Below are positions 1 to 64,000 of a DNA stretch of 64,000 nt, in pieces. Location of the stretch: NCBI GenBank assembly GCA_002269645.1, contig NIVC01000282.1:434001-498000 (forward strand), read 5' to 3'. The DNA comes from Macrostomum lignano (Eukaryota). Numbering within the stretch: position 1 is the first letter of the stretch; every line of letters starts with the position of its first letter. The notes below the pieces were generated by a model, which had not been told where the DNA came from, did no database searches, and was given only the letters and a program-made list of their open reading frames with translations. A program made the translations under genes and the position numbers.

Positions 1-84
1 CATCCGCCATCTTCTTATTTCTCATATCCTCCTGTTCTCCTAACCTGATCCTAAAATTTTATCTCCCTCTCCTCAAATCCCAAG

Positions 85-3000
85 GAACCCTGGCTGGCGG
101 AGAGACCAGCGGCACTGACTCGAGTCCCGACTGCGTGCGTGGCTCCGCCGATTCGTCCACTAGCGGAGCTCGCGCCGCTGCCGCCGCTGCTGCCGCCGCT
201 GCTGCCGCCTCCGCTGCCGATTCTTCAGATGCCGCCGCCGCCGCTGCCCCCGACCCGCTGCCGTCGTCCAGCCAGCAGGCGGCGCTGCCGTCTCTGGCGC
301 CATCGGCCGCCGCCGAGTCCACCTCCTCGATGGACCATCGTCGGCAGCATCAGCAGGCGGACACGTCGACGCTAACGGCCAGCGGCGGCCCGTCTGCTTC
401 TTCGGCTCCGCCGTGGATCGCGCAATCCGCCGCGGCCGCTTCATCTTCGCCGTCGCCGCCGCCGTCGTCTCCAGCGGAGCGGCAGTTGCTGGACGCAGGC
501 AGGAACCGCGAGGCCGCTGATGCTGAACAACTCGACGACGGCGACGCTTCGCCACCAACACCGACGCCCGACGCGGAGCTGCCGGCCTCCAGCGACCGCG
601 GCGGCGTTGGCAGCGGTGTCAACGAAGACGAGGAGGACCGGTCGAGGAGCCCTGCGCCTCTGCCGCTGGCTGTGCCGCCTTCGCTGCCTCAGGCGTCGGC
701 GCCGCCTCAAGCGTTGCTGCCTCCGCCGTCGCTGCCGCCGCAGTCGATGCTGGTCGCCGGAACCGACACTGACGCTGTGTCGTCGTCGAGTGCCGGTCGA
801 TCCACTGGCCCACTCGGTGGCGCATTGTCGAGGCCTCTGCCAAGTCAGCAGCAGCTGCCCCAGTCGCAGACGCCCTCTGTCGACATTCAAGAGGTGGAGT
901 CTTCGTCATCAACATCGTCAGCTGCTGCTACCGGTGCCGCTGCTTCGCTGATGCAGCGAGCTTCAGGTAGCCAAGAGGACTCGCGCGTGAGCTCCAGCTC
1001 GCCCGCTGTCACTGCCGCGACCGGTTCAGCTGCTGGTGGAGGCAAGAAATTCTTCCAGCAGCGCGTTGGCCCCGGCTCCGTGTCCGGCGGCCCAGCTTCC
1101 CAGTCTGCCTCATCCGGCGACTTTCACCAGCAGCAACAGCCTCAGCTGCCGCATCGACAGCCGCAGCACCAGCGAGATCCCTACGCCTTTGACGACGAGG
1201 AAGATTCCATGGCGACATCTGCCAGCTCGGTGGCGCCCTGTGGCAGCGGCTCTGGCGTCGTTGGCGGCGGCAGCGGCGTCGGCGCCATCCCGCTGAAGAT
1301 GCGCCTGATGGCCGCTGAATCTTCGTCCTCGCTGCGCCATCAGCAGCCTCCGCAGCTGGCGCCTCCTCCGGCCTCCTCGTCCTCGGTGATGGACGTCAAA
1401 AGCCACGACGATGCCGGCGCGCCGTCTTCGTCTGCCGGCTCCGGCGTCCCAGCGCAGCAGCGACTGCCGCGCTCTGCTGAAGCCGGCGAGGATGACGACG
1501 GCGAAGGAGGCTCCTCTCGGCAGCTGGCAGCCAGCGCCTCCGCTGACTCGCGGCCCGCTGCCAGCCGTCGAGCTGCTGCTGGCGACGTCACTGACGTTGC
1601 TGCCGCCACCGCCAGTCGTCCAGTCGATGATGCCGGCGCTTCCGACACGGCCGAGGCGTCCAACGATGCCACCGCGGCCGCCTCCACAGCCGATGACGAG
1701 TCGGAGGCTGGAGGCCGATCCCGGCGCCGCTCCGGCTCGGCTGCCTCCAAGGAAGCGTCGGCGACACCGCCTGGCTCAGATGAGGACAGCATGCGGGTGC
1801 CGCCGCTGCGAATCCGGCTGCCGCCCGACGTGTCAGAGATGCAACAGGTGAGGGCCGCCCGCGTGTGACCTACGTGTTGCGAAATGTATAGCTTTTACTT
1901 ACTAAAGGCAGCAGACAGACCTTAGACAATAGCCTAAGAGGCGAATCGCATTTCGCATTGATAACAACTCCATTTAGCCTACTTGAGTTAGTAGCAAGTA
2001 AAGGCTAACATAGCAAAACGACTCTTAGCCGACTCTTTTTTACGATTCTGCAACTCGCGTGATGCGCTCGTGACTCAAAAGTCGTTTGAGTCATTAAAAA
2101 GTCACAAAAATCGCCCCAGAGTCGCTATTAAGTTGTTTGCAATGACTCTCTTTATCGATTCTTGTCACGGTAAGGTTCTCAACGGGTGAGCTGTTTTGAG
2201 ATTCAATTGCATCTTTTCTACAACTCCACTTGCTAAAGCGCAGCTCAAAAGACTCGATATTTGAGATTTTAAGTCTGCCAGCTCTGGTCTCTGGTTGAGA
2301 GCCGCTAGCTCATTGATGTCAAACTGTAATCTGTAAGCCTCGCCAACATCCGCAGGCGGCTCCGGTCACCAGCAGCAGCGGCGGCACTTTGGCCAAGCAG
2401 CAGCAGCACCAGTTGCAGCATCCGGGAGGTCGGCAGCTGCGATCGACAACGCGCGGCTCCCATCGCGAAGAATCGCAGAGCGGCGGCGTCACCAGCAGCG
2501 GAGGCCGAGATAGCAGCGACGGTGAGCAGTCTCAGCCGCTGCCGGCAGCTGCTCAAGCTCCTCAGCAGCAGCAGCAGTCATCGGGATTCGGCGGCTCAGC
2601 CTCCTCTTCAGCTCCATCATCGTCGGCCGTACAGTCAGCAGCCGCCTCCACTGTCACTTCATCATCTTTGTCGGGTGGCCAGTCGCAGCTTCAGCAGCAG
2701 CAGGCGGCCGCGTCATCATCGGCAGCTTCATCCTCCTCATCCCAGCCTCATTCGCATCATCATCATCATCAACCCAACCGCTCGCAGGCGGCCGAGCCCG
2801 CCCAGCCGCCGCCGAAGAAGCGAAATTTGCGCGCCAGACCGGACGAAGTGGCGGCCGCGGTGGCCCAGCTGGCCGCCCAGCCTCCGCCAGAGCCGCCGTC
2901 CGCCCGCTCCATCAAGATCGAGGTGCCCGAGAATCCCATCGACAAGCTGGCCGCGGTGAAACGGCAGCTACGCGAGCGGCTCAACCGGCTGTCCGTGGTG

Positions 3001-4232
3001 CAGCCGAGCGCGCCGAAAGGATTTGCCGACTACCTGCTGACTAGCAAGAAGTACTACATTGCCGGCAACAAGTACGCTGTGCAGCTCCCGAGGCGGCTCG
3101 ACTGTCCTCCCGATGTGAGGAACCCGGCGCTCAAGTCGCTGTTCCTGGAGCAGGAGGAGGCCCGCGCCGGCCTGCGCCTCTCGCAGCAGTCGGAGCGCGA
3201 GCGGCTGGTGCTGGCTGCTGAGCAGGTGGGTGGGATTTCCTCTGGCGGTGTGGGATTTCCTCTGGCGGTGTGGGATTTCCTCTGGCCGTGTGGGATTTCC
3301 TCTGGCGGTGTGGGATTTCCTCTGGCGGTGTGGGATTTCCTCTGGCGGTGTGGGATTTCCTCTGGCCGTGTGGGATTTCCTCTGGCCGTGTGGGATTTCC
3401 TCTGGCGGTGTGGGATTTCCTGTACAGGTGTGGGATTTCCTGTACAGGTGTGGGATTTCCTGTACAGGTGTGGGATTTTATCTGGACTTGTCTTTAGTTC
3501 TGGGATTTCTAATGACAGTGTGGGATTTCTAATGGTTGTAGGGAAGCTCTTTCCGTGTATGGGATTTCTGATTATGTGAATTTTCGGCTTTAAAGTCTAA
3601 AAGGGTTTATAGCTACAAAATCATGCTACAACACGTTAGCATCGATTCCTATATGGTTGCCATGGTCTCCCCACCAACTTCCCCCGCAGGAGGTGATCCG
3701 CGCCTACAACCGGGCGGCCCTCTACATGGCTGGCCAGAGCCGCCAGCTGTCCTTCTGCGCCGCCATCGCCGACCGCGACTTTACCCACCTGCGCGCCGAC
3801 TTCTCGGACGGCGCCGAGACTGCAGCGGCCGCTGCTGGAACCGGCGCCGCCACCAGCGCTGCTTCGGCGACCTCGGCAACCGGCGGCGGCCCTGGCCGAG
3901 GTGGCAGCGGCGGCGGCAGCGGTGGGGCCGGCAGCCAGCAGCAGTCGGACTCACATCTCTCGCCCGACAGGTTCACCAGCCAGGAGTTCGTCACCTGGAT
4001 TGACGAGATCATCGTGAAGTTCACCAAGGCGCAGAAAGACCTGTCTAATCGGCAGCACCACGAGGCTGACGCTCTCAACGCTGTGCAGAAACTCGACTGG
4101 GAGCTCAAGCTCAAGGAGGCCCAGTTGGTGGAACGGCGGGCCAGCAACGTGTGCATGAGGATCGATAGGAATCACGTGCCACTGATTGACGTACCCTCCA
4201 GTTATGACCTGTTTAAGGTGTCCCCGATCTGA
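85..4232 (+). CDS. ANKRD11: ANKRD11/ANKRD12-like nuclear co-regulator, 3' part (5' exons and ankyrin repeats lie upstream of the window)
   Basis: Exons 85-1847, 2356-3225, 3690-4232(TGA), with phase-0 GT..AG introns (CAG|GTGAGG..CCGCAG; CAG|GTGGGT..CCGCAG). Spliced C-terminus FADYLLTSKKYY..LKSLFLEQEEARAGLRLSQQSERERLVLAAEQ|EVIRAYNRAA..RFTSQEFVTWIDEI..RQHHEADALNAVQKLDWELKL..HVPLIDV matches the conserved ANKRD11/12 C-terminal domain. ANKRD11 vs ANKRD12 cannot be resolved. Confidence 0.85.
1975..2260 (+). mobile_element. Dispersed repeat family (unclassified), copy in ANKRD intron
   Basis: ACGATTCTGCAACTCGCGTGATGCGCTCGTGACTCAA..GAGTCATTAAAAAGTCACAAAAATCGCCC recurs inverted at about 49198-49320. 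TAGCCTAC(T)TGAGTTAGTAG and AATCGCCCCAGAGT recur at about 46150-46225. Confidence 0.65.
3231..3480. repeat. 20-bp minisatellite GTGGGATTTCCTCTGGCGGT in ANKRD intron
   Basis: About 12 tandem units starting just after the donor site. Confidence 0.95.
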
Positions 4233-4410
4233 GCAGCCTGTGACCTGTTCACGGTGTCTCCCCCCGATCTGAGCAGCCTGTGACCTGTTTACGGTGTCTC
4301 CCCCCGATCTGAGCAGCCTGTGACCTGTTCACGGTGTCTCCCCCGATCTGAGCAGCCTGTGACCTGTTTACGGTGTCTCCCCCCGATCTGAGCAGCCTGT
4401 GACCTGTTCA
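4204..4410. repeat. About 40-bp tandem repeat spanning the ANKRD stop codon and 3' UTR
   Basis: Unit TGACCTGTT(T/C)ACGGTGTCTCCCCCGATCTGAGCAGCCTG, about 5 copies; the first copy is the end of the CDS. Confidence 0.9.
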
Positions 4411-4746
4411 CTGTGTCATTAATGATTACCAGGTGTTGTAATTCAATTGGAGCAAAGCAGTTTCTGTCTCTTTTGATTGCGATTGTTTTAACGTTGTCTT
4501 TTTCAATATGTAACTTAATGCTTTGTTTTATCAACGCTTTTATCAACTGTCCCCGTGCGCTCGCCCGTTATTTAACTTAATTCGGTAATTTTTCAAATGT
4601 TTTACTAACTGTATCCGATCATTGCTCTTTGAGGAACTATAAATCTGGCCTTTGCAACGGACTTTGATTGATGTTCAGTCACGCTGTGTACAACATCATC
4701 TATACTATTAGTGAAATTTCCTGGCAAATTTGTCTATCTGTCTTAG

Positions 4747-4794
<48 letters not shown>

Positions 4795-4795
4795 G

Positions 4796-4893
<98 letters not shown>

Positions 4894-4900
4894 GTCTGTC
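4747..4900. repeat. (TCTG)n microsatellite
   Basis: Near-perfect tetranucleotide run. Confidence 0.97.
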
Positions 4901-5979
4901 TGTGTTTGTTTTGTGAACTATTTTAAGCGTGTGTTTAGTTTGTCTGTTTGATTGCTTATGGATTTGTCCGTTCTGAATAGCTATTTGAATACTATTAATA
5001 TATTTATATTTATTACTAGTTGTTACACATTGTAATTGTGAAATCTTGTGCACCGAATAACGTGTTAATACCTTGCGTCTTATTATTGACCTACAAAATT
5101 AAAATGAAGTATAGGTAGGTTCCATGTTCATTCGGAAATACCTTGGATTTTCCGTGGAAAGTCCTTTTTTACTTCGCACGTGTTAGTCTAAAAAAGGAAA
5201 GAAACGGTCGATCGACGGACGTGTCATGGAGATTTTTTGGCGGCAAAGTGATGGTCACGAAAGAACAAAAAGAAATTAAGCATAAGCTCCAAATTTCTAC
5301 TAATTGTTGCATCAAAATAAAAGCCGATTTTTTCTGCTTTACGTCTCTCTTTGACTTATTGTCGTTCTTCTAAGTTCTAACAAATGCTGATTGTTGATGC
5401 TTTACTTGGCAGACCGGTGTAAGAAGGCTTTTTAAAGATTATGAATACTTTCAGTATCAGAAAGTTAGTCTGTCTTGTCATACGCATTCGTTTCTAAACA
5501 TGGGTCAAACAAAAATCCTTGAAGTGTACGTTAAAAACGAAAACAACGAACGCGGCCGGGGTCGCCACACAGCGAACTCATCCTTCACGTCACGAAATGA
5601 GAAAGCAGCATGAACTCTCCATTTCAACAATCTTTGTACGAGCCCGTATCATGCCAAAAGTCTAATTCTCACGGTAATTTTCATTGAGGTTGGCGTCAAT
5701 CTTTGAAGTTTTGTTTTTCTCGGTGAATTTCTCAGCAATGCTGATACGCCCTGGCCGCTGTCCAATAAAAGTTTGCCCTAGGAGGGGAATCTCTACAAAA
5801 TTTCTAAAAATAGATCGTGTACACTTGCTTTACAGTTTAGATCCATGTTGAATGAATGGAATTCCCGTGGGATTGCCTCGGCTTGGCTGAATAACAATAA
5901 CCCCTATCAAATTTAGTGGGCAAAAAAAATTAAACTATCCTCTGATATTCGTCTCAAAACTTGATTTTTAAAGAAAGCA

Positions 5980-8142
5980 ATGGCCGAAAGCAGTCAGCTG
6001 CAGATGGGCTACAAGATCGGTGGCATAGACAAGCTGGAACCCAGATACAAGTGCGCCCACTGTCACCTGCTGCTGAGAGAGCCGATGCAAGGAGACTGCG
6101 GTCACCGCTACTGCAGGAACTGCGTGCAGCTCAAGTTCAACGAGGCCAAGCAGAAGGGCGAGCCGTCTCTCTGCCTGGAATGCGACTCAAGCGACAGCGA
6201 CAGGGCAGAAATTTCGCCAGACCGAACCTACCCTGACATGGCCATCAAGAGGGAGATCAACAAGTCGCTGAAAGTGCAGTGCCCGAACTCTCCTTGCGAC
6301 AAGGTGATGCAGGTGAGGGAGCTGGACGATCACCTTCAAGAGTGCAAGTTCAGGCCCGAGCCTTGCGAGCTGTGCGGAGAATTGGTTGCTATGCAGATTC
6401 TGGCTGAGCACAAAGAGCAGAAATGCCGCAGAAGACTTGTGCCCTGCGATGTGTGCAAGGAGCGAGTAGCCTTTGAGTCATTGGATGAGCACAAGAGCTC
6501 AACTTGCATTGGCAGTACAGTGGAATGCGAGTTCTGCTTGGCTCGCGTCAAGGACAACGAAGAGGCCAAGAGCTCTCACTGGTTGAAAGAATGTCCGGTC
6601 GGGTGGCACACCACACGGTGTCCTTTCGGGTGTCCGGAGATGTCCGAGGGTTGGGAGAAGCACCGGGTACAGCACCAGGCCACTCATATTGACAGGCTGC
6701 TGGCCTTGTCAAAGCGGCAGCAGCAGCAGCAGGCTGATCCACCAGAGCAGAGCCTCGTGCCCGTCTCCAGGGGTGCAGCGGCGGCGGCAGCGGCGGGAAC
6801 TTCAGTGCCGGCCTCCGAGCTGACTGGGTCCGACTTTGAAGAGCTGAGCCGGCTGAAGGAGAAGGCGGCTGCCTTGGAGTCCAGGATGAAGTCCATGGCG
6901 CTGCCCACAGACTTGGCGAAGATTCTGAAGGACCTCCAAGGCAGCATCGTGCAGGGCGACAAGGTGAAGGAGCTGCTTCAGGTGATCAAGGAGCAGTTCG
7001 ACAACTGCTACGACAAGATCAGGCAGTACGAGCTGCGGATGCAGAAGGACTTGGAGAAGAAGCTGGACATCGAGCGGAAGCACCAGGAGCTGGTGAAGCT
7101 GCTGGCCTACAAAGAGATGAAGATTCTCGACCTTGAGCGGCGCGTTGAGGTTCTTGAGCACGCTGGCTACGACGGGGTTCTTGTGTGGAAGATCACGGAT
7201 GTGCGGCGGCGCAAGGAGGAGGCGCGGGAGGGCAAAGTGTGCTCGATCTACTCACCTCCGTTCTACACGGGCAAGGCTGGGTGAGTTTTGACTGACGCTT
7301 CCACGGGTTCGAATTCTCTCCAATCCGCCCCTCAATCCGCCAATCCACTCCTCAATCCGCCAATCCGCCCCTCAATCCGCCAATCCACTCCTCAATCCGC
7401 CAATTCGCCCTCAATCCGCCAATCCGCCCCTCAATCCGCCAATCCGCCCCTCAATCCGCCAATCCACCCATCAATCTGCCAATCCACTCTTCAATCCGCC
7501 AATCCGCCCCTCAATTCGCCAATCCGCCCCTCAATCCGCCAATCCACCCATCAATCTGCCAATCCACTCTTCAATCCGCCAATCCGCCCCTCAATTCGCC
7601 AATCCGCCCCTCAATCCGCCAATCCGCCCCTCAATCCGCCAATTCGCCCCTCAATCCGCCAATCCGCCCCTCAATCCGCCAATTCGCCCCTCAATCCGCC
7701 AATCCGCCCCTCAATCCGCCAATCCACCCTTCAATCCGCCCCTATCCACCCCTTAATCCGCCCCTCAATCCACCCCATCCGCCCCAGCTACAAGATGTGC
7801 GGACGACTCTACCTGAACGGCGACGGCGCGGGCAAGAACACGCACATCAGCCTCTTCTTCGTGATCATGCGCGGTGCCTTCGACGCCCTGCTGCCGTGGC
7901 CCTTCGCCAAGAAAGTCTCCATGATGCTGCTGGACCAGAACTTCGACGAGCACGTGATCGACGCCTTCAAGCCGGACACTTCGTCGTCTTCGTTCAAGCG
8001 GCCCAGCACGGACATGAACATCGCATCGGGCTGCCCGCTGTTCATGCCGCTGGCCGACTTCGAGAACGGCAGTCGCGGCTACGTCAAGGACGACGCCATG
8101 TTCATCAAGTTCATCGTGGACAAGAGCGACCTGCCTACGTAA
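5980..8142 (+). CDS. TRAF3: TNF receptor-associated factor, TRAF2/3-like (RING, TRAF zinc fingers, coiled coil, MATH), about 551 aa
   Basis: Exons 5980-7280 and 7788-8142; the phase-2 intron GG|GTGAGT..CCCCAG|C restores FYTGKAG-YKMCGRLYLNGDGAGKNTHISLFFVIMRG. RING CAHCHLLLREPMQGDCGHRYCRNC. MATH end MNIASGCPLF..YVKDDAMFIKFIVDKSDLP. The family is certain; TRAF2 vs TRAF3 is not. Confidence 0.92.
7320..7787. repeat. About 12-bp minisatellite CAATCCGCCCCT filling the TRAF intron
   Basis: Dozens of units running up to the acceptor. Confidence 0.95.
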
Positions 8143-8145
8143 AGT

Positions 8146-8818
8146 CGAGTTGTGTTGCAAGTTTCCGGACTGTGTTCCCTGCGGACAGCAAAATTATGTA
8201 AAAATGCTAAATTTTACCCACATCCTGTTTCACGTTTGTTTTATTGAAGCATAAAAATTCACAGCAATGCATGCATGCTGACAGCTTTTTTCGGCCGTTC
8301 ACATGGGTGTTTTCCTTTTCGTCTGTGGTTCAATGCAAGAATTTCCAATTTTATGAACTTACAGCCAAAGGCAACAACCGTTAATAGCAGGCAAAGAACA
8401 AGTAGGGGTGTTCGGGATGGGCAATTTTTTCGGGGTTCGGGGCGGTACCCCTACCCCGAACTCCGACCCGAATATTTTTTCAAACCCCGAACCCCGAACA
8501 CCCCTAACAAATGGTATTTCTGTGAAATTTAATGCTTCGATTAAACAAACGTGACGTGAAAGAGAATGTCGGTGAAGGGCCTTTCAAATTCTGCTCATGG
8601 AGTCCCTAATTATCTCCTTGCTTGTCCCCTATCCAAAGTCCAATTTTTGTCGTTTTTTTGCCAAACTCATCAGTCTCCTGATGTCATTGGGAGCAGAATG
8701 ATGTATCATTTGAGTACATAGGTTACTCGGGCTCCACTTTATAAGTTGACTTTTTCACTAATTTAAACAATCCTGTCGTCCGCAGTAAACACAGTCCTGA
8801 AACTTGCAACACCCCTCG
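8146..8818. mobile_element. Degenerate mariner-like MITE (about 670 bp) immediately after the TRAF stop codon
   Basis: Left CGAGTTGTGTTGCAAGTTTCCGGACTGTGTTCCCTGCGGAC pairs with the reverse complement of the right end, CGAGGGGTGTTGCAAGTTTCAGGACTGTGTTTACTGCGGAC. TA follows the right end but is absent on the left. Confidence 0.6.
8403..8506. repeat. 104-bp palindromic mini-element nested in the MITE
   Basis: TAGGGGTGTTCGGG...CCCGAACACCCCTA perfect 14-bp inverted ends with internal CCCCGAA motifs; no TSD found. Confidence 0.6.
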
Positions 8819-9104
8819 TACGCTCGTAAACGCAAAAAACTTTAACATTATTTGCATATACCGTGGCGGCCCAGCCGGTCCGCGACTGTTTGCACCGAAT
8901 ATTGTTATATATGTGAATATTCAAAACTTCTGACAAAGCTGCTACTACTGTTATCAAACTTTAATTATAATTATTTGGAAAAACACTCAATGTTTTTCCA
9001 AAGTTATAAAATGTCTTTCATACTTTCTCGAATATTAGCCTGTCAGTTCGAAGCATGTGACGTTTAGACTATGCAGACTTTAATGAAAAATTATCCAAAA
9101 AATT

Positions 9105-9950
9105 GGGCAATCAATCTATAGAACAGCTGGGCAATAAATCTATAGAACAGCTGGGCAATAAATCTATAAAACAGCTGGGCAATAAATCTATAGAACAGCT
9201 GGGCAATAAATCTATAAAACAGCTGGGCAATAAATCTATAGAACAGCTGGGCAATAAATCTATAAAACAGCTGGGCAATAAATCTATAGAACAGTTGGGC
9301 AATAAATCTATAGAACAGCTGGGCAATAAATCTATAAAACAGCTGGGCAATAAATCTATAGAACAGCTGGGCAATCAATCTATAGAACAGCTGGGCAATA
9401 AATCTATAGAACAGCTAGGCAATAAATCTATAGAACAGCTGGGCAATAAATCTATAGAACAGCTGGGCAAGAAATCTATAGAACAGCTGGGCAATAAATC
9501 TATAGAACAGCTAAGCAATAAATCTATAGAACAGCTAGGCAATAAATCTATAGAACAGCTAGGCAATAAGTCTATAGAACAGCTAGGCAATAAATCTATA
9601 GAACAGCTAGGCAATAAGTCTATAGAACAGCTAGGCAATAAGTCTATAGAACAGCTGGGCAAGAAATCTATAGAACAGCTAGGCAATAAATCTATAGAAC
9701 AGCTGGGCAAGAAATCTATAGATCAGCATGGCAATAAATTTATAGAACAGATAGGCAATAAATCTATAGAACAGCTGGGCAAGAAATCTATAGAACAGCT
9801 GGGCAATAAGTCTATAGAACAGCTGGGCAAGAAATCTATAGAACAGCTGGGCAAGAAATCTATAGAACAGCTGGGCAATAAATCTATAGAACAGCTAGGC
9901 AATAAATCTATAGAACAGCAAGGCAGGAAGTCTATAGAACAGCTAGGCAA
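9105..9950. repeat. 24-bp minisatellite CTGGGCAATAAATCTATAGAACAG
   Basis: About 35 units; explains ORF 9103-10311 (LGNKSIEQ)n. Confidence 0.95.
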
Positions 9951-10410
9951 ACTTTTTTTACAGTCTCTGGTTAGGGAAAACCTGATGAATCAAGCAAGCA
10001 CTAGAAGAAAGCAGAACCCATGCAGTGCCAATTCTCTACAACTTCATCCGTGGTTGCCCGAGCTCCAAGAGACTGCAAACTCTGTCGCACGATCGGGCAG
10101 CTGCCGCGCGCATGCACCATGCATGACTCAATCAGCTGCACTCAAGTCGCAGCAGCTCGCAATCAACACACTTTGCACATGCAGATTCGAACAAAAAGTC
10201 ACGCTCATCTCCCAGAGTGCCGCAGATAGCAAAGATCCCCAAATCCCAACTGATATTCAGCTCTCCTGTAACTGCCTGCCTGCCGGCTTGTTTGCGCTTC
10301 GCAATCGCTGATAACATCCAATCCTAAAAAGGCCACCCAATGCAGATGGGAATCCAGCTCGAGAAAATAGTTCGATTTCCCTCCGAATCTAATTGGATCT
10401 CCAAACCGCA

Positions 10411-10648
10411 ATGCCGACACCGTCGCCCTCGCCCTCGCCGCAGCCGCCGACAACTCGGCAACACTCGAAGCCACGGCCAAGTCGTGCGCGACACGCCGAC
10501 TTCGAGTTCAGCACCGTCTACGTGGACGAAGATCTGGACTTGGAGGACGTGCTGCAGCAGTTGCGAGTCGAACAGCACCAGCGACACTCGAGGCCGTCGG
10601 CTGCCGGGCTTGCGACACCGACGCCGCCGCAGTCGGCAGGTCGGAGAA

Positions 10649-10679
<31 letters not shown>

Positions 10680-13600
10680 ATGGTGCGGTCTTTGCTAGTG
10701 ACCTAATTACAGTAAAAATGTAACTCAGCCTTGACAAATCAATGTCCGTGTTTACATGCATGTAGACATCCGTGAGAGTGTTCGTTAGCTCAGGGTTCAG
10801 CTTTAATGAGCTTGACTGCCTGCCTGCCTGCCTCATCGCTGCCTGTCTATATTTTATTATTAGAGGCAGGGGTTGTGTGCACCCTGGCGCACTTCAGGCG
10901 ACATTGTCACACAACCGACGAGAGGCATTGCTGCCCATTTCGCCGACTCCCCTGAGCAGGCACACAAGCGCGCGGATACGTAGGCAGTCATACGCACAGG
11001 CACACACTCACAGGAGTGTACAGCGGCCCTAACTTTATTTATCGTTAGGCATGTACACTTCACTGTGCCTTGGGGGTTGGCCTTCAAGGGCGTTAATTGC
11101 ACGAGCAGAGCCAAGCCGAGATGTCAATTCAGCCCCAAAATCAATGCGACTGCACTTGGAATCGAGCCTGGGCCGCTGGCACACCAGAGCGCCGCGCCAG
11201 ACCACTGGGCTACGACAGCCCTCCTTAGCTACACATCGACATGCTGCGAACTCAACCAGTACTACCGTCACCGTTCTATTGCACGTCTCTCTTTTGCTCA
11301 GGAAACCGCAAAATACAGGCTGCAATCCGCAGCAGCAACAACAGCAAAAGCAGCAGCACCAGCAGCAGCATCAACAGCAAAAGCAGCAACAGGTGACGCG
11401 AATTGTTAGCACGATTACGGAACAGGTGAAGGACATCTCCATCATTCAGACGTTGAGTCACAGTGTGCAGCAGCAGCACCAAAAGAAGCAACAAGAGCAG
11501 CAACTGGAGCAGGAGGCGTCTCGGCAGGAGCAGCGGCGGAACTCCGAAGACGTGCAACCGCCGCTGTCTCTGAACGAGACTCTGCGGGACGAGGCTCTGC
11601 GATTCATGCTCACTTCATCTCTGCGCGGCCTGGCGCGGATCCCGAGGGCGCGGGACAACGTCTGGCGCCGGGTCTGGATTGTCACCTTCACCCTCATGCT
11701 GCTGGTGTCGGCCGCCTTCTTCACTGTGCTGATGCAGCGGTACCTCATGTACGAGAGCTTCATGCAGACCATCAGCCTGGTGAGGGACATTCACTTCTGC
11801 TGGCTGCCAACTGTGAAGTAAAAACAATCGCAAATGGCGGAGCCCACTGAGAGGTGCTCTTACTGAGAGCAGCGCTTACTGAGAGGGGCTCTTACTGAGA
11901 GGGGCGCTTACTGAGAGGGGCTCTTACTGAGAGGGACTCTTACTGAGAGGGGCGCTTACTGAGAGCGGTGCTTACTGAGAGCGGCGCTTACTGAGAGCGG
12001 CGCTTACTGAAAGGTGCGCTTACTGAGAGGGGCGCTTACTGAGAGGGGCTCTTACCGAGAGGGGCGCTTACTGAGAGGGGCGCTTACTGAGAGCGGTGCT
12101 TTCTGAGAGCGGCGCTTACTGAGAGCGGCGCTTACTGAGAGGTGCGCTTACTGAGAGGGGCGCTTACTGTGAGGGGCTCTTACTGAGAGGGGCGCTTACT
12201 GAGAGGGGCGCGCGCTTACTAAGAGGTGCGCTTACTGAGAGGTGCGCTTACTGAGAGGTGCGCTTACTGAGAGCGGCGCTTACTGAGAGGTGCGCTTACT
12301 GAGAGCGGCGCTTACTGAGAGATGCGCTTACTAAGCTTACGGGGGCGCTTACTGAGAGGGGCCCGAACTCGAACCCTCCGTCTTTGGCCATTCAGACTGC
12401 TCCCGGCCTGGCCTTCCCGGACGTGACCCTGTGCAATCTGCAGCCTATCCCGCTGAGGCAGCTGCGCCAGCTCGAGCTCGGCCAGCTGCACGCGCACTTC
12501 CGCCTGTCGCCGCACGCCTGGTCGCAGCTGCTGGACAGCCGGCACCAGCAGTTCAACCTCACCGACCAGCTCAGCAGTCACGTGGCCTCGATGCCGGGCT
12601 ACTTCGCCAACCTGCCAGCGAATCTCAGCAACTACTTGGGCTTCGACAGCGGGCAGCTGCTGGTGAAGGAGCTCTGCCACTTCCGCAACACCAAGGGCCG
12701 GATATTCAGCTGCTCGGAGGCTCAGGTGTCCACCGTGCGGGACAGCCGCTACTTCAAGTGCTACAGGATTACCTTCCACGGCGCTCTGGCTGCCGAGGTT
12801 CAGAGCCTGCACGTGCTGGCCTTCTTGGACTATCGGGAGGCCGGGCGCTGCGAGAACTGCATGCTGGAGAGCCTGCAGACCACCGAGCAGGGGCTGGCGG
12901 TGGATGTGCAGGTGCAGGGCTACCAGCCTATGCTGCAGGACTGCCGGGTGAACAAGCTGCAGCCGGGCACCATCAACCACCTGGTCTACAGGTGAGCTGG
13001 ATCCAGTTATCTGCTGACTGACACTATATTGATCACACTGCTGACACAATATTGATCCCACTGCTGACACAGTATTGATCACACTGCTGACACAGTATTG
13101 AGCACACTGCTGACACAGTATTGATCCCACTGCTGACACAGTATTGATCCCACTGCTGACACAGTATTGATCCCACTGCTGACACAGTATTGATCCCACT
13201 GCTGACACAGTATTGATCCCACTGCTGACACAGTATTGATCCCACTGCTGACACAGTATTGAGCACACTGCTGACACAGTATTGATCCCACTGCTGACAC
13301 AGTATTGATCACACTGCTGACACAGTATTGATCCCACTGCTGACACAGTATTGATCACACTGCTGACACAGTATTGATCACACTGCTGACACAGTATTGA
13401 TCACACTGCTGACACAGTATTGAGCACACTGCTGACACAGTATTGATCCCACTGCTGACACAGTATTGATCCCACTGCTGACACAGTATTGATCCCACTG
13501 CTGACACAGTATTGATCCCACTGCTGACACAGTATTGATCCCACTGCTGACACAGTATTGATCCCACTGCTGACACAGTATTGAGCACACTGCTGACACA

Positions 13601-15906
13601 GTATTGATCCCACTGCTGACACAGTATTGATCACACTGCTGACACAGTATTGATCCCACTGCTGACACAGTATTGATCACACTGCTGACACAGTATTGAT
13701 CACACTGCTGACACAGTATTGATCACACTGCTGACACAGTATTGATCCCACTGCTGACACAGTATTGATCCCACTGCTGACACAGTATTGAGCACACTGC
13801 TGACACAGTATTGATTCCACTGCTGACTATTTTGATCCCACAAGAATGATCACACAAGAATGATCACACATAATGATCACACAGGATGATCACACATAAT
13901 GATCACACAGGATGATCACACAGAATGATCACACAAGATTGATCACACAGAATGATCACACAAGATTGATCACACAGAATGATCACACAGGATGATCACA
14001 CAGAATGATCACACAGAATGATCACACAAGATTGATCACACAGAATGATCACACAAGATTGATCACACAGAATGATCACACAGGATGATCACACAGAATG
14101 ATCACACAGGATGATCACACAGAATGATCACACAGGATGATCACACAGAATGATCACACAGGATGATCACACAGAATGATCACACAAGATTGATCACACA
14201 GAATGATCACACAAGATTGATCACACAGAATGATCACACAGGATGATCACACAGAATGATCACACAGGATGATCACACAGAATGATCACACAGGATGATC
14301 ACACAGAATGATCACACAAGATTGATCACACAGAATGATCACACAGGATGATCACACAGAATGATCACACAGGATGATCACACAGAATGATCACACAAGA
14401 TTGATCACACAGAATGATCTCACAATAATGATCTCACAATAATGATCTCACAATAATGATCTCACAAGAATCTGCTACAAGCAGCTGCACCTCCGGCACC
14501 CGCAGGCACAGGAACATCCAGCTGCTGCAGCCGCCATTCGGTCAGTGCGACCCGAACTACCCGAAGTTCGTCAACCTTCGGGTCGGCGAGTCCTCCTCGA
14601 AGCCGTTCCGTCGTGACCCGGACGCCTGCGACAGCTTTAGACTGCAGGAGAGCCTCGCCCAACACTGCGGCTGCCAGAGCAGTCAGCACCAGCAGCTGGC
14701 TGAGCACAGTCACTTGCCCTACTGCGAGAGTCTGGGCAACTCGCAGTGGCTGGCAGGGCTGCTGGCGCCAAACCACAGCCTGCTGACCTGCATGGACCGC
14801 CAGCTGGAGGGCGCGGCTTCAAGCAGCTGCGGTTCGAAGCCGTGCGAGTTCCCGCAGCCGGAGGTGCAGCTGCTCACGGCCAGGTAATGAAGGTTTCATT
14901 CTGCTATGAACTGTGCATGTAAGTTTGCGCTCACACCGGGGTTTCTCAGCGTGCAACTCTGTCTATAAGGTGTTCGCTAGTCTTAAGATGGCTGTGCCTG
15001 TGTATTCATTGTCTGACAGAACAGATTTACGGTTCATTGACTGGATGTGCTTGGGCAAGGGAAGGTGGATAGGCTGGTCGGGGTCACAGAGTGCGAACTA
15101 TACCGGTAGGTGCCCCGAACTGCCTCTCTGCATGTGCATATGCTACACCTCTGTGCCTTTGAGGCTTAGAGGGGACTTTGCCCCATGCATAGAGCCACGA
15201 AACCATGAAAAAGTACATATGTATTGTGATGAATGAGTCTCTTCACTTTTATCGCTACATGCACATGCACTGTACATACTCTATAGATTCAAAGCTACTA
15301 TAAGTAGTTATACAGCCTACATACAGTAAGTATATTGCCGCACACGGATCGCCCCGCAGAGCCTTCCCAACCGGTTCCCTGTTCGACCTGTTCGGCCTCC
15401 TGCTCCGCTCGCCCGGCATCGACCAGTCGCTGCTGCACAGCCGGTTCCCCAGGCTGAGCGAGCTGCACAGCCTGCTGAACCTCACAGCCAACGATAGCAG
15501 CAACAGCAGCCGGTCGGACCTGCTGCCTGACCCGGCCAGCCTCGAGTATCTGCAGTTCCGCCTGGAGTGCGAGGACCTGCGCCACTCCCTGGTGGCATTC
15601 GAGGTCTCCCTGCCCACCCGATCAGTTGAGCTGCTTCGCGAGTCTTCGCTTAGCGACGCCTTCAACCTGGCCAGCTCCATCGGCGGCTCCCTGGCGCTGT
15701 GGAGCGGCTTCACCGTAGTCGGCCTGGTGGAGATTCTCGAGTTCGCTGTGTACTGCTGCAAGGCGGTGCTGGCTAGGAGGCAGTCAGCCTCCGTTGGTGC
15801 GATGGAGCCAAACGATGCGGACCGCAAACAGCAGCTGCGGCAGGTGGCCGACGCCCCAAAGACGGCTGCTGCAGATGCGCAGCTGCAGATTGGCCCAGTG
15901 TATTAA
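10411..15906 (+). CDS. DEG/ENaC (amiloride-sensitive sodium channel family) subunit, about 756 aa
   Basis: Exons 10411-10682, 11302-11779, 12396-12991, 14506-14883, 15360-15906, all phase-consistent GT..AG. TM1 RRVWIVTFTLMLLVSAAFFTVLMQRYL; post-TM1 FPDVTLCN; LQPPFGQC and Cys-rich thumb; TM2 FNLASSIGGSLALWSGFTVVGLVEILEF. Exon 1 is the least certain. Confidence 0.88.
10855..11224 (-). mobile_element. tRNA-derived SINE, family 1, copy 1 (ENaC intron 1)
   Basis: The minus strand starts with A box TAGCCCAGTGG and B box GGCTCGATTCC and ends in an AT-rich tail. A colinear similar copy lies at 42894-43261. Confidence 0.8.
11845..12360. repeat. 16-bp minisatellite CTTACTGAGAGGGGCG in ENaC intron 2
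   Basis: About 30 units. Confidence 0.95.
13022..13830. repeat. 23-bp minisatellite TATTGATCCCACTGCTGACACAG in ENaC intron 3
   Basis: About 35 units. Confidence 0.95.
13845..14465. repeat. 13-bp minisatellite GATCACACAGAAT in ENaC intron 3
   Basis: Abuts the 23-bp array and shares its GATCACAC core. Confidence 0.95.
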
Positions 15907-16114
15907 ATTTAGCAGTTACATGTTTTCATTGCTACTAGCAGTAGGTTAAAAATGTCTGACGAATGGAATTTCTGGCTGATTTAAACACGTATCAAATAAA
16001 TTAGTGTTCAATTGTGTCACTGCAATGATTCACGCTCGAGTTTTACAGTCCGGCTCACCGATTCTCCCTGCAAAATTCCTGTGAAATCACTATGCGAGTC
16101 ATTCTCTCTGCATT

Positions 16115-16495
16115 ACCTCTCTGTGTCACTCTGTCTGCGTCACTCCCTCTCTGTCACTCTACTCTGTCTGCGTCACTCCCTCTCTGTCACTCTACTCTGT
16201 CTGCGTCACTCCCTCTCTGTCACTCTACTCTGTCTGCGTCACTCCCTCTCTGTGTCACTCTGTCTGCGTCACTCCCTCTCTGTGTCACTCTGTCTGCGTC
16301 ACTCCGTCTCTGTGTCACTCTGTCTGCGTCACTCCCTCTCTGTGTCACTCTGTCTGCGTCACTCCCTCTTTGTGTCACTCTGTCTGCGTCACTCCCTCTC
16401 TGTGTCACTCTATCTGCGTCACTCCCTCTCTGTGTCACTCTGTCTGCGTCACTCCCTCTCTGAGTCACTCTGTCTGCGTCACCACCCTCTGTGAC
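16115..16495. repeat. 30-bp minisatellite GTCACTCCCTCTCTGTGTCACTCTGTCTGC between the converging ENaC and DLH 3' ends
   Basis: About 12 units. Confidence 0.93.
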
Positions 16496-16636
16496 TCTGT
16501 ATAAAAAAGCAACAGCAAAAAAGCTACGTACAAAATATTTCATAGAGTTCAAGCCTGTTTCAATGAAGAAGATTTTGTATATTGAAACAGTAAAAAACGA
16601 TGCAGTCTTAAAAATCATCTCTCGGCCCTCGCAGCC

Positions 16637-18269
16637 TCAGGCGTTGTCAATAAAAAACTTGGCCAGCGTGTCGCGAGCGTCCAGGATTTTCTCCATCTGC
16701 TTGGCGTCGTTGCGGTCGCCGCGGGCGGCACAGAATCCGTGCGAGACGCCGTCGTAGCGTCGGTGAACGCAGCGACTGTAGAACGGCTGGTCGCGCAGCT
16801 CCTCCAGCAGCTTCTGCATGTCCGGATCGTCACTGGCCGGCAGCAGGGCGATGGGCATCTGGGCAGGGCGGTTTTTATAAACTAAAGTTGCATGCAGCTG
16901 TGCGGAATTTCATTACTGCATGGTCATTTTTAGTTCGTAAATGCCAGCACCTTTCCTCCATCTGCCCGTCTCTCCTCCCTTCTCCCCTCTCCTCCATCTG
17001 CCCGTCTCTCCTCCTTTCTCCCCTCTCCTCCCTTCTCCCCTCTCCTCCATCTGCCCGTCTCTCCTCCCTTCTCCCCTCTCCTCCATCTGCCCGTCTCTCC
17101 TCCCTTCTCCTCTCTCCTCCCTTCTCCCCTCTCCTCCCTTCTCCCCTCTCCTCCCTTCTCCCCTCTCCTCCCTTCTCCCCTCTCCTCCCTTCTCCTCTCT
17201 CCTCCCTTCTCCCCTCTCCTCCCTTCTCCTCTCTCCTCCCTTCTCCCCTCTCCTCCATCTGCCCGTCTCTCCTCCCTTCTCCCCTCTCCTCCCTTCTCCC
17301 CTCTCCTCCCTTCTCCCCTCTCTCCTCCCTTCTCCCCTCTCCTCCCTTCTCCCCTCTCCTCCCTTCTCCCCTCTCCTCCCTTCTCCCCTCTCCTCCCTTC
17401 TCCCCTCTCCTCCCTTCTCTCCTCTCCCTCTCTCCTTCCTTCTCCCTTTCCCTCCACCTTCTCTGTTCCCCTCTCCCCAGCCACTCACCCGCACAGCCCT
17501 GACAAGGTCAGCCGTTAGAAAGGCCGGATGCGCGGAGGCGGCGCAGGCGAAAGGCGAACCGGCAGCGGCTGCCAGCAGCATGGCCGGCTTGGCGCCCCAG
17601 CAGAAGCCCAGCAGAGCCAGCTTGGCGCTCGGGTCGATTCGCTGCTTCAACAGCGGCACCGTCTGGTCCAGGATTGCCTTCGCGGCCTTGTCAGCGTTGG
17701 CCGTTGTTGACAGCCAGTTGCCGAATTCGGTCTTGTCAGGGGGCGGGAATCTGCGGCCGGATGGGGATTCCAGGTATCATTGTTGTGAGGCGTTGAGGTG
17801 AGATAAACAGGTGATTCTCAAGGTTGAACAGGTGATTCCCAAGGTTGAACAGGTGATTCCCAAGGTTGAACAGGTGATTCCTAAGGTTGAACATGTGATT
17901 CCCAAGGTTGAACAGGTGATTCCCAAGGTTGAACATGTGATTCCCAAGGTTGAACAGGTGATTCCCAAGGTTGAACAGGTGATTCCCAAGGCTCCCAAGA
18001 GCTCCGCACCTGGCCAAGCTCCAGGCCTCTCCGCCGTGGAACAGGTCCGGCATGACCACAGTGGCCTCGGCCTTAGCCGCCAGGTCATCGGCAAACTGGC
18101 GAGTCTGGCCAATGTCCAGCCCAAAGATGTCGTGAATGAGCACCAGACCGCGGCCTTTGCCGCTGCCAGTGATGTAGTTTCTCACTCCGCTGTCGGTGAC
18201 AATGGAGCCGGAGCCGCTGTTCGAGTTGTTGCTAGGGGAACCGCTGGAGCAGCAGACCTCGGTGGCCAT
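16637..18269 (-). CDS. Dienelactone hydrolase family (CMBL-like) alpha/beta hydrolase, about 247 aa
   Basis: Exons 18269-18010, 17750-17489, 16858-16637, phase-consistent. Motifs [15 protein letters not shown], nucleophile GFCWGA, PASDDP and HGFC (Cys-Asp-His triad). Confidence 0.9.
16950..17480. repeat. CT-rich degenerate tandem repeat in DLH intron 2
   Basis: (CTCCTCCCTTCTCCCCT)n-like polypyrimidine array. Confidence 0.9.
17800..17990. repeat. 21-bp minisatellite GGTGATTCCCAAGGTTGAACA in DLH intron 1
   Basis: About 9 units. Confidence 0.95.
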
Positions 18270-18459
18270 CGCGTTGTTCAGGCAGATTTTTCGTGTAAAT
18301 AATAAGACACGCTGAGATACTACTGGCAGTAGTTAACTAGTAGCGACGGCTGGCGCTTTGAAGAGAATTGAAGCTAATATTCGCATGAATGCATGGCCGC
18401 TACATGTACATGGATACAGATGCAAATATCCCTCACTGAGAATCTGATCTGAGAATCTT

Positions 18460-18720
18460 GGAGTGGCCCAGCAACTGAGGACCTGGGAGGCTGGCCCAGC
18501 AACTGAGGATCTGGGAGGCTCGCCTAGCAACTGAGGATCTGGGAGGCTGGCCCAGCAACTGCAAGGATCTGGGAGACTGGCCCAGCAACTGGGGATCTGG
18601 GAGGCTGGCCCAGCAACTGAGGATCTGGGAGGCTGGCCCAGCAGCTGAGGATCTGGGAGGCTGGCCCAGCAACTGAGGATCTGGGAGGCTGGCCCAGCAA
18701 CTGAGGATCTGGGAGGCTGG
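18460..18720. repeat. 28-bp minisatellite TGGCCCAGCAACTGAGGATCTGGGAGGC
   Basis: About 9 units upstream of the DLH ATG. Confidence 0.93.
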
Positions 18721-19024
18721 AGGTGACCCAGATTGAAGATCTGGAAGGCCAGTAGATTAAACAGAATGTCTTCACCAGGGAAAGCAATGCAGACAGCTCA
18801 GTAAGAGAAGAATAAGCGGCTGAATTATCGGGTACTAAATAAACTCAACATATTTTTCATCATATATTTGTAAGATGCAATTTGAACAATTCGAGATACC
18901 AGCAAACAAAAATAGACATGAAAAATTGCATCGGTGAACATCTGTCTAAATAAATAGACAGATTATAAAGTCTGTTTGAGAACTTTTAGGTCTTGGCTAG
19001 GACAATTAACTTAGAATTTTAACG

Positions 19025-19830
19025 TAGGACGAGGGGCTGGTCAGGCTGAATGTACATTATCGGGAACGAGGGGTTGGTCAGGCTGAATGTACATTATCGG
19101 GGACGAGGGGTTGGTCAGGCTGAATGTACATTATCGGGGGCGAGGGGTCGGTCAGGCTGAATGTACATTATCGGGGACGAGGGGTTGGTCAGGCTGAATG
19201 TACATTATCGGGGGCGAGGGGTCGGTTAGGCTGAATGTACATTATCGGGAACGAGGGGTCGATTAGGCTGAATGTACATTATCGGGGACGAGGGGTTGGT
19301 CAGGCTGAATGTACATTATCGGGGACGAGGGGTCGGTTAGGCTGAATGTACATTATCGGGGACGAGGGGTTGGTCAGGCTGAATGTACATTATCGGGGAC
19401 GAGGGGTCGGTTAGGCTGAATGTACATTATCGGGGACGAGGGGTTGGTCAGGCGGGGTTGGTCAGGCTGAATGTACATTATCGGGGACTAGGGGTCGGTT
19501 AGGCTGAATGTACATTATCGGGGACGAGGGGTTGGTCAGGCGGGGTTGGTCAGGCTGAATGTACATTATCGGGGACTAGGGGTCGGTTAGGCTGAATGTA
19601 CATTATCGGGGACGAGGGGTTGGTCAGGCGGGGTTGGTCAGGCTGAATGTACATTATCGGGGACGAGGGGTCGGTTAGGCTGAATGTACATTATCGGGGA
19701 CGAGGGGTTGGTCAGGCGGGGTTGGTCAGGCTGAATGTACATTATCGGGGACGAGGGGTCGGTTAGGCTGAATGTACATTATCGGGGACGAGGGGTCGGT
19801 CAGGCTGAATGTACATTGTCGGGACGAGGC
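19025..19830. repeat. 37-bp minisatellite GGCTGAATGTACATTATCGGGGACGAGGGGTTGGTCA
   Basis: About 20 units between UQCC1 and DLH. Confidence 0.95.
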
Positions 19831-20035
19831 GTTTTTTAAACAGATTTTTCACCTGAAGTATATTTTCTTAGACTGCAAATATTCAAGAATTGAAAAAGTT
19901 GCAATACTTGATCTCACATCATACATTAGCGATTATAAAACACGAAAACAAACTAACAGTACAATTAGAATTTAACTAACTATCCATATACATGGCGAGT
20001 GAACAGTCATGCATATACAATGCTTATTAAACTAG

Positions 20036-22632
20036 CTAGCTACCGCCCTGTTGCTGCCCAGCTCGCTGCACAGTGGACTGCGGCGCCAGAGCGTGCTTCA
20101 GCCGCTGCCTCATCCAGGCCTTGGTCTCGTCTCGGGACGGCTTCGGCACCAACGGCAGAAAGGTTGCTATGCCGTTGTCAACCAGATCGGAGTTGGGCAC
20201 GGTAGACAAATGGCGATAATTGGCTCTCACGTAGCGGACTAGCAGGTTCAGGCCTTCGGCGTCCACGTTGGGCGAGCCGTGGCAAACCTGGGGGGGGGGT
20301 GAGAGCGCAATAGGGAAGCCTTGGGTGCGAACTCAGCTACTGAATAAGACTCAGCTGCTGAATGAGACTCAGCTGCTGAATGAGACTCAGACACTCAATG
20401 AGAATCAACAGCTACTCAATGAGAATCAACAGCTACTCAATGAGAATCAACAGCTACTCAATGAGAATCAACAGCTACTCAATGAGAATCAACAGCTACT
20501 CAATGAGAATCAACAGCTACTCAATGAGAATCAACAGCTACTCAATGAGAATCAACAGCTACTCAATGAGAATCAACAAACTACTCAATGAGAATCAACA
20601 GCTACTCAATGAGAATCAACAGCTACTCAATGAGAATCAACAGCTACTCAATGAGAATCAACAGCTACTCAATGAGAATCAACAGCTACTCAATGAGAAT
20701 CAACAGCTACTCAATGAGAATCAACAGCTACTCAATGAGAATCAACAGCTACTCAATGAGAATCAACAGCTACTCAATGAGAATCAACAGCTACTCAATG
20801 AGAATCAACAAACTACTCAATGAGAATCAACAGCTACTCAATGAGAATCAACAGCTACTCAATGAGAATCAACAAACTACTCAATGAGAATCAACAGCTA
20901 CTCAATGAGAATCAACAGCTACTCAATGAGAATCAACAGCTACTCAATGAGAATCAACAGCTACTCAATGAGAATCAACAGCTACTCAATGAGAATCAAC
21001 AAACTACTCAATGAGAATCAACAAACTACTCAATGAGAATCAACAGCTACTCAATGAGAATCAACAGCTACTCAATGAGAATTAACAGCTACTCAATGAG
21101 AATCAACAGCTACTCAATGAGAATCAACAGCTACTCAATGAGAATCAACAGCTACTCAATGAGAATCAACAGCTACTCAATGAGAATCAACAAACTACTC
21201 AATGAGAATCAACAGCTACTCAATGAGAATCAACAGCTACTCAATGAGAATCAACAAACTACTCAATGAGAATCAACAAACTACTCAATGAGAATCAACA
21301 GCTACTCAATGAGAATCAACAAACTACTCAATGAGAATCAACAAACTACTCAATGAGAATCAACAGCTACTCAATGAGAATCAACAGCTACTCAATGAAA
21401 CCGAGCTCGCTAAAAGTCAGAGCACCCACCTGTTTCCACAGCACCTCAGCCAGAGCCATATCAGTATCTATATAGGCCAGTTTGTACAGAAAGTTGACAT
21501 GCTGAAACTGATTAAACAGCTGCCCGGCAGTTCGAATTTTCATAGACACGGTGGGGAAGTCGTGCAGTCGTTGGCGAATGTCTGCGTGAAACAGGCGGCC
21601 CATGCCGTAGAGCACATAGGTAGTGGGATAGTCGATATCAACCGAACCCTTGGACACGGTCTGCTCGCAGATTGCCCGAAGTCTTTGCATAACAAGCCAA
21701 AGGTGCAGCGAGGTGACGCCATGCCAGGTGGCAAACGAGTCGTCCAGGCCCAGTCTAGCAATCCACTCGCCGCTGTGATCGGGATACTCGGCGCAGACGC
21801 AGTACAAACTTTTGGCCACCTTCAAATATGGATCCCGACGCCAGCCTACAACACAGCGCAGATTGAGCAGCTGCTTCTTGACTAGCTGGGTGAATGGCAG
21901 CGCCTGGTAGACCTTCGTTTTGGGCTTGCTGGCCAGGCCGCGCCGGCAGCCAATCAGATAAGCCGGCGCCGCTGCCGCAGCCAATCTGGGCTGGAGGAAA
22001 ATCCTTGGCGCCGACAGCGGGTAAAAAAGCAATTTTCAATGTACATTGGGGTAAGAGAGTGAGCGGGAGACATTGTACATTCATGAAGTTGATTGTGGGA
22101 AGAGAATGTACATTGGGGTAAGAGAGTGAGCGGGAGACATTGTACATTCATGTCGAAGTTGGTGTTGTGGAGGGAATGTACATTGGGGTAAAAGAGTGAA
22201 CGGGAGACACGTAAAGTCATGAAGTTTGTTGTGGGGAGAATGTACATTGGGGTAAGAGAGTGAGCGGGAGACACTGTACATTCATGAAGTTGATTGTGGG
22301 GAGAGAATGTACATTGGGGTAAGAGAGTGAACGGGAGACACGTAAAGTCATGAATTTTGTTATGGGGAGAATGTACATTGGGGTAAGAGAGTGAGCGGGA
22401 GACACTGCACATTAAGGAGGTTGATATTTTGGAGAATGTACACTGGGATTGGGGTGAGTGAGCGGGAGACACTGTATATCAAGGAGGTTGGTATTTTGGA
22501 GAATGTACATTGGGATTGGGGTGAGTGAGCGGGAGACACTGTATATCAAGGAAGTTGGTTTTAAGATTTACCTATCAACTACTTATAAGCAAGAAGCAAG
22601 AAAAATCAAATAAAAAAATACGTAATTGCCAT
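20036..22632 (-). CDS. UQCC1: Ubiquinol-cytochrome c reductase complex assembly factor 1 (CBP3 homolog), about 278 aa
   Basis: Core exons about 22003-21430 and 20287-20036 (phase 0, CAG|GTGGGT..CCCCAG). LDDSFATWHGVTSLHLWLVMQRL, YIDTDMALAEVLWKQ and LNLLVRYVRANYRHL match CBP3/UQCC1. The start is uncertain: either an 11-nt exon ATGGCAATTAC at 22632-22622 (phase-compatible with the acceptor at 22004), or a spliced-leader-supplied AUG. Confidence 0.82.
20335..21400. repeat. 21-bp minisatellite ACTCAATGAGAATCAACAGCT in UQCC1 intron
   Basis: About 50 units. Confidence 0.96.
22038..22550. repeat. About 65-bp minisatellite (AATGTACATTGGGGTAAGAGAGTGAGCGGGAGACA...) 5' of the UQCC1 main exon
   Basis: About 8 diverging units. 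Confidence 0.9.
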
Positions 22633-22715
22633 CTAAGAACAAAAAGTTTCAGATACACGTAAAATAAGAAACTGAGCGCCTGCAGTGTCAGGCCAAGGAC
22701 AATGTGTACTTTATT
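22633..22715 (-). promoter_or_regulatory. AFG1L poly(A) signal followed by a U-rich putative trans-splice acceptor for UQCC1
   Basis: AATAAA at 22715-22710 (minus), then GTTTCTTATTTTACGTGTATCTGAAACTTTTTGTTCTTAG|ATG with AG at 22634-22633. Confidence 0.5.
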
Positions 22716-22871
22716 TAATCCATTATACACAAAGGCAAACAAGTGAAGCATTGAAGCACCCAGTTTTCGCATTCAACTTGATGACAGAAGAAAAAGTTTT
22801 TCACTGAGCTCAGAGGTAGCAAATCTAGAATCTAATTTAAAGAGGCTAACATTGCATCAATCTTGTATGCC

Positions 22872-25800
22872 TCAGATGATGGCATCTCTAGCTGACACAC
22901 TCCAGTACTGAGCTGACATCATCTCGGTCAGGCGGGACACAGTGCGCTCGTGAGCGAACACCTCCTCCTCGCCTGTGAAGATGGTCGCCCCCGCCGATTC
23001 AGCGTTGGGCCCGTGCTGAGACACGCCCAGATCGTCGCGAAGGACGCGCATCCGGTGCAGCTCGGCCTCGTCCAGCGAGTCGCCCGGCTGGAACAGGCTC
23101 TCGGGTGGCTCGGCCGCGCTTATTACTAGGCGGCACCTGGGGCAGCGGTGCGGGGTGATTGAGCGATTAAAGAATGCCTGGCCTATAGATAATTATCATA
23201 GCTATAACCGCCTGTAAGCAGTAAGCAAAGCGCCACACTATAAAAGCGCCAACATGTAATAAGCGCCAAAGTATAAAAGCGCCAAAATCTGCAAAGCGCC
23301 ACACAAAAAGAGCGCCAAAATCCACAAAACGACACACCACAAAAGCGCCAAAATCTACAAAGCGACACACCACAAAAGCGCCAAAATCTACAAAACGACA
23401 CACCACAAAAGCGCCAAAATCTACAAAGCGCCAAAGTATAAATGCGCCAAAATCTACAAAACGACACACCACAAAAGCGCCAAAATCTAAAAAGCGACAC
23501 ACCACAAAAGCGCCAAAATCTAAAAAGCGACACACCACAAAAGCGCCAAAATCTACAAAACGACACACCACAAAAGCGCCAAAATCTACAAAGCGCCAAA
23601 GTATAAATGCGCCAAAATCTACAAAACGACACACCACAAAAGCGCCAAAATCTAAAAAGCGACACACCACAAAAGCGCCAAAATCTAAAAAGCGACACAC
23701 CACAAAAGCGCCAAAATCTACAAAGCGACACACCACAAAAGCGCCAAAATCTACAAAACGACACACCACAAAAGCGCCAAAATCTACAAAACGACACACC
23801 ACAAAAGCGCCAAAATCTACAAAACGACACACCATAAAAGCGCCAAAATCTACTAAGTGCCAAAGTATAAATGCGCCAAAATCCACAAAACGACACACCA
23901 CAAATGCGCCAAAATCTACAAAACGACACACCACAAAAGCGCCAAAATCTACAAAACGACACACCACAAAAGCGCCAAAATCTACAAAACGACACACCAC
24001 AAAAGCGCCAAAATCTACTAAGTGCCAAAGTATAAATGCGCCAAAATCCACAAAACGACACACCACAAATGCGCCAAAATCTACAAAACGACACACCACA
24101 AAAGCGCCAAAATCTACAAAACGACACACCACAAAAGCGCCAAAATCTACAAAACGACACACCACAAAAGCGCCAAAATCTACAAAGTGAAACTAATCCT
24201 CACCTATTATCATAGATAGTATCTATCAGGGTAATAAACCTCCGCATAGCGCTCCGGTTCTGCAGCGACAGCACTGGAACGCCGTGCAGAAACAGGCAGT
24301 GGAAGCGCTGGCACACGGCCACATAGTCGGCGGCCGCCAGCGGCTGGCAGCACAGCTGATCAAAGCTCGCCCACAGCAGGCCGCCTTTGCACTTGTCAAA
24401 GCTGACGTCTCGGCCAAACACGCGCAGACGGGTCGGCCCGGCCGGGCCCGCCTCGGCCGAGCACAATCGCTTCCAAAGCGTCTCCATGGCAACGCTAGAA
24501 TCGGCATCGCCAGATAGAAAGTAGGTACGCATGGAGCCGCTAGAGCCAGCAGCAGCGTCTTTGTCCCGGGCCAGTCTGCGATAATCCACCCCGGAGCCGA
24601 GTTCCACAATGCCGCAGTGCCGCTTCAGAATGGGTATGAATGGCAGGAAGTTCACCCGCTGAAGCCCGTTCTTGTACAGGTCGTCCGGGGCCCGGTTGGA
24701 CGAGGCCACCAGCACCAGGCCGGAGGCGAACAGCACGGTGAACAGGCGTTTTAGAATCATCGCGTCGGCGATATCCGTCACTTGGAATTCGTCCAGGCAG
24801 AGCAGGCGGGTCCGGCTGGCGATGTCGGCAGCCACTGGCCCGATGGGGTCGTAGGCGCCCTGCGGTGCATGACGGGCTGCGGCTGTATCTCCCGTATAAA
24901 ACGAAACGGTCGCAAAAAGGGGCTGTGACCGTTCCCCTTGTTACCGTGGTCAGTAACGCTTGTGACCGTTTATTGTGACCGTTCATGTTCATGAAAATAA
25001 GGTCACATGTGACCGTTCATAGTTACCATATATGTGACCGTTTGTTCAGGGTCACATGTTACCGTTCAATGTGACCGTATTTTGTGACCGTTTGTTCAGG
25101 GTCACGTGTTACCGTTCAATGTTACCGTATTTTGTGACCGTTTGTCCAGGGTCACATGTTACCGTTCAATGTTACCGTATTTTGTGACCGTTTGTTCCGG
25201 GTCACGTGTTACCGTTCAATGTTACCGTATTTTGTGACCGTTTGTCCAGGGTCACATGTGACCGTTCAATGTTACCGTATTTTGTGACCGTTTGTTTAGG
25301 GTCACATGTGACCGTTCAATGTGACCGTATTTTGTGACCGTTTGTTTAGGGTCACATGTGACCGTTCAATGTTACCGTATTTTGTGACCGTTTGTTCAGG
25401 ATCACATGTTACCGATCAATGTGACCGTATTTTGTGACCGTTTGTTCAGGGTCACATGTGACCGTTCAATGTGACCGTATTTTGTGACCGTTTGTTCAGG
25501 GTCACGTGTTACCGTTTAATGTTACCGTATTTTGTGACCGTTTTGCTTAGGGTAACTATGTTACTGTTTACTGTTACCATATTTTGTGACCGTTTTGTGA
25601 TCTTGTGTGTTTTTTCTGACTATCGACCAACAGTATGTGCAAAATAATGTGCAAATAAGTAACAGGAATACAAATCAGCAGTAATATATTAGATGTGAAG
25701 TAACCAGTAATTGCGGCAATTAAGCTTTATATACGCAAAGCGCGCTATTATTAAAATGCATTATTATATGGTACATAGCGATCGCAGAAGTGCGCCAAAA

Positions 25801-28800
25801 AGAAGTAGTTGAATTAGTGGGACATCGCAGAAGTGCGCCAAAAAGAAGTAGTTGAATTAGTGGGACATCGCAGAAGTGCGCCAAAATGAACTAGTTGAAT
25901 TAGTGGGACATCGCAGAAGTGCACCAAAAAGAACTAGTTGAATTAGTGGGACATCGCAGAAGTGCGCGACCAAAAGTTTTAGAAACCCATTGTACTGCGA
26001 ATTTTAGGTTTAGTTTAGCTTTGTTTAGTTTAGCACAATGATATGTTGCATACACAAATTTCTCCCTCCCACTCTCTCCATTTTCTTTCATTATTCCCGA
26101 TAAGATCAGAAAAAGCCCAGTAAATAATAAAATGCCCGAAATGGCTGCATTTCAGTCTGGTACACTTCGACTCATGGATTTGCAGATGGATGAGAGGCTG
26201 CAGCTTCGTCGTCATTGTGATCTCCGTTGTCGCCAACGTTGGCGTCCTCATCATCGGCATCGATGTCGATCGTCGCCACCTCATTTCCGCTGGGTGCCAA
26301 TTTGAGCGATTTTTGTAGTTTTCGCGCAATACAGAATCCAGTGCGCTTAAACACGGCGGCATACTTTTGCTTTGCCGTACACTACGGCGACCGGCGGCCC
26401 GTTGGCGGACCGTTGCACCGCCTCGCCGGACTCCAGTACAGTTTGGACATATCGATCGCACATCATGCGCAGGCAGTTGGCCATTGCCTTTTGCGCCTCA
26501 GCGGGCGTGTCACCATGGCTGGCGCCTTTTGATCTTTGTTGCGCCAGGTACGCAATCATTGTCGTGATGACAATGCGGCAGCGGTGTATCTTGCTGGGCT
26601 CTTCGGCCCGTGCCGGTAGCTGCTTGGCCACTCGCTGCAGCACGTCGACCACCACAGCTTTTTCTGCAGCTTTGTCTGACGCCATGTCGATCCAGGCTGC
26701 TGGCCAGTTAAAGCCATTGGCGCACAGTGGTGCACACGATGGACAAACCGATGCCGCACTATTTGCTGCGCCGGATGGCGGCTTCGCGGGTGCACAGTCT
26801 GAGTCCACTGCACGTTCTGCGCCGGATGGCGGCTTCGCGGGTGCACAGTCCACTGCACGTTCTGCGCTGGATGGCGGCTTCGCGGGTGCACAGTCCACTG
26901 CACGTTCTGCGCCGGATGGCGGCTTCGCGGGTGCACAGTCCACTGCACGTTCTGCGCCGGATGGCAGCTGCGCAGGTGGCAGTTGCGCAATGGAAAATTT
27001 AATGGCCCGTTGAATATCATCGGGTGATCGGGCTGCCGAACTTGCTTCTGCGCCGGCTAGACCAGCTGATGGCACCGGGTGGTCCAATTGCAGCAATCGC
27101 TTGCTTATGTCACTAGCCTGCATAGCAACCAGGGCCAGTTCGCCATGCAGGCCATGGAAGCAATCTTGCAGGTCGCAGAGAGTCGCTTTGCGATCCGATT
27201 GTTGCAGCGGCAGCTCCTGCAGCATACAGATGACTGAACAGCTGCTATCAATATTTTTCAGAATATGTGTGACATTATCTTTTAATATGCTTGCAGACCG
27301 CATTATTCTATCTAGCGAGTCTGCATCCGCCATAGTAGAATTAGAGTTAATCTGGAATGGTTAATTGTAGGATAGCATAATTACAAGAACAAACAGTGGC
27401 GCAACCAGGGGGGGCGGGGGGGGGGGGCGGTCGCCCACCCCTTAGGCGGGGGACCAAAAAAAAATCAAAGGGGGGACCAAGCGAATTTTCGCCAAAAACA
27501 GAGCCACCCCTCCGCCGCCTCCCCCCCCCGGGACTTTAACCTCAGAACCCGCCCCCCCCCTTGAAAAATTTCTGGTTGCGTTACTGAGAACAAACACAAC
27601 CTAAGAAGTTAAGAAATTTGTCAGCTAATTTTTTGTACCAAAAGTTTTTTATGTGCAATATCTACCGGTGAAGAATAAATGAATGATAAAATGTTGTCTA
27701 ATTAGTACGTTGTCGTTATCAGGTGGCAGAAAGTCATTTTTGTAAAATTTTGGACATTTTTATAAGCAAAAGACATAATTAAGTTTCTGTACCTTTTAAA
27801 AACAAATAGAAAGCTTTGGAGGGTTGAAAAAAACTATAGATAAAAGTATAGTACTTGCATCATCAGATCTAATGCTATTATGATTTTATCTAGATAAAAA
27901 TACTGGTGACCAGAAAATCTGTTATCTATTTCATATATTGGTACTTCAAAGTTACAAAAAAAGTGTTATGACCATAAGGCTGCCTTTTATGTATCTTTGT
28001 TGCCTTTTTGAGTTTAATTATATATTGCAAAAGGAGTATGATTTCTGAAGATGTTCTTAGTCCAATTAAAAAAAATGCATTGCAAAATATTCTACATATA
28101 TTATATGTTTGAAAAATTTTATAAGACTTTAACTGTTTAGTTTCTATATGCCAAAAATCCTGTAATCCTGTTAGGCCTATTACAAACATAAGTGCCACTC
28201 AATGCTTAGGGCCTAATAGCATCTATATTAATAATGACATCTATATGAAAGTTTGGCAATCTTTAAGTTTCATTCATTAAATTATTTTTTCAATGATTTC
28301 TGAACTATCTTGCTCTGAGATGATTATTTTCGAGCTCTCCAGTGTACCCAGCCCTTTCCTAGCTGAGAAAGTAGCAGTTTTGTTAAGAAAGTTTATAAAC
28401 ATATTCTTGACAAAATTATATATCATTTAAAATATTGCTCCAGTATATTCTATTATTATATTTCATTTTATAAGTAAAAAAAGCAGTTATGCCTGTGCTT
28501 ATATGGAATGAGCCTAAAGATTTTGTATTCACATAGCCACAGACATGAGACAACTTAATCGACAGTTCACTGAAAACGTAACAGTAATCATTGTAGTAGC
28601 AAATTTGGCTCAGGCTTAAGGAGCCTGTTTTGCCAGTATAATTCGATGTATTTAGTGTTTGTTCAAAAGGTTAAATTTTTACAGTCGAAAACGAAAAAAA
28701 GATTTGAATCGGTGACTTGTCCGCCATATTGATTTTTAGTCCTGTTAACGACGTCGTGTTTTTTTTCACTACGCGTTTCTCACTTGTCGCACAATACTAA

Positions 28801-31800
28801 CCTTCTAATTCCGTAGTTGCGATTGTCATTTTAAGAGGTATAAGATGGTACCTACTTAAGAGAATCCTATCTTACTATCACTATAGCAGTATATTTCAGT
28901 GGATCGTATTTCTAGAAATAAATTTAACGCAGTGTATTCATTTTCCAGTGAAGCAGGTATAAACGTCATGTATTTCATGCAAATTTACAGACTGTAGCCA
29001 GCTGCCCATATTGATCAGAATATGAGATGAAGCCTTGAACAGAGCAATGTGAGTTAAACGATGGCGTACAGGGGGGCGACGGAGTCTAATATTTTTGGGG
29101 GGCACCAGGCACAGGGCAAGGGGGGCACAGGTACCTTCATAATTACTGCTAATTAGTGCCTAAAATCAGAGGAAGCACTAAAAATTACCGCCTGGACTTA
29201 TTTTCTGGGGGGAGGCACGTGCCCCCTGTGCCGCAAGCTCCCGCCGCCCATGATGGCGTATGTTTCAGACAGTTGGCATCATTAAAGCACAGTTATGCGC
29301 GATAATAGATTAATGCATTATAAATGTAGCCAATTGGCTAAATGTACTACTGCTAACAAATATATACTACTACGCCAAAAGAAACTAAGCGACTATCCGC
29401 CATAAGTCAATGTCCCTATGCTGCGAAGGAAAATTGTTCATGTGGCAGAAACGCCACGTGAGAGTCCGACACGGCACAAGATTTGACGATGGTGGCAACC
29501 GGGTCCAATTCGAAGTAGAACTTGGACACCTCGTCGAAAGGGCTTCGTCGCAATCGACGCACGTGCGCAAGCGCACAACCGCCAAGTAGGCGACGCCCAG
29601 AGAAGCAGTAAAGTGGATTATCGCGTGGCTCCAAGTACTTCTCGGTCAATAAACGACGAACAACCAATTTTGCAGTGCCATCTGCAACGCGAATCGACTC
29701 CACTCGACCGAACTCAAATAATGTCGCGCCGCAATTAAATGCGATGAAGCAGGACGCAGATCTGCAGAATTGCAACTCAGGTCGAAAAACCTCCAGCTGG
29801 CATCCACTGTGAAGTACAGCCCTCGTGAAGCCACGTCCCTGTCGGCGCTCGTACAGCCGCACTCCACCGGCGGTTGTCAATGCCGGTCTATCTGTCGCCT
29901 TTGGGTTGGAGCTATTGAAAATGTCTCTGACACCCAATAGTGAGCTGAGATAACGAGTCGCCGCACGTCGAGTTAGCTGCTTTACCAACTGTTTGTCTGA
30001 GTGTCGCGTACCGTGAACTCGCGAGCGCAAGCGACCATGCATAGACTCGAAAAGTCCGGCTGATACCCGATGCAGCGGTCCTAGCAGTAGAGCATACGCA
30101 CTAAAATGCTCACATACCTGGTGAGCATTATACGTCTGTGCGGCTGCTCCGAAAAGGTTGCGCAGCTCTTTATAAAAGTGCTTCAGGTTAGCGTCAGCTC
30201 GCAATATCTGCGTGTGCGGTGCGCCATCGAGACAAAGCCAGAAAATAGCAGACGACAGAAGCATAAAGTGCTGGTAGTAACTGGCATCAAGCAGGCCATC
30301 CCCTAGCACCATTGGTCCGTAACAAAGTAGCCACGCTTCGAGCTCGTGCCCACGGAAGTGCCCTAGCTCATGCATCGTGCGCGGGGCCCGCTGATGCGAC
30401 GCCGGCACGTGGATAGTCGCCAGCCTAGTGTTAATATCTGAAAGTCGTCTGGACAAATCCGGTGCGGGACACACTCTCATGGGCTTCTTGCCAATTGGCA
30501 CAAATAACTGCTCCATAGTGCGTCGGACAAGACCAGTCAGCAATTGATGCAGGAAACATGGTGGACAACCTTGAATGTAGTCAAAGCCCTCAAGCCGATA
30601 AAGTGGCGATACCGCTATGACTCCCAGGTTGTGCTCCGCTGATACCGGTTTAGTGTTTGCCAGCATCACGGTGTCAGCCAGATTGCGAACTGTTGGCTGC
30701 GTGACATTGGCAGCCAGAGCTGCATGCATCGCATCATCCGACATTGCGCATGGATATATTCTCGCACTGCCCCCACGTTCTGCGTCGTGCAGGGAGATAG
30801 TGTAGCAATTGTCGCACCCGTACTCGGCATTAAACTGACGCATGCATTTGGTTTCTGCCCGTTGCGGAGCGTCTAGAATAAACATTAGTGGGTGCAGTCT
30901 AATTCTTCCACCCTGTTTGCCATCGACACCGGCACCTTTCATGAATTCAATACCAACTGACCGCAGTGCATTCAGTTGCTCTACTAGCCAAGGGAGATAC
31001 GCAGTGGAGCGTAGTTTCCTTTTAGCGGACCAGAAGCCGGCTACAACGACATATCTACTCTTCATGTTGTCGGTTACTTCGTTAATGCTGACATAAACTG
31101 GACACATTTCCATAACAGACCTTTTAAAAATTGGAAAGCCATCGATGCACACTGAATACGTGAGGTCACTTCGTGAGCCCAGTGCAATAGACCGCTTGAA
31201 TGCCGCATACGCAGTTCCGCTACCCATGTAAAGACGTCCCACGTTCGCCGGCTGATCGACGGGATATATTACGTGGTCTAGAAGATGGCATTCTTCGATC
31301 ATCTGTCGTACTTGGCTGCCTATATCCATTCGCCAGAAGTGCCCAACAGACTCTGGCGATTCCAATCTAGCATTACAATGCGGACAGTGATTTGGGCGCG
31401 GTTGTTGCATCTCGCGATCGCAGCTCAGACAATACACTGAAGGTCTGCATCTCGTGTAGGAGTACGGTGTCAGGTTTAGCAAATTGTCCAGCATATGACG
31501 GGTCTGTGGAAACGCAGCATTTACAGGAAGCACGGCCTTTGTGTAGGCAAGCAATTTGTCGACACCATGTACAGAAAGATTTTGCGCAAAGGCCAGACAC
31601 TGAGCTAGGGTTCCAATTGCAGCGTATGACACAGTAGCGCCAGGATAGGCGACCAACTGGCAAAAGTTACGCAGTTTAGCGTCGTCTGAATCATAATCAT
31701 CGCCGTCACCGTCATCGCTGTATTCGGCATCGTCGCTAGGCGCTTGGCTGGCAGAGCTTTCGGTAGCTTCGCTGGCATCGCCGGCTTCACTAGCAGTTTC

Positions 31801-34800
31801 GCTGGCAGAGCTTTCGGTAGCTTCGCTGGCATCGCCGGCTTCACTGGCAGTTTCGCTGGCAGAGCTTTCGGTAGCTTCACTGGCATCGCCGGCTTCACTG
31901 GCAGTTTCGCTGGCAGAGCTTTCGGCAGCTTCGCTGGCATCGCCGGCTTCACTGGCAGTTTCGCTGGTGGAGGCTTCGCCGGTAGATGGCGGTTGTGAAG
32001 TAGCTTCGCCGGTAGATGGCGGTTGTGAAGTAGCTTCGCCGGTAGATGGCGGTTGTGAAGTAGCTTCGCCGGTAGATGGCGGTTGTGAAGTAGCTTCGCC
32101 GGTAGATGGCGGTTGTGGAGTACCTTCGCTACCGATGTCGTCGTCTGGATGACGGCGCTTATTACCACGATTCGTCTGTGGATTTCCAATGGCGGCGCCC
32201 ATTGCAGTCGTTCCAGATTGTAACCACTGTTGTCGCCTTTGAAATAGAAGCTGCACTGTCTTGCGTTCTCGAAATCGTTTCACTCTTAAACGAGTCATAA
32301 TGGCGCGGCGTTGCTGGGCTTCCATGATAGAGATTTTTGTTCTTAATAATGATTCTTATCCTCTGCAAAAGTGGCAAACGTTCATGAGAAATTAGTCAGT
32401 TGCTTCGTGGGTTACCGTCACTTCTCCTTATATACTGATTTGAAAGAGAACGGATCCCTGGGCATAGGTAATAAATTTGCTTCCCTATTCATAACTATCA
32501 CGTGTCCATACCTAACTATATATAACTGGGTATCCATGTGACCTATTTCAGGAGAGGCTACTCTGTAAAATTGTAAAGTAAAAATTCAGGCAACAATAAC
32601 ACGTGCGTCACGCCGCACTCAAATTTAGCAACGTAGTAGCAGTCTATTATGCAATGAAGACGACAACAGTTGGTAGAAAGCGACAAGTAGTAAACTCCAC
32701 AACAGAACAAAACGGTCACAAAATACGGTAACAGTGAACGGTAACATGTGACCCTGAACAAACGGTCACAAAATACGGTCACATTGATCGGTAACACGTG
32801 ACCCTGAACAAACGGTCACAAAATACGGTCACATTGATCGGTAACGTGTGACCCTAAACAAAACGGTCACAAAATACGGTCACATTGATCGGTAACATGT
32901 GACCCTAAACAAAACGGTCACAAAATACGGTCACATTGAACGGTAACGTGTGACCCTAAACAAAACGGTCACAAAATACGGTCACATTGATCGGTAACAT
33001 GTGACCCTAAACAAAACGGTCACAAAATACGGTCACATTGATCGGTAACATGTGACCCTAAACAAAACGGTCAAAAAATACGGTCACATTGATCGGTAAC
33101 ATGTGACCCTAAACAAAACGGTCAAAAAATACGGTCACATTGATCGGTAACATGTGACCCTAAACAAAACGGTCACAAAATACGGTCACATTGATCGGTA
33201 ACATGTGACCCTAAACAAAACGGTCACAAAATACGGTCACATTGATCGGTAACATGTGACCCTAAACAAAACGGTCACAAAATACGGTCACATTGATCGG
33301 TAACATGTGACCCTAAACAAAACGGTCACAAAATACGGTAACTATGAACAGTCACATGGTTACCCTAAGCAAACCGGTCACAAAATACGGTCACATTGAT
33401 CGGTAACATGTGACCCTAAACAAAACGGTCACAAAATACGGTAACTATGAACAGTCACATGGTTACCCTAAGCAAACCGGTCACAAAATACGGTCACATT
33501 GATCGGTAACATGTGACCCTAAACAAAACGGTCACAAAATACGGTCACATTGATCGGTAACATGTGACCCTAAACAAAATGGTCACAAAGTACGGTAACA
33601 TTGAACAGTCACATGGTGACCCTGAACTAAACAGTCACAAATACGGTAAAAAATGGTAACTGGTGACCGTAACGGTAAAAAACACGGTAACAGCCCCTTT
33701 TTGTGACCGTTTCGTTTTATACGGGTCTGGTAGTACGAGTCGTCACCCAACAACGGCTCATATTGTAGGACCCTGGGGAACCAGCGGCCCATATTGTAGG
33801 ACCCTGGGGAACCAGCGGCCCATATTGTAGGACCCTGGGGAACCAGCGGCCCATATTGTAGGACCCTGGGGAACCAGCGGCCCATATTGTAGGACCCTGG
33901 GGAACCAGCGGCCCATATTGTAGGACCCTGGGGAACCAGCGGCCCATATTTTAGGACCCTGGGGAACCAGCGGCCCATATTGTAGGACCCTGGGGAACCA
34001 GCGGCCCATATTGTAGGACCCTGGGGAACCAGCGGCCTATATTGTAGGACCCTGGGGAACCAGCGGCCCATATTTTAGGACCCTGGGGAACCAGCGGCCC
34101 ATATTGTAGGACCCTGGAGAACCAGCGGCCAAACCAATCAAAGACCCTAGGGAGCCAGCGGCCCAACCCAAGGAAGGATTCTGGAGCACAGCGACCCAAC
34201 CAAATGAAGGACCTTGGAGCACAGCGACCCAACCCAATAGAGGACCCTGGAGCACAGCGGCCCAACCCAATAGAGGACCCTGGAGCACAGTGGCCCAACC
34301 CAATAGAGGACCCTGGAGCACAGCGGCCCAACCCAATGAAGGACCCTGGAGCACAGCGGCCCAACCCAATGAAGGTCAGTTAGGAACCAGCAGTGGAAAG
34401 AAGCCAGGTCCTTTTAACCAAAAAATGTCAGCAATTTGTCACCTTAACAGACTTGTCCGCCTGCTTGAACCGATGAATCATCTGGTGCACCTCGGTCATG
34501 AATGCGTGGAAATGCAATCTACGCTTGGCAAGCACGGCAGAGCTTGGCTCGCCACCAGAACCTGAACAGCAGTTGAAAAACAAGTCCATTAGCATGCTTT
34601 TGCCGCCGCCAACGCCGCCATAAATATAGAGGCCGCGTGGACCAGCCAAACTTGGCTGCGGAGCTGACTTGGCTGTCCATCGCTGCATCAGCCGCGACAT
34701 CAAGCCGGCAGATCCGGCAGCTGCTGAAGATGCTGCTGCTGACGGTGCAGTCAGCAGATGACCGCCGGTCAGTAGTTCCGCATGCAGACGGTCCAGCTGT

Positions 34801-34973
34801 TCAAGCACCATCAGCTGATGCGAGTCCTGGCGCAGGTGGCCCTTGGCAACAAGACTGGCATAGACTGCTGTAGGCGCCGATTCATTACTAGCAGTAGTAG
34901 ATGAACAGAATCGAATGAAAGCAGTGTTGCAGACTCTGCTTCTGCGACAAATGTGGCCAATCAAACCTGGCAT
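22872..34973 (-). CDS. AFG1L: AFG1-like mitochondrial AAA+ ATPase (LACE1), about 483 aa
   Basis: Exons 34973-34443, 24859-24204, 23136-22872. Walker [19 protein letters not shown]; [12 protein letters not shown]; [51 protein letters not shown]; C-terminal [21 protein letters not shown]. Intron 1 (about 9.6 kb) contains the transposon. Confidence 0.93.
23230..24185. repeat. 33-bp minisatellite AAAAGCGCCAAAATCTACAAAACGACACACCAC in AFG1L intron 2
   Basis: About 28 units with variant units interspersed. Confidence 0.96.
24920..25600. repeat. Left subterminal repeat array of the transposon (about 52-bp units, GT(G/T)ACCG motifs)
   Basis: (GTGACCGTTCAATGTTACCGTATTTTGTGACCGTTTGTTCAGGGTCACAT)n, the reverse complement of the right array. 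Confidence 0.92.
25785..25965. repeat. About 42-bp tandem repeat inside the transposon
   Basis: CGCAGAAGTGCGCCAAAAAGAAGTAGTTGAATTAGTGGGACAT x4. Confidence 0.9.
26172..27333 (-). CDS. Transposon accessory ORF2 (unknown function), probably split by a 1-nt frameshift near 26355
   Basis: ATG-initiated 328-aa GC-rich ORF (27333-26347) with an internal ([15 protein letters not shown])x4 repeat. An overlapping frame continues [36 protein letters not shown] to 26172. Same strand as the transposase, between the TIRs. Confidence 0.6.
27394..27586. mobile_element. hAT-like MITE (193 bp) nested in the CACTA element
   Basis: TIR CAGTGGCGCAACCAG / CTGGTTGCGTTACTG; exact 8-bp TSD AGAACAAA (27386-27393; 27587-27594). 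Confidence 0.88.
27620..28450. mobile_element. AT-rich dispersed repeat, copy A (inverted homolog at about 37130-37820)
   Basis: For example GTACCTTTTAAAAACAAATAGAAAGCTTT and TATAGTACTTGCATCATCAGAT are present as reverse complements at about 37540-37630; the homology is colinear over about 700 bp. Confidence 0.8.
29069..29252. mobile_element. hAT-like MITE (184 bp) nested in the CACTA element
   Basis: Imperfect TIR CAGGGGGGCGACGGAG / CTCCCGCCGCCCATG; exact 8-bp TSD ATGGCGTA (29061-29068; 29253-29260). Confidence 0.8.
29416..32325 (-). CDS. CACTA/EnSpm-like (CMC, Transposase_21/DUF4218-type) DDE transposase, 969 aa, uninterrupted
   Basis: Zn-finger CLSC..CPHC; first catalytic block [25 protein letters not shown]; second [25 protein letters not shown]; [13 protein letters not shown]; [16 protein letters not shown]; [10 protein letters not shown]; [16 protein letters not shown]. 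Lies between TIRs. Confidence 0.9.
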   Translation of the reverse strand: MEAQQRRAIMTRLRVKRFRERKTVQLLFQRRQQWLQSGTTAMGAAIGNPQTNRGNKRRHPDDDIGSEGTPQPPSTGEATSQPPSTGEATSQPPSTGEATSQPPSTGEATSQPPSTGEASTSETASEAGDASEAAESSASETASEAGDASEATESSASETASEAGDASEATESSASETASEAGDASEATESSASQAPSDDAEYSDDGDGDDYDSDDAKLRNFCQLVAYPGATVSYAAIGTLAQCLAFAQNLSVHGVDKLLAYTKAVLPVNAAFPQTRHMLDNLLNLTPYSYTRCRPSVYCLSCDREMQQPRPNHCPHCNARLESPESVGHFWRMDIGSQVRQMIEECHLLDHVIYPVDQPANVGRLYMGSGTAYAAFKRSIALGSRSDLTYSVCIDGFPIFKRSVMEMCPVYVSINEVTDNMKSRYVVVAGFWSAKRKLRSTAYLPWLVEQLNALRSVGIEFMKGAGVDGKQGGRIRLHPLMFILDAPQRAETKCMRQFNAEYGCDNCYTISLHDAERGGSARIYPCAMSDDAMHAALAANVTQPTVRNLADTVMLANTKPVSAEHNLGVIAVSPLYRLEGFDYIQGCPPCFLHQLLTGLVRRTMEQLFVPIGKKPMRVCPAPDLSRRLSDINTRLATIHVPASHQRAPRTMHELGHFRGHELEAWLLCYGPMVLGDGLLDASYYQHFMLLSSAIFWLCLDGAPHTQILRADANLKHFYKELRNLFGAAAQTYNAHQVCEHFSAYALLLGPLHRVSAGLFESMHGRLRSRVHGTRHSDKQLVKQLTRRAATRYLSSLLGVRDIFNSSNPKATDRPALTTAGGVRLYERRQGRGFTRAVLHSGCQLEVFRPELQFCRSASCFIAFNCGATLFEFGRVESIRVADGTAKLVVRRLLTEKYLEPRDNPLYCFSGRRLLGGCALAHVRRLRRSPFDEVSKFYFELDPVATIVKSCAVSDSHVAFLPHEQFSFAA
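32710..33700. repeat. Right subterminal repeat array of the transposon
   Basis: (CGGTCACAAAATACGGTCACATTGATCGGTAACATGTGACCCTAAACAAAA)n, about 17 units. Confidence 0.93.
33745..34380. repeat. 32/33-bp minisatellite in AFG1L intron 1 (two related unit types)
   Basis: GGAACCAGCGGCCCATATTGTAGGACCCTGGG x about 11, then CAGCGGCCCAACCCAATAGAGGACCCTGGAGCA x about 7. Confidence 0.94.
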
Positions 34974-35685
34974 AGCAATTCTGCTTGCAAAAATATTTCG
35001 GGTAGTTTGAAGCCATGAATTTATAATATTTTATAGGAATTCTAAAGGATTAAACGTGCCAAAAAAGTAATATCTCAGTGATAAATATTTTTATGGCTCA
35101 ATTTTCTATGGCTTCTATGGCTCAGATTTTATTACATGTATTCAAGGCAAGCCAATGCACAATCACTGAGATGCTATACTTACTAGAGTTCTGATTAGTC
35201 CAAATTAGTTCCCAACCTCCATGACCAAGAATATCCAAGATTTGCTAGACTCTATATGAGTGCATATGATGTGCATTAGTACTAACCTGTGTATAAATGC
35301 TCTTAGAATGACACAAATATTTTAGGCACTAACATGTATTTTATAGCTAAATAAAAAAGAAACATGGATTCTCATCTTTTTATCATTTAAAACACAACAA
35401 ACATTTTACTAGATATTAAAACACAAACACAAAATTTTACTTATTATCATAATAGGGCCTAATATTTTATTTTAGAATACACTTTATACTATTATAAAAG
35501 CCTTGCTTTGCCATAACTATTGTCTAAAAAACTAAAATAGGAAAGATATAAAAGTCAAGTTTTATTTATAATAAAAATATTGTAGTGACTTTTATTATAT
35601 AATTTTAATATTGCAAAAAGTAATAATAGTAATAGTAATAATAATAATAATAATAATAATCGATTACAAGTATCCTAAATGGGTC

Positions 35686-35790
35686 AGATGTGCAATAAAT
35701 AGCTTAGCTATAGCTATTACATAGCACATCTGAAAGCTGCATATGGCTATTTAGTCCAAGGACTAGGGGTTTGCCATATATATCCCAGCT
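35686..35790. mobile_element. Dispersed repeat, TpA-enriched copy (less decayed copy at 38642-38830)
   Basis: Shared AGATGTGCAA..TCTGAA(A/G)GCTGC..TTTAGTCCAAGGACT, both preceded by (ATA)n. Confidence 0.75.
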
Positions 35791-36237
35791 ACAGCTAATA
35801 CCCATTATGGACCCTCCTTATGTATGGTATATGGACCCTCCTTACGGCGGAACACTAGTCCATAGGGCGGGGCGAAGACCAATAGGCAGAAAACAAAATA
35901 TAATTGAATGAGCACTAGTTACAACAACCAGTGATATGCTATAAAATATAGTAAAAATAGGCTTATAATATCTACTACTAATATTGACTTCAATAATGAA
36001 GGTCCCATGATATGCTAATATGCATGCAAAAGGCAAATGAAAAAAGCAATTGATATTTATCTAGTGATAGAATAAAAGGCAGTGGTTATTCTTTTAGTTA
36101 CCAGACAAATAACCATTTTGTTATTTATCCAGTTAAATTGCTAATACAAGTGTCTATATAGTGATAAATCAATTTTGAATTTTTAGGACCTTTTCTAAGT
36201 TTTCTTATATCCTAATTAATATTTTGTTATACTAATA

Positions 36238-36828
36238 CCAGGGTCAGGATCGTGTACCGCTGTACGCCGGAATGAAAATTGCTTACATAGCTCATGCATG
36301 CCAATGTATACCAACAAACTTTTTATCGCATACAAAAATATGCCAAAATAAAAATTACAAATTACAACTAATATTAAAAGCTTGCAAAATTTTAATATTC
36401 AAACAACCTATGTGTTAAAACTAAAAATCTTTTTTACTAAACTGTAGAGAACTAGTTCATTTTAACTATTTTTGTTTTACTTTTACTTTCTTGGAAAAGT
36501 TAAACCCGGTTTTTTAAATTTAGTTTTCCAATTTTTTCGTAAAGGGCCGGCTATTTTTTCTGATCAAAATTTAGCTACTGTAACTATGTACATAGAAACT
36601 ATGCCAAATGCAAACTTAATCATTTTTGTATGCTAATTATGTAGATTGATTATTGGGACTCAGAACTTTTGGTCCCACCTGCTGGTCTTGGCAATCTCTA
36701 TACGCCAAGCTATATACCAAGAGGGCAAGCCAGGCGCCTTTGTACGCCAAGTTATATACCAATGTGTAATTTAGGTCCCTCTGTACGCCAGAAAATTCTG
36801 GCGTACATGTATACTATCCGGAGTCTGG
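36238..36828. mobile_element. Non-autonomous TIR element (591 bp) with 8-bp TSD
   Basis: Ends CCAGGGTCAGGATCGTGTACCGCTGTACGCCGGAAT / reverse complement CCAGACTCCGGATAGTATACATGTACGCCAGAAT; TSD TACTAATA (36230-36237; 36829-36836); internal TGTACGCCA motifs. Confidence 0.75.
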
Positions 36829-37129
36829 TACTAATATAAGCAAAGCACATATATACATAATTAGGCCTATACTTGTTTAACAATTTTCTTTTGATGTTTG
36901 CAAAGAATTTAAGTGAAAACTAATTGCAGTGTAAGATATATACTACTAGTATAACAACATAATAATCAAGATTTAAAAAGTAATTTTTAAAGTCCTTAAA
37001 CAGGGCCTATTGATCTATTTATTGTAAAAATTGATATAATTACTATTACCAATTTAATTAGACAAATAACAAAGGGCCATTCTATATAATTATAGTTGTA
37101 ACATGACAGACTATTATTAAATGAAATCT

Positions 37130-37820
37130 AATAATAGAATATACTAAACCAATATTTTGAAAGATTATTTTGTCAAGAATATGTTTATAAAGTTTTATAT
37201 AGATATCATCATTAGTATAGATGCTATTAAACCTTGAATGGCACTTATGGTCGTAACAACAGGATTTTTTACATATAGAAACTAAAAGATAAAAGTCTTA
37301 TAACATTTTTCATTTTTGATATTTTGCAATAATTTTTTTAAATTTGACTAAGAACATCTTTAGAAGTCATACTCTTTTATTAGAATATATAAACTCAAAA
37401 AGGCAACAAAGATACAAAAGAAAAGGCAACCTTATGGTCGTAACATTATGGTTGTAACATTTTTTTCTGTCAATTCAGTAACTTTGAAGTAGGCCTACTA
37501 ATATATTAAAAATATAATAGATTATATGGTTGCTAATGTTTTTATCTGATGATGCAAGTACTATAATTTTATATATAGTTTCAAGTTTGTTTTAACCTTC
37601 TAAAGCTTTCTATTTGTTTTTAAAAGGTACATAAACTTAATGATGTCTTTTGCCTAGAAAATGTCCAATTTTTTTCAAAAATACTTTTTTGCCAATTGAT
37701 AACATACTAGGCCTAATCTAACATTTTATCTTTCATTTATTCTTAGATTGTTAGATTGTTAGATTCTTATTCTTAGTCTTGATTCTTAGATATACAAAAA
37801 AGATTTGGTAAAAAATTGGA
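37130..37820. mobile_element. AT-rich dispersed repeat, copy B (inverted relative to 27620-28450)
   Basis: Colinear reverse-complement similarity to copy A. Confidence 0.8.
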
Positions 37821-40539
37821 TGATAAGGCAATGACAAGCAAAAATATTGACTTTTTTCTATTTTCCAAATATGTCCATCTTATATGGAATGGGCCCAAAA
37901 TGTCTATTTATCCAATATTAACTTGACAAACAGTGAAATATGGCAATTTATCTAGTAATTAGATGAATAATCACATTGCTATTCATCAGTTTACCAGACA
38001 AATAAAAATTGCCTATGAAAAAAGTAAGTTTGTTGCAAATGAAAAAAACCAATGAGACAATATGGAAAAAAAGCAAACTTAAAATAAAAAATGCTAATAT
38101 AAATTCTTTATTTGAAAAAATTTTTGAATTTAAATATATATCTGGTTTCTATCAAGAGGATGCCAAAATGTTTTGTAAGCTTATTATCTTCCTTATACAA
38201 AAGCAAAAAGTTAATTGAAAACTAATATTCAAAAATAAGGTTTTATATTTAAACTAGAAAAAATGTCAGTTCTAATATTAAAGGTCATTAGAAAAAGCAA
38301 AGCCAATATTATAAACTTTTCCAATTATTAACCAGCTTTTTATATTAGCTGAACTCGAAATTCCTATAAAATTTTTCTAGGAAAATAAATAAAATGCATG
38401 CATTTTAAGCATAAGGCTAACTTTTGCAGATAGTATTATAAAGGTTTTGGCTAGATGCTTATTCTGCATTTTCTGGTTTTATTAGATATATTCTTATGGG
38501 CAGATAAGAGACAAGAAATGCAGGATTAGAAATAGATTAGTCAAGTAGCAAGTAGGCTTAGCAAGTAGTAGGCCTAGGCCCTGCAAATAGGCCTAGTCAA
38601 TAATAATAACTGATTACACTTGCCCTGGGCCTAAATGTGCTAGATGTGCAACCAACAACTCAGCTGCAACTATTGCGCAGCAAGTCTGAAGGCTGCGTAT
38701 GACTGTTTAGTCCAAGGACTGGGGGGTCGCCACACACACCCTGAGTCCCTGACACCCTCAATTACCCCAGCTAATGCTGGTACCCATTTTACAACTGAGC
38801 TGGATAAACTGAAGCAATGCAGAGTACTTAACTTAAAATATTAAAAGAATGAAGACTTTATAACCCAACTGGCCCAACCCAGCCTTTTTACACAGTACCT
38901 GGTCACTAACCCTTAGATCACTGTGGTCTGAAAGGTCTTGGGAGGGGCGGGGGGCAGCATGCAGACCAGAGTATTCGTTTCCTAGAATTTTCAAGATCGA
39001 TAAAACAGCACAAACTAACAAAATATTTTTCGCTGCCAAAGAATTAAATTCTATCAGCTGAATACTCAATATACACATTGAATACTTAAAAAACCAATAT
39101 ACATAGTGTTACATAATGCATTCTACTAGAAACTTTAGGCTGAGCTTGAGCTGACATTAATCCGTTTTTTCTACATTATGGATTAATAATCATGACATTA
39201 ATGTTTGTAATTAACAACGAGTCCAACGACAGTTGTAAAGTTATACAGTTTTCGGAGTCAAAGATATTTTCCACTAATTGTTGACTATCATATTCACTTC
39301 CCATTTAAAGTTGTCATCAGTAGCTGAATGTTTCTAATGAGTAATGACTAGATGTCGTTAAAGGAAATAACCAGACAAATTACAATTCATTTTAATGACA
39401 AGGCACAAGCCGCAGCCTGAAGAGGTCCAATAGACCATTCAAAAATGAGGATCACAATGCGCGAGAAAACTCAGTTTTATTTCGATACAATAATTGTATT
39501 GAGAACTTGCACAGCAGTTAATTGGCCTGCAAAAAATTAAGATTTGGTATGAAAGGCTCTCAAAAGTGCGGCTCTATCGACATAAATGAGACCCTTTTAT
39601 ACGGAAAGTAGATTTCGAAGCAAAATTAGCTACAATGATGATGACTAAGGTGGCGGCCAGCACAATTAGCGAATGGTTGATCCTCCGCTGCAAAGCTATT
39701 AAAACAAAGCTTATAAGTACTCCTAGTATTACAATATTCCTGTTTGACACAATAAAAACTCAATAAGCGAAAAATAAAATTAATCCATTTGAAGGTACAT
39801 TGGGCAAAGGCAACAAAAAGTGTGAATTGAGCAAAATTAACAAGAGATATCCAAGTGCACTCGCGCGATAAATTTTATACGAATAGAATAATCTCTTGAC
39901 TAGCTGTTTTTTCTTAATAATACGACGCCACATCCGGAATGAATGAATCATCGAATTTAAATTCTAAGGTTTTTTATAACAAAAAATACGCTTGTAATTC
40001 GTGAGATACCAGCACGCGAGTATTCGTAGCAATCTAATTTAGCGATAAATATATAAAGTAGAAATCTAAGTCAATGAAAATTTACAGTAAGAGAACAGAA
40101 TGTACACGCAAATTTAATTAATGTACGAGCTACTCATTGACTTGTATATTAACAAAACTCATACTTATTTCTACAACATAATAACAGCTACTAGTTGAAA
40201 GACGGTGATTCGCACGGACGGAACCAAATTAAAGTAGATAAAAAATACAGACAAATACATGCCTTAGTTAGGTACTCATAGTTACCTATGGCGATTGGCA
40301 ACTGGAGTTATATTCAAAATGAAATTAAGTGCAAACAAACTCAGATGATTCATTTTTAGGTGGAGAAAGATCAGGGCACCAAGACTTTAGTCCACGCTTC
40401 TACGGTACTACCGTAAGACACTGAGGCAGTTAGTTTGCCAAAGACTGTTCGGTCCTGCCTCCTGATATATGGTCTGGTTTCTAGTCTAATGTTAGGTAAT
40501 TACACAAGATACCGATACCTACACGAAGCAGTCTATGGT

Positions 40540-42180
40540 CAGGTACTCAGAGCAGTCTATGTTCAGATACTCAGGACAGTCTATGGTCAGGTACTCACTA
40601 CTCAGGACAGTCTTTGGTCAGGTACTCACTACTCAGGACAGTCTATGGTCAGGTACTCAGAGCAGTCTATGGTCAGGTACTCAGAGCAGTCTATGGTCAG
40701 GTACTCAGAGCAGTCTATGGTTAGATACTCAGGACAGTCTATGGTCAGGTACTCAGAGCAGTCTATGGTTAGATACTCAGGACAGTCTATGGTCAGGTAC
40801 TCAGAGCAGTCTATGGTTAGATACTCAGGACAGTCTATGGTCAGGTACTCAGAGCAGTCTATGGTTAGATACTCAGGACAGTCTATGGTCAGGTACTCAG
40901 AGCAGTCTATGGTTAGATACTCAGGACAGTCTATGGTCAGGTACTCAGAGCAGTCTATGGTCAGATACTCAGGGCAGTCTATGGTCAGGTACTCAGAGCA
41001 GTCTATGGTCAGGTACTCCGAGCAGTCTATGGTCAGATACTCAGGACAGTTTATGGTCAGATACTCACTACTCAGGACAGTCTATGGTCAGGTACTCACT
41101 ACTCAGGATAGTCTATGGTCAGGTACTCAGAGCAGTCTATGGTCAGGTACTCAGAGCAGTCTATGGTCAGGTACTCAGAGCAGTCTAAGGTCAGATACTC
41201 AGGACAGTCTATGGTCAGATACTCAGGACAGTCTATGGTCAGATACTCAGAACAGTCTATGGTCAGGTACTCAGGACAGTCTATGGTCAGATACTCAGAA
41301 CAGTCTATGGTCAGGCACTCAGAACAGTCTATGGTCAGGTACTCAGAACAGTCTATGGTCAGATACTCAGAACAGTCTATGGTCAGGTACTCAGAACAGT
41401 CTATGGTCAGGTACTCAGAACAGTCTATGGTCAGGTACTCAGAACAGTCTATGGTCAGGCACTCAGAACAGTCTATGGTCAGATACTCAGGACAGTCTAT
41501 GGTCAGGTACTCAGAACAGTCTATGGTCAGATACTCAGAACAGTCTATGGTCAGGTACTCAGAACAGTCTATGGTCAGATACTCAGAACAGTCTATGGTC
41601 AGGTACTCAGAACAGTCTATGGTCAGGTACTCAGAACAGTCTATGGTCAGGCACTCAGAACAGTCTATGGTCAGGCACTCAGAACAGTCTATGGTCAGGC
41701 ACTCAGAACAGTCTATGGTCAGGTACTCAGAACAGTCTATGGTCAGGCACTCAGAACAGTCTATGGTCAGGTACTCAGAACAGTCTATGGTCAGATACTC
41801 AGAACAGTCTATGGTCAGGCACTCAGAACAGTCTATGGTCAGGTACTCAGAACAGTCTATGGTCAGGCACTCAGAACAGTCTATGGTCAGGTACTCAGAA
41901 CAGTCTATGGTCAGGCACTCAGAACAGTCTATGGTCAGGCACTCAGAACAGTCTATGGTCAGGTACTCAGAACAGTCTATGGTCAGGTACTCAGAACAGT
42001 CTATGGTCAGGTACTCAGAACAGTCTATGGTCAGGCACTCAGAACAGTCTATGGTCAGATACTCAGAACAGTCTATGGTCAGGTACTCAGAACAGTCTAT
42101 GGTCAGGCACTCAGAACAGTCTATGGTCAGGCACTCAGAACAGTCTATGGTCAGGCACTCAGAACAGTGTATAGTCAGGT
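40540..42180. repeat. 24-bp minisatellite AGTCTATGGTCAGGTACTCAGAAC at the CEP164 3' end
   Basis: About 65 units; explains ORFs 40435-42174 and 41115-42230. Confidence 0.96.
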
Positions 42181-45100
42181 CTGATGCGGAGGCGGCGGCT
42201 GTCTCACCCCAGTGGCCGGATGGCCATTAGAGCGGCTAAAGCGATTAAGCCAGGCCCTGTGCCTGGCCAGCTTGTCCTCAGTTGACATGCCGGGCGTCAC
42301 GGAGAACGCGGCCAAAGGCGACGCCAGCGAAGACGGCGGCGGAGGCGTACGAGGTGTGTTTAAGGACGACGGCGACGCCGGAGTTGGCGGAGTTGACACC
42401 AGCAGCAGCCGAGAGTCCATCATTGTCGTCGTGGTGACGGTCGGCTTTCTAGCCAGTCGCCAATCAAATGAAGTTGGCAAAAGCAGCGGCGAAGGCTGCT
42501 GCAAAGCAGGCAGGGGCGCCTGCGGCGGCTGCTGCTGCATAGAGACTAAGCCCATGATCCGTTCAACATCGCTGTTGAGCCGATTCAATGAGCTCAGAAT
42601 GTCGGCAGACGAATCGATGGGATTTGGACTGTGTGGCGGCGGCTGCTGCTGATTCAGGCGATGACTGCGGATGCCGCGGCGCTGCCGACTCGGCTGTCGG
42701 TGGCCGCCGCTGCTGCTGTTGTTGCCCTGATCGGAGGCCAGCTGATGATGGGAGTGGCGCGGGACTCGATCACGCCTGTGGCTGGATTGTCGATCGCTGA
42801 ATGTTCGTAGCGTAGGGGGGAGGGGGGAGGTGGGGTTTTATTTTCAAGAAAAACAGAAATTTCCAATCTTGTGTACGTTACGGTGCCTGTCTTCTATTAG
42901 AGGCAGGTGCCTGTGTGCACCCTGGCGCACTTTAAGCGACATTGTCTCACAACCGGCGAGAGGCATTGCTGCCCATTCCGCCGACTCCCCTGAGCAGGCA
43001 CACAAGCGCGAGGATACGTACGCAGTCATACGCACAGGCACACACACAGGAGTGTACAGCGCCCCCGACTTTATTTATCGTTAGGCATGTACACTTCACT
43101 GTGCCTTGGGGGGTTGGCTCTCTAGGGCGTCAACTGCACGAGCAGAGCCAAGCCGAGATTCCAATTTAGGCCTAAATTTACGAGAATTTGACTGCACTGG
43201 GAATCGAGTCTGGGCCGCTGGCAAATTTCTTCTGCGCTGGACCACTGGGCTACGGCCCTCCTTACACTGCCTGTCTCTCTAGGCTATCTCCAACAGATTG
43301 CACACTAAACTCCAACAGATTGCACACAAAACTCCAACAGATTGCACAGAAAGCTCCAACAGATTGCACACAAAACTTCAACAGATTGCACACAAAACTT
43401 CAACAGATTGCACACAAAACTTCAACAGATTGCACACAAAACTCCAACAGATTGCACAGAAAGCTCCAACAGATTGCACACAAAACTCCAACAGATTGCA
43501 CACAAAACTCCAACAGATTGCACACTAAACTCCAACAGATTGCACACAAAACTTCAACAGATTGCACACAAAACTCCAACAGATTGCACACAAAACTCCA
43601 ACAGATTGCACACTAAACTCCAACAGATTGCACACTAAACTCCAACAGATTGCACACAAAACTCCAACAGATTGCACACTAAACTCCAACAGATTGCACA
43701 CTAAACTCCAACAGATTGCACACAAAACTTCAACAGATTGCACACAAAACTTCAACAGATTGCACACAAAACTCCAACAGATTGCCCACAAAACTCCAAC
43801 AGATTGCCCACAAAACTCCAACAGATTGCACACTAAACTCCAACAGATTGCCCACAAAACTCCAACAGATTGCCCACAAAACTCCAACAGATTGCACACT
43901 AAACTCCAACAGATTGCACAAAACTTCTTGTCTAGCTACTATTCATCAGGAAATCTCTGATATGTGTTGATATGTGTACATGAGAAAGGCAACTAACTGG
44001 TCAATCAAGGAATAATGCACCGCAATAAACTCACTGAAATGCTGCTTCCCGAAAGCCGCCACCGTCGCTCAAGTCGCTCAGGTTGGCATCCTCAGCACCG
44101 CTACTTGCCTCATCATACTCATCGTTGGAATCGTCAACAGCCAGCGCTGGCAGGCTGCGCGACTTATTAGCCAAGGACTGCCAATCGACGTCCATGAAGC
44201 CGCCGGTTCCCCGGTGCCGACCGTTGCCAGTCGGCGTGGCGAAGCCCAGCGGATCCGAGGCCCCGGCCGAGGCTGCCCCGTCGGCGGCGCCGCGGATTTT
44301 CACCCGCCTCTGCCGGTGCGGCGCCGCAACGGGACGCTCTGGCGACCGCTGCTGCTGGATGGCCAGCCGGCGCAAGCCGTTGCCGCCGCCGCCGCTCCAG
44401 CCGCCACTTGTCGGAGCCGTCTGACGTCGTAGAAATTCGCGAGCTCGACACAATGAATCCGACTCGTCTGGCTCCGCTGCTACCGCTGCCGCTGTTTCCT
44501 CCTCCTCCAGTCGACGCGCTGCAGACACCGAAGCCGCTGCTGCATCCTTGGCGGCCGCCAATTCCGCCTCCATCGCCGACTTTGTTTCAAGCAGCTCAGC
44601 TCGTTCAGCAGTCAGCTTCTCTAATTCTGCGCGCGCCGCGCTACGCTGCGCCGACAAAGCGCGCAACTCCGCTTCGAGAGTTGCCCGACGCTGCTCCGCC
44701 TCTGTCAGGGCCGAAAGCGACAGTTCGCGTCGTTTCTCGGCGTCCGACGCCTCAGCATCGGCTGCCGCTTTTTGCCGCTCCGCAGCCGCAGTGGCGGCTT
44801 CGACTGCCGCCCGACGTCGCTCCGCCTCAGCGGCCGCCGCTACAGCTGCCGATTTCCGCCCTTCCGCCTCCTGGGCCGCCGCTTCGGCTCTGTCCGCTGC
44901 CCCGGTCGCCGCCGCTCGCCGCTTCTCCGCTGCCGCTTCAACGCCGGCCAGCTCGGCTTGGCAGCGCCGCTCCGCTTCCTGACGCCGTTTAGCCGACTCG
45001 TCCTCGAGCTCCTGGCGGAGGCACTCCAGCCTGAGCGCGTGCCGCTGCTCAGCTGCCTCCAGCTCCGCTTCGAGACGATCGCGCAGCTCTTTCAGACGTC

Positions 45101-46581
45101 GTTCGCCGGCGGCAGCCGCTTCAGCTGCCGCCTCGGCCTCGGGCCGCTCGGCAACCAGACCGGGCTCCAGCGGAGTTCGCGGCGTTGTAGCGCCCGCCGC
45201 TGCGCGCGGAGTTTTCAACGGCGCAGGTTCGACTGGAAATGGCGGCTTCCTCGGCGAGAAGCCGCTAACGCTGCCGTCAAGATCGGTTGAGAGTCGCTGC
45301 TCCTGATTGTTGCTCAGCCGCAGGCTATTCGCGGGACTGTCGAAGTCGTGCTGCTGCTGGTACATCTCGATGCGCGCCGAGGCCTCCTTGTCTACCCGGA
45401 AGAAGTCTTCTCCGGCCGAGACTTCCTCATCCTCATCCGCTGCTGCCGCTTTCGGTCGCGGAATGTCCGTTGATGAGGAACTGGCGGACGATCCGGACGG
45501 AGCACCGTCGCCCCGCCCGGCGGTCGAGTGACTGACGCCGCCGCCTCCGTTAGCGTCCGATTCGTCGGTCTCAACGTACTCTCTAGCCGCGAACTCGTGC
45601 GGCCGCATCAGGCTGAGCCGGCTGCTCAACGGCTGATTGGCCGCAGCGTCCGCCGCCGAGCCGTCGTCGTCGTCATCGGCAACATCGGCATCGACAGAGT
45701 CGGCCAGCGGGCCGCCGCTGCCGCTAAGGCGGAGGCGGATTCGCTCAGCTCGGACAAGAGCTCGGTAGTGCTCATCGCACGGATGCTCCCAGCTGGACTG
45801 GCCGGTGGCAAAGTTGAAATAGTAGATGGCCTCATCGGACTTGGACAGGTCCTGCCGATAGCGAAGGGTTGGGTTCGAGGGTGAGGAAAGCAAGTGAGGA
45901 AAGGGTAAGATAGGAAAGAATTGACTCTGGACGACAGTAAGACGACAGTCGTCGTCAGAGAGTCGCTGTAGTACTGAGTTGTGTTTGAAGTGCATTTGTA
46001 TGTTCTCCAGTTCTCCAGTCGAAAACAAGTCGCAGAATAAGCGCTTCAGCGTCACTGTAGAATCGTTAGTGCGTCACTTCTGTTACAGAGTCAGAATTAC
46101 AGTTACCCAATAAACGCTAAAAAGCGTAGCCTTTTGAACTCTAATTGCACTCTAACTAGCCTACTGAGTTAGTAGAAAGTTAAGCAGCATGACAATGATC
46201 ACAAGAGTCGCCCCAGAGTTGGAGATTTTTCAATTAGATTGATATTTTGGTGAGAATGAAGAGGCTTCTATCATTGAAGCATGAAGCACACACCTGTACA
46301 GGACGCCAGTCGGGCGGCAGAGGCGCCACCAGACCCTCCTTGGCCAGGTGCATCAGCTGCGGCTCCCTATCCGGATCGATGCCGATTGTTCGCGCATAAT
46401 CCAGCAGCTCCTCCTCAGTTGGCTGATAGTCTTCAACCACCTCCTCCAGCACCAGCTGGGTGGTCTCCTCGTCAGTCTCCTCGTCAGTCTCCTCGCCGCT
46501 ATCGTCGTCCTCCTCCTCTTCGCCTTCGTCGATGTAGCGGGGCGGCTTCTGCATCGCCGCCGAGGAGCCCGCGACAGGCAT
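42175..46581 (-). CDS. CEP164: Centrosomal protein 164-like (N-terminal WW/TTBK2-binding region, coiled coils), about 908 aa
   Basis: Exons 46581-46294, 45851-44035, 42796-42175. [55 protein letters not shown]|[30 protein letters not shown] closely matches the CEP164 N-terminus. The extreme C-terminus is ambiguous (possible donor GGG|GTGAGA near 42205). Confidence 0.87.
42894..43261 (-). mobile_element. tRNA-derived SINE, family 1, copy 2 (CEP164 intron 2)
   Basis: Colinear with 10855-11224; A box TAGCCCAGTGG and B-box-like GACTCGATTCC on the minus strand. Confidence 0.8.
43290..43920. repeat. 22-bp minisatellite ACTCCAACAGATTGCACACAAA in CEP164 intron 2
   Basis: About 28 units. Confidence 0.95.
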
Positions 46582-46729
46582 GAGGAAGGCGGAACCGTTG
46601 AAGCCCTCGCCTGCGTCTGCTTGCTGTTAGACTGAATTCTGCTGGGTTGGCGGCAGGCTGTTCGGGGCTGAAGAAAAAGGCAGGTGAGACGCACTGTATG
46701 GTTATACTAATGTAGCCTCTTTTAATGAC

Positions 46730-47980
46730 TTTCTTTTTCTTTCCCTCTCTTCTCTTCTCAATTCCCCTCTCTTCTCTTCTCAATTCCTCTCTCTTCTCTT
46801 CTCAATTCCCCTCTCTTCTCTTCTTAATTCCCCTCTCTTCTCTTCTCAATTTCCTCTTTTTAATTCTCAGTTCCCCTCTCTTTCATTCCCAGTTCCCCTC
46901 TTCTCTTCTCATTTCCCCCCACTTCTCTTCTCAATTCCCCTCTCTTCTCTTCTCAATTCCCCTCTCTTCTCTTCTCAATTCCCCTCTCTTCTCTTCTCAA
47001 TTCCCCCTTTTTAATTTTCAGTTCCCCTCTCTTTCATTCTCAGTTCCCCTCTCTTTCATTCTCAGTTCCCCTCTCTTTCATTCTCAGTTCCCCTCTCTTT
47101 CATTCTCAGTTCCCTTCTCTTTCATTCTCAGTTCCCCTCTCTTCTCTTCTCAGTTCCCCTCTCTTTCATTCTCAGTTCCCTTCTCTTTCATTCTCAGTTC
47201 CCCTCTCTTCTCTTCTCAGTTCCCCTCTCTTTCATTCTCAGTTCCCCTCTCTTCTCAGTTCCCCTCTCTTTCATTCTCAGTTCCCCTCTCTTTCATTCTC
47301 AGTTCCCTTCTCTTTCATTCTCAGTTCCCCTCTCTTCTCTTCTCAGTTCCCCTCTCTTTCATTCTCAGTTCCCTTCTCTTTCATTCTCAGTTCCCCTCTC
47401 TTCTCTTCTCAGTTCCCCTCTCTTTCATTCTCAGTTCCCTTCTCTTTCATTCGCAGTTCCCCTCTCTTTCATTCTCAGTTCCCTTCTCTTTCATTCTCAG
47501 TTCCCTTCTCTTCTCTTCTCAGTTCCCCTCTCTTTCATTCTCAGTTCCCCTCTCTTCTCTTCTCAGTTCCCCTCTCTTTCATTCTCAGTTCCCCTCTCTT
47601 TCATTCTCAGTTCCCTTCTCTTTCATTCTCAGTTCCCCTCTCTTCTCTTCTCAGTTCCCCTCTCTTTCATTCTCAGTTCCCTTCTCTTTCATTCTCAGTT
47701 CCCCTCTCTTCTCTTCTCAGTTCCCCTCTCTTTCATTCTCAGTTCCCCTCTCTTTCATTCGCAGTTCCCCTCTCTTTCATTCTCAGTTCCCTTCTCTTTC
47801 ATTCTCAGTTCCCTTCTCTTCTCTTCTCAGTTCCCCTCTCTTTCATTCTCAGTTCCCCTCTCTTTCATTCGCAGTTCCCCTCTCTTCTCTTCTCAGTTCC
47901 CCTCTCTTTCATTCTCAGTTTCCTTCTCTTCTCTTCTTAATTCCCCTCTCTTTAATTCTCAGTTCCCCTCTCTTTTCTAC
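46730..47980. repeat. CT-rich minisatellite (TCTCAGTTCCCCTCTCTTTCAT)n upstream of the CEP164 ATG
   Basis: Long higher-order pyrimidine array; explains ORF 46725-48092. Confidence 0.94.
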
Positions 47981-49814
47981 TCTTCCATCTAGTAACTACT
48001 CAAATGCAACTTTATCAACAAGTATCTATCCAAGCAGTCAGTTATCTAGTAATCATAGGTTACAGAAAAGTAGCTTTTCAGACGCGAAATAAAACGTATC
48101 TGTTTAAAACATGTTTATAAATTAGCCAGTCAATGATCAAGCTTCTTAGTCAAGTGGTTTGTTGTGTGTCTTCCATAAAAGCTCATGCAATAACTGATAA
48201 GTGGTAAGCACGTACGCACTTTTACTAAGATATTGTCAAGAAGAATTTCTTAATAAATCATGCAGTCGCGTCACTTTGACTTCATGAAAGGTGAGCAGTC
48301 TTACCTGTTAGTCCCTGATAAGTAACGAGTCACAAAACGACAAGATAAGAGAAGTCTGTCAGTCTATCAGAGCAAAACTGAGCAACCATAATCAGTTGAT
48401 AAGCACCCCACTGAAAGTCTGCTAAGCTCACAGCCAGAGCGATGAACAGCTGTCAGAGCAGCTCAATTAAATTTAAGAGCACGGCACGCATAGGCCAATA
48501 TTATTTTCTCAGCTCTCGCTCACTCCCTGGCCAGCCCAGTATTGTTCAGTACTGTTTGCACAGCGCTGGGGTGTGTCGTCTGCTCAAGTATTTAGAAGCC
48601 GCTAAGTGCTCGAGCTATTATCACACAGGTCGAATTGTAGTATGTGCAGCTCGGGTACACCAACCCCCCAGCCCACGCACTGCCTCTTGCATCTCGTACT
48701 CTGCCTAGACTTTGCGAGACTATTTGGACAGATGGCCCCACTATGCGCCAACGGTGCAGGAGAGGTTTCGGAGCATTTTAATAAGTGTTTTAGAAAGACA
48801 GTTCCACCTAATAGAGCCAAGATGCAGACAAACAATAAGCAGAGCCTGTACATAACGAGTAGAACAGGTGCAAAGTAACTAGGCTTTGTTGATCTCTGCT
48901 TGCTATTGTGCATTATTTTGTTTGTAAAATGTGCTTGTACCGTGACTGTCCGACCGAAGGTCACATTACTACTGAAACTGAATTATCAATAAACCGGGTT
49001 GCGAGTTTTAGCTTCTAAATTGGACAAAGAGCTTCCCATCGGGAAGGAGAGAGAGATAAGAATAACAAGATTTGAACTAGATTCGCAATCGGCCTTTTTG
49101 CGCTAGAAAATTGAAACAAAAATGTCATTCTTATGACATTTGAAAACGCTACTGTGACACCGTGACAAAAATTGCTAAAGTCTTTTTTAACACCTCACTC
49201 TAGCGGACTTCTAGGGCGATTCTTGTGACCTTTTTAACGACTCAAACACGTCTGATGCGACGGAAAGGTGACTGTTGAGTCACGAACGCATCACGAGAGT
49301 TGCAGAATCGTAAGAGTCGCACAATCTATGAAATGTTTTGAAATTCTGATTTGAACATTGATGGAACATTGATTTGAGCAATCTGGACCCGCAGAGCTAA
49401 TGGAAGCAATGCGAACCAGGTCCTTAAACGCGACTCTTTGATGAGATTTTTGCCAACTTGTACCGTAACATCTCATATTTTTAAAGCTGTTTAGAGCCAC
49501 TTCTCTCCAATTTTACCTGTGTTACCTGCAACGACTCTGAACCAACTCTGGGGTGACACAGGTGACTCTGGGATGCTTCTTGTCTTAGGTACCATTTTTA
49601 TTGGATACTGTTCTGTTGCAACAGAAGAGTAGTTCACGCGCACATGCATGGAACAGTTTTTTGTAGAAGAATAATTACTATAGAAACCGCTCGAGCTGCA
49701 GATGTTAGATTCTTTGCGCCTAGTCTTTGCATCTATCCCCTTTGGTTCAATTCTATGTGCCGCCATATTTTATTTTGAGCTTGTGTATGAAAATCAACCA
49801 GTTGGTTCTCATGA

Positions 49815-50250
49815 AATTCACGTGCATAAGGCCCCCCAAGGCACAGAGTGTACATTGAGATTCACGTGCATAAGGCCCCCCAAGGCACAGAGTGTACATT
49901 GAGATTCACGCGCATAAGGCCCCCCAAGGCACAGAGTGTACATTGAGATTCACGTGCATAAGGCCCCCCAAGGCACAGAGTGTACATTGAGATTCACGTG
50001 CATAAGGCCCCCCAAGGCACAGAGTGTACATTGAGATTCACGTGCATAAGGCCCCCCAAGGCACAGAGTGTACATTGAGATTCACATGCATAAGGCCCCC
50101 CAAGGCACAGAGTGTACATTGAGATTCACATGCATAAGGCCCCCCAAGGCACAGAGTGTACATTGAGATTCACATGCATAAGGCCCCCCAAGGCACAGAG
50201 TGTACATTGAGATTCACATGCATAAGGCCCCCCAAGGCACAGAGTGTACA
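49815..50250. repeat. 44-bp minisatellite CATAAGGCCCCCCAAGGCACAGAGTGTACATTGAGATTCACGTG
   Basis: About 10 near-identical units. Confidence 0.96.
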
Positions 50251-53043
50251 TTCCTATTGATTTGAAAGTCAGGACTGCTGCACACCCTATGTGTCTCTGA
50301 GTATAAACACACTTGTGCAAGTAACAATTGGCATAATGGATGGCATTTAGCTTTTAATAATTGATAGCATATTGTATTGCGAATATTAAATGTGAATATT
50401 GTTGAATATTATATTATATCTATACTTACAATTAAAGGCCTAGCTATTATAATAATAAAAAAGCTAGTCCCCCTAGTGAAATCAAACTAGCTAAATACAA
50501 TGGCTATATCTAACATACATGAATAAAATGCACTATAATATGCAATTAAAAAAATAGCTGTATACTTTTAGTGGGAGGTCTGAAAAATTGAAATAGCAAA
50601 ATTTAATAAAGCCTAAGAGAAACAAAATATTTAAACATTCATATTGTTACAAAAAAGCAATAAAAATTTCTATAATTCCTTTCAATTGTCTGTGATTTTA
50701 TATCATTAAATAATTTTATACTTCTATATATATTTAAAATTCATTTTAATACTTTTATTTTCTAATGATGTAAAAACATAATTGCTATATAATATAATAG
50801 AATATAGTTTATATTAATAAATGCCTAAGGGTGGCATACTATTCTCTTTGGGTATATATCAGAAGTTTAGTGTTGGGTCAATATATTTGGTATTGGCTAA
50901 GATTAGGATTTCAATTTTGGCTAGAATCCTTGAATTTAGGATTATAAAAGTGGGATCAAGATCCCAACTGACTATATTATAAGCATATATAGAAAGATTA
51001 GATTATATGATTTTTTATGATTAAGAAGGAAAATTAGGATCATAATTTTTGCTAAGATCATAGGATTTTGGCATTGGGATCTATAATACTTCTAGTCCAA
51101 ATTGCCAATCATGACTCTCAGTTTCCCTAAGTTCTCAGTTCTTAGTTTTCAGTTAATTCTCAGTTAAGTATAATCATATACTTTGGTTAAGACTCAAAGT
51201 AGTCAAAGAAAGTGGTATATACTTGTTATATAGTATGAATAGATTAAAAATAACATTTTGGCCTAAATACATATTTGGCCTAGCTTCTCTGTATATTGAG
51301 ATTCTCTGTAGAATGATTATAAACAAACACTCCAAATGCTTCTAGAACATATAAAGACTAAAGCCAGATATAAATAAATAGAATAATTTAAAATAAAAAT
51401 TTTAGTCAAAACATATATTATTTTAATTACCATATTGGAATAAGTAGACAAAGGCATCCACTGTCTGACCATCCATTGCAATTTTGGAATTTTCTAGTGT
51501 TGCTTTGGGGCTGGAGTCAAAGCAGGTGGTGTTGCAACATGGTGCAGGTTTTAGGTAAATGGCAGGAGTAATTATGACTGTCTTAAAAAGGCTAAATGCC
51601 TCATCATCTAATTAGTACTACACTTAAATTCAATGCAAAAGTTACCATGTTCTGTGTTACATCAAATTTTTGAGCTACAATTTTAGACCCTATGTCACAT
51701 GTCTGCAGGTTTTCTATATTTATTATCCAATAGGATGGAATTATTTTTAATTATTTATTAAAGTTAGTTATATTTTGTTTACGTAAGTATGTTTGCTATA
51801 TTAGATCTATATTTTTATATAAAGCAAGTTGTCTTGATGATCAAATAGATGCAAATAAAACCATTTTTACTTTGTTTACTAATGTAAAAATGGTTTAAGC
51901 TTTTGTTTTTTATCTAGTATGCATATAACATGATTGGCAATTTGGCAATTGTAAAGAAATGCTTTTTAAAATTATTTTTCAACTTAAATGAATGCCAAAG
52001 CACATTTATCTAGGTTTTTGTATTAGGTATGCCACAACATGTTAAAATTAAAAATGGCATAATGATTTTGATGTTGGCATAATAATTTTTTGCCATTATG
52101 CCATTGCCATATTAGATGCCAATGGCATGCCTGCTAGTTGCCAAACTGGCAAGCTATTATCATTCCCTTGTGAATCTGAAAAGAGACACTAATATAGGCT
52201 CACAAAGTGCTATTTTACCTTTTATGCCAATGGCAATGGCATGTTGAAATTGAAAATGGCATAGGCCTAACAATTTTGATGCTATTATGCCAATGGCATA
52301 AAAATTTAAAAAAAAACCCAGGTGTTTATTGTGATGGGAGACACATTTAATAACATGAAACTATTCAGTTTATTATAGTTTTAGATCATCTGATCAAATC
52401 TTTGATCATCACTTGTATTTGTAATAACTAGATGGCTAGACATTATCTCTGCCAACTTTTATTATGCTCCCATGGCAATTACATCAGGCCTAGAAGCTTT
52501 GTAATATGGATTTTACAATGCATAAACTAGCCAACCTAATGGCCAGCCACAGGATATCATTAACTGGCTTGCTACATACTACCTGATCTACTTACCTATG
52601 TACTTATATACTATCTACTAATTGTATCACTGTCTACCTAACAAGTTGTGCTGTGTTTATAAATTAGATTTGTGTCACTAAATAAATGTGTTTCTTATCA
52701 CAATGTCAATAAATAGGCCTATGCTTTGGTATTTATTAGTTGAAAAAAATTAAATGTGCACTTCTTTAGAAATTAGATTTGCTAGCAATTTGGCCTCTAT
52801 TATATTATACATACATATGTAAGCTTTTTAATATAAACTAAGGTAAGTTGCCTTGCTTACATTTTGACATTATTTAAATATAAAATTTATAATATAAAAT
52901 ATAATTTTGTGATACAAATAAAGTATGTTAGGCCTGCAAACCAAATGCAAGGTATAGGACCTAGGCATAGGCCTAGCCATATAGGTAGGCAACAATGAAA
53001 TATTTTTTCTATCACTCAAATCAAAGTTAATTGTTGCAAATAT

Positions 53044-53219
53044 CAGTGGTGGATCTAGAATTCTTAAAGTAGGGGATTTGCCCAACTTTTTGGGTTGGCC
53101 TAAAAAAGCCCAAAATTGCTATACCCCCAGTCCCCACCTATCCCCCTTATATGCAAGTTCAGCCATGTCAAAAGAGGGGGCAGCTGCACCCCCACCCCCT
53201 TCTGGATCCTCCGCCACTA
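53044..53219. mobile_element. hAT-like MITE (176 bp), decayed
   Basis: Ends CAGTGGTGGATCTAGA / TCTGGATCCTCCGCCACTA; 8-bp TSD GCAAATAT (53036-53043; 53220-53227). Confidence 0.8.
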
Positions 53220-54833
53220 GCAAATATATTTGTTGCCACGGCAGGCAAAAATTGAAAATGTACAAAACTAAAGTCATTATTGCTAAATAGCAAAAAATTG
53301 TTGCTGCATCTTGTACTTGTACCCCACAAATATGAAACCGTAGTGTTCATTATAATTTCAGCTTTTTCAATGTTATTCACGTGCTGTCACTGTCTATGCC
53401 TGGTTAAAAAAGTGGCTGAAAGATCAATGGAAATGGAAAGTGGGTGCAAATGCAAATTAACTTTAGAACACAGAAAGATTTAATGGAAAGTCGAATACTA
53501 GGGTTAGGCATACAATTAATTTTAAAAAGGCTTTACCAATACATAACTATGCAAGCCTAGACCTAGCGTAGAAGGGAGGGTAGTTATTAATTTACCGCCG
53601 TAGTAGTTACTACTGGATTTTACTATCTATCAGTATCACGGAATTCAGTTAAAATTTAATTAAGTTCTCGGAAATTTTAGCTGTTTAAAATTTTATTAAC
53701 TAATGTTGTTAGGTATAACAACTTGCTTGCATTCATTTCGCGCAGTGTTCTAGAAAGGTAAAGATAATATATAAAAAGTCAATCTAACTTTTATTTATAA
53801 TGTTTTAGTTTTGTAACGATCTCAAATCAACCCACTCATTTTTTACTACAAGCTTGCATGCAAGCACGGATGCACTGCATGAACCCGATATCGCAGAACC
53901 ACATTGAATGTCAACATGTAAAATAACGCATTTGATTTGGCATTCTTGAGAATATTTATTTTCATCTGTACACGTCATAATCGCTGTACTGTTGTTGACA
54001 CGACCAAAAATCAATTAATGCCGATCGACTTATTCATTTAATATATAAATTTTATCAGCCTACACGTATATTATTTCCCTAGGCTTTATTACCGACTGGC
54101 CACCCATGCAAAATTTATCCATTTTTTTGGTTCGGGGTCGACCCCGATCCTGAACACCTTTCGGGAAACCCGAGAACACCTCAGCTTCGTGTCTTACATG
54201 TACATGTACATGTGTTAGTATAGTACATGTTATATTTCTGGAATAGATTTCTGACCAGTCAGAAAGTCTCTCGTGTCCAATTTTATGCATCAGCAAGAAG
54301 GTTGTGCAGGATATTCCAGAAGATCCGACGAGAAAGCGGTGACTAAGAGATCGAAGCTCTACGTAATCCCGGTCGGACACAGCTAGTGGCCGGATCTGGT
54401 TGCTGCACTGCTCTTCTTCGAGAAGTAGGCCCTATGGCCCTGAGAGCGCATGAAGGACCCCCAAGTTGACATCGCCCGATCTGTTTTCATACGGTGTCAC
54501 TCGACTCATTACCATATTTATGTTTAACCTTTGTATTCAAAGTCTAAATTTAATTTCGCATTGGAAAACCGGCGCCTTATATGTATATTAGTATACATGT
54601 AATAATTTAGTATATAGGATTTTGTTTAAAGAAGATAACTTTACTCATGACCAATTTATTGCTGATTTTTTAATTCCAGTTAAACCACAACTCGAATACA
54701 TTTTGCTGCCTCTAAATCTAACGTCAAAAAGCCTTTTTAGTCAAAATTATTACGATAGTAATTGTGAACGCTTCGCTAGAAAAAATCGCTTGGTGACATT
54801 GAAGCCCAGCCGTCATTTTACTATCGCTGTCGA

Positions 54834-55844
54834 TCACTGAACGAGGTCGAAGAATTCGCGAATCTCCTGCTCCGTGAGGCTCCCGCTGGCGAAGGCCACG
54901 GCCCTCACGGTGCCCTTGAAGAACTGGTCAGCCGGTTGGTTCACTCGCTTACCCAGGTACAGGCAGAGGTTGCCGTTCTGCACGGAGCAAAATTCGTTGT
55001 CATCGAACGGCCAAATCATGTTGGGCGGCAGGAAGGCGTTCATCACGAAGAACTTGTAGGAGCCACCGACTGTGGTGAAGCCAAGATTCAGCCACTCGTT
55101 CGGGTCGCCGGACAGCTGGTCGATGGCCGAGTACAAGTAGGGCAGCGGGCTGCCCGTGATCCGGTTGGCGCGGACGTACATCTTCCTGGGCGCATTCCAC
55201 TCGAGCATGTGGATGCCTTTCCATGAAACCATACTCGAGTCGTTGCAGGGAAAGAACTCCAAAATGGGCTGAGTCTGAGGCAGGCGCTTGAATCTTATCA
55301 GCCAGGTGGCACCGGCAGAGAAGTTCAGGCTGGACTGGTTCAACACGGCGTGGGACGAAAGACCGTCGAAAACGGCGCCCTCGCTAGACCACTCAATGTT
55401 GAATGGCATCAGCCTGTTGGCGTCCTCGAACGCCTGGCACACCAGGTTCTCCAATCGAGTCACGGGGTCGCCCAGCCACACATTGTTGAGCTTCGGGTTC
55501 AGCTGCCCCAGGTCGATGGGAAACCTAAAGAACACCACACAGTCGGTTAGTTCTCCGGGCACAAGATTTTGACAGATGGACTGGTACTTGAAGACGGAGC
55601 AGGTGAGAGTGGCCTTGTTGAACTGCGCCACCAGAACACCAGTGTTGGCCTCCTCCGAGGCGATGATGGCGCAGTGAGTCTCCGAGTAGACGGTGAGGCG
55701 AGCGATGGCGGACGGGTAATCATCCGGGGCGCAGAGCACATCGGCTTGCCGAAAAACCTGACCGCTGGTTTGAGCTTGGCACCTGGCCAGAGCCGCCAGG
55801 TTCACAGCAGTGACTGCCAGTAGCCACAGCCTGGCCGGAGGCAT
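54834..55844 (-). CDS. Secreted protein, 336 aa: signal peptide + PAN/Apple-like module + LamG/ConA-like (pentraxin-type) domain; intronless
   Basis: [24 protein letters not shown] signal peptide. [18 protein letters not shown] is PAN-like. [60 protein letters not shown] follow a LamG_3 pattern. GC3-rich codons like the host genes. Confidence 0.75.
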
Positions 55845-55857
55845 GACTGTAAGGAGC

Positions 55858-55875
55858 GAGATAGATAGATAGATC

Positions 55876-55940
<65 letters not shown>

Positions 55941-55941
55941 C

Positions 55942-55975
<34 letters not shown>

Positions 55976-55993
55976 CATGTAGATAGATAGATC

Positions 55994-56053
<60 letters not shown>

Positions 56054-56075
56054 CATGTAGATAGATAGATAGATC

Positions 56076-56147
<72 letters not shown>

Positions 56148-56154
56148 TATAGAC

Positions 56155-56247
<93 letters not shown>
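55858..56247. repeat. (ATAG)n microsatellite just upstream of the secreted-protein ATG
   Basis: About 390-bp run with few interruptions. Confidence 0.97.
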
Positions 56248-56248
<1 letters not shown>

Positions 56249-56774
56249 TAACTTACCCCAATATGTGTCTTGTATGAGTTGTACGATCAGGAGATCAGTC
56301 TCTCAGATTCCGAGCGCGATTGTCAGGCATTATAAATAGAGCCCGACAATTAGATAGAAGCAGCTATAGCTTTCTGCAATCCGTCGCTAAAGCAACTGAA
56401 AAGCAAACAAAAAGCTATCTTTTCGAGGCATCTAACCCTGGTAAAAGCCTAGGCCTTCCTTTACCTTTTTAATTCAAGCTATTGCTCCCCCCTCCCTTAC
56501 CACGATCAATGAGTTGAAATCAATTACCAAAAAAGGCGTTTAATGCCTTGAAGCATTGGGGTAGCTGTGAGAGGAATACGGAAATTCATATTCCCCAGTT
56601 CGGAGACAGTTTAGATTTTTAAGAGTTGATCTTAACAAAAGATTCAATGTTTTTAGGATCTTTCGACATACTAATATTTAAAGCTTCTATTTCGACGCAT
56701 GTTGGCTCTTGCGCATCCAAGTCTTTCGGGAGCTCTTTTGAAGTCTTGAGGTTCGTTTAGGATGTTTTTAGTTT

Positions 56775-57071
56775 TGCTTAGTATTATTATTATCATTCCC
56801 AAGAAGCCTGTGGATGCCCTGAAGCAACGCCTTTTGGCGACATCGTCCCGCAATTCACGCGACACGCACTCACCTACACACACGCTTTCAAATCGTCAGG
56901 CGCATGCACTCACTCTGCACCTTGGCCATCACGGGGGTGAATCGTACGACAACCCCTCAGAGCCAATTTTCAAAAACAAAGCCCGAAATGAATGCGGTCG
57001 CGGACACCGCGGAATCGAACCTGCAGGGGTCGTGGTCGGAAGTCGGATGAGTTTACCGCTGAGCTATACTC
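56775..57071 (-). mobile_element. tRNA-derived SINE, family 2
   Basis: Minus strand GAGTATAGCTCAGCGGTAAAC..GGTTCGATTCCGCGG has canonical A and B boxes but no acceptor stem; unique body; (ATA)n tail near 56785. Confidence 0.7.
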
Positions 57072-57875
57072 TGTCCCTTGCTCGATAGGAAATGGCACTT
57101 CAAATTGAGAAATTTTCCTGAATTAGTAAATTACGGGGAGAAAATATAACTGTTGCTTATGCCTAATTTTGTTATATAGAAATTGAGCAACACAAAAGCT
57201 TTTTAAAAAACTGCAAACTGTAATAATCCTTCTTCAACTAAAACGTTTATTGTCACGCAATCAGACAGAGTGAATTCAATAATTGATTCCGTATCTCTTG
57301 AAGATGGTGAAATAATCAAAATCCATTTTTTCATTTTTCTATTGGCTAATTTTCTCTATCCATTAAAAATCAATTTACTTGTGACGCATTTAGCCATCAC
57401 CGCGGTCCCCCTTTGGGAAAAAACGCTAAAATCAGTTTATACGAGAACATCTACCAGTAGTGCTTTTCGAATTTCAAACGACAGAGAATGCACACTGAAT
57501 GATGCATGATGCAGTTTAGATAGAAAAGCTACATTCAGCAGCATGTTCAAGCACGTCTCAACTGTACATGTACGTGCATGGGTTGATGCAATTTTAGTCT
57601 GGCTCCAGGCCCCAGTTTAGTCTGGTGAGGAAAGTGGAGAGTTATGGCTAGAGATTATTGGATTAAAGCTGAAACTTGTTGACTGCACTGCATGGTTTCT
57701 GGGTGAAATTGTAACATGTTGCTGAGCATGGTTGCACCAAGGACTACTAAGGTCCTTATATAACGAAGTGTTCCAAGTGGCCTTGAGTTGCACGTACATC
57801 ATATTTAAGCGTTGGTCCAGGGTCGTCGTCGCCACCGTCGCCACAGGTCGGAGACAGGGGGGACACGCCCTCCCC

Positions 57876-58875
57876 CAGTAAAACAACAACAACAAAATAC
57901 GCTGTCAGGTGGAAAAATGCAGCGTCACAGCGCACGCTTCAGAGCCGGGGCGCCAGCGTCGGCCAGCAGGCAGTCGACGAAGGTGCCTGCAGCGTTAGCA
58001 GCAGCACCTCCTGCACCGGCTGCGGGCAGTAGGACTCGGCGCGGATGATGTGGCCTGCCAGCTGGAGTCGCCGAAGTCGCAGCAGTTCACTTAAACGGGC
58101 ACTTGGCCGGCGCGGCGATAAAGTGCCGCGTTAGTGATCCGCTCGTCGCTGATCTTAAAGGCGGCGTTGGCGTTGTAGATAGCCATAATGGCGTTGTACT
58201 GTGCTACCAGAGCAGCTGTGATGACGCCGGACGGCTGTCGGACTCCTTCGAGACATCCTCCGGTGTGCTCCAGGGGGACACTCTAGCGCCGTTCCTGTTC
58301 GTCCTGGTGCTTGACCGGGTGCTACGAACTGCTCTTCCTACCGACGAAGACGGCTTCCTACTGTGGCGACGCGTGGGTCGACGTCAACCGGAGAAGCGTC
58401 TCAGCGTGCTTGGCTACGCTGATGACCTCGCCCTGCTGTCCTCGACCGCAGAGGGCGCCCAGCGCCAGCTGGACAAGCTGGTTAGCGCTGCGGCGAGCGT
58501 CGGCTTGGTGGTCAACACAAAGAAGACCGTTGTGGTCTGCGTGCCGGGCGACATCGAGGCCGCAATTTTCTGCCGAGGCGCTGACGGGCAGGTAACGGAG
58601 CTTCCGCGCTGTCAGCAGTTCGTCTACCTCGGCGGTCTGGCACCTGACGTCCGCGAAGATCTGCGGCGTCGCCGCGGGCTCGCTTGGGCTGCCTTTCGCT
58701 CTGTGAGGGCGGTCCTGCATTCCGAGGCCCTGCCTGATCGCCAGAGGGCGGCGCTGTTCCAGGCGGTGGTCGAGACCGTCCTGTTGTACAACGCCAAGAC
58801 CTGGACGCTGACGGATTCGCTAGAACAGCAAGTCAACGCGGCGCACGCTGGCCCGCTGCGCGTCGCTCAGTAAAA
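57876..58875. mobile_element. 5'-truncated, internally inverted RTE-clade non-LTR retrotransposon
   Basis: Plus 58203-58862: SDSFETSSGVLQGDTLAPFLF..LGYADDLALL..GLVVNTKKT..FVYLGG..VETVLLYNAKTWTL..HAGPLR. Minus 58165-57895: AAFKISDERITNAALYRRA..LRRLQLAGHIIRAE, with frameshifts. (TTG)n tail; direct repeat CAGTAAAA at 57876-57883 and 58868-58875. Confidence 0.85.
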
Positions 58876-58989
58876 GCAATAGACATGACAATGCTTTTCC
58901 CCCAACCCCACCTTGTGATCGACCCGTGGAGGAAATCAATATTTTTGTTTCAGGGTGCTACATATACACCCAAGGCATATACACAGCTG

Positions 58990-59220
58990 TAGCACCCGCG
59001 GCACCAAAATGAGTGCCTGTGGTGCCGATTGAGTGCCTCCGGCGCCAATTATCGAGTGCCTGTGGCGCCGATTGAGTGCCTCCGGCCCAAATTATCGAGT
59101 GCCTGTGGCGCCAACGATCGAGTGCCTGTAGCGCCAATGATCGAGTGCCTGTGGTGCCAATTATCGAGTGCCTGTGGCGCCAATGATCGAGTGCCTGTGG
59201 CGCCAATGATCGAGTGCCTG
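58990..59220. repeat. GATCGAGTGCCTGTGGCGCCAAT minisatellite, left part
   Basis: Same unit and orientation as 61421-61810. Confidence 0.92.
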
Positions 59221-61420
59221 CCCAGGGCCGGAATCATGGCCAGATCATGCATGATCCATGCATGCGCCCATCCATGCATCATCCCTGATCATCTATGGAC
59301 CGATCCATGTTCATAGATGGTTTCATGCTCATTCCATGGATGGCGGAATAGCCATACATGATCATTGATGTATTACTTTCCACACATGGACATGTATGAT
59401 TGTTAATTCTGGCTGTATATACTACTCGTTAAGGCACATTTGAGTTTTAAAAAAATATACCCCAAAGAACTATAGTTCAAATTTCAGAACAAGACCTGCA
59501 ACATACAAAGTACCACCACAATAATACTTCAGGCACTACTTTAAGGTATAACTTAGAATCAACCATTGGCACTATTTATTTTCTATACTCTTAGGACAGA
59601 CTTCGACTGACTTAATTTTTCTTCTAAAGTAAAAACGTTTTTTTAATTGCAAATAATTCTTTACAGCACATTTGATTCTATAGTGTAATATTAAGTAGAA
59701 TGTTAATGTTAAATATGAAGAAAACTATACATTAGGATAACACAATAGTTTTAATTATATTCATTTTATAAAACAAAAATAGTAGCCAAATACACAAGAA
59801 CTAAAATTCAGCATTCAGAAGACAGACAATACATTAAAATTAAGTTTTGATTGAATTTAAACAAAAATTACAATACACATTACACAATGACAAAATGCAG
59901 CATTCAGAAGAAAAACCATATATTAGAATAATACAACAGTTTTTATTGAATTAAAAGACAGCAATAAAATCACTAAAATAAAATAAAAACAATACATTAA
60001 AATAAATTAAAATAATAGTTTTCATTGCAATAAAACAAAAATAGCAATACACAATAACTAGAAATGCAATAACAGAAAAACAATTAGGATAATTGTTTCA
60101 TTGCCTCTGGTAATGAATTGTAAATCACTTGGATGGCCCGTGACCATGTTGGCATAAAAGATGGAAAGCAAACATTATATTATTTATAGTATTTTTGTAA
60201 CAAAAAAATCAAAATTTCTATATATCAATATTATTGGAATAAAGCTTAATGATAATCAGTTAACTTTTAATGAACTTAACAAATTAAACATTTTTGTAGC
60301 TTAATTAATATTGAAATAGGAATAGATATAAAAAGCTCTTGGATATCTACATACTAGAAATTTTATTCAATTTTTGACTAATTTTGACTGTTTTCTAAAT
60401 AGTAATATCTAGCCATAGGCCCTACAATATTTTAGACCAATATCAAAAGAACAAAGAAATTAAATACTTTCATTGTGGTTTAATACTCTTTGAAGTTTTT
60501 AATTGAAAATTGCTATATTGGCCTAGCATCTATTTATCCTAGGCCTAACCTAAAGGAGTAAAGCTAAGGAAAAAGTTAAATAATCCCAGCACCCAGCTTA
60601 CCAATTAGGTTATATTTTCACTCTTATTATATAAAGTAGGCCTAATAAATTTCATAGTTAAAAATTGGTCATTTAGCCCACCTGGCCCTATCTTCAGATA
60701 AATAATTTACATCATGGCATTAGACTGATTAGGTGGCTATGCCTAGGCTAGGGCTAGAATAGGGCAGCAGTAGGCTTGTCTTATTAGGGTTAGGGTTAGG
60801 CCTATTAATTATTACATATAGTAAATAGGTTTGGCCACAGGCTAGGTCGCCTAGCCAGTAAAAATAATAGACTGGCTAAATTATAAGTTAGGCTATAAAA
60901 AGATGAATAAAACTGAGTACATATTGTCTATTGTCATTTGCCTTGCCCTTAGGCCAGACTCTAGGCCTTGGTCTTACTAATACAAATAACTAAGAAATAA
61001 TAACTATTAATTAGATATTAGATTAACCTAATTGGCTATTTGCACAAGCCTCAACCTCAAATGTTAAATTTCGAGCTTAAAGTTGAGGTAATGAGGTTAA
61101 GAGCATGCATGCAGCGGGCGGGGCGTAGAAAATTAATGGTTTAAAAACGTAAAATAAAAATGGCGGAAACTAAAGTACAACAAATATATACTCAAGATTT
61201 ACAAATCAATAAAATCAGCATCATCTTTATACATTTAAAGAAAATTTTTAATTAAATAAAACTTATTAGTTACGTTAACTAAATTTTTTCACGTTAGGCA
61301 TCCATGGATGATTTCAACATGGACGCGGACAAATGATCCATGTATGATTGTTGCATGGCCATCTATAAATCAACCATGGATCATGCTCCATGGATGATTA
61401 GTAATGATTCTGGTCCTGGG
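59221..61420. mobile_element. Non-autonomous CCC-terminated (EnSpm-like) element, 2200 bp
   Basis: TIR CCCAGGGCCGGAATCAT vs CCCAGGACCAGAATCAT (15/17); 2-bp TG duplication; subterminal CCATG(C/G)ATG motifs at both ends; AT-rich non-coding interior. Confidence 0.7.
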
Positions 61421-61810
61421 TGCGGAGCCAACGATCGAGTGCCTGCGGCACCGATCGAGTGCCTGTGGCGCCAACGATCGAGTGCCTGCGGAGCCAATGA
61501 TCGAGTGCCTGCGGCACCGATCGAGTGCCTGTGGCGCCAACAATCGAGTGCCTGCGGAGCCAATGATCGAGTGCCTGTGGCGCCAACGATCGAGTGCCTG
61601 TGGCGCCAACGATCGAGTGCCTGCGGAGCCAATGATCGAGTGCCTGCGGCACCGATCGAGTGCCTGTGGCGCCAACGATCGAGTGCCTGCGGAACCAATG
61701 ATCGAGTGCCTGCGGCACCGATCGAGTGCCTGCGGCACCGATCGAGTGCCTGTGGCGCCAACGATCGAGTGCCTGTGGCGCCAATGATTGCGTGCCTGTG
61801 GTGCCAATGA
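61421..61810. repeat. GATCGAGTGCCTG(T/C)GGC(G/A)CC minisatellite, right part
   Basis: Continuation of the 58990-59220 array. Confidence 0.92.
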
Positions 61811-64000
61811 TCGATTGATTGCCTGTGGCGATCATTTACATCCAATCCAATTACAAAGTATTATGCGAAGGGTCCAATTCAACGAGCTCTTTTGCTGAGA
61901 GTTAAAAGATCGAACAACCAGAACACACTGTATGTACATGTACATGTATGAAAATGAGAAATGAAATTAATAATAATTGATTACACCTGTCCTGATATTA
62001 TATGAACACGTGCAAGAAACGATAAATTGTGACAGTGTGGTAGGAAGGACCTGTATAAAGTAAAAGTAAATTTGCAGTGCTTTTTCACAGCTATTTTTTA
62101 ATAGGTCTGCGGTCCGGACGTCGGCTGATCAAATTATGTCGCATAATTATTTCGCTTTTCTATAGTATTTTCTAGTCTAATATTATGCAAATGTACATTT
62201 CATGTAAGCAACTCTCCAAGTATCGTTACATGCTAGAAACTAAAAAAGGTTATGCATAAGGAAAGCAGCCCACCACAGTTACATGTAAGTTCGGGGCCCC
62301 TCGGAATGTGTTAATTATACAGAGAGTCAAAACATTATAATACAGAATTATAACCGGATTATCAGTTCAGAACCATGTGACATTTAAAGCTGATTGCAAA
62401 CAAAGTAAATTTGAACGCAAAAGTTAGAATAAAAAACAAAGCGACGTTGTTGAGTGACAACGCAAGCTTGCTATAACGAAAGAATATTTTCAAACGAAGC
62501 TTCTAAGAAAATCACGCTTATTTTCTCATTGCTATAATTAATTAATTAGGCTTAGGCGTTCGTTCGATATAAATCTGTCAAAAGGCTTTATCTATTCCTT
62601 GACCAAGAAATCAGAGCTAGGCCCCTAGCTATATTTAAAGTAACAATTTTCTTTAGAGTAATAAGTAGACCTACCTATCTTATTTATAGATGCTCATCAT
62701 GGTCATGCTCTCTAAGTATGTGGCCTACCTAGCCCGCCTAGCCGCTAGCCCTACCCTAGGCTTAGGGGCCTGGCCTATGACTATGACTAGGCCTATGTAT
62801 GTGTGTATGAGCTATATGCCTATGACATGTATTGGTTCGTATTCCTGGGCCTAATGCTAGGCCCAAATATATCATTGAACTAAAGCCTAAAGCTTTACTA
62901 TTAACTATTTCATTTGACTAATTTTCAAGGATAACCGATAAGACATATTTTTATTTAATGGGTTTAAATACACAAGTAAATACACAGATTGTTTTTAGGC
63001 ATGAGGAAATAGAACTACAATATATTAAAACATAGTACAAAAATATTTTTTTAAGTGAAGTTAATAACTAAAAAGTATCTTACAATAGGCCTAATATTAA
63101 TTAAAATGTGTCATGGTGTGGGCATGGTATTTTTAATATTATTATTTTAAAGTAAAATTTTTATTATTTCTTATTTTTATAGTAAAAATAAATAATTTTA
63201 GGCAGTTTTTATTGTTATGGAATATGGTAAATATATAAATAACAAAATTTTTTTTATGGTTAACACATTCATATATACAATACTATCTGTGCCTATGGTC
63301 TTTACTTAATGTAACTATATAAATAGCAACTGTTATTTTTTAGGCCTAGTCACTATAGGTAGGAAGCAAAATGGCTATTTTTATGGTCATGTGGAAGAAA
63401 TTTCAGTTAAATTACAATGTAATAGTTAACAATTACAAATTACCTAAAGTTCATAGTGTGGATCATGCTAAGTGCACGCAAGAAACAACCCAAAGCTAAT
63501 TCCCAAAAGCACGCCGACGACAAGCAAATGCATGCCAATGCACGCCAATAAATTAAAATTCAAATTGAAGTCAAAAAACGTATTTTAAATTGCATTGTGA
63601 AAAACAAAGCAACAAATGATGTACAAAAGAAATGATATATCTTTAAAAACGTGTATTTCTCATACATTAATTTATTTAACAGTCTTATACACTGTTTATT
63701 TACAATAGTTTTTTTTCAAAAGTTAAATACAATAATACGTATTTTATGTCTGCTTACTATTACATTAATCAATTAATCAATCAGTTAGTCAAATCTACTA
63801 TCTCAGTCAGATGGCTCTCACATTGGTAACCAAAGTTGTTATAGATCCTTAGTAGTAAGAGACCAGAATACCAAGGACACTCAGATATACATCATACTAA
63901 AATATTTTGCAAATGATTTTCTTAAAAACTGTGTATATAAAAGTATAAATATGTATTAATTGATATTCTGAACTCAGATCAAACTTTATTTTTGTGCATT

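What the first reader, a model, noticed from the sequence alone, without database searches (positions are those of the whole stretch)
20036..23136. Probable trans-spliced operon linking two mitochondrial respiratory-chain assembly factors (AFG1L -> UQCC1)
Seen: AFG1L stop at 22872, AATAAA at 22715-22710, then about 75 nt ending in a U-rich tract and TTTTTGTTCTTAG|ATG (22632), on the same strand with no room for an obvious promoter. The UQCC1 main exon has no in-frame Met before the conserved domain. It needs either this 11-nt exon or an AUG supplied by a spliced leader at CTCCAG|CCC (21990; in frame, giving MPRLAAAAAPAYLIGCRRGLASK, a plausible targeting peptide). Established: flatworms use SL trans-splicing with an SL ending in AUG; nematode-type operons have short U-rich intercistronic regions; AFG1L acts in cytochrome c oxidase subunit turnover and UQCC1/CBP3 in cytochrome b assembly. 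Inference: a functionally coherent polycistronic unit.
Basis: partly seen in the sequence, partly recalled or inferred. Interest (0 to 1): 0.7.

Follow-up and report, generated by a model that had tools for sequence, protein, structure and literature searches.

The report
Flatworm two-gene operon, AFG1L then UQCC1
This is a stretch of the flatworm Macrostomum lignano genome where two mitochondrial housekeeping genes sit head-to-tail and are very probably made as one transcript, cut apart by spliced-leader trans-splicing that also gives the second gene its start codon; this is an ordinary arrangement in this animal and is already reflected in its public annotation.

Summary
The window is Macrostomum lignano, assembly Mlig_3_7, contig NIVC01000282.1.

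UQCC1 (PF03981) has no genomic start codon. An in-frame stop lies 16 codons upstream of the acceptor, and the first Met is codon 101, inside the domain. The published M. lignano spliced leader ends in ATG. CAG|CCC is the only in-frame acceptor, it fits the published SL-acceptor motif, and no consensus donor lies upstream of it. The SL AUG is therefore the likely initiator.

In two of three homeologous copies, GenBank locus tags put AFG1L and UQCC1 in one RNA-seq-derived transcriptional unit (g1/g2). The spacer is 202 nt of unique sequence plus a 259-1935 nt minisatellite, which fits the published operon criterion.

The 11-nt mini-exon is rejected. It is out of frame at 21990, its donor is poor, its ATG is ATT in the third copy, and it is in no gene model.

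The gene pair is not adjacent in the one schistosome or the one nematode checked. About 15% of M. lignano genes lie in such operons, so this is ordinary. I saw no SL reads or TSS data directly.

The parts
35019..35035 (-). TATA-like motifs (TATAAAA at 35035-35029, TATAAAT at 35025-35019), 7-23 nt upstream of the annotated AFG1L 5' end. This is the candidate promoter of the whole unit.
   Evidence: No called gene lies within 4.6-6 kb upstream in the two other copies. The promoter function is inferred.
34443..35012 (-). AFG1L exon 1. The annotated 5' end is 35012 and the ATG is at 34973. It encodes the presequence and the Walker A motif GGVGGGKS. The donor is GTTAAG|GTGACA.
   Evidence: The exact 496-aa product is NCBI PAA86405.1, BOX15_Mlig001086g4.
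24204..24859 (-). AFG1L exon 2 (Walker B motif [11 protein letters not shown]). Acceptor CCGCAG|GGCGCC, donor TAATAG|GTGAGG.
22872..23136 (-). AFG1L exon 3, ending in the stop TGA at 22874-22872.
22710..22715 (-). AFG1L poly(A) signal AATAAA, 156 nt after the stop. It is identical in position in all three copies.
22622..22632 (-). Rejected: it most likely belongs to the U-rich region downstream of the AFG1L cleavage site.
   Evidence: It is out of frame at 21990. Its donor GTATTT does not match GT[G/A]AG. The ATG reads ATT in copy L003. It is absent from all annotated gene models.
22038..22557 (-). A 67-bp minisatellite (7.8 copies) carrying the palindrome AATGTACATT. It fills most of the intercistronic region.
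   Evidence: Its span is 259, 517 and 1935 nt in the three copies, while the unique spacer stays at 202 nt.
21991..22000 (-). Proposed SL trans-splice acceptor TTTCCTCCAG|. CTCCAG fits the published motif [T/C]TNCAG.
   Evidence: The 18 nt upstream of the exon (CCAAGGATTTTCCTCCAG) are identical in all three copies. It is the only in-frame AG in the window and in copy L001. There is no GT[A/G]AG donor in the 881 nt upstream. Use by the SL is inferred, not observed.
21430..21990 (-). UQCC1 exon A (187 codons, no ATG before codon 101). Donor AAACAG|GTGGGT.
   Evidence: The spliced product equals NCBI PAA86404.1 (BOX15_Mlig004120g1, 'partial') from PRL onward.
20288..21429 (-). UQCC1 intron, almost entirely a 21-bp tandem repeat (47 copies, 20393-21398).
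   Evidence: The intron length is 858, 1142 and 1351 nt in the three copies.
20036..20287 (-). UQCC1 exon B, ending in the stop TAG at 20038-20036.

Best explanation
This is a two-gene transcription unit of Macrostomum lignano, resolved by spliced-leader trans-splicing.

Proposed mechanism:
1. Transcription starts at a TATA-type promoter upstream of AFG1L (about 35012) and runs through AFG1L, which has 3 exons.
2. The AFG1L mRNA is cleaved and polyadenylated just after AATAAA (22715-22710).
3. The polymerase continues across about 700 nt of spacer: 202 nt of unique sequence plus a minisatellite.
4. The 35-nt SL (...TTGCATG) is trans-spliced onto the unpaired acceptor TTTCCTCCAG|CCC at 21990.
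5. The terminal AUG of the SL becomes the UQCC1 initiator. The product is a 271-aa protein, MPRLAAAAAPAYLIGCRRGLASK..., with a mitochondrial presequence.

Shown here: the gene models, the absence of any genomic start codon, the in-frame acceptor, the lack of an upstream donor, conservation of these features in three copies, and membership of one annotated transcriptional unit in two copies.

Inferred, not shown: actual SL addition at 21990, and the absence of an internal promoter.
For: Organism and contig:
- The window is M. lignano, contig NIVC01000282.1.

SL and operon criteria from the literature:
- The SL sequence ends in ATG. The published SL-acceptor motif is [T/C]TNCAG.
- About 30% of genes are trans-spliced and about 15% lie in operons.
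- Repeat-adjusted intergenic distances peak near 100 bp, and the published operon cut-off is 1 kb (PMC8629364).

UQCC1 has no genomic start codon:
- An in-frame stop lies 16 codons upstream of the acceptor. There is no ATG until codon 101, and the domain starts at residue 80.
- Two independent annotations, NCBI and UniProt/ML2, both give start-less 'partial' proteins for every copy.

The acceptor:
- CAG|CCC is the only in-frame AG in the window. The other AGs give SL-AUG ORFs of only 6 to 83 codons.
- No GT[A/G]AG donor occurs anywhere between the AFG1L stop and the acceptor.

The predicted N-terminus:
- It has 9 K/R residues and no acidic residue in its first 53 residues.

One transcriptional unit:
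- The locus tags are Mlig029659g1/g2 and Mlig001086g1/g2 for AFG1L/UQCC1.

The spacer:
- The unique part is 202 nt in all three copies despite a 7-fold difference in repeat length.

Precedent:
- The SL AUG is an established initiator in flatworms (Cheng et al. 2006, as cited in PMC9851317).
Against: - I had no SL-containing read, poly(A)-end (T-fill) read or transcription-start (RAMPAGE) signal for this locus. The SL+exon junction was not found in the only searchable read-derived collection, and the exact SL-AUG protein is not in the protein collection.
- In the window's own copy the two genes belong to different annotated units, Mlig001086g4 and Mlig004120g1.
- The annotated UQCC1 CDS starts 12 nt (window, L001) or 18 nt (L003) upstream of CAG|CCC, not at it. 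In two copies this would fit the AAG|G acceptor at -13, which is out of frame.
- 202 nt of unique spacer plus the repeats could hold an internal promoter. A weak TATAAG sits at 22587-22582.
- According to PMC8629364, about 60% of trans-spliced M. lignano genes are not in operons.
Confidence: 0.7

Rival explanations
1. UQCC1 is SL trans-spliced at 21990 and uses the SL AUG, but it is mainly transcribed from its own promoter inside the spacer. It would then be a monocistronic trans-spliced gene, or a 'hybrid' operon with an internal promoter. The shared transcriptional unit would be read-through noise.
For: - 881 nt separate the AFG1L stop from the acceptor.
- A TATAAG lies at 22587-22582.
- The window copy was annotated as two separate units.
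- Most trans-spliced M. lignano genes are not in operons.
- The annotated 5' ends lie a few nt upstream of the acceptor.
Against: - Two of three copies were assembled as a single unit, even across 1.9 kb of repeats in L001.
- The TATAAG is TATAAC in L003, and the unique spacer is no better conserved than the 3' UTR: 87-90% against 94%.
- The repeat-adjusted distance of about 200 nt falls in the published operon mode.
Confidence: 0.22
2. A cis-spliced 5' micro-exon supplies the start codon. It would be the reader's ATGGCAATTAC at 22632-22622, possibly itself SL-spliced at 22633.
For: - The acceptor TTTTTGTTCTTAG lies 77 nt after AATAAA and is conserved in all three copies.
- The 11-nt exon is in frame if joined to the secondary acceptor CCCAG|ATTGG at 21985, giving MAITLAAAAA (my reading).
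Against: - It is out of frame with the strong acceptor at 21990.
- Its donor GTATTT does not fit GT[G/A]AG.
- Two substitutions fall within the 11 nt in L003 and destroy the ATG, whereas true exon sequence differs by only 2%.
- No RNA-seq-based gene model uses it. If one did, the CDS would have been called complete.
- An 11-nt exon is below the usual size for exon definition (general knowledge).
Confidence: 0.03
3. There is no SL-supplied start. UQCC1 would be translated from a non-AUG codon upstream of the acceptor, or from Met101, or the three copies are decaying pseudogenes.
For: - The frame stays open for 15 codons upstream of the acceptor, with TTG and CTG codons.
- The annotated CDSs include 4-6 of those codons.
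Against: - All three copies keep intact ORFs, with dN/dS about 0.3-0.4.
- Starting at Met101 would remove the presequence and the start of the domain.
- The upstream CTG is CAG in L003.
- Use of the SL AUG is an established flatworm mechanism.
Confidence: 0.05

Closest known systems
SL-resolved operons of Macrostomum lignano (Wudarski et al. 2017, PMC5730564; Ustyantsev & Berezikov 2021, PMC8629364)
   Same: - Same organism.
- Same-strand neighbours, with the upstream gene apparently not trans-spliced. By the paper's count, 18% of genes assigned to operons are in operons that start with such a gene.
- The downstream gene sits behind a [T/C]TNCAG acceptor.
- The spacer is inflated by repeats but short once they are subtracted (202 nt).
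- The two genes share one transcriptional-unit prefix in the GenBank annotation.
   Different: Nothing in kind. In the window's copy the pipeline split the unit in two. No paper I could search mentions these gene IDs.
Flatworm SL 3'-terminal AUG used as initiator methionine (Cheng, Cohen, Ndegwa & Davis 2006, J Biol Chem 281:733; summarised in PMC9851317)
   Same: The SL ends in AUG, the acceptor is in frame with an ORF that has no genomic start codon, and the encoded protein needs that AUG.
   Different: That work was demonstrated in Schistosoma mansoni. Here the case is inferred from sequence for M. lignano UQCC1. The public CDS records simply flag the protein as 5'-partial.
Caenorhabditis elegans operons (Blumenthal & Gleason 2003)
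   Same: A polycistronic pre-mRNA, 3'-end formation of the upstream gene coupled to trans-splicing of the downstream gene, and a tendency to hold housekeeping and mitochondrial genes (my own knowledge).
   Different: M. lignano has a single SL, with no SL2-type specialisation. Here the spacer is hundreds to thousands of nt because of minisatellites. The nematode SLs do not end in AUG.
Schistosoma mansoni UbCRBP-enolase polycistron (Davis & Hodgson 1997; see PMC12582326)
   Same: A flatworm dicistronic unit that includes a respiratory complex III-related gene (my own knowledge for the UbCRBP identity).
   Different: The gene pair is different. That operon is conserved across trematodes, whereas the AFG1L-UQCC1 adjacency was not seen in the one schistosome or the one nematode checked.

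Membership tests
SL trans-spliced operon (polycistronic transcription unit) | Two or more genes on the same strand with a short intergenic distance (M. lignano criterion: under 1 kb after subtracting repeats). | tested here: met
   Same strand. From AATAAA to the acceptor is 719 nt, of which 517 nt are minisatellite and 202 nt are unique, in all three copies. The criterion comes from PMC8629364.
SL trans-spliced operon (polycistronic transcription unit) | One primary transcript spans both genes. | tested here: met
   The evidence is indirect. AFG1L and UQCC1 share a transcriptional-unit prefix in two of three copies: Mlig029659g1/g2 and Mlig001086g1/g2. The naming rule is documented. This is not so in the window's own copy. 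I did not see the reads.
SL trans-spliced operon (polycistronic transcription unit) | The downstream gene receives the SL at its 5' acceptor. | not testable with these tools
   No RNA reads were available. Indirect support: a motif-matching in-frame acceptor, no upstream donor, and no genomic AUG. The junction search found nothing.
SL trans-spliced operon (polycistronic transcription unit) | No independent promoter or TSS between the genes. | not testable with these tools
   This needs RAMPAGE/CAGE data. Only a weak, non-conserved TATAAG was seen at 22587-22582.
SL trans-spliced operon (polycistronic transcription unit) | A 3'-end formation signal for the upstream gene lies inside the unit. 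| tested here: met
   AATAAA lies 156 nt after the stop, with a conserved U-rich downstream region in three copies.
SL-donated initiator AUG (slORF) | The species' SL ends in AUG. | tested here: met
   The SL is CGGTCTCTTACTGCGAAGACTCAATTTATTGCATG (PMC8629364). This is from the literature. No SL gene lies in the window.
SL-donated initiator AUG (slORF) | The acceptor is in frame with the main ORF, and no in-frame genomic AUG is available for a full-length protein. | tested here: met
   There is a stop at -16 codons and the first Met is codon 101. The same holds in three copies.
SL-donated initiator AUG (slORF) | Translation actually initiates at the SL AUG. | not testable with these tools
   This needs ribosome profiling or an N-terminal peptide.
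UQCC1 / Cbp3 (Ubiq_cyt_C_chap, PF03981) | A significant match to the family profile over its full length. | tested here: met
   E=2.1e-16, 60.7 bits (cut-off 21.5), profile positions 2-138 of 140.
AFG1L / LACE1 (AFG1_ATPase, PF03969) | A significant match to the family profile, plus Walker A and Walker B motifs. | tested here: met
   E=1.6e-86. Motifs GGVGGGKS and LLCLDEF are present. Identity to animal AFG1-like/N2B ATPases is about 50%.
Evolutionarily conserved, functionally selected operon | The same gene pair is adjacent in other SL-using lineages. | tested here: not met
   The downstream neighbour of AFG1L is an opposite-strand GTPase in Schistosoma turkestanicum. In Aphelenchoides besseyi it is a Zc3h12a-type RNase. 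Only two species were checked, and other Macrostomum genomes were not available.

The most novel reading that the evidence does not exclude
The pairing would not be a chance product of operon formation. It would be a selected co-expression module that couples cytochrome b/complex III assembly (UQCC1) to AFG1L-dependent quality control of respiratory-chain subunits. The related AATGTACATT-palindrome minisatellites that bracket UQCC1 on both sides, in all three copies, would play a role in processing or insulating the polycistronic transcript, or would mark how UQCC1 was inserted behind AFG1L.
Probability: 0.06. Interest if true: 0.45.

Novelty: already known. Interest (0 to 1): 0.18.

Why it matters
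It matters little beyond annotation hygiene. It gives a concrete, checkable case in which three GenBank records and two UniProt records for M. lignano UQCC1 are labelled 'partial'. The real reason is that the start codon comes from the spliced leader, so the true protein is probably 271 aa and begins MPRL. It also illustrates the published point that M. lignano operon spacers are inflated by minisatellites: here the spacer varies 7-fold between copies while the unique part is fixed at 202 nt. The functional pairing of two OXPHOS-biogenesis factors is a reasonable talking point. However, about 10,000 M. lignano genes lie in operons, and by my own rough estimate dozens of mitochondrial-mitochondrial pairs are expected by chance, given that trans-spliced and operon genes are enriched for conserved genes.

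Tried and rejected
1. The 11-nt mini-exon as the source of the AUG. Rejected on frame, donor quality, non-conservation and absence from gene models.
2. Any other cis first exon in the spacer. There are 41 formal ATG...|GT phase-0 combinations, and none has a GT[A/G]AG donor.
3. Direct transcript evidence. The exact SL-AUG protein is not in the 15-billion-protein collection, only annotation-derived proteins cluster with UQCC1, and the SL+exon junction is not in metagenome contigs.
4. Per-gene trans-splicing flags in paper supplements. Nothing is held for these gene IDs.
5. An SL RNA gene or any Rfam family in the window. None was found.
6. Extension to a three-gene operon with the downstream DLH/CMBL-like gene. 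That gene belongs to a different transcriptional-unit cluster (Mlig020230) and has its own ATG, so it is not included.
7. Conserved synteny. Not found in the two species checked.
8. An explanation for the annotated 5' ends at -12 and -18 nt. I considered the AAG|G acceptor at -13, which fits two copies but not L003 and is out of frame. I also considered forced end-to-end alignment of reads carrying partial SL. Neither could be tested.

Full report
**What the window is.** The spliced UQCC1 product from the window is 100% identical to M. lignano proteins. These are UniRef A0A1I8H8N5 and NCBI PAA86404.1, BOX15_Mlig004120g1, labelled 'partial'. Fetching the contig that encodes it returned NIVC01000282.1 of assembly GCA_002269645.1 (Mlig_3_7). 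That contig is the window itself in reverse orientation: locus L002 position p equals window position 32003-p. Both genes lie on the minus strand.

**Checking the observation.**
- The AFG1L stop TGA is at 22874-22872.
- AATAAA is at 22715-22710.
- TTTTTGTTCTTAG|ATG has its ATG at 22632.
- TTTCCTCCAG|CCC has the exon starting at 21990.

Putting ATG in front of 21990 gives MPRLAAAAAPAYLIGCRRGLASK, as stated.

**Gene models.**
- UQCC1 has exon A at 21990-21430, an intron that is almost entirely a 21-bp tandem repeat, and exon B at 20287-20036. The product matches PF03981 at E=2e-16.
- AFG1L has exons at 35012/ATG 34973-34443, 24859-24204 and 23136-22872. The product matches PF03969 at E=1.6e-86 and is exactly NCBI PAA86405.1.

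**The start-codon problem is real.** In the UQCC1 frame a TGA lies 16 codons upstream of the acceptor, with no ATG between them. The first Met is codon 101, and the Pfam domain begins at residue 80. All three NCBI copies and both UniProt entries are start-less 'partial' proteins that read a few codons through the acceptor.

**The mini-exon fails.**
- ATGGCAATTAC joined at 21990 is out of frame and stops after 15 codons. It is in frame only with the weaker next AG at 21985.
- Its donor GTATTT does not fit the M. lignano donor motif GT[G/A]AG.
- In the third genomic copy the ATG reads ATT. That is two changes in 11 nt, against 2% divergence in real exon sequence.
- No RNA-seq-based model uses it.

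**Why the SL AUG at 21990 is the best reading.**
- The published M. lignano SL is CGGTCTCTTACTGCGAAGACTCAATTTATTGCATG, and the enriched SL-acceptor motif is [T/C]TNCAG (PMC8629364). CTCCAG fits that motif.
- Among all AGs between the upstream stop and +60 nt, only CAG|CCC is in frame in the window and in L001. L003 has one extra in-frame site at -24. The other AGs give SL-AUG ORFs of 6 to 83 codons.
- No GT[A/G]AG donor exists in the 881 nt between the AFG1L stop and this acceptor. The acceptor is therefore unpaired. According to the work cited in PMC8629364 (Conrad et al. 1993), that condition suffices for SL trans-splicing.
- The predicted N-terminus has nine K/R residues and no acidic residue in its first 53 residues, which is typical of a mitochondrial presequence.
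- Use of the flatworm SL AUG as initiator is established. It is in frame in 28% of S. mansoni trans-spliced mRNAs and is required by more than 40 cDNAs (Cheng et al. 2006, as summarised in PMC9851317).

**Is it an operon?** Mlig_3_7 holds three homeologous copies: L001, L002 (the window) and L003. Exact look-ups give these locus tags:

| Copy | AFG1L | UQCC1 | DLH |
|---|---|---|---|
| L001 | Mlig029659g1 | Mlig029659g2 | not looked up |
| L003 | Mlig001086g1 | Mlig001086g2 | Mlig020230g1 |
| window (L002) | Mlig001086g4 | Mlig004120g1 | Mlig020230g2 |

- The authors state that assembled transcripts were called transcriptional units. Their TBONE pipeline cut these units into genes at SL and poly(A) signals.
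- Their Supplementary Fig. [quoted passage not shown]
- Two unrelated genes can share a prefix only if one assembled transcript contained both. Co-transcription was therefore already recorded for two of the three copies. One of them, L001, has a spacer with 1.9 kb of repeats.
- The distance from AATAAA to the acceptor is 462, 719 and 2137 nt in the three copies. All of the difference is copy number of a 67-bp minisatellite, and the unique part is 202-203 nt in each. That falls well inside the published repeat-adjusted operon threshold of 1 kb, and near its roughly 100-bp mode.
- AFG1L itself has TATAAAA/TATAAAT just upstream of its annotated 5' end and its own ATG. No gene is called for 4.6-6 kb upstream in the two other copies. 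It looks like the promoter-proximal, non-trans-spliced first gene.

**What remains open.**
- I could not see SL, T-fill or RAMPAGE reads.
- The window's copy was annotated as two separate units.
- The annotated UQCC1 CDS begins 12 nt (window, L001) or 18 nt (L003) upstream of CAG|CCC, which I cannot explain. An AAG|G acceptor at -13 would fit two copies but is out of frame.
- An internal promoter in the 202-nt unique spacer cannot be excluded. For this reason I give the full mechanism 0.7. I put the SL-AUG step alone at about 0.85.

**Functional coherence and conservation.**
- By homology, both products are mitochondrial OXPHOS-biogenesis factors. From general knowledge, AFG1L/Afg1 acts in turnover of complex IV subunits, and UQCC1/Cbp3 acts in cytochrome b assembly.
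- The downstream neighbour of AFG1L is unrelated in Schistosoma turkestanicum and in Aphelenchoides besseyi.
- All three M. lignano copies keep intact ORFs, with dN/dS about 0.3-0.4 from very few substitutions.
- About 10,458 genes lie in operons, and trans-spliced and operon genes are enriched for conserved genes. A mitochondrial-mitochondrial pair is therefore not surprising.

**Verdict.** This is a correct reading of an ordinary M. lignano operon. The operon is already implicit in the public annotation. The only small addition is that the 'partial' UQCC1 CDS is probably complete once the SL AUG is counted.

Noticed in passing
window ~24891-33725 (minus-strand AFG1L intron 1): An insertion of about 8.8 kb is present only in this copy: intron 1 is 9583 nt here, against 855 nt in L001 and about 1040 nt in L003. 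It is bounded by inverted arrays of a ~50-bp tandem repeat (25001-25595 and 32706-33647, arms up to 155 nt at 94-95% complementarity). It carries an intact 969-aa ORF (29416-32325, minus strand) with no Pfam family, and a 328-aa ORF (26347-27333, minus strand). It looks like a recently inserted, possibly autonomous DNA transposon of an undescribed type. It is not annotated as a gene in GenBank.
   Followed up: partly
window 22038-22557 and 19027-19829: The 10-bp palindrome AATGTACATT occurs 28 times in the window, against 0.07 expected. 27 of these lie in two related minisatellites (67-bp and 37-bp units) that bracket UQCC1 upstream and downstream. Both arrays are present in all three genomic copies, with different copy numbers. 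Their meaning is unknown: shared satellite ancestry, a footprint of how UQCC1 arrived here, or a binding site.
   Followed up: partly
window 22002-21991; L003 9995-10018: The annotated UQCC1 CDSs start 12 nt (window, L001) or 18 nt (L003) upstream of the CAG|CCC acceptor, not at it. An AAG|G acceptor at -13 would fit two copies but gives an out-of-frame 83-codon SL-AUG ORF. L003 has an extra in-frame acceptor, CAG|TCG, at -24, where the window has CTG. This is unexplained and may be an artefact of how 5' ends were assembled.
   Followed up: partly
window 16637-18269 (minus strand): A dienelactone-hydrolase (CMBL-like, PF01738) gene lies on the same strand, 1.77 kb downstream of UQCC1. It has 3 exons and 247 aa, with its own ATG (NCBI PAA86403.1, Mlig020230g2). 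About 1.07 kb of the gap is minisatellite. It is annotated as a separate transcriptional unit. By the distance criterion alone it could be a third operon member if it is trans-spliced.
   Followed up: partly
window 20393-21398, 23226-24187, 16970-17445, 17806-17991: The introns of all three genes consist almost entirely of minisatellites. These are 21-bp x47 in UQCC1, 33-bp x29 in AFG1L intron 2, and a 17-bp CT-rich array and a 21-bp array in the DLH gene. For UQCC1, the intron length differs between homeologous copies (858, 1142 and 1351 nt).
   Followed up: no
L003 12183-12185: In the most divergent copy the UQCC1 stop is shifted by one codon, so the protein ends ...GGSY. That copy also carries 8-9 amino-acid changes. 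It is still an intact ORF.
   Followed up: no
window 46001-48000 and 16001-18000: These stretches have extreme strand asymmetry: GC skew -0.51 with AT skew -0.48, and GC skew -0.33 with AT skew -0.33. In 16001-18000 the skew coincides with C/T-rich tandem arrays (16116-16500, 16970-17445). 46001-48000 was not examined.
   Followed up: no

Follow-up and report, generated by a model that had tools for sequence, protein, structure and literature searches.

The closest described counterparts of the short words analysed here are the excision footprints of Tc1/mariner transposons, a superfamily defined by TA duplication, with ISL2EU typically duplicating AT (PMC4122938). Excision of these elements produces 3′ overhangs that are retained by end-joining, and the resulting footprints, which are highly stereotyped in some hosts, consist of the first or last 2–4 transposon bases between TA (PMC6943129). 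In the genome of the flatworm Macrostomum lignano, TAGGCCTA and related words share with footprints such as those of Sleeping Beauty (TACAGTA/TACTGTA) a duplicated TA around what would be the outermost 2–4 bases of an element. Unlike assayed Tc1/mariner footprints, they emerge from k-mer counts as a feature of the genome and occupy about 1% of AT-rich TA sites, some of them carry telomere repeats, and the donor of the GGCC class is a putative element. In rice, cut-and-paste traces were likewise recognised by sequence comparison, between O. sativa and O. glaberrima; 8 of 94 excisions were clean, most left deletions or filler DNA, and occupied copies outnumbered scars (PMC4423477). In contrast, the scars described here are uniform, with zero occupied copies within 64 kb. 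Related events are the telomerase insertions at double-strand breaks of primates and rodents, in which hexamers are in register with microhomology at the break (PMC2246262). The 8- and 14-nt arms found here similarly start in register from TA, but the mammalian insertions are rare, one-directional arrays of several repeats, whereas the junctions in Macrostomum are frequent, tied to a duplicated TA and joined head-to-head, with arms of mostly 2 nt.

We analysed a 64-kb stretch of M. lignano DNA (the window). All 16 TAGGCCTA octamers reported in an earlier sequence-only reading were found at exactly the coordinates given (starts 28172, 36862, 37490, 37708, 38569, 38588, 43167, 52262, 52714, 52968, 60540, 60637, 60797, 62788, 63086 and 63341), compared to 0.73 expected from dinucleotide-preserving shuffles, of which 0 of 100 reached 16. 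The variant TAGGGCCTA and its reverse complement TAGGCCCTA occupy 4 sites in the window (0.32 expected): for TAGGGCCTA, the position 28207 stood and the one placed at about 35454 was corrected to 35453, while TAGGCCCTA at 54426 and 60416 is added to the list. The words had been described as lying almost all in AT-rich blocks, which agrees with 18 of the 20 GGCC-type sites falling within 17.8 kb of AT-rich DNA after masking of tandem repeats. Their density is about 9 per 1000 TA sites in non-tandem AT-rich DNA versus about 1 per 1000 elsewhere. No octamer is more over-represented in the masked AT-rich DNA than TAGGCCTA (14 sites versus about 0.3–0.7 expected). Overall, its excess over dinucleotide and Markov expectations is approximately 20–50-fold. 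Ranking of all 256 TA-N4-TA words in the masked AT-rich DNA by both-strand counts yielded two outliers, TAGGCCTA (28 versus 0.5 expected) and TACATGTA (18 versus 1.2), followed by a third-ranked word with 4 counts. Both outliers are XY.Y′X′ palindromes, as predicted by inverted-repeat ends; their inner bases are mutually complementary (GGCC and CATG, with the 5-base variants GGG.CC and GG.CCC), and 16 canonical GGCC-type scars compare with 4 that have one extra base. Apart from the repeat pair, the telomere-like junctions and site 43167, which are treated below, the GGCC-type junctions are:

35453..35461, plus strand, TA-GGG.CC-TA junction, local GC 0.24
36862..36869, unstranded, TA-GGCC-TA junction, exact word match
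38553..38595, unstranded, about four junctions in 43 bp within a short (GCAAGTA)n-like repeat, read from the sequence: TAGGCTTA (decayed), TAGGCCTA, GGCCCTG (decayed) and TAGGCCTA
52262..52269, unstranded, TA-GGCC-TA junction within a 204-bp TA-flanked TIR element (52097–52300)
52714..52721, unstranded, TA-GGCC-TA junction, exact word match
52929..52975, unstranded, cluster of TAGGCCTG (decayed), TAGGACCTA, TAGGCATA (decayed) and TAGGCCTA at 52968
54426..54434, minus strand, TA-GG.CCC-TA junction
60416..60424, minus strand, TA-GG.CCC-TA junction
60637..60644, unstranded, TA-GGCC-TA junction, exact word match
62700..62870, unstranded, many junction fragments close together, some intact and some decayed, among them TAGGCCTA at 62788, TAGGCTTAGGGGCCTGGCCTA and CCCTACCCTAGG
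63086..63093, unstranded, TA-GGCC-TA junction, local GC 0.23
63341..63348, unstranded, TA-GGCC-TA junction, exact word match

All-against-all comparison of 310-bp contexts returned only the overlaps of neighbouring sites, and with unrelated flanks the events at the individual sites are independent. A dispersed repeat or MITE terminus was ruled out as the source because the flanks of different occurrences are non-homologous. Rfam and tRNA scans gave no matches, and nothing relevant was found in the literature on the octamers or on words of head-to-head telomere junctions. Half-footprints and 5-base scars (TAGGTA, TACATA, TAGGCTA) were not enriched and were put down to chance.

The sole informative repeat pair in the window is an inverted pair of AT-rich repeats, previously placed at 27620–28450 and 37130–37820, for which we obtained refined limits:

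27671..28515, plus strand, copy A, AT-rich dispersed repeat used for indel polarisation, nested in a large transposon (24891–33726)
37073..37744, minus strand, copy B, the same AT-rich dispersed repeat

The copies are 86.6% identical over aligned columns, and of the approximately 25 gaps in their alignment, 4 are due to GG(G)CCTA having been inserted at a single TA. This confirms the earlier observation of pure insertions after TA at sites that differ between the copies; its three examples were correct, and the insertion at 28172 is a fourth:

28172..28179, unstranded, TA-GGCC-TA junction, polarised +6 bp, TGTTA[GGCCTA]TTAC versus TGTTGTTAC in the paralogue at about 37258
28207..28215, plus strand, TA-GGG.CC-TA junction, polarised +7 bp, CTTA[GGGCCTA]ATAGC versus TTTAATAGC, paralogue TTTA-ATAGC
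37490..37497, unstranded, TA-GGCC-TA junction, polarised +6 bp, GTA[GGCCTA]CTTC versus GTACTTC, paralogue at about 27942 GGTACTTC
37708..37715, unstranded, TA-GGCC-TA junction, polarised +6 bp, ATTA[GGCCTA]GTA versus ATTAGTA, paralogue at about 27706 ATTAGTACG

The insertion at 28172 adjoins an 8-bp duplication. Empty sites in the pair read GTAC, TTAG and TTAA, against filled sites of the type GTA-GGCC-TAC; the duplication comprises TA only, and a 3-bp duplication is incompatible with GTA|GGCC|TAC. As in a transposon footprint, the scars in the repeat pair and in a (GATA)n array carry a duplicated TA where the empty site has a single one. In the cluster at 38553..38595, GCAAGTA[GGCTTA]GCAAGTA breaks a 7-bp period by 6 bp. 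Polarity was assigned by parsimony from one repeat pair and two short repeat arrays, without an outgroup, and a sensitive self-comparison added no repeat pair covering a site to the two identified before. The words are true +6- or +7-bp insertions at a single TA, at independent and non-homologous sites.

One occurrence of the octamer is of a different nature:

43167..43174, unstranded, TAGGCCTA by substitution or chance, not a junction; same length as CAGCCCCA, GC-rich context

Here, TAGGCCTA differs from CAGCCCCA in the other SINE-like copy by three substitutions and zero length change, as the sequence-only reading had cautioned. Its suggestion that TpA-directed decay converges on the word draws on this one site, the number that chance predicts. 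Gap-free alignment to a paralogue occurs at 43167 only, and a substitution-driven origin of the word (TpA-creating, RIP-like decay) was ruled out by the four polarised AT-rich events of +6 or +7 bp. Site 43167 and the common one-mismatch variants of the junction word could be taken to indicate that the words have no common origin as insertions, but reflect substitution, a dispersed repeat, a selected protein-binding motif or an assembly artefact. This view is largely refuted, and we consider it highly improbable: every polarisable AT-rich event added 6 or 7 bp at TA, the flanks are non-homologous, the word is strongly enriched (approximately 20–50-fold), decayed copies and nested doubles document a real evolutionary history, and selection for a motif would not build the word by the same 6-bp insertion each time.

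The second outlier, TACATGTA, was found 12 times in the window (1.0 expected) and 7 times in an independent 25-kb M. lignano contig, L001 (0.26 expected), and is enriched in the same AT-rich blocks as TAGGCCTA. Both words have the architecture TA+XY+Y′X′+TA, the form expected of a Tc1/mariner-type excision scar, and TACATGTA would correspond to a Tc1-type scar with 2 nt retained from each CA...TG end. Its occurrences (all unstranded) are:

18401..18408, TACATGTA word in GC-richer context
35133..35140, TA-CATG-TA junction
36804..36811, TA-CATG-TA junction
54195..54208, double TA-CATG-TA-CATG-TA
54594..54601, TA-CATG-TA junction
55974..55981, TA-CATG-TA junction, (GATA)n microsatellite interrupted by CATGTA
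56052..56059, TA-CATG-TA junction in the (GATA)n array, 78 bp beyond 55974
57565..57572, TA-CATG-TA junction
61935..61948, double TA-CATG-TA-CATG-TA
62280..62287, TA-CATG-TA junction

In the (GATA)n array, a perfect repeat is broken by CATGTA, so that GA-TA-GA compares with GA-TA-CATG-TA-GA. The junction at 56052 is probably a duplicate of the 55974 event, as both are followed downstream by the same GATC variant. The occurrence of a second word of the same architecture, also as an insertion in (GATA)n, indicates that TA-targeted insertion and subsequent excision scar this genome. No mixed GG/CA junctions were found, and the one-sided products TAGGTA, TAGGA and TAGGT were not enriched, which suggests that both arms arise together, as from the two ends of one element.

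In three GGCC-type junctions, one arm is lengthened to TA-GGGTTAGG(GTTAGG), the inserted bases being the telomere repeat of the species in register with TA. (TTAGGG)n serves as the Macrostomum telomere probe and marks the chromosome ends (PMC5068713). The junctions concerned are:

53499..53512, plus strand, extended junction TA-GGGTTAGG.CA-TA, 8-nt telomere-register arm, C-side decayed
60540..60557, minus strand, TA-GGCC-TA with minus arm TTTA-GGTTAGG|CCTA, 7-nt telomere-like arm
60784..60804, plus strand, extended junction TTA-GGGTTAGGGTTAGG.CC-TA, 14-nt telomere-repeat arm (TA-GGGTTAGGGTTAGG from 60785)

The extended arms of 14, 8 and 7 nt (one or two repeat units in addition to 2 nt) all end in ...TTAGG at the junction. 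Nearly all other arms have 2 nt and four have 3 nt; no telomere-register arms of lengths besides 2, 3, 7, 8 and 14 nt were found. The arm at 60784..60804 is the only TTAGGG dimer of the window and is fused to TAGGCCTA. Outside tandem repeats, the window has 6 GGTTAGG heptamers, 4 of which adjoin CCTA or CATA. These three in-register extensions suggest that telomerase acts at such junctions at least sometimes, and the GG arms might in principle also be its own product.

The main rival to a transposon origin is that telomerase alone produced the GG arms at TA-ended breaks, with no GG-ended transposon involved. A double-strand break would expose T or TA 3′ ends on both sides of a TA step, or might even stem from the excision of any TA-duplicating element after trimming of the overhang. 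These ends would pair with the telomerase RNA template and be extended to its end (+GG or +AGG), and the GG of the 2-nt arms is compatible with addition in such a first round. In rare cases an additional base would follow (GGG), or synthesis would go through another one or two rounds of +GTTAGG. Both extended ends would then be joined head-to-head to TAGG|CCTA. The arm lengths (2, 3, 8, 14 and the one of 7 nt ending in ...TTAGG) are those of stops at a template end, the position of the heptamers and of the dimer fits as well, TA is in register with TTAGGG in the manner of the 1–8-nt microhomology in mammals (PMC2246262), and no donor transposon was found in the window. On the other hand, both arms are always present without an excess of one-sided products, which by our own estimate would require extension of at least about 85% of the ends. 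Random breaks further predict +4 (A|T) and +5 products, and AGGCCT irrespective of its flanks; in AT-rich DNA, by contrast, T...A surrounds 14 of the 18 AGGCCT, and the four polarised events are +6/+7 at a single TA. The parallel TACATGTA class is left unexplained, and its 24 CA-3′ arms are never extended by telomere repeats (TACAGG...CCTGTA, zero occurrences). Altogether, we regard an origin by telomerase alone as rather unlikely.

Even less likely, in our assessment, is that the TIRs of the donor themselves start with telomere-like repeats (GGGTTAGGGTTAGG...) and that the long arms are larger end remnants instead of telomerase products. The outer register is always TA|GGG TTA GGG, a string whose first 2–3 bases are also the minimal arms, GG and GGG. 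However, end remnants should stop anywhere, whereas all three long arms stop at ...TTAGG (about 1 in 200 by our own estimate), the opposite arm at each of them is no more than CC, and an intact terminus of this kind is absent from the window and L001.

With somewhat better than even confidence, we interpret the octamers as footprints left by TA-targeting cut-and-paste elements, one of them GG…CC-ended, with the exposed TAGG-3′ ends sometimes extended by telomerase. An element of the Tc1/mariner kind would enter at TA and duplicate it; on exit, transposase cleavage of the non-transferred strands would fall within the element, two or sometimes three bases from its end, leaving TA plus a 2–3-nt 3′ overhang on each flank. 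End-joining that retains both overhangs would then yield TA+XY+Y′X′+TA, a net gain of 6 (or 7) bp. Two lineages would be involved, with CA...TG ends giving TACATGTA and GG(G)...(C)CC ends giving TAGGCCTA and TAGGGCCTA. The GG-ended donor would be of low copy number and persistently mobile, and its scars would build up in neutral AT-rich DNA. Because a flank ending in TAGG-3′ matches the telomere repeat TTAGGG, telomerase may occasionally add one or two repeats before joining, which would produce TA-GGGTTAGG(GTTAGG).CC-TA. We know of no Tc1/mariner families with GG termini, and GG ends are atypical of the described families. Since telomerase acting on a TA-3′ end would add precisely GG, a transposon origin of the GG arms is not the sole reading. 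The insertion–excision cycles of a GG...CC-ended element proposed from the sequence alone are partly supported: they gain from the true TA insertions and the second word of the same architecture, and lose from the lack of a donor in the window and the telomere-repeat extensions.

The search for full-length TIR elements bounded by TA|GG...CC|TA, suggested in the sequence-only reading, yielded no donor in the window among TAGG...CCTA pairs whose inverted ends match at 13 or more of 16 positions. When the 24-nt sequences following each TAGG on either strand were clustered, no recurrent sequence emerged in the window, and a general search for TA-flanked TIRs there found only subterminal repeats of the large transposon and the unrelated 204-bp element. 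One candidate terminus, TAGGCCTGCAAA, was seen twice and dropped as it was not enriched. In the window and the 25-kb M. lignano locus together (89 kb), neither TA|GG...CC|TA nor TA|CA...TG|TA TIR elements were detected, and tblastn with Sleeping Beauty and Mos1 transposase queries found no Tc1/mariner transposase remnant in the window. In L001, the same queries gave one weak hit to a transposase (E 6.6e-4), located in a mariner-like element of 1.09 kb that has 18-nt TIRs and is flanked by TA (TA duplication); its ends read CYGGG, which does not fit a GG donor. By our own estimate, about 0.3 scars per kb genome-wide would need only about 0.002–0.02 hops per genome per generation; with such a low rate a low-copy element may suffice, and its absence from 64 kb would be no anomaly. 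Points that count against the excision reading are the lack of donor and transposase in the window, polarity by parsimony only, and the uniformity of the scars, which is unusual beside the small share of clean excisions in rice, 8 of 94 (PMC4423477).

If the words are footprints, one transposon-driven event accounts for 4 of the approximately 25 gaps in the repeat pair and marks about 1% of neutral AT-rich TA sites, a mutational signature strong enough for k-mer counts in a model flatworm. This would imply at least one cut-and-paste element with long germline activity in Macrostomum, possibly still active. Transposon transgenesis tools failed in this animal, Minos having mediated no integration (PMC5730564), so that a TA-targeting element of its own that works efficiently would be of practical interest. 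The telomere-repeat extensions point to access of telomerase to internal breaks in a stem-cell-rich, regenerating animal, and the arm lengths would give the template end of the telomerase RNA from genome sequence alone. If instead telomerase made the arms by itself, TAGGCCTA would be a genome-wide signature of telomerase in double-strand-break repair, a sizeable share of small AT-rich insertions would be explained, and the template boundary of flatworm telomerase RNA could be read directly from the lengths of the arms. Besides TA, the target sites show a weak A at −2 and a weak T at +2 only, with no other clear preference.

The recurrence of the octamer TA-GGCC-TA (TAGGCCTA), first noticed in a sequence-only reading, is confirmed: all 16 coordinates listed there are exact, against 0.73 occurrences expected. 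The 9-mer TAGGGCCTA/TAGGCCCTA is present four times in the window (0.32 expected):

28207, 9-mer
35453, 9-mer
54426, opposite strand, 9-mer
60416, opposite strand, 9-mer

With tandem repeats masked, 18 of the 20 sites lie inside 17.8 kb of AT-rich sequence, where their density is 9.4 per 1000 TA dinucleotides compared to approximately 1 per 1000 elsewhere. In this masked AT-rich sequence, the strongest over-representation among 6-, 7- and 8-mers is that of TAGGCC, AGGCCTA and TAGGCCTA, respectively. GGCC tetramers with low-GC surroundings mostly fit the frame TA-GG(G)CC(C)-TA, either exactly or with one mismatch. No homology was detected between the contexts of different sites, indicating that each site arose independently rather than as a copy of a single repeat. 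One-mismatch variants of TAGGCCTA (n = 26) all lie beyond 35.9 kb, and a rough steady-state estimate places their number near the expectation for continuous input followed by neutral decay.

The window is nuclear DNA of a flatworm, Macrostomum lignano or a very close relative. Its AT-rich non-coding blocks (24-35% GC) are interleaved with GC-rich exons, including those of TRAF and AFG1-like ATPase genes, and two host ORFs are 80-86% identical to M. lignano proteins. Tandem repeats make up 27% of the window, in agreement with the published M. lignano genome (PMC5730564). Minisatellites with periods of 8-51 bp are very dense throughout (TRF masks 17.4 of 64 kb); several are intronic and some yield long artificial ORFs. 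Examples, together with a decayed retroelement that is flanked by two scar-rich AT blocks, are:

8938-9933, minisatellite
12880-13850, minisatellite
23127-24284, minisatellite
40510-42200, minisatellite
46700-48000, minisatellite
58103-58873, reverse-transcriptase fragment (Pfam RVT_1, E 1.5e-12)

Only two pairs of dispersed repeats in the window span a site:

27671-28515, AT-rich repeat, copy A
37073-37744, minus strand, AT-rich repeat, copy B
10858-11227, GC-rich SINE-like repeat of 370 bp, first copy
42895-43264, second copy in direct orientation, 87% identical to the first

The AT-rich copies are 86.6% identical. Of the approximately 25 gaps in their alignment, four consist of an extra GGCCTA or GGGCCTA at a single TA, and each copy has two of these insertions:

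GTAC to GTA-GGCC-TAC
ATTAGTA to ATTA-GGCC-TAGTA
TTTAATAGC to CTTA-GGGCC-TAATAGC
TGTT(A/G)TTAC to TGTTA-GGCC-TATTAC

The duplicated target is TA alone, and a 3-bp target duplication is incompatible with these alignments. The same 6-bp insertion, mutated once, is found in a short 7-bp repeat at 38.55 kb (GCAAGTA-GGCTTA-GCAAGTA). In the GC-rich SINE-like pair, TAGGCCTA at 43167 aligns gap-free to CAGCCCCA; a single site of this type in GC-rich sequence is what chance predicts. The second SINE-like copy continues into a minisatellite with a 22-bp period (43134-44049).

Ranking of all 256 TA-N4-TA words in masked AT-rich sequence yielded TAGGCCTA (28 both-strand counts, 0.5 expected) and TA-CATG-TA (TACATGTA; 18 both-strand counts, 1.2 expected) as outliers, and no further ones. 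The window contains TACATGTA 12 times (1.0 expected), and L001, an independent 25-kb M. lignano locus on contig NIVC01001566.1, contains it seven times (0.26 expected); three of the seven are homologous copies inside one repeat. A perfect (GATA)n array is interrupted at 55974 and 56052 by a clean 6-bp insertion at TA (GATA-CATGTA-GATA), probably a single event that was copied inside the array. Doubles such as TACATGTACATGTA (54195 and 61935) and TAGGCCTAGGCC (38569) look like renewed use of the TA of an earlier event. At 60730-60860 and 62700-62870, intact and decayed pieces of junctions (GCCTAGGC, CCTAGCC, TAGGGCTAG, GGCTAGGTCGCCTAGCC) accumulate locally, which suggests repeated events at one spot, perhaps through local hopping, renewed use of scar TAs or fragile sites.

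Both words share the form TA + XY + Y'X' + TA, which is expected if two bases of each inverted-repeat end stay behind within the duplicated TA. Were all four inner bases derived from a single end, the palindromy of both words would be a coincidence with a chance of about (1/16) squared. Tc1/mariner elements duplicate TA (PMC4122938); when they excise, the cut in the non-transferred strand lies a few bases within the element, and after end-joining of the 3' overhangs 2-4 bases from the beginning or the end of the element remain between two TAs, as in the Sleeping Beauty footprints TACAGTA or TACTGTA (PMC6943129). By this mechanism, TAGGCCTA would require GG...CC as element ends, or GGG...CCC, as suggested by the 9-mers. 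CA...TG ends are common among Tc1-like elements, and TACATGTA would fit an element with such ends.

Neither an inverted-repeat element bounded by TA|GG...CC|TA nor recurrent sequence downstream of TAGG nor a Tc1/mariner transposase remnant was found in the window. L001 contains a mariner-like element of 1.09 kb (19050-20139) with TA flanks, 18-nt inverted ends C(T/C)GGGT(T/C)GTGCAAAAATGTAATG and a decayed, frameshifted transposase with a weak match to the DDE region, suggesting that the superfamily is present in the M. lignano genome. With its CYGGG ends, this element does not fit as donor of the scars. A non-replicative donor can remain low-copy while its scars build up, and we estimate that the observed density would be reached at 0.002-0.02 hops per genome per generation in the time taken by approximately 10% neutral divergence. 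The absence of a donor from 64 kb therefore weakens the footprint interpretation without refuting it. A TA-flanked 204-bp element at 52097-52300, whose inverted ends match at 15 of 18 positions (TGCCATTGCCATATTAGA / TGCCATTGGCATAATAGC), looks like a MITE and harbors the TAGGCCTA at 52262.

The search for larger remnants brought up telomere-repeat extensions. The window has a sole TTAGGG dimer, against 0.16 expected, and this dimer is joined to TAGGCCTA at 60797 (cttaTTAGGGTTAGGGTTAGG|CCTAtt); site 53499 reads TA-GGGTTAGG|CATA and site 60540, on the opposite strand, TTTA-GGTTAGG|CCTA. Non-tandem GGTTAGG heptamers number six in the window, and four of them adjoin CCTA or CATA. Counted as G-strand bases after TA, the arms (the bases between TA and the join point) measure 2 nt on both sides in 16 junctions and 3 nt on one side in four, and the longer ones 8, 14 and 7 nt, the last lacking one G. 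Arms of other lengths in telomere register were not found in the window, and ...TTAGG precedes the join point of every long arm. A (TTAGGG)n probe labels Macrostomum chromosome ends (PMC5068713), and mammalian telomerase is documented to insert telomeric repeats at internal breaks, in register with a microhomology of 1-8 bases (PMC2246262). By FISH, interstitial telomeric sites were reported to be absent in M. lignano (PMC5068713), but L001 contains short interstitial (TTAGGG)n tracts, indicating that short sites of this kind do exist. They belong to a composite repeat with three copies at 1200-2200 of L001, built of approximately 30-bp 'gatttcaaggc' units, a conserved GCTACATGTAG... segment and the following telomere repeats:

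1550-1610 of L001, (TTAGGG)n of approximately 55 bp
1858-1950 of L001, degenerate tract
2106-2130 of L001, degenerate tract

The long arms are most simply explained by telomerase. In principle, the enzyme could equally supply the 2-nt GG at a TA-3' end and thus be the general source of the GG arms, which makes it a serious rival to transposon ends. However, both arms are always there, and one-sided TAGGTA, TAGGA and TAGGT are not enriched. None of the 24 CA-3' arms in the TACATGTA class carries an extension, and TACAGG...CCTGTA has no instance. Random breaks should also yield GGCC insertions at AT steps with arbitrary flanks, whereas AGGCCT in AT-rich DNA is flanked by T...A in 14 of 18 cases and every polarised event is +6/+7 at one TA. 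Moreover, a transposon is needed for the TACATGTA class anyway. Because of these four observations, we favor GG...CC transposon ends as origin of the GG arms of TAGGCCTA; a broken flank ending in TAGG-3' would happen to prime telomerase well, with about 3 of 44 arms extended. Thirdly, the donor might itself have telomere-like terminal repeats, but this predicts arbitrary arm lengths, which were not seen.

The proposal of the sequence-only reading that the words are excision footprints of a TA-targeting transposon thus gains support for its logic from the TA duplication, the symmetry and the second canonical class, whereas no donor element was found in the window. Excision scars themselves are a known kind of feature; on the evidence base of one 64-kb window and one related 25-kb locus, the density and uniformity of the scars, the inferred GG-ended donor and the telomere-repeat extensions are new.

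A DNA transposon of 8.8 kb occupies an intron of the AFG1-like ATPase gene:

24200-24835, minus strand, exon
24891-33726, transposon
34428-34973, minus strand, exon
8856-16822 of L001, second copy of the transposon

The two copies are 92-99% identical in segments. The element carries ORFs of 328 and 969 aa; the longer one matches an M. lignano protein and no Pfam family. The termini start with CCCGTATAAAACGAAACGGTC, the 3-bp target duplication is TCT in the window and TAA in L001, and 50-51-bp subterminal tandem repeats extend over 0.6-0.9 kb in inverted orientation.
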